Shown here: positions 1 through 39,177 of the stretch, piece by piece
Position numbering within the stretch: position 1 is the first letter of the stretch
Layout: every line of letters starts with the position of its first letter
Assembly (NCBI GenBank): GCA_937896295.1
Contig: CALBME010000086.1
Location: 1 to 39,177 of the forward strand
Source of the DNA: an uncultured Micavibrio sp.
GTDB lineage: Bacteria; Pseudomonadota; Alphaproteobacteria; Micavibrionales; UBA1664
Reading direction: 5' to 3'
DNA: 39,177 nucleotides
Position numbers and translations under genes: made by a program
Notes under the pieces: generated by a model
Databases searched by the model: none
What the model was told of the DNA's origin: nothing
Seen by the model: only the letters and a program-made list of their open reading frames with translations

Positions 1-39
1 CGTATCCGGGAATGAAACTACGGGATTGCGGAACTGGAA

Positions 40-417
40 TTGCTGCATCGAGAAATCAGGAATTCGGGCTTTCTTTCCAAATATCGGACCGCTGAAACCG
101 CGCCCGATTACTTGCGTTTCTGGTTTGAATACGCGCGTCCCGGCGCCGACCGCTTTGTGCTGGTCGAAGGCGTCGATGACATGCCGTGGCGCGAGGAACC
201 CACCCCGCAGGCCCGCAAATCGCTGGCCCGCACCGTCATGCCGATAGAACAGATCCATGAAGGCGCAGGCGGATTCGCCTTTGTCGCCTGCGTGCTTTTC
301 CGCGATACGCTTTTCCGCTGCACCATGGAAATCAGCCCGCAGGGCAAGGTGGAAATCGTATCCCGCGAAGTGGTGGCCGAAGGCCTGACCGTCAGCGACC
401 CGATGACCGCGCTTTAA
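40..417 (+). CDS. hypothetical protein (125 aa, TTG start)
   Basis: Open frame with mostly G/C third positions. An in-frame stop at 13-15 shows it is not cut by the window edge. No recognisable motif. An AT-rich spacer follows. Confidence 0.45.
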   Translation: MLHREIRNSGFLSKYRTAETAPDYLRFWFEYARPGADRFVLVEGVDDMPWREEPTPQARKSLARTVMPIEQIHEGAGGFAFVACVLFRDTLFRCTMEISPQGKVEIVSREVVAEGLTVSDPMTAL

Positions 418-592
418 GCCGCATGGCCGCCCACAGAGGCTTTTTCGTATTTAACAAGTCATTGAATTAAATAGATAATATTTCACTGGTTTTCAATAAT
501 CCATAAAGATCTCGTTAGTCTTTCATTGGTGAGTCCTTAACCACCGCCCCGTAAAATGAATGAGGATTAACAATGACTAAGGGTCTTGGGTT

Positions 593-1912
593 ATGGGTAC
601 CGAAAACAACAACGGCGACAGCTTCATCTATCACGGTCCGCTTGCGACACGCATGGCGTGCCATATGGGCGATCGCCTCTCTCCCGTGATCTGCAACATC
701 CTTGGCGACCAGCCGCTTTTCTACATCGACTATGTCGACGCGGATGAAGCCGAACTGGATGCAAGCCTGGGCCTTCTGACCGGCGAACAGATGCCGGCCG
801 AATTCTATCCTGAAAACCTCGACTCCCTTCGTGCCCGCATGGCGCGTCTGGAAGGTGCAAGCCAGCACATCGACGGCTATGCCCGCGACAACATCGAAAT
901 GGCTTTCGACGCGGCCCTGTCCGCCCCGTCAGCCGCCGTCACCGCCGAACAGGTCATCGACCAGCTGTCCCAGTCAGCGATGGCGATGGCCATGTATGCC
1001 GACGCCCTCAAGCGCGGCCTGAAAATCGTAAGCTCCGCCCAGGTCGATACGGCCGCCTATGACCGCGATGCCATGACCATCCTGGTCAACCCGCGCCTGC
1101 CTTTGTCCATTGCCACGCTCATGACCGTGCGTGCGTTGCGCCAGGCATGGCTGCACATGAATGGCGTTGCTATCAACCCGCTGCATTTCGCACCCGAAGA
1201 AGCCGTGCTGCTCAACCGTATTCAGCAGGCTGACCAGGCCTGCGCGATGGTGCGCACCGCGTGGGAACTGAATCTGTCCGGAAACAAGGACGCATGGTCC
1301 CGCATCCTCACGGGTTCGGCCTATGATCTGGCCGCCGGTTTCGCCCGCGAGGCGATCGCCGATTTCCGTTCCCTCAACAATGGTCAGGCCGCGCATGCTG
1401 CGTTTGAACGCTGGTTCTTCTCGGGCCGTTGCAAGGACGTTGACCGCCGCCTGATCCAGTCGATGCTGGCAGACCACCATGGTCTTGTTTTCGACAACCC
1501 GCATGTTTCCAAAATCGTCACCGGCGACATCATTGCACGCACCGGCGACCTGCCGATGGGCAAAAACTATCTGACCGGTATGATCGAAATGATCCTTTCC
1601 GATCCGCTCTTCACCGAGGTGCGCGACCGTTCCAACGCCAATTTCCTGTGGTTTATCAAATTCGAACGCAGCTTCCGCGCATCGGAAGACACGATGGAAC
1701 AGAACATGCAGGGTATCCCCTCGATCCCCGCGGGCGTCCCTCATGCCGCCCCGTTCCACTCGCAAGGTGAGGCCAATGAAGCCAAAGCCGAAATCATCGC
1801 GTTCAGGTCTGGCAAAACGGTCGCAAAAGACACGGTGGGCAAGAAAAACGGCACCAGCAATATGGCAACCGTTTATTACCTCGACCACTTCCTGTCCCTG
1901 TCCAATCGTTAA
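593..1912 (+). CDS. hypothetical protein, paralog A of a tandem pair (439 aa)
   Basis: Coding-like codon usage. Shares collinear motifs with the next ORF (RALRQAW/ALRAAW, AFERWF/AFLQWF, NYLTG/SYLGS). The long antisense ORF 974-2425 looks like a shadow frame. Confidence 0.7.
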   Translation: MGTENNNGDSFIYHGPLATRMACHMGDRLSPVICNILGDQPLFYIDYVDADEAELDASLGLLTGEQMPAEFYPENLDSLRARMARLEGASQHIDGYARDNIEMAFDAALSAPSAAVTAEQVIDQLSQSAMAMAMYADALKRGLKIVSSAQVDTAAYDRDAMTILVNPRLPLSIATLMTVRALRQAWLHMNGVAINPLHFAPEEAVLLNRIQQADQACAMVRTAWELNLSGNKDAWSRILTGSAYDLAAGFAREAIADFRSLNNGQAAHAAFERWFFSGRCKDVDRRLIQSMLADHHGLVFDNPHVSKIVTGDIIARTGDLPMGKNYLTGMIEMILSDPLFTEVRDRSNANFLWFIKFERSFRASEDTMEQNMQGIPSIPAGVPHAAPFHSQGEANEAKAEIIAFRSGKTVAKDTVGKKNGTSNMATVYYLDHFLSLSNR

Positions 1913-1981
1913 GATTCGGATTCCCAACGAATCGGAACCTGTGTATAACCTCGGGCGTTCGAAAGAACAGACCCTCTGATT

Positions 1982-2872
1982 ATGGCTATTTCCTTGCCAC
2001 ACATCATCGACTGCACAGATCCTGAAGACCTGCTGGCCAACTGGCCGGTGGCGGCGCTTGTCCAGGCGTCTGACACCGCGCTGTGTCTGGCGGTGGATCT
2101 TGACGGCTGGCTGCTTCAGGGGGCTGATCTTGGCGACACGCCCTTTGAACTCGATACGGATAACCGCATCATTACGGTAAACAACGGCGGCCTGGCCGAT
2201 GTGGCCATCGCACGCTCCCGCTATTTTCAGCATGGCCTGACCTTGCGTACCTTTGCGGCCTTGCGCGCCGCATGGCAATCGCTGCGCGCCGATGACGCTT
2301 TGACCATGCACCGCGTCGATCTGTGGCCCCTTTTGAACCGCGTGCTGGAAGCCGACGGCGCGGTCATGACCCTGCGCATGGCCTACGAAACCCGCAAAGA
2401 CGGCGATGACGCCCTCTGGCACCATGCGCTGGGCGAAAACGACAGCGACATCGCACAGGATTATGCCCGTACCCTTGGCCGCACGCCGGCCATACTGGCG
2501 GACGGACCCGCGCTCACATCCGCCTTCCTGCAGTGGTTCGAACGTGACGCCCGCGTCACGAAATGCGACTTTGAAACGCTGGCCATGATGGATCGGGAGC
2601 TGGCCGACCTGTCATTCGAAGGCCGCGGCACGCTGGCGGACGGCGCCATCCGCTGCCTTGCGATCGATCCGCTGACCAATACCTCTTATCTCGGCTCCTA
2701 TGCCGCCGAAATTGCCGGGAACCCGGCATGGCGCAGCATCAAGGACGACATGGCGGCCGCGCATTTCGCGCAGATCATGGGTGATATCGGCTCGGTGCGC
2801 GTCGGCAATCTGGCGATCCGCGACAGAAAACTGGCCGCACGCCTCTTTCCTGACCAGCTGGTTCAGGCCTAA
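1982..2872 (+). CDS. hypothetical protein, paralog B of a tandem pair (296 aa)
   Basis: Collinear similarity to the C-terminal two thirds of 593-1912. Same strand, 69-nt spacer. Confidence 0.7.
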   Translation: MAISLPHIIDCTDPEDLLANWPVAALVQASDTALCLAVDLDGWLLQGADLGDTPFELDTDNRIITVNNGGLADVAIARSRYFQHGLTLRTFAALRAAWQSLRADDALTMHRVDLWPLLNRVLEADGAVMTLRMAYETRKDGDDALWHHALGENDSDIAQDYARTLGRTPAILADGPALTSAFLQWFERDARVTKCDFETLAMMDRELADLSFEGRGTLADGAIRCLAIDPLTNTSYLGSYAAEIAGNPAWRSIKDDMAAAHFAQIMGDIGSVRVGNLAIRDRKLAARLFPDQLVQA

Positions 2873-2884
2873 ACTGGACGCCTG

Positions 2885-3724
2885 ATGGCGGGGCGCTTTT
2901 ATTTACATCTTGTTTCCGATGCCACCGGCACCACCCTTCACGGTGTGGCGCGGGCCTGCCTTGCGCAGTTCGAGGACGCGACTCCGTCGGAAAAATTCTG
3001 GAATTTCATCCGCACCGAGGAACAGCTCGACCAGGTAATCGAGGGCATCGCAGAAACACCCGGACCGGTTCTTTTTACGCTGGTGGAAAAAGAACTGCGC
3101 AAAAAACTGCGCGATGCCTGCAACCGGCTGCAGGTGCCGTGCGTGCCTGTGTTGGATCCGATCCTGCGCGGCCTGTCGCATTATCTGGGACAGGCGTCGA
3201 AGGAAAAACCGGCAGCTCAATACGAACTCAACGCTGCCTATTTCGAACGCATCGATGCCGTCGATTTCGCCCTGCATCACGACGATGGCCAAAGCCTCGA
3301 TACCATCGACGATGCGGAAGTGATACTGGTCGGCGCATCGCGCACGTCCAAGACACCGACATCCATCTATCTCGCCAATCGCGGCATACGCACGGCCAAC
3401 ATCCCGCTTGTCCCCGGCGTCGATGTCCCGCCCGAGGCGTTCGAACATAAAGGACCTTTGTATATCGGCCTGGTCGAGGCGCCCGAACGTCTTGTCGAAA
3501 TCCGCAAAAACCGCCTGAAGACAGGCGAAGTGCTCGACATGCGCTTTGCGCAAAGCGCTTACCTCTCGCTTGAGGCGGTGGACGAAGAAATACGCAAGGC
3601 GCGTAAACTGTTTTCATCCCATGGCTGGCCGGTGATTGATGTCACGCGCCGCAGCGTCGAGGAAACCGCCGCCGAGATCATGGTACTGCTCAACCGTCAC
3701 CACCCGGACAGGATGCTGCTATGA
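2885..3724 (+). CDS. ppsR: pyruvate,phosphate dikinase / PEP synthase regulatory protein (bifunctional kinase-pyrophosphorylase, DUF299 family)
   Basis: N-terminal 'YLHLVSDATGTTL' and P-loop-like 'ILVGASRTSKTPTSIYLA' are typical of this family. Its stop overlaps the aroE start (ATGA). Confidence 0.85.
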   Translation: MAGRFYLHLVSDATGTTLHGVARACLAQFEDATPSEKFWNFIRTEEQLDQVIEGIAETPGPVLFTLVEKELRKKLRDACNRLQVPCVPVLDPILRGLSHYLGQASKEKPAAQYELNAAYFERIDAVDFALHHDDGQSLDTIDDAEVILVGASRTSKTPTSIYLANRGIRTANIPLVPGVDVPPEAFEHKGPLYIGLVEAPERLVEIRKNRLKTGEVLDMRFAQSAYLSLEAVDEEIRKARKLFSSHGWPVIDVTRRSVEETAAEIMVLLNRHHPDRMLL

Positions 3725-4539
3725 CCTCAAAGGCAGGCGTGATCGGCTGGCCGGTCAATCATTCGAAATCCCCGCTGATTCACAATCACTGGCTCGACCG
3801 CTACAGCATCGTCGGTACGTACGAGGCGATCGCCGTGCAGCCGAACGCGCTTAAAGACAGCATCGCGCGCATGGTCGACGCGGGTTTTCGCGGTTTTAAC
3901 ATCACGGTGCCGCACAAACAGGCGGTAATGGATCATGTCGATTTCCTGCGTGCTGACGCCGAACGCATCGGCGCGGTCAACACCGTGGTGATCGCCCCGG
4001 ACGGCACGCTGGAAGGGCGGAACACCGACGCATTCGGCTTTATTGCCAACCTTAAATTGTCCGCACCTGACTTTAACTTAAGGGGCGGGCCTGCTGTCGT
4101 GATCGGGGCAGGGGGCGCGGCACGCGCCGTCATCTATGCCCTGCAGAAAGAAGGCGTCGACAATATCCGCATCATCAACCGCACGCTGCAGCGTGCCCGC
4201 GAACTGGCCGATGAATTTCCGCCCTGTGTCGGTGCGGCTTGGGAACGCCTGCCCGACCTGACTAAAGACGCCAACCTGATCGTCAATACCACCACGCTTG
4301 GTATGGCGGGGCACCCGCCGCTCGATCTCGATTTCAGCCGCGTCAATCCCGGCGCCCTGGTCCATGACATCGTTTATGCACCGCTGGAAACCCCGCTGCT
4401 GCGCGACGCGCGTAAAAACGGCAATCGTGTCGTTACGGGTATCGGCATGCTGCTGCATCAGGCGCGGCCCGCGTTCGAGGCGTGGTTCGGCGTCATGCCC
4501 GATGTTGACCCTGATCTGGTGAAAAAGGTGCTGGCATGA
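3721..4539 (+). CDS. aroE: shikimate dehydrogenase
   Basis: Motifs 'GVIGWPVNHSKSPLIHN' and 'NITVPHK', plus the Rossmann motif 'GAGGAARAV'. Confidence 0.9.
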   Translation: MTSKAGVIGWPVNHSKSPLIHNHWLDRYSIVGTYEAIAVQPNALKDSIARMVDAGFRGFNITVPHKQAVMDHVDFLRADAERIGAVNTVVIAPDGTLEGRNTDAFGFIANLKLSAPDFNLRGGPAVVIGAGGAARAVIYALQKEGVDNIRIINRTLQRARELADEFPPCVGAAWERLPDLTKDANLIVNTTTLGMAGHPPLDLDFSRVNPGALVHDIVYAPLETPLLRDARKNGNRVVTGIGMLLHQARPAFEAWFGVMPDVDPDLVKKVLA

Positions 4540-5156
4540 TCGTCGTCGGACTGACGGGTTCGATCGGCATGGGGAAATCGGTACTCGCACGTCAGCTGCG
4601 CGCGCTGAATATTCCGGTGCACGCCTCGGACGAGGCAGTGCACAAACTGTTAGGATATAACGGCGCAGCCGTCCGGAAAGTCGCCGGGTTGTTCCCAAAA
4701 GCGTTACAAGATAACAGAATCGATCATAAAATTCTGGGCGCGATCGTCTTCAATGACGCAGTTGCGAGAAAAAAACTCGAAAAAATTCTGCATCCCATGG
4801 TACGTGCCGAGTCCGAGAAATTTTTGCGTAACCAGAGAAAAAAGGGCAGAAAACTGGCCGTTCTGGACATTCCTCTTTTGTTTGAGACGCATCAGGCGCG
4901 CCGTTTTGACCACATCATCGTGGTCACAGCGCCACAATTTGTCCAAAAACGGCGCGTACTGTCACGGAAGAACATGACGGAACAACGCCTGCGTGCGATA
5001 CTGGGTTTGCAGATGTCCGACCGTGAAAAACGCGCCCGCGCGGACACGGTCATCAATACCGCCCTTGGGTATCGCGCCACGCTGATGGCCGTAAAACGGT
5101 TACTGACGCACCTGAAGGGCGAAGGGAAAAAGGATAATGACGAACACCGATCCTAA
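4536..5156 (+). CDS. coaE: dephospho-CoA kinase
   Basis: N-terminal P-loop 'GLTGSIGMGKS'. Length and position (aroE-coaE-dnaQ) fit. ATGA overlap with aroE. Confidence 0.9.
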   Translation: MIVVGLTGSIGMGKSVLARQLRALNIPVHASDEAVHKLLGYNGAAVRKVAGLFPKALQDNRIDHKILGAIVFNDAVARKKLEKILHPMVRAESEKFLRNQRKKGRKLAVLDIPLLFETHQARRFDHIIVVTAPQFVQKRRVLSRKNMTEQRLRAILGLQMSDREKRARADTVINTALGYRATLMAVKRLLTHLKGEGKKDNDEHRS

Positions 5157-5898
5157 AGTATGGGCCTTCGTCCACGTGACGCACGAAGATCTGGGATCGT
5201 TCGAACATGTCTTGCGCGCGCATCACATCCGCCCGCGCACTTTTCTGACCGGCACCTGCGACATCGAATGCCTCGACCCGGCCGAGGCCGATCTGGTCAT
5301 CATTATGGGCGGCCCGATGGGCGTGTACGAGGCCAACAGCTATCCCCACCTGCATCATGAAATCCGTTTTGCGGAAGAACGCGTGGCGCTGGGCAAACCC
5401 ATCCTCGGCGTATGCCTTGGGTCCCAGATTCTGGCCAAGGCGCTGGGCGCCCGCGTTTACAAGGGCAAGCCGGGCAAGGAAGTGGGCTGGAAACCCGTCT
5501 CCGTGAACGAGGCCGGCAAGAAAACCGCGCTGAAACATCTCGATCAGGAACACTGCGTCTGCGCGCACTGGCACGGCGATACATTCGACCTGCCAGGCGG
5601 CGCACAACTGCTGGCCAGTTCCGAAATGTATGAACATCAGGCGTTTTCATACGGCAAAAACGCGCTTGGCCTGCAATTCCATCCGGAAGTCACCGAAGTT
5701 AAACTGGAACGCTGGTACGCCCGCCTTTTGTGCGACATCCATGAATCCGGCCAGACGGTGGAAGGCATGCGCGAACTGGCCCATCGCCACGGCGACCGCC
5801 TGAAAAACCAGAACCGCTGCTTCTTCACCGACTGGCTGGACGACGTTGCGCCGGGCCTTCTTGTGAAACAACCGCACGCGCTGGTTGACGCCGTATGA
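5137..5898 (+). CDS. class I glutamine amidotransferase-like protein
   Basis: Nucleophile elbow 'ILGVCLGSQIL' and 'LQFHPE' His/Glu motif. AAGGA Shine-Dalgarno before the ATG. 20-nt overlap with the coaE end. Confidence 0.8.
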   Translation: MTNTDPKVWAFVHVTHEDLGSFEHVLRAHHIRPRTFLTGTCDIECLDPAEADLVIIMGGPMGVYEANSYPHLHHEIRFAEERVALGKPILGVCLGSQILAKALGARVYKGKPGKEVGWKPVSVNEAGKKTALKHLDQEHCVCAHWHGDTFDLPGGAQLLASSEMYEHQAFSYGKNALGLQFHPEVTEVKLERWYARLLCDIHESGQTVEGMRELAHRHGDRLKNQNRCFFTDWLDDVAPGLLVKQPHALVDAV

Positions 5899-5920
5899 CA
5901 CGCCCCCCTTATAATGGGGC

Positions 5921-6613
5921 ATGCGTGAAATCGTTCTCGATACTGAAACCACGGGCATGGACCCGGCGACAGGCGACCGGATTGTCGAAATCGGCTGCGT
6001 CGAACTGATGAACCATGTGCCCACCGGGCGCACGCTGCATCTATACCTGAATCCTGAACGCGACGTACCGGCCGAAGCCGTGGCCGTTCATGGGCTGACC
6101 TATGACTTCCTCAAAAAACATCCGACCTTTGCCGAAGTGGTCGACCAGTTTCTTGAATTCATCGGCGATGACGTTCTGGTCATTCACAACGCAGAATTCG
6201 ATATCAAGTTTCTGAACGCCGAATTGCGCACGCTGGGCTTCCCCGCGTTGCAGATGCGCCGTGTCATTGACACCGTCATGGTCGCGCGCCGCAAATTTCC
6301 CGGCTCGCCCGCCAGCCTTGATGCGCTCTGCCGGCGATTTAACGTCGACCTCTCAAGCCGTTCGCTGCACGGAGCGCTGCTCGACTCCGAACTTCTGGCG
6401 GTGGTCTATCTTGAATTGCTGGGCGGGCGCCAGCACGGTCTTACCCTCGATACCCCGCCGCTGAAATCCGCGATGCAGGAAGGTACAAACATCCCGGTGG
6501 TGGAAGCCCGCCTCCCGCGTCCCTTACGTGTGTTCACGCCGACACCGGAGGAAGAGGCCGCGCACGCAGCCCTCGTCGAAAAACTGAAAGACCCGATCTG
6601 GAAAAAAGCCTGA
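5921..6613 (+). CDS. dnaQ: DNA polymerase III epsilon subunit (3'-5' proofreading exonuclease)
   Basis: Exo motifs 'VLDTETTG', 'HNAEFD' and 'HGALLDSELL'. Confidence 0.92.
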   Translation: MREIVLDTETTGMDPATGDRIVEIGCVELMNHVPTGRTLHLYLNPERDVPAEAVAVHGLTYDFLKKHPTFAEVVDQFLEFIGDDVLVIHNAEFDIKFLNAELRTLGFPALQMRRVIDTVMVARRKFPGSPASLDALCRRFNVDLSSRSLHGALLDSELLAVVYLELLGGRQHGLTLDTPPLKSAMQEGTNIPVVEARLPRPLRVFTPTPEEEAAHAALVEKLKDPIWKKA

Positions 6614-6629
6614 AACGCCCGAACGCGGC

Positions 6630-7139
6630 TTACGCCGCGCTGGTGTTCGCTGCGCGCGCCTGCGCCAGGTACTGGTCGCGGTACATCCCTTCGAAGTCCA
6701 CCGGGTTGAGCAGCAGCGGCGGGAAGCCGGCCTGGCTGGTCACTTCGGCCAGGATCTGGCGTGCGAACGGGAAAGACAGTTTCGGCACTTCGATCATCAG
6801 CAGCGGGTGGTGATGCTGCTCCGGGACGACATTCCCGACCGATGCGACGACGCCGTAATCAAGCTCGACGATAAAGACGACATCCTTTTCACGCGTGGCC
6901 TGCGCCTCGATATGCAGGATGACTTCGTAAGCGGTGGCCTCCGGGCGCACCGGGTCGATCTTGCGTGCATCCAGCGTAACGTTGACGTTCATGGCCGGCA
7001 CGGGCTGTCCCGGCATCAGGCTTTGCGGCGCGCGGGGGTTTTCCAGCGACAGATCCTTTATATATTGAGCATGAACGGTCAGCGGCACCATGCGCGGGGC
7101 GGGATTATCACTTTGATTCTGCGGTTGATTTTCGGCCAT
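6630..7139 (-). CDS. secB: protein-export chaperone SecB
   Basis: SecB signature region 'LTVHAQYIKDLSLENP'. About 170 aa. Convergent with dnaQ, as in many Alphaproteobacteria. Confidence 0.92.
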   Translation of the reverse strand: MAENQPQNQSDNPAPRMVPLTVHAQYIKDLSLENPRAPQSLMPGQPVPAMNVNVTLDARKIDPVRPEATAYEVILHIEAQATREKDVVFIVELDYGVVASVGNVVPEQHHHPLLMIEVPKLSFPFARQILAEVTSQAGFPPLLLNPVDFEGMYRDQYLAQARAANTSAA

Positions 7140-7213
7140 GGTCTTTTGATATCGTCAGTTGTGTTCAAGTGCTGTAGCATGCGGCTTCTTCAATAACAAG
7201 ATATGGGACCTTT

Positions 7214-7915
7214 ATGGAGTTCTTGGAAAAAATTCCGACGGATATTCTCGTCTACGCTGCGATCGCAGGCGTGCTGCTGCTGTGGCTACGCAGTGTGCTT
7301 GGCACGCGCAATAACGAGGGCCGTCAGCGTCCCAATCCCTTCATAGTTCCGCAAGGCGGGGCCATGACGCAAGCAGGTCAGGGTGCGGCTGCTGCACCGT
7401 CTGCGAATACAGGCACGCCGGTCGATGCCGCGCTGGTCCAGATTGCCCTGGCCGATCGCGGGTTCGACACCAACCGTTTTCTTGAAACGGCAAAGGAAAC
7501 CTTTTCGTCCGTGGTCACGGCCTTCGCCGATGGCGACCGCGTCAAACTGAAAGAAATGTTGACCGAATCCGTCTACGCCGGATTTGACAAGGCGATCGCC
7601 GTGCGCGAAGCCGCCGGACATAAGGCCATGACCGAGGTGCTGATGATCCGCGATGCCGATATGATCGATGCGAAACTCGATGGCCGCATGGCATCCATCA
7701 CCCTGCGCATCAAGGCGGACGAGTCCTATGCGCTGACCGACGCCACCGGCAAAACTATCGCGGGCGATTCAGAACGCGTTGTCACCATGACCGATGTCTG
7801 GACCTTCACCCGCGACGTGAAGACGAAGGGCTCGCCCTGGCTGGTGTCGCAGACGCGCGATGACGTGAAAGAAAAAGACGCTCCCGTCCTGCCCGAGGCT
7901 GGCATCACCGTCTAG
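7214..7915 (+). CDS. Tim44-like domain membrane protein
   Basis: N-terminal TM helix, an Ala/Gly-rich linker and a C-terminal domain of about 150 aa. Sits at the conserved position divergent from secB. Confidence 0.75.
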   Translation: MEFLEKIPTDILVYAAIAGVLLLWLRSVLGTRNNEGRQRPNPFIVPQGGAMTQAGQGAAAAPSANTGTPVDAALVQIALADRGFDTNRFLETAKETFSSVVTAFADGDRVKLKEMLTESVYAGFDKAIAVREAAGHKAMTEVLMIRDADMIDAKLDGRMASITLRIKADESYALTDATGKTIAGDSERVVTMTDVWTFTRDVKTKGSPWLVSQTRDDVKEKDAPVLPEAGITV

Positions 7916-8271
7916 CCCGGCAGCATTTTGCCCAGTTTTTTCCCTGCAAGTATATGCAGGTGAAAATGCGGCACTTCCTGACCGCCGTGCGTACCGGTAT
8001 TCGCAATGACCCGGTAGCCGGCGGCGTCCAGTTGTTTCTCCGCCACGATTTTACCGATGGCCGCAAAAAAGGCGGACTGTTCCTCGGCGCTGGCCTTTTG
8101 CGCGAAATCGGTCAGCGTTTCGTACGCGCCCTTGGGAATCACCAGGATATGTGTCGGCGCCTGCGGATTGATGTCGTTAAAGGCCAGAACATGCGTGTCT
8201 TCGTAGACCGTGCTGTTCGGGATTTCCTTGCGCAGGATGCGGGCGAAAATATTATTCGGATCATAGGTCAT
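7912..8271 (-). CDS. HIT-family (histidine triad) nucleotide hydrolase
   Basis: Histidine triad 'HFHLHILAG'. I prefer the ATG at 8271 (MTYDPNNIFARI...) to the ORF-track start at 8328, which would overlap the upstream gene. Confidence 0.88.
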   Translation of the reverse strand: MTYDPNNIFARILRKEIPNSTVYEDTHVLAFNDINPQAPTHILVIPKGAYETLTDFAQKASAEEQSAFFAAIGKIVAEKQLDAAGYRVIANTGTHGGQEVPHFHLHILAGKKLGKMLPG

Positions 8272-8281
8272 TGGGCGTTCC

Positions 8282-9742
8282 TTACGTGTCGGGATAGATT
8301 TTCTGCCATTCGGACGGGCGCTCGGCAAAGGGCACGGCCTTCCAGCCGCGGTTCAGCACGTCCAGCGCGGGGTCCAGGAAAATACCGTCCTGCATGATCG
8401 GTGCACCGTCCAGAATGATTTCACCTTTTTTGCCGTACAGCATGGTGGTGATGTCCCAGTGCAGCAGGCTGCGGTTGCCGTTATCGACTACGACCGGATC
8501 GCCGATGTAATCGGTCATGGTGTAGGCGTCGCCGAGCGCAACATGAAAAGACCCGCCGATTTTTTCCGATAAAAGAATGCTGGTGACGTGACGTTTCAGG
8601 TAAGGGTTGGTGCCGATGCCGATTTCGCCGATACGTCTGGCGCCGTCATCCACCGACAATGCCTTATCCAGATGCTCCTGCCCCTTTTCCGCGCGCGCTC
8701 TGGTAAGCGTGCCGTCTTTGAAGACAAGGGTGATATTCTCAATAATCGCACCGGCCTCTTCCTTGGCTGAAAAACGGCCCTTGGCCACGATGATGCCGTT
8801 GGTGGAATCGATTTTGGGCGCGGAAAAAACCTCCGACCCCGGAATGTTACGTGCGATGACCGAATTGCAGAAGGTGAACCCGTCGATATTCATCGTAAGG
8901 TCGGTTCCATCGGCATTGGTAAAGCGTAATATTTTTCCGGCGTTCAGTTTTTCGATCAGCCTGTACTGCGCTTGCTTGATCAGGTCCCATGGCTGGTCGC
9001 ACATGCGGAAATACAGTTCGGCATAATCCTTATACGGGATGCCGTCGACCTCCGCGTCCCGCTTTGTGGGAATGGATGTCAGAACCGTGCGCAACCGGCC
9101 CGCGAGGACCTTTTCACGCCATGGGCGCAGCAGGTCGCGGTATTGCCGGCTTTTGGCGGTATCGGGCTCGATCAGCGGGCCTTCAGGCAGGTTGTGTTGT
9201 ACGAAAATGCGTGTTGTGACGTTCGCGCGCACGTTCAGAAAATGCGCGGCCAGTGCCTGCAAGGCCGTCTCGTCGGCATATTTGAAAAGAACCGCGGTAA
9301 AATTATCGTCGTAAATGCCGATATCGAAATCGAGTTTGCGCACGGCGCATTTTTCGAACAGTACGGCGCCGATATACCGCGCCTGATCCCCGATCTCGAT
9401 CACCGGCACGTCCTGATCCGACTGCACGATGAACAGCTTATCGGCCAGCGAATCCTGCAGTGCGCGGGGCGCGGGCGTTTCCGCAAAATCGCCCCAGTTC
9501 TGTAAGGGCGCTGCCGCAAGTTCGGTTTTGAAGGCGTCGTTGTGATGAAGGCCGGCGACAAAAATGCGGATCAGGCGGCGTGCCTTTTGTACGGCCCCGA
9601 TGGCGTCATCCGTGTACAGGTCGTGACCGTATGATGCCATCGCCTGCGTGATTTCGGTTTCCCACAGGCCGGGATCGGCGGCAAAGCGGCTTAACAGTGC
9701 AACATCATTTGCAAAATGCGGGGAAACCGATTTGAGAATCAT
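8282..9742 (-). CDS. M29-family aminopeptidase (AmpS/PepS-like) with an N-terminal extension
   Basis: C-terminal 'EIGIGTNP...GGSFHVALGDAY' resembles M29 metal-site motifs. At 486 aa it is longer than my memory of about 410 aa for this family. Confidence 0.75.
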   Translation of the reverse strand: MILKSVSPHFANDVALLSRFAADPGLWETEITQAMASYGHDLYTDDAIGAVQKARRLIRIFVAGLHHNDAFKTELAAAPLQNWGDFAETPAPRALQDSLADKLFIVQSDQDVPVIEIGDQARYIGAVLFEKCAVRKLDFDIGIYDDNFTAVLFKYADETALQALAAHFLNVRANVTTRIFVQHNLPEGPLIEPDTAKSRQYRDLLRPWREKVLAGRLRTVLTSIPTKRDAEVDGIPYKDYAELYFRMCDQPWDLIKQAQYRLIEKLNAGKILRFTNADGTDLTMNIDGFTFCNSVIARNIPGSEVFSAPKIDSTNGIIVAKGRFSAKEEAGAIIENITLVFKDGTLTRARAEKGQEHLDKALSVDDGARRIGEIGIGTNPYLKRHVTSILLSEKIGGSFHVALGDAYTMTDYIGDPVVVDNGNRSLLHWDITTMLYGKKGEIILDGAPIMQDGIFLDPALDVLNRGWKAVPFAERPSEWQKIYPDT

Positions 9743-9781
9743 AAGCCCAATTTATAGGGCTATATCAGGCGCATCAAGGCA

Positions 9782-10324
9782 TCACAGCAATTTGGTGTAA
9801 TACCGGCCCGGCACAAAGGCGCCGTTGATATGCGCATAATAAGGGTGCGTACCGATTTGACGGTATCCGGCAGACTCGTACAGCTTGATGGCGGCGTCCA
9901 TGGTTTCCCGCACATCCAGATTGATGACATTGTGACCCATGTTGCGTGCTTCGCTTTCTGCATGATCCAGAAGCATGCGTGACAGTCCGCGCCCGCGTGC
10001 CCACGGCGATACAAAAAGTCCGGTCAGCTGTACCGCGTGTCTCTGCGCCTCGTTATTCTGTGTCGGGCGGATCAGCTGGCATGTACCGCACACGACACCG
10101 TCGAGACGGGCGAGAAACAGCGCGCGCAGCGGCATGGCCGCCACGCCCTGCCAGAAACGTTCCAGCACATCGCGTGAGGGTAATTCCACCCATCCGAAGC
10201 CGCCGCCTGCCTTGATGGCGGCATCAGTCGCATCGCACAGGTCGTTGAGATCGCTGGACGCAATCGTATGCTCAACGCGTTCGACGGCCAGCAGCGGGCT
10301 TTTATGTTGTACGGATTGTTCCAT
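9782..10324 (-). CDS. GNAT-family N-acetyltransferase
   Basis: Acetyl-CoA binding motif 'RGRGLSRMLLDHAESEAR'. About 180 aa. Confidence 0.8.
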   Translation of the reverse strand: MEQSVQHKSPLLAVERVEHTIASSDLNDLCDATDAAIKAGGGFGWVELPSRDVLERFWQGVAAMPLRALFLARLDGVVCGTCQLIRPTQNNEAQRHAVQLTGLFVSPWARGRGLSRMLLDHAESEARNMGHNVINLDVRETMDAAIKLYESAGYRQIGTHPYYAHINGAFVPGRYYTKLL

Positions 10325-10404
10325 TGTTCATTAATGATAGCGCGGAACAGGTGAAAAAAAAGAAAAGGTTTGCTGCAATTGAATATTGCGTTGCCGCACG
10401 TTTT

Positions 10405-11562
10405 TTACTTGGCGGACAGGTGCTGTCCGCGTGCTCCGCGGCGGTGGCCCTTGCGTGGCCGGTCGGCAAAAAGATGCAGCTGGCGCGACGGATTGGCGTC
10501 ACGCGCCTGCCCGCGGGTCAGGCGTTCTGATCCGACCACGCCCATGGCGCTGCGCGTATCGATGGTCAGGGTCAGGAACAGCGGCTTGCCGTGCAATCCG
10601 TGCGGTTGCCCCTCTATCCTGCGTTGTACGTCTTTCAGCTGGTTCGCGGTCATTTTTGGTGTCGCTACCACCCACAGGCGCGGACCCTTGTCCAGCATGG
10701 TCTGGTTGGTGACGGTATAGACATGGGAATCGAGACCCAGCTTGACCTGATATTCGATCGGCGCATGGATCGTCATTTTCTGGCCCCACAGGTCGGAATC
10801 GGTGACGCTGCGCGCCAGTTCCTGTTGCCGCGGTGTGGCCTCGAATAAAAACAGGCGCGGCGTATCGCCATAAAACTGATTCTGCGTGCGGCTGTCGCGC
10901 CAGCGTTTGTAAATCGCATTCACCACGTTCTGGATGCGCGCGGGCTCACCCGCGACGACAAAGCGGGCGCATGACTGCACCGCTTCCTGATTGTTGAAGA
11001 ACAGCTGGTGCAGGCCTTCTTTGCCCTTAAGCTGTTTGGCGACCTGCAGGTAATGCAGGATGTCGGTAATGTCGCGGGCCGGTACCGAAAGCGCGTTGGG
11101 ATGCTGCGACATCCAGGCATCCTTGTGCCAGAGCCCGCTACGCGGGTCGCTGACGGCCGTATTGAAGCGCGCGGCAAGCCCGCCAAAGCCGATTGAAAAA
11201 TTGATGTTCACGCGGATGGGGCGCCCATCCAGCAAGGCCTGTTTGAAGCTGACGACATGTTCCGCCATGTGCGGATCATTCCGGTATTCGCAGTCGGGCG
11301 CATGATCCTCGATCGCATGCGATCGCCAGTGCGGTACGCGCAGCTGGATATTGCCGTTGGCTGGGATCGCCTGCGCCCGGAAGCGGTCCGGCAGGTCGTC
11401 GCTGTCGTTGATGCCAGAGACATGGATAAGCCGCGCGTCGCAGTCGGGGCATCGCACCCGCCCTGCATCGGTCAGTTTGCGGTATTCGTCCTTGGACAAC
11501 TCATCCGCAAGGATGGGGTCGCCGTCGTGACCTTGACTGTCTGTAAGCCGTCCTACAAGCAT
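10405..11562 (-). CDS. hypothetical protein with an N-terminal CoiA-like zinc finger (385 aa)
   Basis: 'CPDCDARLIHVSG ... PHWRSHAIEDHAPDC' forms a CxxC...HxxxH...C pattern. Good coding codon usage throughout. The basic C-terminal tail is uncertain. Confidence 0.6.
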   Translation of the reverse strand: MLVGRLTDSQGHDGDPILADELSKDEYRKLTDAGRVRCPDCDARLIHVSGINDSDDLPDRFRAQAIPANGNIQLRVPHWRSHAIEDHAPDCEYRNDPHMAEHVVSFKQALLDGRPIRVNINFSIGFGGLAARFNTAVSDPRSGLWHKDAWMSQHPNALSVPARDITDILHYLQVAKQLKGKEGLHQLFFNNQEAVQSCARFVVAGEPARIQNVVNAIYKRWRDSRTQNQFYGDTPRLFLFEATPRQQELARSVTDSDLWGQKMTIHAPIEYQVKLGLDSHVYTVTNQTMLDKGPRLWVVATPKMTANQLKDVQRRIEGQPHGLHGKPLFLTLTIDTRSAMGVVGSERLTRGQARDANPSRQLHLFADRPRKGHRRGARGQHLSAK

Positions 11563-11668
11563 GCCTGTCTGTATATTCTATGTAAAATAAAATTACAAAT
11601 TCAGCGTCTTAACCATTTCTAACTAACCCGCGTCGTCCTATCCGGCAACCATTCCTTGCGCTTTCGGG

Positions 11669-13645
11669 ATGTCCTGTGCTTGCATCAAACAAAAAGAAGA
11701 ACAGGGAATTTCAATGAGTAAGGGGCTTGAACCCGAAGATTGTCTTCGCGGCCACCAGATCATTCCGACCGCCCGCATCGAGGCCATGCTCCGGCGTGAG
11801 GGCTTCGAGCTGCGCGATAATCACGGCGGCACCTCGCATCGCCGCTATATTCATAACAGGTATCATGAGATCGCGCTCAACGTCATCGCGGGTACTGACA
11901 AGCGGGATACACAGGTAAGGGCGGCCAAGGCTGTTATGCATGTCCGCGCCCTTGGTCATAAAAAAACGCCTTCCCCTCATGATCTCTGGCTGCGGCAGGT
12001 GGCGGCATCTATCGATTCCGCACGCGAAAGTTATGACATCGCAGAAGACGCACTCATCGTCACGCTCCCCGATCAGCCGCTGATTGGCATGACAGTGCCG
12101 TTTGATGTATGCGCGGCCACCGCGGTGCAGCTGATTGAAACCATGCGCCGCAACGCGCGCGACGTCACGCAAACGCTGGATCGGTTGGGCCGGGAATACG
12201 GCATCCTGACGGAAACTGACCCGGACAACACCCTGCACGCCTATCATCCCGCATGGCGCACCGCCATTCACCTGAAACCTTTCGGTGAAACGGATAGGGA
12301 TCCGCTGGTCATTCTCGCTGGGTGGGAAGACATCTTGCGCGAACAAAAACAGGTCAGCGAAAAAACAACGGCGCTGGAGAAAATGGCGTCCATGCTTGCG
12401 GCCCGCTGGCCGGATGATGAAATCGTGATCGCGCATGGGACTGTCGTGGTTCGCGACGGCGCATGGCCAGAAATGGGAATCACCCTGACGTTGAAGACCA
12501 CGCCCGCGGACATCGATGCAAAATACCGGCGTCTCAAAAAAAACGCGCATGATTTTGCCGCGCGCATCGGCAGGCTGGAAAACGAATTCGAATTCAGGAC
12601 GCGCCGGGGGAAAAAGCGAAGCTTTTATATCGACCACATGGTGTACGAACACATGTCGGCCGTCATTCACCGCTATGGGCGCGGCGGCGACAACCGCAAG
12701 GCCTTCGACGTTCTCGCGCGTCTTGAAGAAGCCGTGTGTGAACGGGATAAGGAATTCAAGGCGAATGAAAGCGACGCCGGTTCCATCCGCATCCATTGCA
12801 AGAATTATACAACCCGCGAACAGGACGGGCTTCTCGTGCACGATGGCGATTTTTATCAGCCGGGCACGCGCCACCGCCAGCGCATACATTTTGTCGAAAC
12901 ACCGCAGGGTCGGCGCTCTATCGCACAGGACAGCGCCCTTTATCAGACCCTTCTGCTGGCGTGTACCCATGACTTTGAGCATGCGGTCCGTGCACAGGGT
13001 TTTCGGGCGGAACGTATTCCCGGCGGCCTGAGGCTGACTCACATGTATTATGACGGTATCAGTGTGGATATGCCGCATTATGACGAAGTGCGCGGCATGG
13101 TCGGCGGATTTAAGGCATTGGGTGAAAAATGCCTGCATGCGCGTGATTTCAAAGCCGTGCTGGCCGAATACGTGGAAGCCCAGAAACGCACGTTTGACGG
13201 TTTCCTGGGTGTAATGAAAGAGGCAAACAGGCTGACCCGCATCCGTTTCCAGGAACTGGACGCAGAATTCAGGGCGCTGAACGCCGAGCTCGAGAAAAAA
13301 TACGGCTATAAATGCAGGCAGATGGGCGCGGGAAAAAATGCGTATCTGCAATATATGGTGATGGGCAAGCCGCGCGGGCTTGGCCCTGCGCAATTCACGG
13401 TGCCCGTCGCCTGCATCGGCGAAAAGGGGCATGAACTGCACCTCTTCACGCCCGAAACGATAAAGACCCTGCGCGATCTTCTCGCAAAACAGCATCCTCC
13501 GGCACCATTCAGGGCCGCGCCTTCAAGGCCGCAGAGAGCGATCATGGATGCGATTTTATCGCTGTCGCCGCAGAAAGATATAAAAGGCCCCGTGGCCGCC
13601 GTCCCGCTGCCGCGCGGGAACAGCCTTCAGCACAAAATCTTTTAA
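11669..13645 (+). CDS. hypothetical protein built of repeated HicA/YcfA-like modules (658 aa)
   Basis: N-terminal 'IEAMLRREGFELRDNHGGTSHRRYIH' resembles HicA (L..GF...GSH). Similar degenerate modules recur downstream. An alternative start at 11714 (MSKGLEP) has an AGGGA Shine-Dalgarno. The last 90 nt overlap the convergent Smr gene. Confidence 0.6.
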   Translation: MSCACIKQKEEQGISMSKGLEPEDCLRGHQIIPTARIEAMLRREGFELRDNHGGTSHRRYIHNRYHEIALNVIAGTDKRDTQVRAAKAVMHVRALGHKKTPSPHDLWLRQVAASIDSARESYDIAEDALIVTLPDQPLIGMTVPFDVCAATAVQLIETMRRNARDVTQTLDRLGREYGILTETDPDNTLHAYHPAWRTAIHLKPFGETDRDPLVILAGWEDILREQKQVSEKTTALEKMASMLAARWPDDEIVIAHGTVVVRDGAWPEMGITLTLKTTPADIDAKYRRLKKNAHDFAARIGRLENEFEFRTRRGKKRSFYIDHMVYEHMSAVIHRYGRGGDNRKAFDVLARLEEAVCERDKEFKANESDAGSIRIHCKNYTTREQDGLLVHDGDFYQPGTRHRQRIHFVETPQGRRSIAQDSALYQTLLLACTHDFEHAVRAQGFRAERIPGGLRLTHMYYDGISVDMPHYDEVRGMVGGFKALGEKCLHARDFKAVLAEYVEAQKRTFDGFLGVMKEANRLTRIRFQELDAEFRALNAELEKKYGYKCRQMGAGKNAYLQYMVMGKPRGLGPAQFTVPVACIGEKGHELHLFTPETIKTLRDLLAKQHPPAPFRAAPSRPQRAIMDAILSLSPQKDIKGPVAAVPLPRGNSLQHKIF

Positions 13646-14074
13646 GGGCGCCTCGTTGACCCATTCCTGAATGCGCGCGCGTAGAATGCCGCGCCCGTCT
13701 TTACCTTTGCCGGTAATCGCAAGAACGCATCGGTAACCCCGCCTGCGCGCCTCGCTTAGAAAACGTAAAAAAGCATCATGTGCTGCCGCCTGGCCATGTC
13801 CGTGCAGGTCGATGGTGGCCTCGATCTCCATCTGCCCGCGCACCAGTTTCTGTTCCGTGCGCCGGTCCATGTCCCGGCCTTGCGGGGCTGTCATCACGGG
13901 CGTTCTGACGGGAGCTGCCCGGGCGGCGGCGGTGCGCGGCGCGGCCTTGACCGTGCCGGTGGGCGACAGCGGCGGGGCAGGGGCCTTGCGGCCTTTCAGC
14001 GGCGTGATGTCGGCTGCGACCAGGGCCCAGAGCCCTTCTTCATCAACCCCTCCGTCTTTGCCGCGCCGTGCCAT
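13556..14074 (-). CDS. Smr-domain protein
   Basis: 'TIDLHGH' and 'ITGKGKDG' Smr motifs at the C-terminus. ATG at 14074 preferred. The ORF-track TTG start is at 14098. Confidence 0.85.
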   Translation of the reverse strand: MARRGKDGGVDEEGLWALVAADITPLKGRKAPAPPLSPTGTVKAAPRTAAARAAPVRTPVMTAPQGRDMDRRTEQKLVRGQMEIEATIDLHGHGQAAAHDAFLRFLSEARRRGYRCVLAITGKGKDGRGILRARIQEWVNEAPLKDFVLKAVPARQRDGGHGAFYIFLRRQR

Positions 14075-14157
14075 GTGCGTGCCACATCTCTCTTCCAAAA
14101 TGACTATTCCTGCATTAACGATATAATACCCGCCACGTCAAAGATGGAATATATCCG

Positions 14158-14922
14158 ATGATCCGCGCGCTGATGCTTGTATGTGCCCTTATGCTGGCGA
14201 CGCCCGCCTTTGCACAGACCGCGCCCGTCCCCGGGGCCAATGCGCCGGTGACCGCCCCCGTAACGCCGGACCCTGGCCCGCCGCTGCTGATGCTGACGCG
14301 GGGCAAGCCCACCCATCCCGAACGTCTGGTCATGCTCTGGTACAAAATGGTCGGGCAGACGCCGGACTTCATGGCGTGGGCCAAAAAGTCGCCTTTCCTG
14401 AAAAAGGCGCATGCTGATGATTACGACACCATCGTCAACAACGAAACCAACCGCCTTCAGCAGGAATGGAACGAATTCGATCCCACCGATATGATCAACG
14501 TGCAGGTGCGGATCAATCTGAACCGTTACAGCACGCTTCAGGAAATGCTGACGCTTAATGAATTCACGCCCAGCACGTTTTTCAGCTTCATGATGTACGA
14601 CATCAATGTCGCCATCGTTCCGCAAGGCATTGCCGAATTTCACAAAATGAAAAAGTCCAAGGCCGAAATGAACACGATGCTGGAAAAGGCGGGCGGCGGA
14701 CAGGTCACTGCTGAAATCCTTCTCAAGCCCATTCAGGCCGACAGCAAGACGCCGTTTCGCCACAACAAGCTTTCCTACTGGCTGATCCTTGGTAAGATTC
14801 AGGAAATGCGCTTCTGGTCTACGGCCAATAATCAGGACACGTTGTTGTGGATGCACCGTGCCGATGACTATCATCCGGCTGAGGATAAAAGCCTTCTCGA
14901 TCTCAAGGCGGGCGCCCAATGA
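14158..14922 (+). CDS. secreted hypothetical protein (254 aa)
   Basis: Signal peptide 'MIRALMLVCALMLATPAFA/Q'. Coding codon usage. ATGA coupling to the next ORF. Confidence 0.65.
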   Translation: MIRALMLVCALMLATPAFAQTAPVPGANAPVTAPVTPDPGPPLLMLTRGKPTHPERLVMLWYKMVGQTPDFMAWAKKSPFLKKAHADDYDTIVNNETNRLQQEWNEFDPTDMINVQVRINLNRYSTLQEMLTLNEFTPSTFFSFMMYDINVAIVPQGIAEFHKMKKSKAEMNTMLEKAGGGQVTAEILLKPIQADSKTPFRHNKLSYWLILGKIQEMRFWSTANNQDTLLWMHRADDYHPAEDKSLLDLKAGAQ

Positions 14923-15482
14923 TATCGCGCATCGACCAGCAGCCGAATATTCCAAAGGCGCCGGTCGATCCGCGCAAGACGGATGAATCGGATACAAGGC
15001 AGGCGCTGCACCGTCACGATCCTGAATTCTATAAAAAGAAAGATGACGATCAGGAGCAACCCGGCTTCCGCGACCCTTACGAGGATCTCACGGACGTCTC
15101 CGTACCGGCACTTAAAAATTTCCTGATGAATCTTCTCGATAAAATCGGCGGAATGAGCGCCCCGTCGCCGCAACAGGTGCCTTCCGCCGATCAGACGCGC
15201 GCGGCATCGTCGCCGCAGGCTGCGGCTGCTGTCAGCGCTTATCAGACCGGCGCGCGGCGCGGCGTTTCAACCCCGCCGCCGCTCGCCCCGGTGCCGGTAT
15301 CCGACGCCCCGGCTACGGCATTCGAACAGGCGGCTGCGGGACTTGAGCGCGCCGACGTGCTGGAACTGATCCGCGAACTTGACCGCCTGTATGGCGATGG
15401 CATCACCGCCATCGCGCTGGAAAAGGGCGATGGCTTCCTTGCGTCAATTCGCGCAGGGATAGATCGGGCGCGTGGCATTTAA
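14919..15482 (+). CDS. hypothetical protein with an acidic N-terminus and a Pro/Ala-rich centre (187 aa)
   Basis: Start overlaps the stop of the upstream ORF (ATGA). G/C-rich third positions. No motif recognised. Confidence 0.55.
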   Translation: MISRIDQQPNIPKAPVDPRKTDESDTRQALHRHDPEFYKKKDDDQEQPGFRDPYEDLTDVSVPALKNFLMNLLDKIGGMSAPSPQQVPSADQTRAASSPQAAAAVSAYQTGARRGVSTPPPLAPVPVSDAPATAFEQAAAGLERADVLELIRELDRLYGDGITAIALEKGDGFLASIRAGIDRARGI

Positions 15483-15651
15483 TCCTAAAAAATAACTGAC
15501 GCATTCTGATACGATTCAGATAGAATCAGTTTCAGGTACAGTCATCGTCAGTTTTCAAGGGGCTCCCCCGTATTGACCAATTTGTTGCACCTCTCCTTCA
15601 GTTTCTCCGGCACCGGTCCGGGTGCGCCTTCTGCAAAATACGCTGTGATCC

Positions 15652-15678
15652 AAAACCTCCCTGTCATGGAGGTTTTTT
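15652..15678 (+). terminator. Rho-independent terminator-like hairpin
   Basis: AAAACCTCC-ctgtcat-GGAGGTTTT followed by TT. A 9-bp stem running into a T tract, about 170 nt downstream of the nearest + strand stop. Confidence 0.5.
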
Positions 15679-15736
15679 GCATTTAAGTCCTTTCGCCTGA
15701 CTCTGTCCTTCAAACCCCTACAAAGGAAACCGCCCT

Positions 15737-16498
15737 ATGTCGAAAATGTCCCGGAAAGAAAAGCACGCCAACTTCCGCAGCATTAAGGGTGGCAAGGACC
15801 GCCTGACCGGAGGGTCCGCCTTCAACGACACCTGGGATCCGATGGCCGAGGAAATCGACCGCAACCGCGACCAGTCCTATATCAAGCGCGTCAAGCCCCG
15901 CACCGAAGGACAGAAAGTGCTGATGGATGCGATCAACGAACATGCCATGACGCTGGCCATCGGGCCCGCGGGTTCGGGCAAGACGTATCTGGCCATTTCC
16001 GCCGCGGTGGAGGCGCTGGAAGACAACAAGATCGACCGTATCATTCTGTCGCGCCCCGCGATGGAGGCTGGTGAAAGCATCGGATACCTGCCCGGCGACA
16101 TGCACGAAAAAATGGCGCCGTATCTGCGTCCGCTTTACGACGCCCTTGGCGATCGCCTCGGCGGCAAGCGCGTGCGTCAGTACATGGACGAAGGCACGAT
16201 TGAAATCGCGCCGATCGGGTTCATGCGCGGACGTACGCTCAACAATGCCTTCATCGTGGTCGACGAGGCGCAGAACTGCACCTTCCAGCAGCTTAAAATG
16301 CTGCTCTCGCGTCTGGGCTGGAACTCCACCATGGTGGTCACGGGCGATCCGGACCAGAGCGATCTTCTGCCCGGCATGTCGGGTCTTGCCCAGGTGGCGG
16401 CCAAGCTTGAGAACTGCCGGAATGTAGGCATCGTCAATCTGAAGGCGTGTGACATTGTCCGCCATCCGCTGGTTGCCGAAATGCTGGCAGTGCTTTAA
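15737..16498 (+). CDS. PhoH-family ATPase (short form)
   Basis: Walker A 'GPAGSGKTYLA', Walker B 'FIVVDEAQN' and 'VTGDPDQSDL'. Confidence 0.9.
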   Translation: MSKMSRKEKHANFRSIKGGKDRLTGGSAFNDTWDPMAEEIDRNRDQSYIKRVKPRTEGQKVLMDAINEHAMTLAIGPAGSGKTYLAISAAVEALEDNKIDRIILSRPAMEAGESIGYLPGDMHEKMAPYLRPLYDALGDRLGGKRVRQYMDEGTIEIAPIGFMRGRTLNNAFIVVDEAQNCTFQQLKMLLSRLGWNSTMVVTGDPDQSDLLPGMSGLAQVAAKLENCRNVGIVNLKACDIVRHPLVAEMLAVL

Positions 16499-16507
16499 AT
16501 AGCGGGT

Positions 16508-17122
16508 GTGAACAGACACCGCGCAACCCGTTTACTGATTTCCGTTCTGGTCGGCGTTTTATGCGCCGGCCTGATCGGCTATATGCAAAGCCGCGCGCCG
16601 GGGGCGGGCGGTGCGCAGAACGGTTACGTCGGCCAGAAGTTCGGCGGCGATTTCACCGGGCTCACCGACCATAATGGTACCCCGCTGACGAAGGATGCAT
16701 TCCCCGGCCAGTACCAGCTTGTGTTTTTCGGCTTTACCAACTGTCCGGCTGTCTGCCCTGCCGAACTTCAGAAAATCACCTATGTGCTGAAAAACCTGCC
16801 GCCGGAAAAACGCACAAAACTCAAGCCCATCCTGATCACTGTTGACCCCGAACGCGACACGCCGGGCGTCCTGAAATCCTATATCTCTGTCTTCGACCCG
16901 GCGATTGCCGGCGTCACCGGCACCCGCGCGCGGATCGACCGGCTGATTTCCGATTGGAAAATCTATGCCGCCAGGGTCCCGCTGGAAGATGGCGGCTATA
17001 CCATGGACCATTCCGCATTTCTGTATCTGCGCGACCCGGAAGGCCGCCTGATGGCCGTATATCCGCATGAGGAAACGCCTGACGCATTGCTTCAGGCCGT
17101 CAGCGCCCAGCTGGGCGGGTAA
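16508..17122 (+). CDS. SCO1/SenC-family copper chaperone (thioredoxin fold)
   Basis: N-terminal TM anchor, 'FGFTNCPAVCP' CxxxC motif and downstream 'MDHSAF' His. GTG start 10 nt after the PhoH-like gene. Confidence 0.9.
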   Translation: MNRHRATRLLISVLVGVLCAGLIGYMQSRAPGAGGAQNGYVGQKFGGDFTGLTDHNGTPLTKDAFPGQYQLVFFGFTNCPAVCPAELQKITYVLKNLPPEKRTKLKPILITVDPERDTPGVLKSYISVFDPAIAGVTGTRARIDRLISDWKIYAARVPLEDGGYTMDHSAFLYLRDPEGRLMAVYPHEETPDALLQAVSAQLGG

Positions 17123-17129
17123 ACAAGCT

Positions 17130-17159
17130 TTGCCAAAACGCCTCAAAATTTGTTAAAAT
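17130..17159 (+). promoter_or_regulatory. candidate sigma-70-type promoter
   Basis: TTGCCA, 18-nt spacer, TAAAAT. Lies about 38 nt upstream of the ATG at 17197 in an AT-rich spacer. Confidence 0.3.
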
Positions 17160-17196
17160 AATAAAAAACAGGGCTACAAGGGCTTAGAGGGCTTTA

Positions 17197-18531
17197 ATGC
17201 GCGGCAGGTTTCAGCTACCTCTCTTTTTTGCATTTTTCATCATATTTTCAATAGGTTATGTGCGCCCTGCAAGCGCCATTTACACCTGCGACCAGTGCGT
17301 TGTCAGCGCTATCGTGGGTCCGGGCGGTGTCTATACCGGCCCCTTCAAATCGATGATCCCCGGTGAAACCGAAGGCGCGGACGAAGAGCCGATGGCCGTA
17401 AGCCCGCCCACCTCGCTGGTCGATTACTTTGAAAAAGTCTGGTGGCCCCGCATGGTCGAACTGACCAAGGCCCAGCAGGGTGCAGCTGACAAGACCTCCA
17501 CTCTTTTAAGCTCCATGGGTGCCCGTACCGCTGAGGCGCAGCAGATTGCGCAGTACCAGCAGGACACCAAGCGCATGAACCTGGAAACTCAGATGAACGC
17601 GGTCGGACGGACGGAAACCCTCTGCCCCGAACCGTCGATGGGTCAATCGTCGCTGGCCCTGCAGTTCATGGCCATTCAGGCACTGAACAACCTGGTACGA
17701 CTTTCCGCTCGCGAAATGGCCGGCGATAAATCCCTGCCCGCCTACGCGCGTGGCAAGCTGGAAAACGACAAGGCCCGCGTCAAGGAACGCATCGACATGC
17801 AGCTCTGCACCAAGGACGGTGCCGACGGTGCGGCCAGTGAATATTGCACGGCCACCAAGCCGGAACTTGAAAACGCAGACCAGCTGGCGTCCAGCGCCCT
17901 TGGTTCGTACGTCTATGACGACTCCGAACAGCCGGAAAGCCCGCACAACGTCAATCTCGTCAAACGCTACGTCGATAACGTTTTCTCGTCGCGTATTTTC
18001 GAACCGCTTCCTGTCTCCATCACCAAGCAGGAATCCCTGCCGCCCGATGCCGTGCAGGTGATTGCCGACCAGAATACGCTGGCGGCGCGCACCACGATGT
18101 TCCAGCACCCCTTCATGGAACAGCAGGCTGACCGTTCGCCCGTCAATGGCGAGGTCAAGGCGCTCGATTCCCTCGAGGCGGCCATCAACCGTGCCGGCTA
18201 TGACGGCCCGGCCAAGCAGATGATTCTCAACAGCAAGGGCAAGGTCTCCCGCGCGTCCGAGGAGTATATCCGCTTCAAGATCTATGAAAGCGATCCGAAA
18301 TCCATGTCTGTCGACTTGGCAGACGTGGGTAAGTTCAGCGTTTCGAACCTGATGGTGGTCTCGATCCAGAAACAGATGAAGGAAATGACCCTTCTGTATG
18401 ACATCCGCGAACAGATCAAGCAGACCAACCTGCTGCTCGGCGCCCTGGGTGCCGTTCTGATCGAACCGCAGTACCAGGATCTCCGCGAACGTATCCAGAC
18501 CCTCCAGTCTGACGGCAGCCGCGGCGAATAA
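17197..18531 (+). CDS. secreted hypothetical protein (444 aa)
   Basis: Signal peptide 'FFAFFIIFSIGYVRPASA/I'. Paired cysteines, helical Q/E/K-rich stretches and a hydrophobic C-terminal segment 'LLLGALGAVLI'. AGAGGG Shine-Dalgarno. Confidence 0.65.
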   Translation: MRGRFQLPLFFAFFIIFSIGYVRPASAIYTCDQCVVSAIVGPGGVYTGPFKSMIPGETEGADEEPMAVSPPTSLVDYFEKVWWPRMVELTKAQQGAADKTSTLLSSMGARTAEAQQIAQYQQDTKRMNLETQMNAVGRTETLCPEPSMGQSSLALQFMAIQALNNLVRLSAREMAGDKSLPAYARGKLENDKARVKERIDMQLCTKDGADGAASEYCTATKPELENADQLASSALGSYVYDDSEQPESPHNVNLVKRYVDNVFSSRIFEPLPVSITKQESLPPDAVQVIADQNTLAARTTMFQHPFMEQQADRSPVNGEVKALDSLEAAINRAGYDGPAKQMILNSKGKVSRASEEYIRFKIYESDPKSMSVDLADVGKFSVSNLMVVSIQKQMKEMTLLYDIREQIKQTNLLLGALGAVLIEPQYQDLRERIQTLQSDGSRGE

Positions 18532-18539
18532 CCGGTCTT

Positions 18540-18558
18540 TCAGGGGCTAGGCCCCTGA
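18540..18558 (+). terminator. stem-loop after the 444-aa ORF (weak terminator candidate)
   Basis: TCAGGGGC-tag-GCCCCTGA, an 8-bp stem. The downstream tract 'atcttctctc' is only T-rich, not a clean U run. Confidence 0.35.
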
Positions 18559-18590
18559 ATCTTCTCTCAAAACCGCCCAAATGCCCCATC

Positions 18591-18606
18591 TGGCATAGTC
18601 CTTGCA
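18591..18606 (+). promoter_or_regulatory. sigma-54 (RpoN) -24/-12 promoter candidate for flgKL
   Basis: TGGCAT-agtcc-TTGCA matches TGGCAC-N5-TTGCA, with correct GG-N10-GC spacing. 67 nt upstream of the flgK ATG. Confidence 0.5.
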
Positions 18607-18672
18607 AATTACCGGCCATAAGCCCGCCTGTGGGTAGTGATGACCATAGGTTTGAATTGCAAGGATGAATTC

Positions 18673-20763
18673 ATGGCCACGGTAAGCCCGCTTTCAGTCG
18701 CTCTTTCCGGCCTGCGCACCGCGCAGGCACAGATCGGCGTGACCTCGAACAACATCGCCAACGCCTCGACTGACGGCTACACCAAAAAAACCCTCAACCA
18801 GTATACCGTCGTCATCGGCGGACAGGGCGGCGGTGTCGATGTCGGTCTCGTTGAGCGCCATGTCAACGACCTGTTGCTGAAAGACCTTCGCCGTCAGATC
18901 TCCCTGACCGCCGGCCTTGAAACCACCAAGTCGTATCTGAGCCAGGTTCAGTCCCTTCACGGCACGCCGGAATCCGACACCTCGATCACATCGTCACTCA
19001 GCAACCTGAAAACCGTTTTCTCGCAGCTCGCAAACCAGCCGGAATCCGACTACCTTATCGAAACCGTATACGACGCGGCCCAGCAGACGGTTAAAAAATT
19101 CTCGCAATACACCATGTCGATCACGCAGCTGCGCAACTCCGCGCAAAGCGAGATGAAACAGTCCGTCGATACGATCAATCTGCTGACCTCGCAGATCGCA
19201 GATCTGAACAAATCCATCAAGGCTGCCCGTGCGCAGCTGCGCTCCAGCGCCGATCTGGAAGATCAGCGCGATCTGTCCATCCGCAATCTCGCGCAGCAGC
19301 TCGACATTTCCTACTACGCCAACAACGACGGCTCGGTTACGGTGATGACGGCGACCGGCGATCTTCTGGCCCATACGGAAGCGGTGCCGGTCAATTTCAA
19401 TCCCAGCCAGGTGGGGGTCCAGTCTTACTATCCGGCCAGCGCCGCCGCCATTATTCTGGGGAATCCCTCCAACGGAACCGACCTGACCGCCAGCGCCAGT
19501 CTCGGCGGCAAGCTGGGCGCCCTGGTGACCTTGCGCGACAAGACCTTGCCCACATATCAGGCGCAGATGGATGAACTGGCCTATCAGACCGCGTCCCGTT
19601 TCTCGGCCGAAGGCATGGATCTTTTTACCCTGCCCAATGGCACTATTCCCAACAACGTGCCATCTGACTATGCGGGCTTTGCCGATAACATGATGGTCAA
19701 TCCGGCAGTGACGAATAATAAATCGCTGATCCGTTCCGGTACCGACCCGCTGACGGTGGTGCAGGCCGGATCGAACGAAGTCCTGCGCAAGATTGTCGAA
19801 TTCGCCTTTGGCGATGTTGCCTATCAGCAGGCAACGGCAGCCACCACCATCACCACCGGCCCCGCAACGCTTTTCACCGAACTGGGCCTTACCGGCCAGG
19901 CCCGTGTCATCGGCAACCAGAATGTGCAGACCCTGGCCACGCTTGCCGATAGCGCATTCATCAATCCCGGTACAAACGATACATTTACCCTTCAGGTCGG
20001 CGCCGGCCTGCCTCAGACGATCACCATTACCGCCGGCATGAATGCCTCAGGGCTTGTGGGTGCCATCAATGCGGCGATACCCGGCGCGGCCGCGCTGACC
20101 TCCGCCGGTCAGCTTGTCCTGACCACGTCGGGTGACCTGACCATCGGTGCAGGCACGCTGGGCGCTGCCGGTCTGGCCGAACTGGGTCTGAGTGCTGGCG
20201 TCACGAACGCAGAATCGCCTTCGTTCAAAATCGGCCTTGGCAATAACGATCCTGTTACCGTGACCATTGATCCCACGGATACCGGCACAACACTGCTGGG
20301 CAAACTTAACGCCATCACGGGAATCGATGCGTCCATCGTCGCGGGCAAACTGACTATCCGGCCTGAAAATGGTGGCGACATTTCCATCGCGGACGGGCTG
20401 AAAACACCGCTGCAGGCCCTGGGCATGACCCTGAATGAAGTGTCACACACCCCGTTCAACATGACAGGCCTTGGCCCCGGCGCGAACTTAAGCGTCAGCC
20501 TGTCTGGGATTTTGACGCTGGCCGAATATTCCACGCAGCTGGTGGGGATACAGTCGCAGGAAGCGCAGGGCGTCGAACTCGATCTGACCAATGAAACCAG
20601 CTATCGCTCGACGCTTGAATCCCAGCTTCTGAATGAACACGGGGTGAACATTGACGAGGAAATGGCCCATCTCATTTCCATTCAGACCGCCTATAGCGCG
20701 TCTGCGCGTACGATCAGCGTCGTGCAACAGATGATGGATGAACTTTTGAATTCTATCCGCTGA
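18673..20763 (+). CDS. flgK: flagellar hook-associated protein 1
   Basis: N-terminal 'LSVALSGLRTAQAQIGVTSNNIANASTDGYTKK' and C-terminal 'EEMAHLISIQTAYSASAR'. Start taken at the ATG after an AAGGA Shine-Dalgarno (the ORF track starts at 18637). Confidence 0.9.
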   Translation: MATVSPLSVALSGLRTAQAQIGVTSNNIANASTDGYTKKTLNQYTVVIGGQGGGVDVGLVERHVNDLLLKDLRRQISLTAGLETTKSYLSQVQSLHGTPESDTSITSSLSNLKTVFSQLANQPESDYLIETVYDAAQQTVKKFSQYTMSITQLRNSAQSEMKQSVDTINLLTSQIADLNKSIKAARAQLRSSADLEDQRDLSIRNLAQQLDISYYANNDGSVTVMTATGDLLAHTEAVPVNFNPSQVGVQSYYPASAAAIILGNPSNGTDLTASASLGGKLGALVTLRDKTLPTYQAQMDELAYQTASRFSAEGMDLFTLPNGTIPNNVPSDYAGFADNMMVNPAVTNNKSLIRSGTDPLTVVQAGSNEVLRKIVEFAFGDVAYQQATAATTITTGPATLFTELGLTGQARVIGNQNVQTLATLADSAFINPGTNDTFTLQVGAGLPQTITITAGMNASGLVGAINAAIPGAAALTSAGQLVLTTSGDLTIGAGTLGAAGLAELGLSAGVTNAESPSFKIGLGNNDPVTVTIDPTDTGTTLLGKLNAITGIDASIVAGKLTIRPENGGDISIADGLKTPLQALGMTLNEVSHTPFNMTGLGPGANLSVSLSGILTLAEYSTQLVGIQSQEAQGVELDLTNETSYRSTLESQLLNEHGVNIDEEMAHLISIQTAYSASARTISVVQQMMDELLNSIR

Positions 20764-20784
20764 TAAAGCCGTAAGGAGATAATC

Positions 20785-21801
20785 ATGACCACCGTTTCCA
20801 CCCTTGGCCAGCAATTGGGCGTCATTGCCCGGATGAAGGAAATTCAGGGCCAGATGAACACCTATCAGGAACAGGTGACATCCGGCGTCAAGCATCAGAC
20901 CTTCGCGGGATATGGCGTTGAATCACTCAAGATTCAGCGTTACCGCAGCGGCATGAAAGAACTGGAGGCGTATGGTTATAACATCGCCAACGCCCAGATG
21001 CAGATCCAGCAGATGGATGATGCCATCGAGGAAAACACCGTGCAGGCCAGAAATCTTCTGAGCGCCATCGGTATCCAGCTCAGCCGTGGGACCGAATTCG
21101 ATCTGGCCACCATCAAGCAGACAGCCTCGACCGCCCTTCAGATCATTGAGGCCAACGTGAATGTCGAGGTGGGTGGGCGATACCTTTTTTCCGGATCTGA
21201 CGTCACGAACAAACCGCTGAACGGTACAAGCGGCGCTGATAACAATCTGGCGCTGAAGGTGACTGATTGGCTGGACGGTACCAACGATACCGATGCCTTT
21301 CTGGCCAGCTTCGATGCGCTATCGGATGCTGAAAGCGGGTTTTCCAATACGGTTCAGACCGCAAAAAACGTCTATGTCCGCGCCGACGATAATTATGAAG
21401 TCGATTATACCGTCAAGGCCAACAGCCCGGGTATGAAAAAGGTGCTGAATGGTCTGCGGGCAATTTCCCAGATGGAATTTCCGGATGAAACAACGGATGT
21501 TGCCAGCAAGGAAGATTTTTATAAGGTCATCGATCACCTTTATTCCACCATTCAGGATGGTGTAAACGCGCTGCGCGCGGACTCGGCCAAACTGGCAAAT
21601 GCGACGGCTGTCCTGTCGAACATTCAGACCAATCACGAGAATGATATCCAGTCGATGCAGACGCTGATGGAGCAGACTGAAACGGCCGATCCCACCGACG
21701 CGATCATTAAATTTCAGACCCTGCAAACCCAGCTTGAGGCGTCGTATAACGTCACCTCAATCATGAGTCAGCTTAGCCTCGCGCGCTTTCTGGGCGGATA
21801 A
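20785..21801 (+). CDS. flgL: flagellar hook-associated protein 3 (flagellin-family junction protein)
   Basis: Immediately downstream of flgK (21-nt gap, AAGGAG Shine-Dalgarno). Flagellin-like N- and C-terminal helices ('...SIMSQLSLARFLGG'). Confidence 0.85.
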   Translation: MTTVSTLGQQLGVIARMKEIQGQMNTYQEQVTSGVKHQTFAGYGVESLKIQRYRSGMKELEAYGYNIANAQMQIQQMDDAIEENTVQARNLLSAIGIQLSRGTEFDLATIKQTASTALQIIEANVNVEVGGRYLFSGSDVTNKPLNGTSGADNNLALKVTDWLDGTNDTDAFLASFDALSDAESGFSNTVQTAKNVYVRADDNYEVDYTVKANSPGMKKVLNGLRAISQMEFPDETTDVASKEDFYKVIDHLYSTIQDGVNALRADSAKLANATAVLSNIQTNHENDIQSMQTLMEQTETADPTDAIIKFQTLQTQLEASYNVTSIMSQLSLARFLGG

Positions 21802-21807
21802 AGGCTT

Positions 21808-22830
21808 TTAAAAGAGACCGGAAGGGCCGAGCGGCGCACCATCCGCTGGCGATGCGCTGGGCGGGGGTGCCGGCTGGCCCTCCACCGGCATCGGACCGGG
21901 CGTTGATGCGATGGGGGGCGGTGTGTTGCCGTCCACGCTGCCGCCTGTGGCGTTGGCCACGATATTCGCAGCCGCGGCGCGGGCCTCACTTGTCGAACCG
22001 TTTGCGCCGCTGGGCAGGTTGCCCGTATCGACACCGGATGATGACAACGCCTCGGCCAGCGGATTGATCGCCTGCATATTTGCGTTGCTGTCTTCTTCGC
22101 CGGGTGCCGGACGCAATTTGATCATCTCGCCGTCCATGGACACACGGACATCGCCCGGGCGGACGCTTTCAACGACCGTGCCATCCGGCAGGCGTGTACC
22201 GGCATGAACGGTATACCGAATGGTGGGATCGGTGGAATGCACAAGAACGCCTTTGCATTCGCCGGCAAGGCAGGTCAGTTCTGCCCATTTATAACGGGTC
22301 TTGCGGGCTTCGATTTCGGCAAGGCGCGCTTTTTCTTCGGCCTCTCTCTTCTTGCGGGCGGCCATTTCCTCGTCGGACTCGCCTTTTTTGCGGTCGGGTT
22401 CAGCCTCTTTGGCTTTCACGACCATGTCCTGGTAATATTTTTTACGCTCCGCGACCAGGTCGCTGTAAAGCTCGGGATAGGCGGCAAGGCAGGGACCGTT
22501 GGCGGGCAGTTGCTCGCAAATGCCGCGCGGCGGCGGCGGGGCCGGGAAGCTTACCCCCATGCCGCCATAGGCCTCGACGATCTTGTCGAGTGCGGACTGG
22601 CGCATGACCAGCTTGTCGAGCAGGCTGATCTGGTAATTCAGCTTCATCGTATCGGACAGATACGGGTTGCCGATCGCATAAAACGAATCGTCAAAATCGA
22701 CACCCAGATTGGCGATTTCATCGGCGGTGATGATCTGCGGAATGGCAAAGGGTGGCATTTCTTGGGCCTTCGCGCCGCCGGAAAATACCAAGCCACTGAT
22801 AAATAAAGACAATATTGCTAAATGGCGCAT
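21808..22830 (-). CDS. secreted protein with a PilP-like C-terminal domain (second copy)
   Basis: Signal peptide 'ILSLFISGLVFSGGAKA/Q'. A charged coiled coil, then 'YKWAELTCLAGECKGVLVH...GTRLPDGTVVESVRPGDVRVSMDG', which parallels the C-terminus of the PilP-like protein at 31448-32275. Confidence 0.6.
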   Translation of the reverse strand: MRHLAILSLFISGLVFSGGAKAQEMPPFAIPQIITADEIANLGVDFDDSFYAIGNPYLSDTMKLNYQISLLDKLVMRQSALDKIVEAYGGMGVSFPAPPPPRGICEQLPANGPCLAAYPELYSDLVAERKKYYQDMVVKAKEAEPDRKKGESDEEMAARKKREAEEKARLAEIEARKTRYKWAELTCLAGECKGVLVHSTDPTIRYTVHAGTRLPDGTVVESVRPGDVRVSMDGEMIKLRPAPGEEDSNANMQAINPLAEALSSSGVDTGNLPSGANGSTSEARAAAANIVANATGGSVDGNTPPPIASTPGPMPVEGQPAPPPSASPADGAPLGPSGLF

Positions 22831-22876
22831 CGAATGAATCCCTGCTCACCATTATAAGCGAAAACAGGGGCCACTT

Positions 22877-24382
22877 CTACGGCCCAGCGCAACCGTCAAA
22901 GCATTGGCCGAAATTGCTGATATTCAGGGTGCGAATATTCACGCGCGGCGCGGTAATGGTCCGCTCCCGCCCCGGGCCTGTACCGCCAAAGACAAGGTCG
23001 CCCGAATTTCTGATATCAATGACGCCGGCCTTGCCGTTCGCCACGTTGATATTGCCCTGGGTCACGATACCGCTGCGCAGCTGGTTGTCGACCAGCAGCG
23101 ATTGTGATGCAACCGACGTGGCCGACAGGCGATGGGCATCGACCGTGCCAGCTGTCAGCACCCCGCCATCCGGCATGGTCAGGACGGTGTTGTTGGTATT
23201 CGTCAGGTTGCCGGTGGCGACTGTCGAACCGTCAAGGAAACGGGCGTTGTTGGTCACCTCGACCAGGTCCTGCGTACCCATGCCGTCATTGCCGTCACCA
23301 TCCACGATCAGATGGTTCTGGGCGTTATAATCCTGTTTTTCAGTATCAGTCAGCGCGTTTTCGATACGCAGGTTATTCGTGCGCGACGTATCCGCAATCA
23401 GGGCTGAACCGTTCACGCTCATCGTATTGCTGACGGTGGCTGACCCCTTGACGATGGCCGTGCCACTGACGCACAGGACATTGTTTTCACAATCCGCATG
23501 AAGACCGGGATTGGACGCGGCTGTAAGGGCGCGCGCTGAACCGTCATTACCGATATTGATATCGTCGCCGCCAAAAATATCGTTACCGCCAAGATTGAGT
23601 GGACCGAACATCGTATTGCGGCGCAGGGCGGGATCGACGTCCGGCAGGCGGTGCAGGTAATCACCGCCGACTTCTTCGATGTTTTTGTACATGTAATAGA
23701 CGAAATAACTGCCGTCTTCGAGGGAATCGAGGTCCGGATTAAGGTTGTTGATGTACCACGCCGTGTTTTGCAGGCCATCGCTCGGGTTGATCTGCCACGA
23801 TCCGAACGCGCTTTCGATGCGGGCGTCCGTCTTCGCGCCGTAACTGCGGATGAAGCCGCCATGTGGTCCGGCCTCTGTAGCGGCTGTGCGCACCTGGCTG
23901 TCGGGTCGTGGTGTGGTGGTGATGATCATCACGTCCAGTGCCGGGTCATCATTGGGATCGGCCCGGTCATCCGCCACGCGCAGCAGGATGCGCACATTGG
24001 AGCGAATGGGCGCATAGTCGCGGAACTGCGGGTTAAACAGACGCGACCCCTGAATGGTCACGCCATTCACGACAAAATTCTTGGTGATGTTGTTGGTGGC
24101 GGGCGCGGTCTGGTCGGCAATCAGCTCATAGCCGCCATTGCCGACGGCGGGATCGGCCGCTGCCTGGTAAAGCGCGTTGAAATTATCCAGATCCTGCAGG
24201 ATAAGGTTCATCGACTCCGCGATGGTGTTCATGTACTTGGCATTCGACCGCGCCATTTCGCGTTCACCGAATGTCTGCAGCAGAAGGAAAACTGCAATCA
24301 TCAGCGCGAAGACGACCCCGACGGACAGGATCATCTCCAGCAATGAAAAACCAGCCGTGTGTCTGCGTCTTTTGATCATCAT
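22877..24382 (-). CDS. large PilV-like minor pilin / putative adhesin (501 aa)
   Basis: Prepilin N-terminus 'RRRHTAG/FSLLEMILS' with Glu5. 'YLHRLPDVDPALRRNTMFGPLNLGGNDI' resembles the shufflon-protein constant-region motif. T/N/G/V-rich repeat-like C-terminal half. Confidence 0.75.
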   Translation of the reverse strand: MMIKRRRHTAGFSLLEMILSVGVVFALMIAVFLLLQTFGEREMARSNAKYMNTIAESMNLILQDLDNFNALYQAAADPAVGNGGYELIADQTAPATNNITKNFVVNGVTIQGSRLFNPQFRDYAPIRSNVRILLRVADDRADPNDDPALDVMIITTTPRPDSQVRTAATEAGPHGGFIRSYGAKTDARIESAFGSWQINPSDGLQNTAWYINNLNPDLDSLEDGSYFVYYMYKNIEEVGGDYLHRLPDVDPALRRNTMFGPLNLGGNDIFGGDDINIGNDGSARALTAASNPGLHADCENNVLCVSGTAIVKGSATVSNTMSVNGSALIADTSRTNNLRIENALTDTEKQDYNAQNHLIVDGDGNDGMGTQDLVEVTNNARFLDGSTVATGNLTNTNNTVLTMPDGGVLTAGTVDAHRLSATSVASQSLLVDNQLRSGIVTQGNINVANGKAGVIDIRNSGDLVFGGTGPGRERTITAPRVNIRTLNISNFGQCFDGCAGP

Positions 24383-26130
24383 GAACAGCTGTAAGAGTGA
24401 TAGGCCTGACCGGAATTACCGGTACTGCGCGTAAACGTGCATTCACCGTAGTACTGCCAGCCATACAATGTGTTGCGCCAGTACTGACACATATATCCTG
24501 TGCCTGTGCCCCAGCAATTATCATAGACGGTATTACCAAGGTAATAGGTCGAACCGCGCGGCTCGCAATAGGTACGGCCATTCGTATGGGCGACGCATTC
24601 AATCTGGCGCGCGGCACCGCTGGGCGTGTTCATATTCGGATCGCTGTACCCGCCGGGGGCCTGCGCATTATCAAGATAAAGAATGGCGCTGTTGCCCGGC
24701 GCGTCCGCGGTAACGTTTGCGGCGGCCAGCCGTCCGGTCAGCTGGACGCCGTTGCCGACTTCCATCTGGTTGGTACTGAACTGGAAGGCGGGGCCGGGGG
24801 CCGCCCGTGCCATGACCAGCTGATTGGACGTGGCGCCGTTGGTGACAGACATGTTGCCCGCCTGATATTGCTCCGCAATGATGCTGCCGCCGGTGATGTT
24901 GGTGGTGGGTGCAAGCGCGGTGGTGCTGGTGTTCATCGTCGCGCCGGTCACCGTATCAAAGGTGGAAATGCCCGCGACGTTCGTCGTGTTCTGCACATTC
25001 GTAAAATCGGTGATGACGTTGCCCTTGGCGACCATGTTGTTGGCAACCATCATACGGCCGTCGCCGCCTGCCTCGCCCACTGTCTGGATCTCGCCACCGC
25101 TGATGGCGCATCCCGATCCGCTCAAGACGCGGTTGCCGCCATCGACAGCCGCTGAAAAGCTGCAGCCTGCTGTGGGGGTTTTCATGTTCAGGCGTACGTC
25201 ACCGCCCGTATCGATACGCAATGCCTGTTCCACCGTCATGGCCTGTGCTGTGTCGGCCGCAGCCCCTTGCGCCTGACCGCGGAAAGCCGCGTTGCCTTCT
25301 ACCAGGAATTTGTCCGCGATGACCGTGCCGGTGTTCTGCAGTTCATTGGCGTTCATGTCCAGGTTCGTCTGCATCCGGTTCAGTTCAGGACGTCCGTCGA
25401 TCTGCACGCGGTACAGCCAGTGATCGTTGGCATCCGAAAATTCTGAACTGACCAGATCGTAGGTCGCCAGATACCCGCCATCCGTATCGGGTGTGGCGGC
25501 ATAACCCGCCGCTGCCAGTGCCGCGCGCGGCACCGACCATTGATTGAGAACTGACGCCACAACGTTGGTGAAAGTCATGCTGGGCATGACCAGATCGGCG
25601 GAAATGCCCATCGCGGGGCCGCCTGCTGTAGCAGCATCGATAAGACGCTTGTTTCCTGCGCGGACGACATCGCCGGGTGGGTTGTCTGAAACCACGACCA
25701 CCTCGATCGTGGTCAGGATGATGAAATTACCGAATGAATCCATCATCGCGTTGCCGGCAGTGTCGATTTTATTGACCTGCAGGTTGCGGCGGAAAACACG
25801 CATCTGCTGGCGGAATGCGTTTATGGGTTCGTAAGCCGACGGCAGGTAGTTATCCGGCTTCATGTCGTCGACGTCGATTTCCTGGAATATGTTCGGCGGA
25901 TCGGCGCTGAACGTATCGAAATTGGCAAGCACGTAGTCATGCGCCGCCGTCCGCAGGCGCAGCATGTCTGTCGCCGCCTGCCTGTTAATCGCCCGCTCGG
26001 TCCATGAATTGAATATACCGTACATTCCTGCCAGCAGCAGGCCAAGAACGCCAATCGACAACAGCAGTTCCAGCAGGGTGAAACCTGCCTGTCTGTGCGC
26101 GTGGGTACCTGTATATCTCTTCATATCCAT
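24379..26130 (-). CDS. large PilV-like minor pilin / putative adhesin (583 aa)
   Basis: Prepilin N-terminus 'HRQAG/FTLLELLLS' with Glu5, and 'WLYRVQIDGRPELNRMQTNLDMNANELQN'. Cys/Tyr/Trp-rich C-terminal module. ATGA overlap with the next gene. Confidence 0.75.
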   Translation of the reverse strand: MDMKRYTGTHAHRQAGFTLLELLLSIGVLGLLLAGMYGIFNSWTERAINRQAATDMLRLRTAAHDYVLANFDTFSADPPNIFQEIDVDDMKPDNYLPSAYEPINAFRQQMRVFRRNLQVNKIDTAGNAMMDSFGNFIILTTIEVVVVSDNPPGDVVRAGNKRLIDAATAGGPAMGISADLVMPSMTFTNVVASVLNQWSVPRAALAAAGYAATPDTDGGYLATYDLVSSEFSDANDHWLYRVQIDGRPELNRMQTNLDMNANELQNTGTVIADKFLVEGNAAFRGQAQGAAADTAQAMTVEQALRIDTGGDVRLNMKTPTAGCSFSAAVDGGNRVLSGSGCAISGGEIQTVGEAGGDGRMMVANNMVAKGNVITDFTNVQNTTNVAGISTFDTVTGATMNTSTTALAPTTNITGGSIIAEQYQAGNMSVTNGATSNQLVMARAAPGPAFQFSTNQMEVGNGVQLTGRLAAANVTADAPGNSAILYLDNAQAPGGYSDPNMNTPSGAARQIECVAHTNGRTYCEPRGSTYYLGNTVYDNCWGTGTGYMCQYWRNTLYGWQYYGECTFTRSTGNSGQAYHSYSCS

Positions 26131-26133
26131 GTC

Positions 26134-27942
26134 TTACGGCGTAATGTTTGGCGGGACATACTGACGGTCGGCGCAGGCGTTCGCTACGTTTGCACCTTCC
26201 AGGCAGCGCCCGGTGGTGTTGATGATGGGCAGCGGCGCGTTACGGTCCGCATTACTGGTTGTACCGGCGCTCACCAGCGCATTTCCGGCCAGGAACTGAA
26301 GGTCGGCATTGCTGCCGCCCGGCTGCGCGCTGGTCACATTGATGGTGCCCGTATCGGCGATTTCACCGGCGATGGCGGTATAGGCTGAAGGCACGCCGCC
26401 GTTCATGATCGGCGTACTGCCCACCACGGTCGCGGTTGAATTGCTTAAATTCAGGGTGTTTGTGATCTGTGCCTGTGTACCGGTGCTGTCTGTAACGTGG
26501 ACCTGCGCACTATTGCCGGTCATCGTATCGGTAATCAGTTCGGCTGTGACGCCGCCGCCAAAATTCCGGACCATCATGTTTCCGGACAGGTTGGTGGATG
26601 TGGTGACGTTCATCTGCGCGGGGCCGGTGGTCGTGCCTGCGCTGATGGAATCAAAGGTCGGCGTATCCAGTCGGTCGCTGACCAGTGCGTTGGCTTCGCT
26701 GATGGAACCGATCAGGGCATGACCCTTTGCCGCCACGTTGTTGGAATAGGCATAGGCATTGCGTTCCACAACCAGTGTGCCATTGGGGACGTTAAAGCGG
26801 TCATTCACGCCCGCAGGCAATGCGCGGGTATTGTAGACGCGCAGGTCACTGCCCAGGGCGATATTACCGTTCACGCGCATGGAATCGTCGTTACCGTTAC
26901 CGATGAAAACATTGGTATCACCGCCGAAATCGGCGGTCTGCGGCATGGCTACAAGGCGCTGTGCCTGGATATTGGCGACATGGTTGATGTTGTAACGCAG
27001 GTCAGTGGTGGCGGAATCCGACAGCGCGTCGCACACATTGGTGGTTTCCTGATATGTGGCGCCGGCCGCATTCGTTGCCGTAAATTGCACCTGATTGGAT
27101 GTCAGTGAACAATCGCCCGTCGGCGTTCCCATGCCAAGATCGGTCAGCATGGTGGCGTAGCCGGGATTTTCCGGCTGCGGAAAGCGTAAAACCGCGCGTA
27201 AATCCGGTTGAACGGCCTTCCACGCCGGCATGATCAGCGCACCGGGTTCAAGCACTGTCGGGCCGCCAAGGGGCGCCACAAGCGCGGCGAATTCATCGGG
27301 ACGCAGGCAGCCTGTATCCCAGATGGCCGCCGCCGGGCCGCCGCCGCGGCAATCTGCCGAAACGTTGGTGTCGGTGCTGTCAAACAAGGGGGCGGTGATG
27401 GCGACGTTTTCTTTTCGGATGGCGGCGACCATTTCAACCGTCAGGTTTTTGGCGCCTTTACCGCCCGGTGCGTAATACACGAATGCCGAAGGCACGGTTG
27501 CGGGGTCCGTCGGTGACGATGCAATACCGTTCGGGCCCCAGTTGGCCATGATGATAAAGACAGGCATGTTCAGTGCGTTGATCTGCTGGCCGCCGGCATC
27601 GACGCGTCCGAAATTACCAGGCAGGTAACCGTCCGCAATCAGTGTCGCCAGCGGAATGGATGTTGGCGTGGCGGCAGTGGCGCGCAATGTGGCATCGGCG
27701 GCATAACGGTCGCGCATGTAAAGACGCGCGGCCTTGGCGATCTCGACCAGTTCCCATCCGGCGACACGCGCCTCTATCTTGCGGACTTCAAAGCTGCTGA
27801 AACGGGCAATGGTGACAAGGATGGCACCGAAGAAGGCGACAAAAATCAAAGCCAGTAAAAGCGAAATGCCTTTCTGGTCCCTTCTCCCTGCGCACAAGGG
27901 AGGCGTGATGGCTCTGACGGCCTTTATACGTCTCCGTGTCAT
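26134..27942 (-). CDS. large pilin-like protein lacking Glu5 (602 aa)
   Basis: Basic leader, then 'KG/ISLLLALIFVAFFGAILV', a hydrophobic pilin-type helix with Leu at position 5. T/N/G-rich C-terminal half like its two neighbours. Its stop lies 3 nt before the next start. Confidence 0.65.
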   Translation of the reverse strand: MTRRRIKAVRAITPPLCAGRRDQKGISLLLALIFVAFFGAILVTIARFSSFEVRKIEARVAGWELVEIAKAARLYMRDRYAADATLRATAATPTSIPLATLIADGYLPGNFGRVDAGGQQINALNMPVFIIMANWGPNGIASSPTDPATVPSAFVYYAPGGKGAKNLTVEMVAAIRKENVAITAPLFDSTDTNVSADCRGGGPAAAIWDTGCLRPDEFAALVAPLGGPTVLEPGALIMPAWKAVQPDLRAVLRFPQPENPGYATMLTDLGMGTPTGDCSLTSNQVQFTATNAAGATYQETTNVCDALSDSATTDLRYNINHVANIQAQRLVAMPQTADFGGDTNVFIGNGNDDSMRVNGNIALGSDLRVYNTRALPAGVNDRFNVPNGTLVVERNAYAYSNNVAAKGHALIGSISEANALVSDRLDTPTFDSISAGTTTGPAQMNVTTSTNLSGNMMVRNFGGGVTAELITDTMTGNSAQVHVTDSTGTQAQITNTLNLSNSTATVVGSTPIMNGGVPSAYTAIAGEIADTGTINVTSAQPGGSNADLQFLAGNALVSAGTTSNADRNAPLPIINTTGRCLEGANVANACADRQYVPPNITP

Positions 27943-28030
27943 GATACCATATTGTAGATTAAGGGGATTAAGACTTTGTGAACTCTTGATAAATTCTACC
28001 TGAATCGCTTTTTAAAGGGATGGAAAAAGC

Positions 28031-28062
28031 ACAAAGAAAAGAGGCCCCGAAAAGGGGCCTCT
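28031..28062 (-). terminator. Rho-independent terminator / attenuator after the major pilin gene
   Basis: On the minus strand: AGAGGCCCC-uuuuc-GGGGCCUCU followed by UUUCUUUGU. Lies 29 nt after the pilin stop. Confidence 0.65.
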
Positions 28063-28090
28063 TTGTATTCAAGTCCTTGAAAGACCGGTC

Positions 28091-28648
28091 TTACTGGAAG
28101 GTCCAGGTCATTTCGTTGTTGGCGGCGGTGTCAGAGCAGGCTGCGGTCATCTGAGCCTGGGTGATTGCACCGGACGTCTGGTCAAAGGTCGTGCCACCGG
28201 CAACCAGCGAGATAAAGTCGTTGGCGTTCTGTGCACTGAACTGTTGGCCCAGGCGGATGCATGCACCGCGCGGAACGTTGGTAAACACGATTTCAAAGCG
28301 GTTGTCTTGAGCATTGACTTCAACCGGGCCGAACGGGCCTTTTGCAGTCATTGCAGCGCCGGCGCCGTTGGTACCGAGATCCGACGGAAGCGCGCGCATG
28401 TCAGCGAGTTCTCCCAGGATGTTGGCGTTGGCAGCACCGTATGTGGATTGCCCCTGATAAGCCTGCTGAACCTGTTGTTTCAGCGTAGTCAGAAGACGGG
28501 TGGCTTGGTTGGTATTGTTATTTTCCGAGACAAGGCGGTAAGCGCCGAGACCGGCGAGGATAAGGACCGCGCCGACGGCAACAACCAGCAGCAACTCGAG
28601 AAGTGAGAAGCCGGACTGGCGGCGTGTATTAGGGCAATTGATTTTCAT
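28091..28648 (-). CDS. pilS: type IV major pilin (R64 PilS-like, type IVb)
   Basis: 'MKINCPNTRRQSG/FSLLELLLVVAVGAVLILAGLGAY' prepilin cleavage/methylation motif with Glu5. C-terminal Cys pair (GACIRL...AACSD). Codon usage suggests high expression. Symbol follows R64 nomenclature. Confidence 0.85.
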   Translation of the reverse strand: MKINCPNTRRQSGFSLLELLLVVAVGAVLILAGLGAYRLVSENNNTNQATRLLTTLKQQVQQAYQGQSTYGAANANILGELADMRALPSDLGTNGAGAAMTAKGPFGPVEVNAQDNRFEIVFTNVPRGACIRLGQQFSAQNANDFISLVAGGTTFDQTSGAITQAQMTAACSDTAANNEMTWTFQ

Positions 28649-28711
28649 GTGTTTTTTTCTCCAGGCTTTCAGAATAGGCGGATTCGCCTAAAAATTTATT
28701 AAACTACGAAC

Positions 28712-28739
28712 ATTCTGATCTATTTGTTGAAACTGTCAA
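28712..28739 (-). promoter_or_regulatory. candidate sigma-70-type promoter for the pilin gene
   Basis: Minus strand: TTGACA, 16-nt spacer, CAGAAT. About 60 nt upstream of the pilin ATG in a 148-nt AT-rich spacer. Confidence 0.3.
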
Positions 28740-28796
28740 TGCGTCACAAGTACCTCATTTGATTCAATTTTTGGTGTGACAATTTGTGCCGGATCT

Positions 28797-29876
28797 TTAT
28801 TCCTGCGACGTCTGAATCTGCTGGAATACCGAGTAAAACGAGATAATCAGGCAGCCGATGACAATGGCGATCAGGATCAGGATGACGAAATTGACGATTT
28901 TCATCGCCGTATTGACCTTCTCGACCAGCCCGTCCACCCACGTATTAGTGACGCGGATCAGGTTCTGGTCGAATCCGCGCAGGCGGGCGTAAATCTGAAG
29001 ATCGCCGATAATTTCGGCATCCGGGAATTCATATCCCGTGTTGAACAGGGCGTCGCCCAGGTTTTCGCCACCGGCGATATATTTCTGCAGGGCTTTGACG
29101 CGCTGTTTCAGGTAAGGCGATGACAGGCGGCTGATACGCTGCAGACTGACCTCGTCCAGTTTGACCCCTGCCGACATCAACGACGCGATAGAAAGCAGGA
29201 ACGCCGAACCCTGCCACATCTTATACATGCTGTATGGCACCATCCGGTCGGCATAAATGCGCGCCTTTCCGGTCCAGCGCGGCATGGACATACTGACCGT
29301 CACAATGACGCCGCACACACCCATGAGAATGAACAGGCCCTGTTCACGGATGAATCGCGCCGCGATGGCGACACCGTAAGCGACGCCCTCCCATTTATCG
29401 ACGGGAATGATCTGCTCGAACGTCGGAATCACCTTGAAGGATGACAGCACCATGGCCGCCACCAGCATGGCGACCAGCACGGCCGGGTATGCGCCGGCGG
29501 TGATGATCGCCTTTTTGATCTTGCCCTGGTTTTCGATGGCATCGGCCGCATTGTGCAGGGATTTGAGGAGTTTGCCCGAGTTCGCGCCGGTTTCGATCAG
29601 GATGGCTTCGGCGCTGGGAACATAGGGGCCGACACACTGGCCGAAGTTCATGCCTTCCGCCACGTTGTTACGCCATTTTTTATACAGTTTGGGCAGGGCC
29701 GAGCGCGGCTTGTTGCGCGCGGCAATTCTGCCGATTTGCGCCAGCGCCGTATCAAGCGACACACCGTTCTCGAGCAGTTGCATCAGCTTGATGTAAAATT
29801 TCTGCCGCTGCTCTCCGCTGAACTCCATTTTAACGGAGAGATTGAACCAGGTGTCTGTCTTGCGCTTTTTGGCCAT
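28797..29876 (-). CDS. pilR: type IV pilus inner-membrane platform protein (GspF/PilC family; R64 PilR equivalent)
   Basis: 359 aa with a cytoplasmic helical domain plus three or more TM segments. Lies directly after the GspE-type ATPase. Symbol follows R64 nomenclature. Confidence 0.85.
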   Translation of the reverse strand: MAKKRKTDTWFNLSVKMEFSGEQRQKFYIKLMQLLENGVSLDTALAQIGRIAARNKPRSALPKLYKKWRNNVAEGMNFGQCVGPYVPSAEAILIETGANSGKLLKSLHNAADAIENQGKIKKAIITAGAYPAVLVAMLVAAMVLSSFKVIPTFEQIIPVDKWEGVAYGVAIAARFIREQGLFILMGVCGVIVTVSMSMPRWTGKARIYADRMVPYSMYKMWQGSAFLLSIASLMSAGVKLDEVSLQRISRLSSPYLKQRVKALQKYIAGGENLGDALFNTGYEFPDAEIIGDLQIYARLRGFDQNLIRVTNTWVDGLVEKVNTAMKIVNFVILILIAIVIGCLIISFYSVFQQIQTSQE

Positions 29877-29894
29877 GGGTATCGTCCCTTTCGC

Positions 29895-31448
29895 CTATCC
29901 GCGCTTGGGAAGAATGATCGGACCCACGATACGCTCGGCATCGCCCGGGTCCACTTCGCCTGCACGCAGGCGATCGACCATATGCTCCATCATGTTTTTA
30001 CCGTTCAGCGATGTCAGCCAGTATTGCTCGGCGTCCTGCTTCTGGTCGCGGCGCACCATATCCATGAACGTGTTGTCGGGAATGATGATTTCCGAGACGA
30101 CGGTACGGCTTGAATAACCAGTACTGTTGCATTTCGGGCAACCCTGCGGGTTACGCTTGCGCAGGCGTTCCACGGGCACCTGCGCGGCTTCAAGGCGCGC
30201 CAGCAGGTTGTAGTTAAGCTCTTTTTCCTCGATCGGCAGGCAGCATGACTTGCACAGTTTGCGAACCAGGCGCTGTGAAATCATACCCGTCATCAGCGTG
30301 GGATCGCACAGCTTGTATTCCTCGACCTCAAGGTCACGCAGACGGAAAGGAATGGTGATCGCATCGTTGGAGTGGAGCGACGTCCACACTTGGTGGCCGG
30401 TCATCGCGGCTTCAAACGCAAGGCCGGCGGATGCGGCGTCGCGCACCTCACCGATCATGATACGGTCCGGGTTCGAACGCATGGCGGCGGCGATGGCCTT
30501 GGTGAACTGGGCCGCACGCTCTTCCTGCGTGTTGGCGTTGGTCACCGGCATCTGCACGGCGCCCTGAATCGGGTATTCCGGCGGATCTTCCACGGTGTAG
30601 AAGGCGAGGTTGTAATTATATTCCTTCAGAATCGCGATGATGTTCCGCTGCAGGGTCGTGGATTTGCCGTGACCCGTGGGGCCTGCGACCACGTTGATGC
30701 CATACGGCTTGGAGCGCAGGAACTCGAAATCCTCCAGCTGCTCGGGCGTGAAACCGAGGGCCGCGACGTCACCGGCGGTTTTGTCGTCGGTGTTGTACAG
30801 GATACGCAAAATCATTGCGCGACCGTCATAAACGGTCGGGTTGAACTGCAGACGAAGGGAAATCACGCCCTCCGGCAACTGCAGGTCCTTACGGTTCGAA
30901 ACCCGCGCACCCTGATATTCATAGGGCTGGTAGTTGACGTCGGCGGCATCCGCCATGGTGAACGCGGCGGCGCAGAAGCTATGGCCGTATTCCGGCGGCC
31001 ATTCGGCGATGTGTTCCATGGCGCCCGCGACCCGCGCGCGTACAAGGCAGCTTTGTTCATAGACGACAACGTGAATATCCGAAACCCGGCGCTTGGCCAT
31101 GTCACCAACGAGGTTCAACACCTCGCGGCGCATCCGCACCTCGTCCTGTTTGGAACGGAAGTCGAAAGATCCGGCCGTACGTTCGTACGAAAGCTGGACG
31201 CGGTTCAGTTCGACGCCTTCGATGACCGGCTCGGGGTAACCGTTTGCGCGGATCTCGGCGATCAGGGACAGGATATGCGGCGACGACCGGTGCGACTTGG
31301 ACACGATCATCTTACCGTCGATATAATAGGCGGCAATCTGGCGCAGGTTCTGGCCGCGATCCAGCGGCCCACCCTCCGCCGTCAGCGGTACGGCGGGATC
31401 CCAGTGGTCATTGGCTTTCTTCTTGCCTGGCAGAAGAGAAAACGCCAT
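29895..31448 (-). CDS. pilQ: type IV pilus assembly ATPase (GspE/PilB family; R64 PilQ equivalent)
   Basis: Walker A 'GPTGHGKST', Asp box 'VEDPPE', Walker B 'RIMIGEVRD', His box 'TGHQVWTSLH' and a tetracysteine 'CKSCC...CPKC'. TGATG overlap with the upstream gene. Symbol follows R64 nomenclature; this is not the type IVa secretin. Confidence 0.92.
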   Translation of the reverse strand: MAFSLLPGKKKANDHWDPAVPLTAEGGPLDRGQNLRQIAAYYIDGKMIVSKSHRSSPHILSLIAEIRANGYPEPVIEGVELNRVQLSYERTAGSFDFRSKQDEVRMRREVLNLVGDMAKRRVSDIHVVVYEQSCLVRARVAGAMEHIAEWPPEYGHSFCAAAFTMADAADVNYQPYEYQGARVSNRKDLQLPEGVISLRLQFNPTVYDGRAMILRILYNTDDKTAGDVAALGFTPEQLEDFEFLRSKPYGINVVAGPTGHGKSTTLQRNIIAILKEYNYNLAFYTVEDPPEYPIQGAVQMPVTNANTQEERAAQFTKAIAAAMRSNPDRIMIGEVRDAASAGLAFEAAMTGHQVWTSLHSNDAITIPFRLRDLEVEEYKLCDPTLMTGMISQRLVRKLCKSCCLPIEEKELNYNLLARLEAAQVPVERLRKRNPQGCPKCNSTGYSSRTVVSEIIIPDNTFMDMVRRDQKQDAEQYWLTSLNGKNMMEHMVDRLRAGEVDPGDAERIVGPIILPKRG

Positions 31449-32275
31449 CAGCTTTTCACCCAGTCCAGCGGCTTGACGCCTTTGTCATCACGAATGGTCA
31501 CACCTGCCGGCGTCACGCGCACAACGGTGGTCTTGCCGTCCGGCAGCTTGGCGCCGGTCTTGGCGCGGATTTCATCGCCCTCGGGGCTGACCAGCTTGGC
31601 TTCGACGCCGCCGCCCGCGCTGTAAATTTCACGGATCGTCCAGGGCATGGCCGGTTTTTCAGGCTCTGCCGCCTTCGCCGGCGCTTCGTTGTCCGCAGGC
31701 GCGCTGGAAGGTGCGGGCATGCTGGGCACCGGGCGGCCCTGCGCGATGTTCGGTCCGACATCGGCACCGGCAAGCGCGTTGGCAGGCAGGGGCATCAGGC
31801 CCATGCCGCCCGCGCGTTGTGCGCCTGCCATGCCGGGAGGGGCTTGCAGGCCCAGCGCCGCATCCGCGGCGGCGACGTTTTTGACAACGCTTTCGTTCAG
31901 GCGTTCAAGCAGCTGCGCGCGCTGGACGCACAGCGTGAAACGGTCGATATCTTCCTGCACCTTGGCCAGATCGTCGGGCGACGCGTTCAGCGCGGCTTCC
32001 GGCGCGGGGCACGGATCGGTGGCGGGCGGTCCGTCGTTCTGAACCGTTTTCGGCTGTTCGGGCATGCCGGATGAAGCTGCTGCCTGTTGTTGCGGGGCTG
32101 CAGCCTGCGCCTGTCCCTGGTCTTGCGGCTGCTCCAGCGTGGGGGCTGCTGACGCGCCCGGTGCGTTCAGTTGGGATTCGTCGGGCGCGGCAACGTCCTG
32201 CGCATGGGCGCCTGCGGCAAACGTGATAAACGCAGCCGCTGTCAAAAGACGAAAAAGGGCGGTTCGTGATGTCAT
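31448..32275 (-). CDS. pilP: PilP-like pilus biogenesis protein (R64-type)
   Basis: Signal peptide 'AFITFAAGAHA/Q', a Q/A/P-rich linker, and the C-terminal domain 'PWTIREIYSAGGGVEAKLV...GAKLPDGKTTVVRVTPAGVTI'. Confidence 0.7.
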   Translation of the reverse strand: MTSRTALFRLLTAAAFITFAAGAHAQDVAAPDESQLNAPGASAAPTLEQPQDQGQAQAAAPQQQAAASSGMPEQPKTVQNDGPPATDPCPAPEAALNASPDDLAKVQEDIDRFTLCVQRAQLLERLNESVVKNVAAADAALGLQAPPGMAGAQRAGGMGLMPLPANALAGADVGPNIAQGRPVPSMPAPSSAPADNEAPAKAAEPEKPAMPWTIREIYSAGGGVEAKLVSPEGDEIRAKTGAKLPDGKTTVVRVTPAGVTIRDDKGVKPLDWVKS

Positions 32276-32287
32276 CGTTTTTACTCC

Positions 32288-32995
32288 TTAATTTGCGTTC
32301 GCGGCCAAAAGCTGGCGCGCTTTGGAATTGGCGGCAATCAGGCGGGCGTCGGGGCGCAGGATCAGCTTGGCGCTGTAAACCCAGATTCCGTCGCTGACGC
32401 TTGTCGACATGTTCAGGAACACAAGTCCCGGCAGGTCGAAATATTTTCCGATCATGTTCGGCGGCGTGCTGCTCTTCAATTCGATGGCCAGGTACGGCAT
32501 GTCATCGCGGGTCAGCGGCTTCAGTTCAACCTTGTCTTTACCGATCGCGTTAAAGCCGGACTGTTGAATCATCTCCACACTCTGGACCAGCTGCTGGCTG
32601 GCTGCCGGCACGACCTCCCGCAGGGTGATCTGGCCGATATTCGCAAACCGCTTGGTCAGGATGATGATAGCATAACTTCTGTCCAAAAGCTCCTGTGCTT
32701 CGGTCGGCTCAAGCTTCGCGGTCAGACGGCGGTTGGCGATAAGGTTCTGCGAATCGGCAAAATTACGGGTCACGCCTTCGGGGAAACGCGACAGGTACGG
32801 CTCCACCATTTCATAAGACCCGATCTGGCGGTTCCAATTCCCCTCGACGATTGTGTCTTTGCAGCGCAGGGTTACCATTTTCCAGCCCGGCAACGGCACG
32901 GCCAGCGCGGCAAAGCCGTCGAGACAGCTGTTCATCTGTTCGCTTGGTACCAGCAATCCCATCTTGGTCAGGGACATGCCGCTTTCTTCCTGCAC
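32288..32995 (-). CDS. PilO-like protein, C-terminal (periplasmic) part; probably the downstream half of a frameshifted gene
   Basis: No signal peptide or TM of its own. Its reading frame stays open far upstream into the preceding ORF. GTG (32995) or ATG (32977) start if it is independent. Confidence 0.55.
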   Translation of the reverse strand: MQEESGMSLTKMGLLVPSEQMNSCLDGFAALAVPLPGWKMVTLRCKDTIVEGNWNRQIGSYEMVEPYLSRFPEGVTRNFADSQNLIANRRLTAKLEPTEAQELLDRSYAIIILTKRFANIGQITLREVVPAASQQLVQSVEMIQQSGFNAIGKDKVELKPLTRDDMPYLAIELKSSTPPNMIGKYFDLPGLVFLNMSTSVSDGIWVYSAKLILRPDARLIAANSKARQLLAANAN

Positions 32996-33807
32996 AACGC
33001 TTGGTTCTTTCGGAGGGACCTGCAGTACGTCGGACGACTCGATACCCGGCAGGGGCAGCTGCGCCTCATCGGTACCAGCGACGTCAGAAGGCTTTGCCCC
33101 GCAATCGACACGACCAGCAGCACGACGATGGTTGCGATCGCGCCAAACGCCAGGTTCTTGTTGCGCTTGCCCGAAAAAATAGCATCCAGGTTGACGGGCT
33201 TGAGGATGGATGGCGGCGCCTCGCCAATGACGCGGGAAAGCGGAATTTCACCGGTCGCATCCGGCACGTTCCACGATTCCGGCGCATAGGCGCGCGGCCA
33301 GCGGAATGCTTCGCCCTGCGCCATGAAATGGTTATAGGCGGCTTCTTCGGATGAAAACAGGATATCGCCGTCCGGGGCGATGTTGTCCGAGTGAACGGCG
33401 ACATACCACCAGCCATTGTCGGCTACGAAAACGGCGTGCCACTCGCCGACAAGCGCATCCGCCGCGACGGACGCCAGTGCCGACTGGCCCAGCCGGTGGC
33501 CTTTGCGCAGGTAACCGAAACCATGCTGCGTGACCACGCCCTGACGCATGGTATAGAAATCGGCTTTGAATTCCTTCGCGCGGCCCTTGGCCAGGGCTGT
33601 GTCGCCCTCGTCATCCGCGATCAGCCAGTTGAGACCGACGGCATAACGCTTGTTGTCGTAAAGAAGAATGCCTTCGCCGCTGGGGCCCTTGGCGGGTTGG
33701 GCGGTGATTTCCTCATGCACCGCCGCCTCAGCCTCAGCCATATCCAGTGGCTCATCGAGATCGATGTCCAGGAAATCCTTGTCGCTGTTGTCGTCGTTGC
33801 GGGCCAT
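32968..33807 (-). CDS. PilO-like pilin accessory protein, N-terminal cytoplasmic domain plus TM; the last ~35 codons look out of frame
   Basis: Acidic N-terminus and a globular domain ('YAVGLNWLIADDEGD...WWYVAVHSDNI'). TM helix 'LAFGAIATIVVLLVVSIAG', then an implausible Arg/Cys-rich tail. Confidence 0.6.
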   Translation of the reverse strand: MARNDDNSDKDFLDIDLDEPLDMAEAEAAVHEEITAQPAKGPSGEGILLYDNKRYAVGLNWLIADDEGDTALAKGRAKEFKADFYTMRQGVVTQHGFGYLRKGHRLGQSALASVAADALVGEWHAVFVADNGWWYVAVHSDNIAPDGDILFSSEEAAYNHFMAQGEAFRWPRAYAPESWNVPDATGEIPLSRVIGEAPPSILKPVNLDAIFSGKRNKNLAFGAIATIVVLLVVSIAGQSLLTSLVPMRRSCPCRVSSRPTYCRSLRKNQALCRKKAACP

Positions 33808-33826
33808 GAACGGTTTCCCCGGCTCC

Positions 33827-35425
33827 TTACTGGTTGCCGATCACCGTGATCGGATCTTCCGGCAGGATCTCCGAAGTAATCAGCATCACCGTAACTTCGC
33901 GGTCGCGGTTGGTGTTTTTGCTTCCGCCCAGGATCGGCAGGTACGGCGTACCCTGATCCGTCTTGGAATTGAGTTTCTTCTCAAAGCCCGCCAGAACCAG
34001 CGTCTCGCCCGAAGTGACGACGGCGTTCTGCAGGAAGCCGGTCGTTTCCACTTCAGGCAGCTGGATCGACGCAGCCGAGTCGCCCGAACCGGACGTAAAC
34101 GTTGCGAAAGGTTGTTGCGCATCCGTGATGGCGACTGAAAGACGCATCAGGATTTTGTTGCCCTCAACAATACGCGGCAGGATCGTCATCATAAGGCCGG
34201 TGTTGACCGTGCCGGGCTCGAGGCTGACCGAACCGCCGGTATCGCCCGAAGTCGACGAGGTGCGTTTCAGGTAGCTGATCTGGCGGCCAACCTGCAGCGG
34301 CGCGGGCTGGTCGGACAGCGTAACGATGGCGCCGGAATGGGCGACGGATGCGCGCGTGACGTTGCTGTTCGCCTTGAATTCGGCGAGCAGGCGGTCGGTG
34401 CTGACCTGGGTGGCGACCGCCGTATCTTGTGGTGCGCGGATGACGCCCAGCGCAAGGCCGGACGTGGCGCCGCCGATGCTGCGTACTGATGTCATGCCGA
34501 ACGCGCGGCGGACAATGCCGGTGACGTCTGCCGAAAGGTCGAGGTCGTTGTTCGCGGTCACCGAAATGACTTTCACGGCGATGGCCACGCGGCGCAGGCG
34601 CATGCTGTTCTGCTGGTTCAGGTAAGCTTCGACGCGGCGGACGATGTCCGGCTCGCCGGTGACGGTGATGGTGCCCGTGCTGGGTGAAAACGCGGCCTTG
34701 CCGGCGTCGCCCATGATGGTGGAAACAGCGTCCTTGATTTCATCCCAGACTTTGAGGGATGCGCTGGAGGTCACGTCAACTTCCGGCAGGTTCGATGCCG
34801 AGTCGCCCGAGCTTCCCGATTTAACCGTGCCTTTATACGATAATTCGCTGGCCAGTGCGTGCAGCATGAAGGTGCGCGTGATTTGCTGCGCGAAATCGAT
34901 GCTGGTGCCGTCATAATGCCAATCGGCGTTGAAATAATCGGCTGCCTGATTCAGCAGGTCGGAAAGACGGCCCGACCATACGACGCGTCCGCCTGCGACC
35001 TGTTCGCCGTCGGTGGGCATGAAGGTTTTTTCCGTCGTGGTGGTGGCGGCGCTGAGCGACGTGCCCGTGGCGGCTGCGCGCAGGCCGGTAACGGCCTGCA
35101 CCATGCGCATCAGTTCTTCCATCGTCACCGGACGGGCAAAGGTCATGACGATGGCGTTTTGCGTTTCAAACTGCGGTGGCAGGGCCGAGCCGTTGGTGAT
35201 CGGCACTGCCGCCGAACCGTAATAGGGGTTGGAATCGATGGTCAGGGATTGCGCGACCGGATTTTTGGGGCTGATGTCGGTCAGAGCGCGGTCGGCGCTG
35301 ACGGTCATGTCCTCGTAATTCGTATCGACGGTGCGGACTTCGGCACAGGATGTCAGGCCCAGCCCTGCCGCGAACAGAAGGGCGGGAAGGGTCTTGGCGA
35401 AACCTTTGAAGGGCGAAAGCATCAT
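33827..35425 (-). CDS. pilN: outer-membrane lipoprotein secretin (R64 PilN / BfpB type)
   Basis: Lipobox 'GLGLTSC'. C-terminal secretin motif 'TLVLAGFEKK...GTPYLPILGGSKNTNRDREVTVMLITSEIL'. Start taken at the MM (35425) preceding the signal peptide; the ORF track starts at 35515. Confidence 0.85.
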   Translation of the reverse strand: MMLSPFKGFAKTLPALLFAAGLGLTSCAEVRTVDTNYEDMTVSADRALTDISPKNPVAQSLTIDSNPYYGSAAVPITNGSALPPQFETQNAIVMTFARPVTMEELMRMVQAVTGLRAAATGTSLSAATTTTEKTFMPTDGEQVAGGRVVWSGRLSDLLNQAADYFNADWHYDGTSIDFAQQITRTFMLHALASELSYKGTVKSGSSGDSASNLPEVDVTSSASLKVWDEIKDAVSTIMGDAGKAAFSPSTGTITVTGEPDIVRRVEAYLNQQNSMRLRRVAIAVKVISVTANNDLDLSADVTGIVRRAFGMTSVRSIGGATSGLALGVIRAPQDTAVATQVSTDRLLAEFKANSNVTRASVAHSGAIVTLSDQPAPLQVGRQISYLKRTSSTSGDTGGSVSLEPGTVNTGLMMTILPRIVEGNKILMRLSVAITDAQQPFATFTSGSGDSAASIQLPEVETTGFLQNAVVTSGETLVLAGFEKKLNSKTDQGTPYLPILGGSKNTNRDREVTVMLITSEILPEDPITVIGNQ

Positions 35426-35595
35426 GGACGTGTGGCCACCGGCTGGAGATGTTTTAAGAGAAAGACGAAATCTAGCGATCCCGCCTGCGTTATGACGACT
35501 CAAATTGTACGGCAAGCAAGCGCCCGAGAGAAGCGGAATTACAAGGGCCTAGGCGGCATATGAGCGCGGCGGCAGGGAAGATTGGGTGGGAATTT

Positions 35596-35622
35596 AAAAG
35601 GGGTCCGCGAAGGACCCCTTTT
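35596..35622 (-). terminator. Rho-independent terminator-like hairpin between the pilL-like and secretin genes
   Basis: AAAAGGGGTCC-5 nt-GGACCCCTTTT, an 11-bp stem with an integrated U run. Lies 7 nt after the pilL-like stop. Confidence 0.5.
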
Positions 35623-35628
35623 AAAGCG

Positions 35629-36816
35629 TTACATGCTGTTCTGGCGGGTTTCGATCACCAGCACGGCGGGGCCGTTCGGCAGGTTGGGGTGCAGGCGGCC
35701 CATCGGGCGCGGCTTGGAATCGTACAACCCCTTCAGAAGGACCTGTACGGCCTCCTCGAACGTGCCGTTGAGGGACACGCCCGACTGGACCGGATAGTCA
35801 TATTCCGAAGCCCAGTACAGCTCGACATCGGCGCGCTTGCTCCAGTCTTCCAGGATGCTGCGCAGGGTGGAATTGCGCGGCGCGGTCCAGGTGCTGTTGG
35901 CCAGCAAATCGGGGCGGCCGGCAGCCGCCGGGGCCGCATAGGCCGGTGCGGTCATGTCGTCGATCACGGCGGGCATGGCCATCGGTGCCATGGGCGCAGG
36001 CGCGGCGGAAATCATGGCCGGGGCCGGGGTCATGGTCGTCGTGGTGTTCGTCTGGATGGTCTGCGTCGCAACCGAAGGGCCGTTCATCGACGCCATCTGC
36101 AGCCCGCCGGTGCGGCTGATCGAAATGACGTTGCCGTTGATGGTGGCCTGCATGCCCATGGGGGCAAGGGTGTTTTGCAGGACAATGTCCCACGGCGCGC
36201 CGCCCTGCCATGAAATGTGCTGCTGGACGTCGATATTCTGGTCGAACACGAAACCATAGCGCGGCGGTACGATCTGACGGATCGCCATGACCAGCGGCAG
36301 GTCGCGGCCAAAGCCTTGCGCCACTTCGTACTGGCTATTGTTCATCGGTGACAGGAGATTGCTGTATCCGTCGATGCTGCCCGATACGGGGGCCGGAGCC
36401 TGCGCCACGATCGGCTGCGGCATGCCGTTGGTCTGCGGCGCGCGGGGGACGTAAACCTCGTTATTGCGCGAACGCTGCTGTTGCTGCATCGGCGCATTCC
36501 ACGTCACGGGGTCGTTGGTCATGCCCTGGCCGTAAATGGGCGCCGCGCTTGCCGGGCCGTCCGGCATGGTGGCGATGGGCGCGCCGGCCTGGATCGGCTG
36601 GCCGCTGGCAAGGGATTCGGACATGACGGGTGTAACCGGCGCTGCTGCCGAACGCGGCGCCATTTCTGGCGGGCGGGCGTTGCTGTTGCCGGGTGCGGCT
36701 GCCGACGGCGCGGGTGCCGTCCACTGGAAACCAGCCTGCGCGCTTGCGGCGGACAATACCAAAACAGATGCGGCGATCAGAACGCTGCGCACACGACCAT
36801 TCATCGATAACCTCAT
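35629..36816 (-). CDS. PilL/TcpQ-like periplasmic pilus protein
   Basis: Signal peptide 'VLIAASVLVLSAASAQA/G'. P/A/Q-rich linkers. An STN-like domain ('DLPLVMAIRQIVP...ISWQGGAPWDIVLQNTL') and a C-terminal TcpQ-like domain ('WTAPRNSTLRSILEDWSKRADVELYW...GTFEEAVQVLL'). Start is at 36816 or 36804; the ORF track starts at 36918. Confidence 0.6.
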   Translation of the reverse strand: MRLSMNGRVRSVLIAASVLVLSAASAQAGFQWTAPAPSAAAPGNSNARPPEMAPRSAAAPVTPVMSESLASGQPIQAGAPIATMPDGPASAAPIYGQGMTNDPVTWNAPMQQQQRSRNNEVYVPRAPQTNGMPQPIVAQAPAPVSGSIDGYSNLLSPMNNSQYEVAQGFGRDLPLVMAIRQIVPPRYGFVFDQNIDVQQHISWQGGAPWDIVLQNTLAPMGMQATINGNVISISRTGGLQMASMNGPSVATQTIQTNTTTTMTPAPAMISAAPAPMAPMAMPAVIDDMTAPAYAAPAAAGRPDLLANSTWTAPRNSTLRSILEDWSKRADVELYWASEYDYPVQSGVSLNGTFEEAVQVLLKGLYDSKPRPMGRLHPNLPNGPAVLVIETRQNSM

Positions 36817-36939
36817 GACCCTCGGAAAACTGGCAGGCGGGTGCGAATCATCCGCCCCGTCTTTTCTGTGCGAAAGTTTAAGATCGCTTGCGCCAAAACA
36901 CAAGCTGTTCAAAGACATGGCGGTGGATAGAATGGACGC

Positions 36940-37521
<582 letters not shown>

Positions 37522-37529
37522 TTCTATTG

Positions 37530-37817
37530 TTAACCGAAGTCGTTGAGTCTTCGGCGCCGGTGCCAAAGCAGGCCGGGACGATTTGCGCCCAGGATCCAGG
37601 TCCGGAACGACCGTACCGACGCATCAAATGTCAGGCCCTTGCGTTCCAGAAGCCAGAACAGGATGCACATCACGATAAACAGGGTGAATGTCCACGCCCG
37701 CATATGAACCATGAAAAACATCAGGAACAGGGCGACGCGCGCATCCAGTGCAAAAAACCGTACCGGTTTCATGCTGTTGCGCCAGTGCCAGTCACTTTCT
37801 GTCTGAATTTCTGCCAT
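37530..37817 (-). CDS. icmT: IcmT/TraK-family type IVB secretion system protein
   Basis: 'DWHWRNSMKPVRFFALDARVALFLMFFMVHMRAWTF' matches the remembered IcmT signature (HWRDS..RFF..DAR). 95 aa, two TM helices. Directly downstream of a DotB-like ATPase. Confidence 0.7.
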   Translation of the reverse strand: MAEIQTESDWHWRNSMKPVRFFALDARVALFLMFFMVHMRAWTFTLFIVMCILFWLLERKGLTFDASVRSFRTWILGANRPGLLWHRRRRLNDFG

Positions 37818-37878
37818 GGCCTGATTGTACCACAGGGTTAAGGATGCTGCGACTGTCTACCGCAGGCAGACATGAGGA

Positions 37879-39039
37879 TCAGGTCGATCCGGCGGCCTGC
37901 GTCAGGGTCAGGTACCAGCGGCGCTCGATCACGCCGGTTTCGAACAGCTTGGTGGCGGACCGTGACAAGGTCTGTCCGTAGTTCGGGATCATGCGCTGGA
38001 TTTCAACCGTCCACTGGTTGTAGTCCATATCCAGAAGTTTTTCGCGCACCAGGTCGTTGAACACCATCCACTCGCGCACGCCTACGCGTCCGCCGCCGAT
38101 TTTCGGCACCAGCGCCTGCGTCACCACCATGCGTAACGTTTCCATCAGGGCATAGGCGCGCTCGGCGCGTTCATCCCCTTCAAAGGTCGAAATCATACGG
38201 CGGATGGTGGCGGCAACGCCGGTGGTGTGCGTCGTGGTGTAAACGGCGTGGCCGGTCTGACCCGCCTCGATCGCGGCGGAAATGGTTTCCTTGTCGCGCG
38301 CTTCACCCACCAGAATGATATTCGGTTTGCGGCGCAGGGCGTTGCGCACGCCGGCGGCAAAGCTTGGCAGGTGGCGCGGAATTTCCGTCTGTGCCACGAC
38401 CGAGTGCGGCGAGTGAATCGCATCATAGGTGAATTCGATCGGCGCTTCGTAGGTCAGCATCTTGCCGCAGCCGTGTTTCTTTTCCAGCAGCATGCGGCAA
38501 CCGGACGCCAGCAGCGTGGTTTTACCCGAACCCGTAGGACCGGTGATGACGACCATGCCCTGACGCTGCGCCCAGTTGTCGATGATCTCAGGCTCTATGT
38601 TCAGGTCCGACATTTTCGGCGGCTCGCTCGGAAGCGCGCGCATGGTGACCTGCGCCGCGTCTCGTCCCTTGGACAGGATGGCGGTGATGTTCACGCGGAA
38701 ACGGTGACGCTTGTACCTGTCGGGGCGGATTTCGTACGACACGTCCAGATCGTCGCCACCCGCGAGGCGTGCCTGCGCCTCGGGCCCGTAAATTTTCGCA
38801 AGCACGATCGCCATGTCGGCGGCATCCATCGGGCGGAACGTACCGGGATAAAGCTTGCCGTGAATTTCGTTATAAACCGGGCGGTCGGTTTGCCATGTGA
38901 TATCCGACGACCCCTGATGCACGCACCACAGAAGGAACGGATCGATATGCTCTTCCGTAAAGCGCGTTGGTTCGTCCGGCCATGTCTGCCCGGCGCCGCC
39001 CGTTCCTTTCAGAAGGCTTATCGGCTTGCGGGTTGCCAT
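37879..39039 (-). CDS. PilT/DotB-family hexameric secretion ATPase (DotB/TraJ-like)
   Basis: Walker A 'GPTGSGKTT', 'YEAPIE' Asp box, 'IILVGEARD' Walker B and 'TGHAVYTTTHT' His box. The ATG at 39039 with a GAGG Shine-Dalgarno is preferred over the TTG at 39135. Confidence 0.85.
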   Translation of the reverse strand: MATRKPISLLKGTGGAGQTWPDEPTRFTEEHIDPFLLWCVHQGSSDITWQTDRPVYNEIHGKLYPGTFRPMDAADMAIVLAKIYGPEAQARLAGGDDLDVSYEIRPDRYKRHRFRVNITAILSKGRDAAQVTMRALPSEPPKMSDLNIEPEIIDNWAQRQGMVVITGPTGSGKTTLLASGCRMLLEKKHGCGKMLTYEAPIEFTYDAIHSPHSVVAQTEIPRHLPSFAAGVRNALRRKPNIILVGEARDKETISAAIEAGQTGHAVYTTTHTTGVAATIRRMISTFEGDERAERAYALMETLRMVVTQALVPKIGGGRVGVREWMVFNDLVREKLLDMDYNQWTVEIQRMIPNYGQTLSRSATKLFETGVIERRWYLTLTQAAGST

Positions 39040-39177
39040 TCGTACGGCCTCGGCTGGAGTTGGGACGGACCCGTGATCTGCAACGCACGGTCGCCCACGC
39101 GCATTTCCTTGCCGCCGCCGGTGACGCCGCCGCAAGGCAGGCCCTCGCGGAACGCCTGCGCCGCGATACCGCCGGCA
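39018..39177 (-). CDS. 3' end of an upstream gene truncated by the window edge (unknown; position expected for DotC/TraI)
   Basis: This frame has strongly G/C-biased third positions ('...AGGIAAQAFREGLPCGGVTGGGKEMRVGDRALQITG...'). It ends at a TAA at 39018-39020, overlapping the ATPase start by 22 nt. Confidence 0.45.
   Translation of the reverse strand, partial: AGGIAAQAFREGLPCGGVTGGGKEMRVGDRALQITGPSQLQPRPYEWQPASR

Follow-up and report, generated by a model that had tools for sequence, protein, structure and literature searches.

The minus strand of the window, by which we mean the whole 39,177-nt stretch of DNA analysed, carries a run of 11 co-oriented pil genes (21808-36918), which has long resided in the chromosomes of uncultured Micavibrio-like (predatory-type) Alphaproteobacteria. 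The 11 genes encode a full type IVb pilus (T4bP) core in a complete-looking cluster. We consider it very likely that the product is a resident, functional T4bP of an uncultured Micavibrio-like alphaproteobacterium, whose role would be to hold cells for a Dot/Icm-like T4BSS. The order begins with a TcpQ-domain PilL-like protein, followed by a lipoprotein secretin, a PilO/BfpC-like protein, a PilP-like protein, an ATPase, a platform protein and the major pilin. Three large pilin-like proteins (501-602 aa, including a PilV-like one) come after it, as does a secreted protein whose PilP-like domain is weak. The initial annotation had read this as an R64-type order and as type IVb. Both readings were borne out: the order (L-N-O-P-Q-R-S…V) is conserved with type IVb loci, agreeing with R64 and with betaproteobacterial plasmid pil modules, and the ATPase, the secretin, the PilO N-terminus and the pilins matched type IVb families best, rather than T2SS or type IVa. 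Performing profile searches, we obtained matches to Secretin, PAP_PilO, T2SSE, T2SSF, PilS, Shufflon_N and TcpQ, and a pilP_fam match below its cutoff. The tight packing described earlier holds for gaps of -4, -1, 3, 12, 18 and 19 nt, but not for those of 46, 148, 148 and about 203 nt.

The PilL/BfpG/TcpQ-like protein (35629-36804, 391 aa as called, with alternative starts possible at 36816 or 36918) matched PF10671 TcpQ with 46.5 bits (cutoff 27). By tblastn, it resembled BfpG (E 6e-7) and R64 PilL (E 0.007). Its sequence reads as a Sec-type signal (…SAASAQA/G; here and below, a slash marks cleavage) without a lipobox Cys. The PilN/BfpB-type secretin (33827-35425, 532 aa) is a lipoprotein with the lipobox LTSC. 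Among the NCBIfam profiles, the PilN family TIGR02520 stood far at the top (208 bits), ahead of MshL (80), GspD (44) and PilQ (38). Compared directly, the secretin gave 144.7 bits (E 4e-41) with BfpB (PDB 9u5s) and 31 bits with type IVa PilQ, and JGI names its homologues 'R64 PilN family'. The 275-aa PilP-like periplasmic protein (31448-32275) scored 31.4 bits against TIGR03021 pilP_fam (cutoff 34.65); the match covers the C-terminal 78 residues, and this C-terminal domain can be aligned with R64 and plasmid PilP. The PilQ/BfpD-type assembly ATPase (29895-31448, 517 aa; T2SSE 227 bits) aligned with BfpD (8dze) over residues 22-505 with 341 bits, against 168 for GspE and about 160 for PilB/PilF; its identity is 37% to BfpD and 32% to R64 PilQ. 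The PilR/BfpE-type inner-membrane platform (28797-29876, 359 aa) contains two T2SSF repeats (65 bits); it shares 31% of its residues with BfpE and 26% with R64 PilR.

The major pilin PilS (28091-28648, 185 aa) matched PF08805 PilS (46.5 bits), Bundlin (38.5) and N_methyl (28.8). Its signal is MKINCPNTRRQSG/FSLLE, Cys130 and Cys171 form the D-region pair, and the mature N-terminus is nearly invariant among orthologues. The short leader (13 aa) and Phe1 are type IVa-like and speak against the type IVb assignment. A putative sigma-70-like promoter (TTGACA-16-CAGAAT, 10 of 12 matches; 28712-28739, minus strand) precedes pilS, and the TTGACAG…CA(G/A/C)AAT pair recurs upstream of the gene in six out of seven related loci. 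Directly 3' of pilS lies a terminator-like hairpin (28038-28064, minus strand; 11-bp stem with 7 G-C pairs and a T-rich tail), which may act as an attenuator.

Downstream follows a 602-aa pilin-like protein (26134-27942) that lacks Glu5 (…QKG/ISLLLA…), a candidate tip or initiator subunit. It found no match in Pfam or NCBIfam profiles, and its homologues number only 26, all unnamed and all in this clade. AlphaFold predicted a confident long helix (residues 26-82) and an α/β domain to about residue 245, the remainder being β-rich at low confidence. The 583-aa PilV-like large minor pilin (24379-26130) carries N_methyl and Shufflon_N (43.2 bits, cutoff 27.5), and an alignment of 322 aa with R64 PilV shows 26% identity (E 5e-11). 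Its G/FTLLE is kept in orthologues, and eight Cys lie at the C-terminus. The third, a 501-aa pilin-like protein (22877-24382), has the signal MMIKRRRHTAG/FSLLE, also kept in orthologues; it resembles the PilV-like pilin and PilS at the N-terminus only and had no family match in Pfam or NCBIfam profiles. The last gene, convergent with flgL, encodes a 340-aa protein (g340; 21808-22830). It has a Sec signal. The earlier view of g340 as an extra PilP-domain protein is weakly supported, through similarity of a β-domain: BLASTP against the 275-aa PilP-like protein gave E 0.003, and hhalign aligned 40 columns with a probability of 66% (E 5.5e-5). The g340 orthologue in the related locus L039 reached E 0.007 against pilP_fam.

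Homologues of the I-type T4SS genes traH-I-J-K, namely dotD-dotC-dotB-icmT, lie directly upstream of the pil cluster. The DotB/TraJ-like ATPase (37879-39039, minus strand, 386 aa) matched NCBIfam DotB best, with 399.7 bits that remain below the cutoff of 463, whereas TraJ reached 244 and the PilT family 218. Pairwise identity is 49% with Legionella DotB, 39% with the ATPase of plasmid pMTS3 and 31% with R64 TraJ. Its homologues fall into >120 protein clusters with 75-94% identity, located on chromosomal contigs as long as 2.2 Mb. The IcmT/TraK-like small membrane protein (37530-37817, minus strand, 95 aa) matched Pfam IcmT_2 and NF038220 IcmT_TraK, the latter with 83.4 bits (cutoff 40) scored on the identical protein of L003, a 56-kb Logan contig of the same species. 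The DotB and PilL-like proteins of L003 are also identical to those of the window. At the window end, the minus strand holds the cut 3' end of a dotC/traI-like lipoprotein gene (39018-39177); in L003 this gene encodes 298 aa (PF16932 T4SS_TraI, 259 bits) and ends 22 nt inside dotB. Further upstream, just beyond the window, are dotD and a BfpH-like transglycosylase (SLT) gene. The initial annotation had missed these genes, and its otherwise housekeeping backbone is wrong on the upstream side, where 37530-39177 holds icmT, dotB and the dotC end; housekeeping genes do lie beyond both ends of the locus.

The pilus is probably the cell-grabbing part of a domesticated conjugation-like machine, because the pil cluster lies directly beside these Dot/Icm-type genes, and its likely role would be adhesion to other cells in support of the Dot/Icm-like T4BSS. 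In the mechanism that we propose, the prepilins would be cleaved by a peptidase encoded elsewhere, and PilQ, PilR and PilO would build the PilS fibre outward from the inner membrane and through the PilN secretin, whose placement the TcpQ-domain protein would assist. Fibre assembly may be primed by the Glu5-less 602-aa protein together with the other two large pilins, which may also serve as adhesins at the tip. By holding a prey or partner cell, the pilus would then let the T4BSS act, possibly much as recipients are held for the IncI T4SS by the thin pilus of R64. The only source for a predatory lifestyle is the submitters' names for the closest MAGs. Against a functional T4bP, we found neither a prepilin peptidase nor PilM nor a retraction ATPase in the locus or within 10 kb of it in any relative. 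Against the link to a T4BSS, dotI/H/G/O were not found in the window, and the tim44-flgK interval, which they adjoin in some relatives, holds other genes here, so that a complete T4BSS in this genome is at most putative.

The pilus could instead stand alone, serving surface or cell adhesion or twitching, with the proximity of dotDCB-icmT being a leftover of an ancestral mobile element; we hold this possible, though clearly less probable. BFP, TCP and CFA/III work without any T4SS. The pil and dot blocks are separable, because the related locus L007 carries the same 11-gene pil cluster without dot genes (among spoU, a CDF transporter, glucokinase, OmpA and MscL) and L014-L016 carry the dot block and the TcpQ gene, then housekeeping genes, without pilN-V alongside. 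In the window, an opposite-strand TMEM175-type K+ channel gene (36940-37521, plus strand; PF06736 109.7 bits) separates icmT from pilL. At this place, L008, L009, L017 and L022 lack the channel gene, which is a lineage-specific insertion outside the system. Against this alternative, the two blocks adjoin in the window, in those four loci and on pMTS3, and the genes for the BfpH-like transglycosylase and the DsbG-like thioredoxin, both of which a pilus would need, lie on the dot side. In L039, the g340-like gene is followed by flgL and flgK and then by dotI-H-G, a traQ-like gene, dotN and a TraU/DotO homologue (E 1e-101), placing it about 8 kb from dotI-dotO. L023 continues the same dot block with DotI (203 bits, above cutoff), DotH and DotG, and more distant relatives also encode dotI, dotH, dotG, dotN and dotO/traU. 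MacSyFinder had reported pT4SSi in seven marine Micavibrionales MAGs (PMC9418006). M. aeruginosavorus ARL-13 counts against the T4BSS link: no dot block follows its LOG-GGDEF genes, and its authors reported no T4SS.

Returning to the reading of a resident, functional T4bP, we compared the locus with its flanks. The GC3 of the pil genes (0.726±0.043) is similar to that of 21 flanking genes (0.701±0.041; Mann-Whitney p 0.22). The synonymous-codon fractions of the two sets correlate with r 0.978; dividing the flanking genes into two sets as a control gave 0.981. The third-position bias that had been judged by eye thus agrees with computed values. Scans of the window for tRNAs and for long direct or inverted repeats were empty, and no integrase occurred among the ORFs scanned, as the initial annotation had noted. 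The same locus with its flgL/flgK flank is present in several related species (proteins 45-96% identical), with gene order and flanks unchanged in L005, L008, L009, L017 and L022; across related loci, identity ranges from 70-96% in the ATPases down to 31-70% in the pilins. A second strain differs in the pil locus by 155 synonymous and 11 non-synonymous changes, a pN/pS of 0.024 that takes in the three unannotatable genes. Native codon usage, the conserved order and flank, and this strong purifying selection argue that the system is resident and functional, and together with the housekeeping genes at both ends they uphold the earlier description of it as ameliorated. The whole dot and pil block is inherited vertically within the clade.

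The PilO/BfpC-like bitopic protein (32288-33807, minus strand) is frameshifted in this assembly, which counts against function. Next to 33066 one A is missing ('ATGAAGG' reads 'ATGAGG'), splitting the gene into ORFs of 279 and 235 aa. Its N-terminus matches BfpC (3vhj, E 1e-5); PAP_PilO gave 24.8 bits, and the same profile is an unmarked hit in the PilO orthologues of L017 and L022. PilO/BfpC-class proteins are required for assembly in R64 and BFP, and a real frameshift would mean that the system is dead in this particular strain. We think this unlikely. The 1-bp deletion is limited to this assembly; two further assemblies of this species (L001 and L002) have pilO as one uninterrupted ORF of 506 aa. 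Both halves show 11 synonymous changes and one non-synonymous change, and no other gene is damaged. One of the other assemblies carries its own TMEM175 frameshift, which suggests assembly noise.

A system working mainly in protein secretion, as a T2SS-like pseudopilus or as a T4bP-dependent route like that of TcpF/CofJ, exporting hydrolases or g340, is more doubtful still. The NCBIfam profiles rank the ATPase top on GspE (218 bits), then PilB (197), and the operon ends in the secreted g340. T4bP are reported to secrete TcpF via the minor pilin (PMC9565799), and the ARL-13 paper counted an incomplete 'T2SS' without GspC/G/H/K in Micavibrio. However, the GspE profile score is far under its cutoff of 630, and direct comparison of the ATPase favours BfpD two to one. 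The secretin prefers the PilN family to GspD, profile searches of the locus found no GspC/L/M/I/J, and the pilin that forms the major subunit is of PilS/bundlin type and has a putative promoter and terminator of its own.

Among MPF_I plasmids, pMTS3 of Cupriavidus sp. P-10 (NZ_AP025174) is a close parallel in arrangement, identical in order from dotD to the major pilin and with PilV at the end. As in the window locus, an icmT/traK ORF, unannotated on the plasmid, separates the ATPase from the TcpQ gene. The two loci share 29% identity in the secretin, 39% in DotB and 37% in DotC. On pMTS3, the pilin is followed by a PilT-like ATPase, there is only one PilV, and dotI/H/G lie nearby on the plasmid itself; the window locus is chromosomal with native codons, its pilin-like genes of 501-602 aa number three, it includes an additional PilP-like gene, and its pil cluster contains no second ATPase. 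With the R64/IncI1 thin pilus it shares the gene order, the pilin after the platform, a PilQ of 517 aa, a PilN-family secretin, PilP, a Shufflon_N-type PilV and the link to traH-I-J-K. Unlike R64, it lacks PilI/J/K, PilM, the PilU peptidase and PilT inside the cluster, its PilL-like protein is not a lipoprotein, the tra/dot genes are upstream of pil rather than downstream, and the proteins are no more than 26-32% identical. In R64, PilS carries a long leader and does not begin with Phe, unlike the pilin here. That the locus is the surviving piece of an integrated IncI-like conjugative element, whose pilus still stabilises mating pairs for DNA transfer, is most improbable: the module order, the pairing of pilL-V with traH-K in R64 and the Shufflon_N domain favour it, but neither a relaxase or coupling protein nor an integrase, tRNA or border repeats lie in the window or the relatives' 10-kb flanks, no shufflon or Rci was found at the locus, codon usage matches that of the flanking genes, different species keep the same chromosomal position, and Micavibrionales systems are classed as relaxase-less pT4SSi (PMC9418006).

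The Dot/Icm T4BSS (pT4SSi) of Legionellales is matched by DotB, DotD, DotC and IcmT and, in relatives, by DotI, DotH, DotG, DotN and DotO; unlike a full Dot/Icm system, the window locus shows only four dot genes. No T4bP is known to be attached to the Dot/Icm system in Legionella or Coxiella. By sequence comparison, the window system is as close to BFP as to R64, and its ATPase, platform, PilO and nearby transglycosylase are nearer to BFP, which among solved or characterised systems is the closest in sequence. The EPEC bundle-forming pilus (bfpA-L) differs in having the pilin first, its own peptidase BfpP and retraction ATPase BfpF, small minor pilins (about 160-180 aa), no T4SS neighbours and a location on a virulence plasmid. 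Beyond the matches to BfpD, BfpB, BfpE, the BfpC N-domain and BfpG given above, BfpH is 41% identical to the upstream SLT, and several minor pilins at the operon end are common to both.

The pilus genes form an unbroken run of ORFs on the minus strand, from 36918 to 21808, within a window of about 58% G+C. Performing profile searches, we find that the run begins with a TcpQ-domain protein (TcpQ 46.5 bits, above cutoff) without a lipobox. The secretin has a lipobox (LTSC) that can be read from the sequence, and its top NCBIfam match by far is the type IVB model of the PilN family, TIGR02520 (208 bits, below the equivalog cutoff of 287.65); the MshL, GspD and type IVa PilQ profiles scored 80, 44 and 38 bits, respectively. 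The PilO-like protein matches PAP_PilO, as do its orthologues, and the PilP-like protein has a C-terminal pilP_fam domain (31.4 bits, slightly under the cutoff of 34.65). The ATPase is a T2SSE protein, and 18 nt separate its gene from that of the platform protein, which has two T2SSF repeats. The major pilin matches both PF08805 PilS (46.5 bits) and PF05307 Bundlin (38.5 bits) above cutoff, and a 583-aa pilin (PilV583) has a Shufflon_N (PilV) domain. ORFs of 602, 501 and 340 aa gave no family match in these searches. Two of them begin with class III signals, namely the 501-aa protein (…HTAG↓FSLLE) and the 602-aa protein, whose signal lacks Glu5 (…QKG↓ISLLLA); the 340-aa protein (g340) begins with a Sec signal. 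The ORF run, the profile matches and the N-termini bear out the coordinates and gene list of the initial annotation. The left 21 kb holds ordinary alphaproteobacterial genes (aroE, coaE, dnaQ, secB, Tim44-like, M29 peptidase, phoH, SCO1, flgK and flgL), and no tRNA was found in the window. In the same part, a 658-aa ORF (11669-13645, plus strand) and a 594-aa ORF (11711-13495, minus strand) overlap almost wholly; neither matches any family, and the plus-strand one was provisionally taken as the gene.

A deletion of one A beside 33066 (ATGAAGG to ATGAGG) splits the 506-aa PilO-like gene (32288-33807) into ORFs of 279 and 235 aa. Two further assemblies of this species have the intact gene. Since one of these (L001) has a frameshift of its own, in a TMEM175-type K+ channel gene (131 + 69 aa), an assembly error is more likely than a real lesion in pilO. 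In the window, the TMEM175 gene lies on the plus strand (36940-37521), with icmT on one side and the TcpQ gene on the other. Four related species have no such gene at that spot; it is therefore a local insertion, confined to this species. Separately, the secretin gene of a related locus (L007, 6150-7821) is in two ORFs and gave three tblastn segments, which may reflect assembly frameshifts or gene decay.

Judged from sequence comparisons, the locus is of type IVb rather than a T2SS or a type IVa system. Against solved structures, the ATPase matched EPEC BfpD over its full length with 341 bits, compared with 168 bits for GspE and about 160 for PilB/PilF. The secretin scored 144.7 bits with BfpB and 31 with type IVa PilQ, and the intact form of the PilO-like protein matched BfpC through its N-terminal domain (3vhj, E 1e-5). 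We also ran tblastn against R64 (NC_005014), pMAR2/BFP and two betaproteobacterial plasmids. PilQ showed 37% identity to BfpD, 38% to a Hydrogenophaga plasmid protein and 32% to R64; the values for PilR were 36% (Hydrogenophaga plasmid), 31% (BfpE) and 26% (R64), and those for PilN were 29-33% (plasmid PilN), 27% (BfpB) and 26% (R64). The PilV-like protein was 26% identical to R64 PilV (E 5e-11). In these identities, the system stands at least as near to BFP as to R64. The R64 gene order recognized earlier holds for L-N-O-P-Q-R-S…V, with the pilin after the platform, and the top matches are to type IVb components. The T2SS profiles scored below their cutoffs (GspD 43.8 bits, cutoff 351; GspE 218, cutoff 630; GspF 66, cutoff 424), and GspC, GspL and GspM gave no match. 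The type IVa, MSHA and Tad profiles also scored below their cutoffs (PilQ subfamily 37.7 bits, cutoff 284; MshL 80, cutoff 250; PilB 197, cutoff 676; TadA 47, cutoff 373).

The major pilin departs from its class at the N-terminus. Type IVb pilins have a leader of about 15-30 aa and a residue other than Phe at the start of the mature protein. The PilS leader has 13 aa, with a range of 9-14 aa among orthologues, and FSLLE at the mature N-terminus is nearly invariant. PilS joins a type IVa-like signal to a globular domain of type IVb kind. Upstream of pilS, a promoter-like TTGACA-16-CAGAAT is retained in six of seven relatives, and a strong hairpin follows the pilS stop codon; both would fit separate, high expression of the major subunit.

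The cluster also differs from that of R64. It is without PilM, PilT and PilU and has additional genes around PilV. The R64 PilV adhesin has a shufflon and Rci, whereas the PilV-like protein has Shufflon_N only; no repeated sfx-like sites were found in the window, and a search for shufflon or island borders found no Rfam families there. R64 is a conjugative element with a relaxase and a full MPF_I set. In contrast, the locus studied here is chromosomal with native codon usage, and no relaxase or integrase was found in the 39 kb or in the flanks of the relatives. PilM, Rci and a PilT/BfpF-type ATPase were likewise absent from the window and these flanks. Using R64 PilU and BfpP as tblastn queries, we found no prepilin peptidase, either in the window or in the relatives' 10-kb flanks; this peptidase is mandatory in the MacSyFinder T4bP model and may be a "loner" (PMC6668835).

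The large pilin-like proteins are peculiar to this clade. For the 602-aa protein (g602), only 26 homologues could be detected, none of them named and all in the clade. Its AlphaFold model, built on the 26-sequence alignment, has a mean pLDDT of 61 and is confident only at residues 26-245, where a long N-terminal helix and an α/β domain look pilin-like; the β-rich rest is poorly predicted. A Foldseek search of the model against the PDB gave no neighbour below E 1. The N-terminal helix is the sole part common to g602, PilV583 and the 501-aa protein, and we rejected the idea that the three are paralogues because their similarity is confined to it. In PDB sequence searches, the matches of the pilins were limited to the generic N-terminal helix of geopilins, and the PilP-like protein and g340 gave no match. 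The T2SS pseudopilus cap, GspK, is a pilin without Glu5. The 602-aa protein may by analogy be the tip or initiator subunit, with PilV583 and the 501-aa protein as its putative partners. All three have Cys-rich segments at the C-terminus, which would fit the DsbG-like gene that heads the block. The 340-aa protein and PilP have a 40-residue β-motif in common, and the similarity is weak.

To follow the locus in related genomes, we scanned one genome per species with the ATPase as query and obtained seven loci. All are in uncultured Alphaproteobacteria, several of them named Micavibrio by their submitters; NCBI taxonomy places this genus under Pseudobdellovibrionaceae. In three loci (L005, L008 and L009), the order is that of the window with the same convergent flgL/flgK neighbour, and in the latter two dotB-icmT lies immediately upstream of the pilus cluster. 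The entire arrangement, including the psd, LOG and GGDEF genes, is repeated on a 2.2-Mb contig (L017) and in L022. Identity across the relatives is 75-94% for DotB, 70-96% for PilQ, 62-85% for PilR, 48-80% for PilN, 36-75% for PilO and 31-70% for the pilins; this gradient from ATPases to pilins is the order that would be expected for a working envelope machine. The pil genes, with the three unnamed genes counted in, differ from those of another strain of the species (L002) by 155 synonymous and 11 non-synonymous changes (pN/pS 0.024). GC3 and synonymous codon choice are indistinguishable from those of the flanking genes, and no repeats, tRNA or integrase mark the locus borders. The earlier view of a resident, ameliorated system stands on this native codon usage, on the order and flank kept in relatives, on the low pN/pS and on the unmarked borders.

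The initial annotation had seen only housekeeping surroundings, and in this it missed dotB, icmT and the end of dotC at 37530-39177, just outside the interval it had assigned to the pilus. The DotB-type ATPase (37879-39039, minus strand) has DotB as its top match (399.7 bits, below the cutoff of 463), ahead of TraJ (244 bits) and the PilT family (218 bits). The IcmT/TraK protein (37530-37817, minus strand) scored 83.4 bits with IcmT_TraK (cutoff 40). The last 160 nt of the window hold the 3′ end of dotC/traI on the minus strand. Its rest is on L003, a 56-kb contig of the same species that reaches past the window end (TraI/DotC Pfam, 259 bits). DotD follows on that contig, beyond the window end (102 bits, below the cutoff of 140, with a Pfam DotD match), so that DotB, DotC, DotD and IcmT are present as a set. 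Toward the pilus, L003 reads DsbG-like thioredoxin, a 313-aa unknown, an SLT transglycosylase with 41% identity to BfpH, DotD, DotC/TraI and DotB; the thioredoxin is preceded by the housekeeping genes pssA, psd, LOG-family, GGDEF and FIST.

The same arrangement occurs on plasmids. The annotated order on the Cupriavidus plasmid pMTS3 is DotD/TraH, TraI-like, ATPase, TcpQ-family, PilN, PilO2, PilP, ATPase, T2SSF, pilin, ATPase and PilV, and our IcmT query matched an ORF that lies unannotated between the genes for the first ATPase and the TcpQ-family protein; DotI, DotH and DotG are elsewhere on the plasmid. In R64, the homologous traH-I-J-K come after pilV-rci-traEFG, and a Bosea plasmid has dotD-C-B-icmT without pil genes. 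From these arrangements, the window block is homologous to a module known from I-type (MPF_I) systems.

The window and the 10-kb surroundings in the closest relatives showed no DotO/IcmB, DotL, DotG, DotH, DotI or DotA. More distant relatives have several of them. A 1.77-Mb contig (L023) shows the thioredoxin-X-SLT-DotD-C-B-IcmT-TcpQ block as in the window species, followed by four paralogous unknown genes and then DotI (203 bits, above cutoff), DotH and DotG. Scanning metagenomes with its DotH, we found 23 dotI-H-G loci. An 865-kb contig (L039) reads g340-like, RNase J, flgL, flgK, two unknowns, DotI, DotH, DotG, TraQ-like, DotN and a 994-aa TraU/DotO homologue (E 1e-101 to R64 TraU). The flgK/flgL genes adjoin dotI-H-G in L043 and L045, and in L025 and L029 tim44/secB are close to the cluster. 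The window has other genes in its tim44-flgK interval (7900-18600), namely M29 peptidase, GNAT, smr, phoH, SCO1 and five unknowns, unrelated to dot genes, which points to rearrangement or loss. Five window proteins (u385, u658, u254, u187 and u444) were considered as T4BSS parts and rejected, as none of them resembles a T4BSS-linked protein of L023 or L039.

Independently of this work, Needham et al. 2022 described a relaxase-less pT4SSi in seven marine Micavibrionales MAGs and left type IV pili out of their analysis (PMC9418006). The dot sets of L023 and L039 and this pT4SSi together make a Dot/Icm-type system likely in the window organism. Our literature search found no paper linking Micavibrio with a T4BSS. 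The genome paper of M. aeruginosavorus ARL-13 states that a T4SS is absent and describes an incomplete "T2SS". In the portions of the ARL-13 expression table that we covered, the LOG-GGDEF pair is not followed by a dot block, and no run of genes matches.

The locus is a real type IVb pilus system with an ordinary core in an unusual host and setting: it has the parts list of such a pilus, is under selection and adjoins T4BSS genes. The pilus would be assembled as in BFP and R64, with the large pilins probably sitting at its tip as adhesins. It may hold the target cell and cooperate with the T4BSS, as the R64 thin pilus does in liquid IncI conjugation. A stand-alone pilus, independent of the dot block, stays a serious rival to this cooperation because the pil and dot blocks are separable (L007; L014-L016), against which stands their adjacency in the window and in relatives. 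The possibility that DotB serves the pilus as a retraction ATPase of PilT type was considered and not adopted, since the protein scores 400 bits with the DotB profile against 218 with the PilT family and relatives have full T4BSS partners.

Carried further, cooperation leads to a reading that we hold to be unlikely, in which the pilus and the neighbouring Dot/Icm-type genes would be the halves of one domesticated IncI-like "mating" apparatus, turned by Micavibrio-like epibiotic predators on prey rather than on recipients. The large tip pilins, which evolve fast, would attach to glycans on the prey surface, much as R64 PilV attaches to the LPS of recipients. The prey would be pulled or held by the pilus, and the relaxase-less T4BSS would then inject effectors that kill it or open it for feeding.

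To our knowledge, type IVb pili have been described almost exclusively in enteric pathogens (BFP, TCP, CFA/III and Longus) and on conjugative plasmids and islands (R64 and PAPI-1). A 2019 survey treated them as a gammaproteobacterial feature with few outliers (PMC6668835). In the present case, such a pilus is a chromosomal trait, inherited vertically throughout a clade of uncultured Alphaproteobacteria that are Micavibrio-like, and Dot/Icm-type genes are joined to it. It is also a case from nature in which a pilus and T4SS module of conjugation type has been retained after the loss of DNA-transfer functions. How epibiotic predators recognize, hold and breach prey is an open question in a 2025 review (PMC12428579). 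The locus gives testable candidates for predation in the pilus, the three clade-specific giant pilins (putatively at the tip) and the nearby T4BSS, and its importance would be greater if the link to predation is true.

Some further genes lie near these loci. The four tandem paralogues of L023 (12355-18307, minus strand) encode 411-563 aa with 39-44% mutual identity and no family match; one such paralogue has a faint TraW match (E 0.006), and related copies lie beside flgL/flgK-dotI in L045 (1-3500). Directly upstream of the thioredoxin-dot block, L023 has three more pilin-like genes (693-3701; 382, 258 and 366 aa) with class III signals. The window has two adjacent paralogues of a DUF6782 putative metallopeptidase on the plus strand (593-1912 and 1982-2872). 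Such genes could be candidates for secreted proteins or effectors, or their placement could be a coincidence. In L014-L016, too, a DUF6782 gene precedes the dot block by a few kb (L014, 2338-3603), and a 396-aa protein between flgK and dotI in L039 (7368-8558) is weakly similar to one of the window paralogues (E 0.002).

What the first reader, a model, noticed from the sequence alone, without database searches (positions are those of the whole stretch)
22877..27942. Three tandem, translationally coupled giant PilV-like pilins instead of one shufflon-variable adhesin
Directly after the pilin terminator lie three pilin-type ORFs of 602, 583 and 501 aa, separated by a 3-nt gap and a 4-nt overlap. 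Each has an N-terminal pilin helix. Each has a central motif resembling the shufflon-protein constant region (WLYRVQIDGRPELNRMQTNLDMN / YLHRLPDVDPALRRNTMFGPLNLG / VLRFPQPENPGYATMLTDLGMG). Each has a long T/N/G/V/A-rich C-terminal half with short degenerate repeats (for example 'GSATVSNTMSVNGSALIADTSRTNNLRIENAL' and 'NVTTSTNLSGNMMVRNFGGGVTAELITDTMTGNSAQVHVTD'), which suggests a beta-solenoid. In R64 a single PilV gains alternative C-termini through Rci-mediated DNA inversion. Here no rci gene or sfx-like repeats are visible, and the diversity appears hard-wired as three paralogs. Pilins of this size with solenoid-like tips would be unusual. They could form a composite tip complex or alternative adhesins.
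Basis: partly seen in the sequence, partly recalled or inferred. Interest (0 to 1): 0.8.

Follow-up and report, generated by a model that had tools for sequence, protein, structure and literature searches.

The report
Three-part tip set of a chromosomal pilus
A chromosomal type IVb pilus gene cluster, found in relatives of the predatory bacterium Micavibrio, carries three large, different PilV-like minor pilins in a fixed order, one lacking the usual Glu5, which suggests a three-protein pilus tip rather than one variable adhesin.

Summary
Three minus-strand genes follow the major pilin gene and its terminator-like hairpin: A (26134-27942, 602 aa), B (24379-26130, 583 aa) and C (22877-24382, 501 aa). 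They are separated by a 3-nt gap and a 4-nt overlap.

- **Homology:** only B reaches Pfam Shufflon_N. Profile comparison shows all three N-terminal halves, including the central motif, are homologous. The T/N/G/S-rich C-terminal halves are unrelated to each other.
- **C-terminal fold:** AlphaFold2 models of A and C (B not modelled) give beta-rich C-halves at low confidence. No significant repeats or periodicity were found, so a beta-solenoid is not shown.
- **No shufflon:** the window has no sfx-like repeats and no recombinase.
- **Not recent paralogs:** A, B and C are three old families kept 1:1:1, in the same order and with overlapping junctions, in 9 distinct loci from Micavibrio and related Alphaproteobacteria MAGs. 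More distant loci have only an A-like plus a B-like gene.
- **Glu5:** family A never has Glu5; B, C and the major pilin do.

Best reading (inferred): A caps a heteromeric A-B-C complex that starts pilus assembly and forms an adhesive tip. This would be a three-gene counterpart of the TcpB/CofB homotrimer. I rate it a new variant of a known kind, of moderate interest.

The parts
28091..28648 (-). Major pilin (PilS/bundlin type, 185 aa), with leader ...RRQSG|FSLLELLL and Glu5 present
   Evidence: Pfam PilS 4.8e-12, Bundlin 1.7e-9, N_methyl 8e-7
28038..28064 (-). Intrinsic-terminator-like hairpin with T-run between the major pilin gene and gene A. It probably lowers transcription into the minor pilin genes (inferred).
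   Evidence: A comparable hairpin plus T-run sits directly after the pilin stop in all 8 loci examined, although the sequences differ.
26134..27942 (-). Gene A: 602-aa modular minor pilin. It has a 25-aa leader, cleavage-type Gly, no Glu5 (Leu at +5), a PilV-like head domain and a beta-rich T/N/G/S-rich C-half. Proposed capping subunit.
   Evidence: AF2 N-domain residues 25-245 have pLDDT 80-92 and the C-half 30-60. Position +5 is never Glu in 26 homologs or in 71 representatives.
27127..27207 (-). Most conserved motif of A (residues 246-272, PDLRAVLRFPQPENPGYATMLTDLGMG)
   Evidence: 85% mean identity across the family. It aligns with the B motif. pLDDT is below 50 in the monomer model.
24379..26130 (-). 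Gene B: 583-aa PilV-family minor pilin (G|FTLLE, Glu5 present) with a Shufflon_N core, a beta-type C-half and a Cys-rich C-terminus
   Evidence: Pfam Shufflon_N 4.6e-11 and N_methyl. Matches plasmid PilV at 24-28% identity over residues 40-280. 21 homologs.
25345..25422 (-). Conserved motif of B (residues 237-262, HWLYRVQIDGRPELNRMQTNLDMNAN)
   Evidence: 70% mean identity. Lies inside the Shufflon_N match.
22877..24382 (-). Gene C: 501-aa minor pilin (G|FSLLE, Glu5 present). Its N-half is paralogous to B; its C-half is distinct and beta-rich.
   Evidence: hhalign B-C 99.6%, E 7e-25 over about 245 columns. AF2 N-domain pLDDT 80-94, motif 33-44, C-half 50-70. 17 homologs.
23585..23668 (-). Conserved motif of C (residues 239-266, GGDYLHRLPDVDPALRRNTMFGPLNLGG)
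   Evidence: 64% mean identity. Aligned with the B motif.
21808..22830 (-). Conserved Sec-signal protein (340 aa) directly after the minor pilins. No family match. Its C-part is weakly PilP-like.
   Evidence: Present after the last minor pilin in every triplet and doublet locus. BLASTP against the cluster's PilP gives E 0.003. No Pfam, NCBIfam or PHROG hit.
28797..29876 (-). Platform protein (T2SSF/PilR-like)
   Evidence: Pfam T2SSF 7.8e-18
29895..31448 (-). Assembly ATPase (T2SSE/PilQ-like)
   Evidence: Pfam T2SSE 3e-67
31448..32275 (-). PilP-like protein
   Evidence: TIGR03021 3e-7, below the curated cut-off
32288..33807 (-). PilO-like gene, split into two frames in this window
   Evidence: Pfam PAP_PilO 1.2e-5. 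tblastn with the intact 507-aa ortholog switches frame near 33043-33067.
33827..35515 (-). PilN-family type IVb secretin
   Evidence: Pfam Secretin 8e-19. TIGR02520 2.2e-61.
35629..36918 (-). TcpQ-domain protein (PilL-like position)
   Evidence: Pfam TcpQ 4e-12

Best explanation
A, B and C are three non-interchangeable modular minor pilins of a chromosomal R64/PilN-type type IVb pilus in a Micavibrio-related alphaproteobacterium.

**Common build.** Each has a prepilin leader, a hydrophobic alpha-1 helix, a PilV (Shufflon_N)-type head domain, a strongly conserved linker motif and its own beta-rich C-terminal module.

**Proposed mechanism (inferred).**
1. Read-through of the terminator-like hairpin after the major pilin gene gives a low level of one coupled A-B-C message.
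2. An unlinked prepilin peptidase processes all three.
3. They assemble in the inner membrane into one heteromeric complex, probably 1:1:1. A lacks Glu5 and is the first, top-most subunit. B and C have Glu5 and dock beneath it.
4. The complex primes polymerisation of the major pilin and ends up at the pilus tip.
5. There the three different beta-rich C-halves form the distal adhesive module. In these epibiotic predators the likely target is prey-cell surface.

In effect this is a three-gene, position-specialised counterpart of the TcpB/CofB homotrimer, capped in the manner of GspK or PilX.

**Shown:** gene anatomy, homology of the N-halves, absence of Glu5 in A, conserved triplet order and coupling, and absence of a shufflon.

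**Inferred:** processing, stoichiometry, tip location, adhesion and prey as the target.
For: - **Gene anatomy and coupling:**
- **T4b machinery next door:** PilN-type secretin, PilO, PilP, ATPase, platform and a PilS/bundlin-type pilin.
- **N-halves homologous:** A-B 98% (E 1e-13), B-C 99.6% (E 7e-25), A-C 87% (E 4e-6). B reaches Shufflon_N and matches plasmid PilV.
- **Glu5 pattern:** B, C and the major pilin carry G|F[ST]LLE. Family A has L, I, V or F and never Glu at +5, in 26 homologs and 71 of 71 scorable 50%-identity representatives.
- **Conserved triplet:** same order A-B-C, each gene best matching its own family profile, in the window and in L001/L002, L003, L004, L006 (Micavibrio sp.), L014, L033, L034 and L035. 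A/B or B/C overlaps of 4 nt occur in most of them.
- **Obligatory pairing:** more distant loci keep an A-like (Glu5-less) plus one B-like gene, so A with a PilV-like partner is the conserved core and C arose by B/C duplication.
- **Similar divergence:** the three families diverge at similar rates, and the linker motif is the most conserved segment of each.
- **Hairpin:** a terminator-like hairpin after the major pilin gene is conserved in position in 8 loci.
- **Precedent:** T4b minor pilins TcpB and CofB have a pilin domain, a linker and beta-rich domains that trimerise at the tip (PMC9565799; PMC13533445).
- **Established knowledge, not tested here:** the tip-most pseudopilin or minor pilin (GspK, PilX/PilK) lacks Glu5.
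Against: - No direct evidence of interaction; no multimer prediction was possible with these tools.
- AF2 monomer models are low confidence for the C-halves and the linker motif, so the shape of the tip module is unknown.
- Foldseek found no significant match, not even to TcpB or CofB.
- PDB sequence searches matched only the alpha-1 helix.
- In this window PilO is frameshifted, so the machine may be inactive in this strain, or the assembly may contain an error.
- No prepilin peptidase is encoded in the window.
- The predator and prey-binding role rests only on the names of related MAGs.
Confidence: 0.55

Rival explanations
1. Alternative adhesins. Each protein can separately prime and tip a pilus, for example as a homotrimer like TcpB or CofB. 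This would give three hard-wired receptor specificities in place of shufflon switching.
For: The three C-halves are unrelated to each other. PilV C-termini set receptor specificity in the R64 and TP114 systems (PMC9045228, listed). The window has no shufflon.
Against: - Strict 1:1:1 retention, fixed order and translational coupling in 9 loci, with no loss, gain or shuffling.
- A is Glu5-less throughout its family and always has a Glu5-bearing partner, even in doublet loci.
- The C-halves are not hypervariable, at 42-44% identity against 49-52% for the heads.
Confidence: 0.2
2. Secretion or retraction role. One or more of the three act mainly like TcpB, being incorporated to trigger retraction or to carry a secreted partner. 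The conserved 340-aa Sec-signal protein downstream would be the partner, as with TcpF and CofJ. Adhesion would not be the main function.
For: A conserved secreted protein is always encoded immediately after the minor pilins. TcpB binds TcpF at the trimer interface (PMC9565799). A DotB/PilT-like ATPase lies nearby.
Against: The 340-aa protein has a weak PilP-like C-part, which points to a periplasmic assembly role. No similarity to TcpF or CofJ was found. This role does not exclude a tip complex.
Confidence: 0.12
3. A is not a pilin. It would be an uncleaved bitopic inner-membrane assembly factor that merely resembles PilV, leaving only B and C as minor pilins.
For: A has no Pfam or NCBIfam pilin hit, no Glu5 and a divergent alpha-1 sequence.
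Against: - A basic leader ending in Q-x-G, followed by about 20 hydrophobic residues, is conserved across the family.
- The globular head and linker motif are homologous to B over 229 aligned columns, at 98% probability.
- Glu5-less pilins such as GspK and PilX are a known class.
Confidence: 0.1

Closest known systems
R64/IncI and TP114 thin-pilus minor pilin PilV (Pfam Shufflon_N, PF04917) with the Rci shufflon
   Same: The machinery is of the same type: PilN-family secretin, PilO, PilP, ATPase, platform and a PilS-type pilin. B reaches Shufflon_N and matches plasmid PilV at 24-28% identity over the head domain. A and C match at profile level.
   Different: - The cluster is chromosomal, in a housekeeping and flagellar neighbourhood of the same G+C content.
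- No tra genes, rci, sfx repeats, PilT-type transglycosylase or PilU peptidase occur in the window.
- There are three separate genes instead of one gene with switchable C-termini.
- One of the three lacks Glu5.
- The C-halves are about 240-330 aa and unrelated to plasmid PilV C-termini.
TcpB (V. cholerae TCP) and CofB/LngB (ETEC CFA/III, Longus) type IVb minor pilins
   Same: These are large modular minor pilins with a pilin domain, a linker and beta-rich C-terminal domains. They are encoded after the major pilin, initiate assembly and sit at the tip as a trimer (PMC9565799; PMC13533445). A secreted protein is encoded in the same operon.
   Different: Those systems have one minor pilin gene forming a homotrimer. 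Here there are three different genes. No sequence or Foldseek similarity to TcpB or CofB was detected. A heterotrimer here is inferred, not shown.
GspI-J-K / PilV-W-X (PilI-J-K) tip initiation complexes of T2SS and type IVa pili
   Same: Several different minor pilins are encoded in tandem. One large member lacks Glu5 and caps the complex (established knowledge; PMC13533445).
   Different: No sequence relationship was found. Here all three subunits are large (500-600 aa) PilV-type proteins carrying their own big beta-rich modules. There is no PilY1/PilC-type non-pilin adhesin.
ComZ of Thermus thermophilus (pilin with a beta-solenoid domain) and Caldicellulosiruptor tapirins
   Same: These are precedents for a pilin, or a pilus-locus adhesin, carrying a beta-helical module (PMC6561018). 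Both appear among sub-threshold Foldseek hits of model C.
   Different: The hits are not significant (E 0.47 and 3.6). ComZ belongs to a type IVa competence system. The fold of the C-halves here is unresolved.

Membership tests
Type IV pilin (class III signal peptide protein) | Short basic leader ending in Gly, followed by about 20 hydrophobic residues forming alpha-1 | tested here: met
   A ...DQKG|ISLLLALIFVAFFGAILVTI; B ...RQAG|FTLLELLLSIGVLGLLLAG; C ...HTAG|FSLLEMILSVGVVFALMI. N_methyl Pfam hit for B and for some C orthologs. AF2 gives a long N-terminal helix in A and C.
Type IV pilin (class III signal peptide protein) | Glu at mature position 5 | tested here: met
   Met for B, C and the major pilin. 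Not met for A or for any of 26 plus 71 family-A members. A known minority class of capping minor pilins also lacks Glu5.
Type IV pilin (class III signal peptide protein) | Cleavage and N-methylation by a prepilin peptidase, and incorporation into the filament | not testable with these tools
   No peptidase gene in the window. This needs biochemistry or proteomics.
PilV / Shufflon_N (PF04917) | Match to the Shufflon_N constant-region profile above the curated cut-off | tested here: met
   B scores 43.2 bits against a cut-off of 27.5, but only over HMM positions 140-268 of 324. A and C have no direct hit. They are linked to B only by profile-profile comparison.
Shufflon (Rci/sfx DNA inversion system) | Multiple inverted sfx repeats flanking alternative C-terminal segments | tested here: not met
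   Only chance-level short repeats occur in 21700-28700. The recalled R64 sfx consensus gave 0 matches at up to 3 mismatches, with 0.65 expected by chance.
Shufflon (Rci/sfx DNA inversion system) | Adjacent rci tyrosine recombinase | tested here: not met
   No integrase or recombinase domain in any ORF scanned across the window.
R64-type type IVb pilus machinery | PilN-family secretin, PilO, PilP, PilQ-type ATPase, PilR-type platform and PilS-type pilin in one cluster | tested here: met
   TIGR02520 2.2e-61 (below the curated cut-off), PAP_PilO, TIGR03021, T2SSE, T2SSF and PilS/Bundlin. PilO is frameshifted in this window.
TcpB/CofB-type tip trimer | Sequence or fold similarity to TcpB/CofB domains 2 and 3 (beta-repeat and H-type lectin) | tested here: not met
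   No PDB sequence hit beyond alpha-1. No significant Foldseek hit. The models are low confidence in that region, so the fold test is weak.
TcpB/CofB-type tip trimer | Three minor-pilin subunits forming one complex at the pilus tip | not testable with these tools
   No multimer prediction was available. Inferred from 1:1:1 conservation and coupling.
GspK/PilX-type capping minor pilin | Glu5 absent, larger than its partners, first gene-product position in the complex | tested here: inconclusive
   Glu5 is absent and A is the first and largest gene. No sequence or fold similarity to GspK or PilX was found or specifically tested.
Beta-solenoid / beta-helix domain | Repetitive coils detectable as sequence repeats or periodicity, or a confident beta-helical model | tested here: inconclusive
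   No significant self-alignment: best off-diagonal E 0.003 for A, 0.1 for B and 0.27 for C. No significant hydrophobic period: z at most 2.4 against a 95% null of about 3. The AF2 C-halves of A and C are all-beta with pLDDT 30-70. Beta-helix folds dominate the non-significant Foldseek hits. B was not modelled.

The most novel reading that the evidence does not exclude
In Micavibrio-like epibiotic predators, the C3-symmetric homotrimeric tip of type IVb pili (TcpB/CofB type) has been replaced by a heterotrimer. Gene duplication would have produced three position-specialised, PilV-derived modular pilins: a Glu5-less cap plus two Glu5-bearing subunits. Their three different beta-rich modules would together form an asymmetric prey-recognition head. 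That would be the first heteromeric type IVb tip and a candidate prey-attachment device.
Probability: 0.35. Interest if true: 0.75.

Novelty: new variant of a known kind. Interest (0 to 1): 0.55.

Why it matters
Solved type IVb tips (TCP, CFA/III) are homotrimers of a single minor pilin. T2SS and type IVa systems instead use heteromeric complexes of small minor pilins with a Glu5-less cap. This cluster combines both ideas: large PilV-type modular pilins, three different ones, one without Glu5.

If the three form one complex, it would give a natural example of how a symmetric pilus tip becomes asymmetric through duplication. It would also give a concrete, testable candidate for how Micavibrio-like predators hold on to prey, which is currently unknown.

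There is a practical annotation point too. Public annotation calls only the middle gene PilV, often with a 'shufflon system plasmid conjugative transfer' label that does not fit a chromosomal locus without a shufflon. The other two genes are left as hypothetical proteins.

Tried and rejected
- **Pairwise BLASTP** among A, B and C found only weak N-terminal similarity. Profile comparison was needed.
- **Family searches on the C-halves:** Pfam at E up to 10, and full-length NCBIfam and PHROGs scans, gave nothing.
- **PDB sequence searches** with all three family profiles hit only the alpha-1 helix.
- **Foldseek** of models A (PDB) and C (PDB and BFVD) gave no hit at E <= 0.001. Sub-threshold beta-helix hits are recorded as a hint only.
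- **Homology between C-halves and internal repeats:** none significant.
- **Hydrophobic periodicity:** none significant.
- **Shufflon:** rejected, with no sfx-like repeats and no recombinase. The short 'GTGCCATCCGGCA'-like repeats are imperfect coding coincidences.
- **Mobile-element origin:** rejected for this locus. G+C is flat and the neighbours are housekeeping and flagellar genes with conserved synteny.
- **Expression in Micavibrio aeruginosavorus ARL-13:** I looked for this cluster in the supplement of PMC3189940. The stored file is cut and the cluster could not be located. The pilin genes named in that paper (GMV_902/903, 1530, 742-744) have other sizes and neighbours.


Full report
**1. 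What is there**

Three long ORFs lie head to tail on the minus strand: A (26134-27942, 602 aa), B (24379-26130, 583 aa) and C (22877-24382, 501 aa). The junctions read TAA-gac-ATG, a 3-nt gap, and ATGA, a 4-nt overlap.

Upstream on the same strand is a complete type IVb machinery:
- a TcpQ-domain protein
- a PilN-family secretin
- PilO and PilP
- a T2SSE ATPase
- a T2SSF platform protein
- a 185-aa PilS/bundlin-type major pilin

The major pilin gene is followed by an 11-bp G+C-rich hairpin with a T-run at 28038-28064.

Each of A, B and C begins with a basic leader ending in Gly, followed by about 20 hydrophobic residues. Each has 17-26 full-length homologs at about 40-66% identity. They are therefore real genes, not frame artefacts.

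**2. How the three relate to each other and to PilV**

Only B reaches Pfam Shufflon_N, at 43 bits over residues 216-340, and also N_methyl. B also matches annotated PilV genes on Cupriavidus, Ralstonia, Pseudomonas and Yersinia plasmids. Identity there is 24-28% over residues 40-280.

Pairwise BLASTP among A, B and C sees little beyond the N-terminal helix. Family profiles (alignments A1, A2, A3) show that the whole N-terminal halves are homologous:

| Pair | Probability | E-value | Extent |
|---|---|---|---|
| A-B | 98% | 1e-13 | 229 columns |
| B-C | 99.6% | 7e-25 | 245 columns |
| A-C | 87% | 4e-6 | first ~150 residues only |

That motif is the most conserved segment of each family: 85% mean identity in A, 70% in B and 64% in C. 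The heads are at about 50% and the C-halves at 42-44%.

The C-terminal halves are compositionally alike. T+N+G+S is about 40% and lysine almost absent. They show no detectable homology to each other. They match nothing in Pfam, NCBIfam, PHROGs or PDB sequences.

**3. Fold of the C-halves**

AlphaFold2 with the family alignments gives confident pilin-type heads:
- A, residues 25-245: pLDDT 80-92
- C, residues 11-235: pLDDT 80-94

The linker motif scores below 50, and the C-halves are all-beta at pLDDT 30-70.

Foldseek against PDB and BFVD returned no hit at E <= 0.001. The non-significant top hits are mostly beta-helical proteins. They include the tapirin C-domain (E 0.47), left-handed beta-helix enzymes, ice-binding proteins, HpmA and the ComZ pilin.

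Profile self-alignment and hydrophobicity autocorrelation found no significant repeat or period. The C-halves of A and C are thus modelled as beta-rich and not disordered, but a beta-solenoid is not demonstrated.

**4. No shufflon, and not a mobile element**

No repeat family resembling sfx sites occurs in 21700-28700. The recalled R64 sfx consensus has no match at up to 3 mismatches. No recombinase, tra gene, prepilin peptidase or lytic transglycosylase was found in any ORF scanned across the window.

G+C content is flat across the window. The neighbours are flgK and flgL, SCO1, PhoH, SecB, a Tim44-like gene, coaE, aroE and dnaQ-like genes. The same synteny recurs in relatives. This is a core chromosomal locus.

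**5. Comparative evidence**

The genome scan and contig look-ups place relatives in Micavibrio spp., in 'Pseudobdellovibrionaceae' MAGs and in unnamed Alphaproteobacteria or Rhodospirillales MAGs. NCBI files Micavibrio under Pseudobdellovibrionaceae.

The full set is pilin, A, B, C, then a 320-360-aa secreted protein, with convergent flgL and flgK. It is present in the window and in L001/L002, L003, L004, L006, L014, L033, L034 and L035. Each gene scores best against the profile of its own position. A/B overlap by 4 nt in L001, L003, L014, L033, L034 and L035. B/C overlap in every one of these loci.

More distant loci (L010, L012, L013, L015) have only two minor pilins: an A-like gene and one gene slightly closer to B than to C. 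Where the contig continues (L010, L012, L015), the same secreted protein follows. So the conserved core is A plus a PilV-like partner, and C arose by an old B/C duplication.

An exhaustive profile search found family A in only about 84 clusters at 50% identity (E <= 1e-30) among 1.84 billion representatives.

A terminator-like hairpin directly after the major pilin gene is conserved in position, though not in sequence, in all 8 loci examined.

**6. The key asymmetry**

B, C and the major pilin carry the canonical G|F[ST]LLE with Glu5. Family A never does. All 26 close homologs read G|[VIF]SLLLAL or similar. In 71 of 71 scorable representatives, position +5 is L, I, V, F or another non-acidic residue. 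The A-like genes of the doublet loci also lack Glu5.

From established knowledge of T2SS and type IVa systems, Glu5 neutralises the N-terminus of the preceding subunit. It is dispensable only in the first, tip-most subunit (GspK, PilX/PilK).

**7. Interpretation**

The evidence fits three non-redundant subunits of one tip and initiation complex better than three alternative adhesins. It consists of the fixed 1:1:1 triplet, the coupling, similar divergence rates, a Glu5-less first gene always paired with Glu5-bearing partners, and a very conserved linker motif that a monomer model cannot place.

The closest functional analogue is the TcpB/CofB tip. That is one large modular minor pilin with a pilin domain, a linker and beta-rich domains, and it forms a homotrimer that occupies the three tip positions of the filament (PMC9565799). 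[quoted passage not shown]

The present locus is a third arrangement: three large PilV-type modular pilins with a GspK-like cap. Processing, stoichiometry, tip location and binding target are all inferred. The link to prey attachment rests only on the taxonomy of related genomes. The Micavibrio genome paper mentions pilins only in general terms (PMC3189940).

**8.

The PilV-like nature and the absence of a shufflon are confirmed.

'Hard-wired diversity replacing a shufflon' is not supported. Large modular pilins are not unprecedented: TcpB, CofB and ComZ with its beta-solenoid are examples (PMC6561018). Three of them in tandem in a T4b locus, one without Glu5, was not found described in the searchable literature.

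**9. Caveats**

- PilO is split by a frameshift near 33043-33067 in this window. This is either a sequencing or assembly error or a broken machine in this strain.
- The structural models are weak for the parts that matter most.
- The sfx consensus used was recalled from memory.

Noticed in passing
window 32288-33807 (-), frameshift near 33043-33067: The PilO-like gene is split into two overlapping ORFs of 279 and 235 aa. Relatives have one 500-522-aa gene. tblastn with the L001 ortholog changes frame there. This is either an assembly error or a pseudogene that would disable the pilus.
   Followed up: partly
window 21808-22830 (-): A 340-aa protein with a Sec signal peptide, a coiled-coil-like charged stretch and a Pro-rich tail. 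It is always encoded right after the last minor pilin, in both triplet and doublet loci. It has no family hit. Its C-part is weakly similar to the cluster's PilP (E 0.003). It could be an assembly factor or a pilus-associated secreted partner.
   Followed up: partly
window 37879-39135 (-): A DotB/TraJ/PilT-like ATPase (TIGR02524 1.2e-119, below the curated cut-off). It lies just beyond the pil cluster, separated by a TMEM175-like channel gene at 36940-37521 (+). It is a possible retraction ATPase for this pilus.
   Followed up: no
window 28038-28064 (-) and the equivalent position in L001, L003, L004, L006, L010, L014, L015: A strong hairpin plus T-run directly after the major pilin stop is conserved in position but not in sequence. 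This suggests a conserved attenuator that sets the ratio of major to minor pilins.
   Followed up: partly
L010, L012, L013, L015: More distant alphaproteobacterial T4b clusters have two minor pilins instead of three: a Glu5-less A-like gene of 515-540 aa plus one B-like gene of 406-428 aa. In L009 (Rhodobacterales) the PilV-like gene itself appears to lack Glu5 (G|FALVG).
   Followed up: partly
whole window: No prepilin peptidase, lytic transglycosylase or recombinase gene was found in any ORF scanned. Pilin processing must depend on an unlinked peptidase.
   Followed up: partly
window 593-1912 (+) and 1982-2872 (+): Two tandem genes with the DUF6782 putative metallopeptidase domain.
   Followed up: no
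window 17197-18531 (+): A 444-aa ORF with no Pfam or NCBIfam match lies between SCO1 and flgK. A gene of 451-491 aa sits at the same position in all related loci.
   Followed up: no
window 11669-13645 (+) / 11711-13495 (-): Two long overlapping ORFs on opposite strands, of 658 and 594 aa. The plus-strand one has no family hit. The coding strand was not resolved.
   Followed up: no
public annotation of homologs: NCBI names the B orthologs 'shufflon system plasmid conjugative transfer pilus tip adhesin PilV', although the loci are chromosomal and this window has no shufflon. The A orthologs that carry a name are called 'hypothetical protein', and most C orthologs carry no name.
   Followed up: yes

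What the first reader, a model, noticed from the sequence alone, without database searches (positions are those of the whole stretch)
37530..39177. DotB/TraJ-like ATPase plus IcmT/TraK-like gene: probable edge of a type IVB secretion locus next to the pilus genes
The 386-aa ATPase is PilT/DotB-family. It is followed after 61 nt by a 95-aa two-TM protein whose 'HWRNSMKPVRFFALDARV' N-terminus matches the IcmT/TraK signature as I remember it. In IncI plasmids the order is traH(dotD)-traI(dotC)-traJ(dotB)-traK(icmT), and those plasmids also carry the R64-type thin pilus. The truncated ORF at 39018-39177, translationally overlapped with the ATPase, sits where dotC/traI would be. A chromosomal Dot/Icm-like system paired with a type IVb pilus in an alphaproteobacterial backbone would be noteworthy, either as an effector-translocation system or as an integrated IncI-like conjugation system. 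The alternative reading is that the ATPase is simply a BfpF-like retraction motor for the pilus.
Basis: partly seen in the sequence, partly recalled or inferred. Interest (0 to 1): 0.7.

Follow-up and report, generated by a model that had tools for sequence, protein, structure and literature searches.

The report
Dot/Icm secretion genes beside pilus operon
The window ends in four genes of a Legionella-type (type IVB) secretion machine, joined to a thin-pilus operon on the chromosome of a relative of the predatory bacterium Micavibrio, so these predators may use such a machine on bacterial prey.

Summary
On the minus strand, 37879-39039 encodes a 386-aa ATPase. It matches DotB far better than TraJ or PilT (400, 244 and 218 bits) and scores 367 bits against Legionella DotB structure 6GEB. 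After a 61-nt gap, 37530-37817 encodes a 95-aa IcmT/TraK protein (83 bits, cutoff 40).

A 56-kb public contig, 99.7% identical over the 11.3 kb compared, extends past the window end. Upstream lie dotC/traI, dotD/traH, a lytic transglycosylase and one unknown gene, and then housekeeping genes. So this is a compact dotD-dotC-dotB-icmT module, not the edge of a large locus.

The organism is a Micavibrio-like alphaproteobacterium. The module is syntenic in all related loci examined. In relatives the other core genes (dotI, dotH, dotG, dotN, dotO) are contiguous with it or lie at a second chromosomal locus. In the window's deep sub-lineage the module is fused to an R64-like pilus operon (pilL-pilV).

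I found no integrase, relaxase, tRNA gene or GC shift, and dN/dS is 0.06-0.18. Nothing marks a mobile element and the genes are under selection.

I could not show that the window's own genome holds the rest of the machine.

Verdict: a new member of a known kind, of moderate interest.

The parts
39018..39130 (-). 3' end (36 codons plus stop) of the dotC/traI-like gene. Its stop overlaps the dotB start by 22 nt. Window bases 39131-39177 are not homologous to dotC.
   Evidence: Full gene of 298 aa in L001, PF16932 T4SS_TraI 259 bits. Terminal mismatch shown.
37879..39039 (-). dotB-like hexameric secretion ATPase, 386 aa
   Evidence: TIGR02524 DotB 400 bits, TraJ 244, PilT 218. PDB 6GEB DotB 367 bits over the full length, best PilT 143. 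49% identical to Legionella DotB, 31% to IncI TraJ, 25% to BfpF; tree. dN/dS 0.057.
37530..37817 (-). icmT/traK-family small inner-membrane protein, 95 aa
   Evidence: NF038220 83.4 bits, cutoff 40. Precomputed PF28014 IcmT_2. 39-43% identical to annotated icmT on the Bosea plasmid. dN/dS 0.084.
36940..37521 (+). TMEM175-family channel gene on the opposite strand, between icmT and pilL. It is a lineage-specific insertion and not part of the system.
   Evidence: PF06736 110 bits. Absent in L100, L101 and L113, a remnant in L006, frameshifted in L001.
35629..36918 (-). TcpQ-domain protein (PilL-like). It follows icmT in every related locus, with or without pilus genes. The gene call in L001 is 391 aa, which would put the start near 36804.
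   Evidence: PF10671 46.5 bits. Conserved after icmT in L006-L013, L100, L101 and L113. Weak match to IncI PilL: 26% over 72 aa.
33827..35515 (-). PilN-type secretin of the type IVb pilus
   Evidence: TIGR02520 208 bits, below its cutoff of 287.65; PF00263 68 bits.
32288..33807 (-). pilO, frameshifted in the window by a 1-nt deletion near 33067. It is intact (506-507 aa) in L001, L003 and L006.
   Evidence: PF06864, weak. Indel mapped; gene calls.
31448..32275 (-). PilP-like protein
   Evidence: TIGR03021 31.4 bits, just below its cutoff of 34.65.
29895..31448 (-). PilQ-type pilus assembly ATPase
   Evidence: PF00437 227 bits. 33% identical to IncI PilQ over 491 aa. Groups with BfpD in the tree.
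28797..29876 (-). PilR-type platform protein
   Evidence: PF00482. 28% identical to IncI PilR.
28091..28648 (-). PilS-type major type IVb pilin
   Evidence: PF08805 PilS, PF05307 Bundlin and the N_methyl motif.
21808..27942 (-). Distal pilus genes: a 602-aa unknown, a 583-aa PilV-like protein (shufflon N-terminal constant region plus prepilin motif), a 501-aa prepilin-like protein and a 340-aa secreted unknown.
   Evidence: PF04917 and PF07963 on the 583-aa protein. Prepilin-like N-terminus on the 501-aa protein. 25% identical to IncI PilV.

Best explanation
The finding is the dotC(3' end)-dotB-icmT part of a four-gene module, dotD-dotC-dotB-icmT. The module belongs to a resident chromosomal Dot/Icm-like type IVB secretion system of a Micavibrio-like alphaproteobacterium.

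Inferred mechanism, by analogy with Legionella:
- DotD (a lipoprotein) and DotC help build the outer-membrane cap.
- IcmT, a small inner-membrane hairpin, helps anchor the VirB4-like ATPase DotO to the membrane.
- The DotB hexamer docks onto DotO and powers or gates export.

The remaining core genes (dotI, dotH, dotG, dotN, dotO) are encoded at another chromosomal site, as they are in relatives.

In this sub-lineage the module sits directly upstream of an R64-like type IVb pilus operon, in the same orientation. That is the same pairing of machine and thin pilus found on IncI plasmids. The likely use is contact-dependent protein delivery into target cells, plausibly bacterial prey, with the pilus providing attachment.

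Shown here: gene identities, order, synteny, purifying selection and the lack of mobile-element marks. Inferred: completeness of the system in this genome, its substrates and its targets.
For: Identity of the genes:
- HMM scores, the PDB match to DotB 6GEB and the ATPase tree.
- DotD carries a lipobox, LAGC.

Extension and organism:
- L001 is 99.7% identical to the window over 11.3 kb. It shows DsbG-like, unknown 313 aa, SLT, DotD, DotC, DotB, IcmT, and then housekeeping genes.
- The eight genome-scan relatives are Micavibrio or Micavibrio-like MAGs with 74-94% DotB identity and share the module.

Link to a complete machine:
- The module is contiguous with dotG, dotH and dotI in L010. It is contiguous with traQ-like, dotN and dotO genes in L012.
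- A second locus holds dotI-dotH-dotG-(444 aa)-traQ-like-(132 aa)-dotN-dotO. It is collinear with IncI traM-traV.
- DotB and DotO lie on contigs of identical length in at least nine cases. Over 2000 DotO homologues were found, some named IcmB in Micavibrio MAGs.

Resident, not mobile:
- Uniform GC, no tRNA genes, and no family match to integrase or relaxase among the window ORFs scanned.
- The same flanking genes appear in genomes whose housekeeping proteins are only 54-65% identical.
- dN/dS is 0.057-0.18.

Published function and precedent:
- IcmT and DotJ-DotI anchor DotO, and DotB recruitment depends on them (PMC11474061).
- TXSScan found 'pT4SSi' systems in seven Micavibrionales MAGs (PMC9418006).
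Against: - For the window's own genome, and for its whole sub-lineage (DotB at least 78% identical), I found no dotO, dotG, dotH or dotI.
- None occurs in the 56-kb contig.
- None lies between flgK-flgL and the Tim44-secB-dnaQ block, where other clades keep them.
- No contig-length match to this sub-lineage appears in the two DotO protein searches or the metagenome scan.
- The DotB and DotD scores are below the NCBIfam equivalog cutoffs.
- DotC lacks a lipobox cysteine.
- No DotA or DotL coupling protein was seen in any locus. No substrate is known.
- The ARL-13 genome paper reported no type IV secretion system (PMC3189940).
Confidence: 0.7

Rival explanations
1. Hybrid machine. In this sub-lineage the rest of the type IVB system is absent. 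The DotD-DotC-DotB-IcmT module has been co-opted by the type IVb pilus, for example with DotB as an accessory or retraction-like motor and DotD/DotC as partners of the PilN secretin.
For: - The module and the pilus operon form one co-directional block in four deep branches: the window clade, L100, L101 and L113.
- L113 keeps the block although its flanking genes are entirely different (topA, dprA).
- No locus-B gene could be tied to this sub-lineage in any search.
- The pilus operon has no retraction ATPase of its own.
Against: - The same module, including the TcpQ-domain gene, occurs without pilus genes and contiguous with dotG, dotH, dotI or dotN, dotO in other clades.
- DotB groups with Legionella DotB, not with PilT or BfpF.
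- IcmT's only known role is as a DotO receptor (PMC11474061).
- A deep, partly high-GC DotO clade (L072-L089) has no assigned DotB partner and could belong to this sub-lineage.
- My searches listed only the top 80-120 hits, so absence is not shown.
Confidence: 0.15
2. Integrated IncI-like conjugative element (ICE) that moves DNA between cells.
For: The traH-I-J-K gene order plus an R64-type thin pilus matches the IncI plasmid layout. I-type modules occur on alphaproteobacterial plasmids.
Against: - No family match to relaxase, coupling protein, integrase or replication genes among the window ORFs scanned, and none among the precomputed Pfam calls on the flanks; no tRNA gene either.
- GC is uniform across the locus and its flanks.
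- The locus sits in the same chromosomal context in genomes with 54-65% housekeeping identity.
- DotB is much closer to Legionella DotB (49%) than to plasmid TraJ (31-38%).
Confidence: 0.05
3. Decaying remnant of a former type IVB system with no current function.
For: Only four core genes sit at this site. The window copy of pilO is frameshifted, and a foreign gene (TMEM175 family) is wedged between icmT and pilL.
Against: - dN/dS is 0.057 for dotB and 0.084 for icmT, as low as or lower than neighbouring housekeeping genes.
- The ORFs are intact and the ATPase motifs are present.
- The module is conserved across lineages.
- The pilO frameshift is absent from two near-identical contigs, so it may be an assembly error.
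Confidence: 0.05

Closest known systems
[quoted passage not shown]
   Same: DotB is 49% identical over nearly its full length, DotC 37% and DotD 30%. The system is chromosomal and its genes are split over separate regions. Locus B of relatives is collinear with the Legionella order icmL-K-E-G-C-D-J-B, as I recall that order. No relaxase lies nearby.
   Different: Here icmT follows dotB directly, as on IncI plasmids; in the Legionella region fetched, dotA follows dotB. The host is a Micavibrio-like alphaproteobacterium rather than an intracellular gammaproteobacterium. A type IVb pilus operon is attached. DotB and DotD score below the equivalog cutoffs, and DotC has no lipobox. DotA, DotL and effectors were not seen.
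IncI1 (R64-type) plasmid transfer system with thin pilus
   Same: Identical traH-traI-traJ-traK order. The R64-type pilus genes pilL, N, O, P, Q, R, S and V are present. Locus B of relatives matches traM-N-O-P-Q-R-T-U-V.
   Different: TraJ is only 31% identical and TraI 30%. The system is chromosomal, with no relaxase, oriT or exclusion genes. The pilus operon lies downstream of traK instead of upstream of traE. No pilU peptidase and no rci recombinase (family scans); shufflon repeats were not searched for. The transglycosylase lies upstream of dotD.
I-type modules on alphaproteobacterial plasmids (e.g. Bosea sp. RAC05 pBSY19_1)
   Same: Same four-gene order. DotC is 41% identical, IcmT 39-43% and DotD 33%.
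   Different: Plasmid-borne, next to rep and par genes. The ATPase is only 38% identical, further away than Legionella DotB. No adjacent pilus operon in the stretch fetched.
PilT/PilU/BfpF pilus retraction ATPases
   Same: Same ATPase superfamily (PF00437) and similar size.
   Different: PilT model 218 bits against DotB 400. PDB PilT at most 143 bits against DotB 367. BfpF 25% and YggR 30% identical, and both fall in a separate clade. The gene neighbours are dotC, dotD and icmT.

Membership tests
Dot/Icm-like type IVB secretion system (MPF-I / pT4SSi) | DotB/TraJ-family ATPase | tested here: met
   TIGR02524 400 bits, the best model although below its equivalog cutoff of 463. 6GEB 367 bits. 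Sister to Legionella DotB in the tree.
Dot/Icm-like type IVB secretion system (MPF-I / pT4SSi) | IcmT/TraK small membrane protein | tested here: met
   NF038220 83.4 bits, above its cutoff of 40.
Dot/Icm-like type IVB secretion system (MPF-I / pT4SSi) | DotC/TraI and DotD/TraH outer-membrane components | tested here: met
   In the 99.7%-identical contig L001: PF16932 259 bits and PF16816 116 bits, and DotD has the lipobox LAGC. The NF033882 DotD model gives 102 bits, below its cutoff of 140. Only the last 36 codons of dotC lie in the window.
Dot/Icm-like type IVB secretion system (MPF-I / pT4SSi) | VirB4-like DotO/TraU plus DotG, DotH and DotI core | tested here: inconclusive
   Absent from the window and the 56-kb contig. 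Present and linked to the module in relatives L010 and L012, and at a second locus in L014, L017, L072 and L078. Could not be located or excluded for the window's sub-lineage.
Dot/Icm-like type IVB secretion system (MPF-I / pT4SSi) | Coupling protein DotL and DotA/TraY | not tested
   Not seen in any fetched locus.
IncI-type conjugative plasmid or ICE | Relaxase, oriT and coupling protein, plus marks of a mobile element | tested here: not met
   No family match to such genes among the window ORFs scanned or in the precomputed Pfam calls on the flanks. No tRNA genes, uniform GC, and a conserved chromosomal context. oriT itself was not searched for.
IncI-type conjugative plasmid or ICE | traH-I-J-K order and R64-type thin pilus genes | tested here: met
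PilT/BfpF retraction ATPase | Membership in the PilT/PilU family, with the PilT model scoring best | tested here: not met
   TIGR01420 218 bits, below its cutoff of 319 and far below the DotB score. Separate clade in the tree.

The most novel reading that the evidence does not exclude
In this deep Micavibrio-like sub-lineage, the DotD-DotC-DotB-IcmT module no longer serves a full type IVB machine. Instead it has been captured by the R64-like type IVb pilus, giving a hybrid pilus/secretion apparatus inherited as one block. A milder version is also open: the full Dot/Icm-like system and the pilus together form the prey-attack device of these epibiotic predators, that is, a Dot/Icm system aimed at bacteria.
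Probability: 0.15. Interest if true: 0.85.

Novelty: new member of a known kind. Interest (0 to 1): 0.5.

Why it matters
Dot/Icm systems are known mainly as effector injectors of intracellular pathogens of eukaryotes, and as IncI conjugation machines. Here the genes are resident and under purifying selection, and the module recurs across the Micavibrio-like lineages sampled. Cultured members of that group live by attaching to other bacteria and consuming them.

How Micavibrio kills and feeds is unknown. The reference genome paper stated that it has no type IV secretion system (PMC3189940). The only mention I found is one sentence listing 'pT4SSi' hits in seven marine MAGs (PMC9418006).

If the system delivers proteins into prey, it would be a type IVB counterpart of the bacteria-killing type IVA systems of Xanthomonas and Lysobacter. 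It would also give predator biology a concrete genetic target.

The tight fusion with an R64-like pilus, whose PilV adhesins recognise recipient-cell surfaces on IncI plasmids (my recollection of the R64 literature), suggests how prey might be recognised.

Tried and rejected
Attempts to find dotO in the window's own lineage all failed to settle the question:
1. I ran two DotO protein searches, one with L012 DotO and one with a 12-sequence profile. Only the top 120 hits were listed, and none sat on a contig whose length matches a contig of the window clade.
2. A metagenome scan with the DotO profile kept 80 of 259 loci. None overlaps or links to window-clade contigs.
3. Amino-acid composition as a proxy for GC did not discriminate between lineages.
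4. I compared identity patterns and GC between the DotB sub-lineage and a deep DotO clade (L072-L089). They are compatible but not congruent enough to call.
5. Two near-equal contig lengths turned up (889,169 against 889,960, and 966,943 against 967,705). By rough reckoning about 0.3 such pairs are expected by chance, so I did not use them.

Other dead ends:
- I extended the 56-kb contig at both ends and found only housekeeping genes.
- Pfam and NCBIfam gave nothing for the unknown proteins of 385, 658, 444 and 297 aa that lie between flgK and Tim44. They also gave nothing for the 602-, 501- and 340-aa pilus-distal proteins.
- The stored copy of the ARL-13 expression table is cut short and did not let me find the orthologous genes.
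- The promoter and terminator scan of 36700-39177 found nothing above chance.
- R64 itself (AP005147) is not in the plasmid collection, so I used an IncI-gamma/K1 plasmid instead.
- Structure prediction was not used. Only window proteins can be submitted, and the informative unknown (313 aa, upstream of the transglycosylase) lies outside the window.
Full report
**Observation**

The genes lie on the minus strand. A 386-aa ORF runs from the ATG at 39039 to the stop at 37879. After a 61-nt gap comes a 95-aa ORF at 37530-37817.

The ATPase has intact Walker A, Walker B and His-box motifs. The small protein has one ~36-residue hydrophobic stretch, enough for a two-helix hairpin.

NCBIfam scores the small protein as IcmT/TraK: NF038220, 83.4 bits, cutoff 40. 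It scores the ATPase best as DotB at 400 bits, against 244 for plasmid TraJ and 218 for PilT/PilU. The DotB score is below that model's strict cutoff of 463. My local Pfam copy has no IcmT model, but the precomputed annotation lists PF28014 IcmT_2.

Against solved structures, Legionella DotB (6GEB) aligns over residues 20-380 at 367 bits. The best PilT reaches 143 bits and BfpD 54.

**Beyond the window end**

The exact DotB protein is encoded on a 56-kb public contig (L001). That contig is 99.7% identical to the window over 11.3 kb. Read in the direction of transcription, it carries:

- a DsbG-like thioredoxin-fold protein
- an unknown protein of 313 aa
- a TrbN-like lytic transglycosylase
- DotD (PF16816, 116 bits, lipobox LAGC)
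- DotC/TraI (PF16932, 259 bits)
- DotB, then IcmT

Further upstream are FIST, Bax1-I, GGDEF, LOG, phosphatidylserine decarboxylase and phosphatidylserine synthase genes. So the secretion genes stop after dotD.

The last 47 nt of the window (39131-39177) do not match L001, L004 or L006, which agree with one another there. They are probably a contig-end artefact.

**The rest of the window**

Downstream of icmT lie:

- a TMEM175-family gene on the opposite strand
- a TcpQ-domain (PilL-like) protein
- a PilN secretin, PilO and PilP
- the PilQ ATPase and the PilR platform protein
- the PilS pilin
- a 602-aa unknown, a PilV-like protein and a 501-aa prepilin-like protein
- a 340-aa secreted protein

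This is an R64-type thin-pilus set.

The remaining 21.8 kb holds flgK-flgL and housekeeping genes: SCO1, PhoH, Smr, a GNAT acetyltransferase, an M29 peptidase, Tim44-like, secB, dnaQ, coaE, aroE and others. I found no tRNA genes, and no family match to integrase or relaxase among the ORFs scanned. GC is even at 0.54-0.62.

**Organism and conservation**

A scan of species-representative genomes found eight relatives with 74-94% DotB identity. They are labelled Micavibrio, Pseudobdellovibrionaceae (the NCBI family that holds Micavibrio) or unclassified Alphaproteobacteria or Pseudomonadota MAGs.

All eight carry DotC-DotB. Wherever the contig extends far enough, DotD, IcmT and the TcpQ-domain gene sit in the same order, usually with the transglycosylase, the unknown gene and the DsbG-like gene upstream.

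Between the window species (L001) and the 94% relative, dN/dS is 0.057 for dotB, 0.084 for icmT, 0.14 for dotD and 0.18 for dotC. Neighbouring housekeeping genes give 0.12-0.19.

**Is it part of a whole machine?**

In relatives, yes.

- In L012 the module is followed by a TraQ-like gene, a small membrane protein, IcmJ/DotN and a 996-aa protein that other sources name IcmB/DotO.
- In L010 it is followed by DotG/TraO-like, DotH and DotI/IcmL genes. The DotI match scores 205 bits against a cutoff of 175.
- Other genomes hold a second locus with the order dotI-dotH-dotG-(444 aa)-traQ-like-(132 aa)-dotN-dotO. It is flanked by housekeeping genes.
- That order is collinear with traM-N-O-P-Q-R-T-U-V of an IncI plasmid. 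As I recall the Legionella order, it also matches icmL-K-E-G-C-D-J-B.
- DotB and DotO hits share identical longest-contig lengths in at least nine cases.

The order therefore has a chromosomal type IVB system that is often split into two loci. One paper records this in passing: TXSScan found 'pT4SSi' in seven marine Micavibrionales MAGs (PMC9418006). The M. aeruginosavorus ARL-13 genome paper had reported no type III or IV system (PMC3189940). I found no paper linking Micavibrio to DotB or T4BSS.

**The window's own sub-lineage**

DotB proteins at least 78% identical to the window's form a deep group whose housekeeping proteins are only 54-65% identical. In the branches I could read, dotD-dotC-dotB-icmT runs straight into pilL-N-O-P-Q-R-S. 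Those branches are the window clade, L100, L101/L102 and the marine L113.

L113 has quite different flanking genes (topA, dprA). The dot-pil block therefore travels as a unit. The TMEM175-family gene is a recent insertion confined to the window clade.

For this sub-lineage I could not find locus B:

- It is not in the 56-kb contig.
- It is not between flgK-flgL and the Tim44-secB-dnaQ block, where several other clades keep dotO.
- No listed DotO hit sits on a contig known to belong to this sub-lineage.

This is weak negative evidence, because only the top 80-120 hits were visible. A deep DotO clade (L072-L089) has a matching GC range and adjoins flgK-flgL in some members. It could be the missing partner.

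**ATPase family**

The window ATPase is 49% identical to Legionella DotB, 38% to the Bosea plasmid ATPase and 31% to IncI TraJ. It is 30% identical to the PilT-like YggR and 25% to BfpF (over 185 residues).

In an NJ tree of 361 aligned columns, it falls in a Micavibrio-like clade sister to Legionella DotB (90% of 50 bootstrap replicates). The plasmid TraJ proteins branch next. YggR and BfpF fall outside the DotB/TraJ clade, which also has 90% support. The window's PilQ groups with BfpD. The retraction-motor reading is therefore rejected.

**Mechanism**

By analogy with Legionella:

- DotD and DotC contribute to the outer-membrane cap.
- IcmT, together with DotJ-DotI, anchors the DotO dodecamer. 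DotB recruitment depends on these receptors (PMC11474061).
- DotB supplies ATP-driven gating.

These roles are inferred from homology and were not tested here. The paired pilus probably mediates cell contact, as the IncI thin pilus does. I put the full-system reading at about 0.7, a pilus-coupled hybrid at 0.15, an integrated conjugative element at 0.05 and a decaying remnant at 0.05.

**Verdict**

The locus is a compact, conserved module rather than the edge of a large cluster. This is a new member of a known kind (Dot/Icm-like, I-type secretion) in a predator-related lineage where it has barely been noticed. Its fusion to a type IVb pilus operon is notable. Interest is moderate at 0.5. It would be higher if the system proves to target bacterial prey, or if the module truly works with the pilus alone.

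Noticed in passing
window 39131-39177: The last 47 nt of the window do not match the dotC sequence of three related contigs (L001, L004, L006), which agree with one another. This is probably a chimeric contig end.
   Followed up: yes
window ~33067 (pilO, 32288-33807, minus strand): A one-base deletion relative to L001 and L003 splits pilO into overlapping 279-aa and 235-aa ORFs. It is either a real pseudogene in this strain or an assembly error.
   Followed up: yes
window 36940-37521 (+): A TMEM175-family potassium-channel gene sits on the opposite strand between icmT and pilL. It occurs only in the window clade: a remnant in L006, frameshifted in L001, absent in L100, L101 and L113.
   Followed up: partly
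window 21808-27942 (-): The pilus-distal genes include a 602-aa and a 340-aa protein with no family match, and a 501-aa protein with a prepilin-like N-terminus (RRRHTAG|FSLLEM). These may be tip or adhesin components.
   Followed up: partly
window 10405-18531: Unknown proteins of 385, 658, 297 and 444 aa have no Pfam or NCBIfam match. They lie in the interval between Tim44 and flgK where some related clades carry dotI-dotO. The 658-aa ORF is overlapped by a 594-aa antisense ORF.
   Followed up: partly
L014 1765-7309; L017 1750-7426; L010 12902-15693: Tandem paralogous proteins of unknown function (about 400-575 aa, 35-40% identical to one another) lie between dotI and the traQ-like gene in some Micavibrio-like genomes: four copies in L014 and L017, two visible in L010. 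They could be candidate substrates or accessory parts.
   Followed up: no
L092 14659-22000: In a distant lineage (DotO about 60% identical to the query), dotO lies next to pilS, pilR, pilQ, pilO and pilN homologues. This is a second, differently arranged pairing of type IVB genes with a type IVb pilus.
   Followed up: no
L010 32-3289: A 1085-aa RTX-repeat protein with a type I secretion signal lies directly upstream of dotD in one relative, in place of the transglycosylase and DsbG-like genes.
   Followed up: no
window 593-2872: Two tandem DUF6782 putative metallopeptidase genes precede the aroE-coaE-dnaQ block. This pairing is conserved next to dotO loci in other clades (L030, L050).
   Followed up: no
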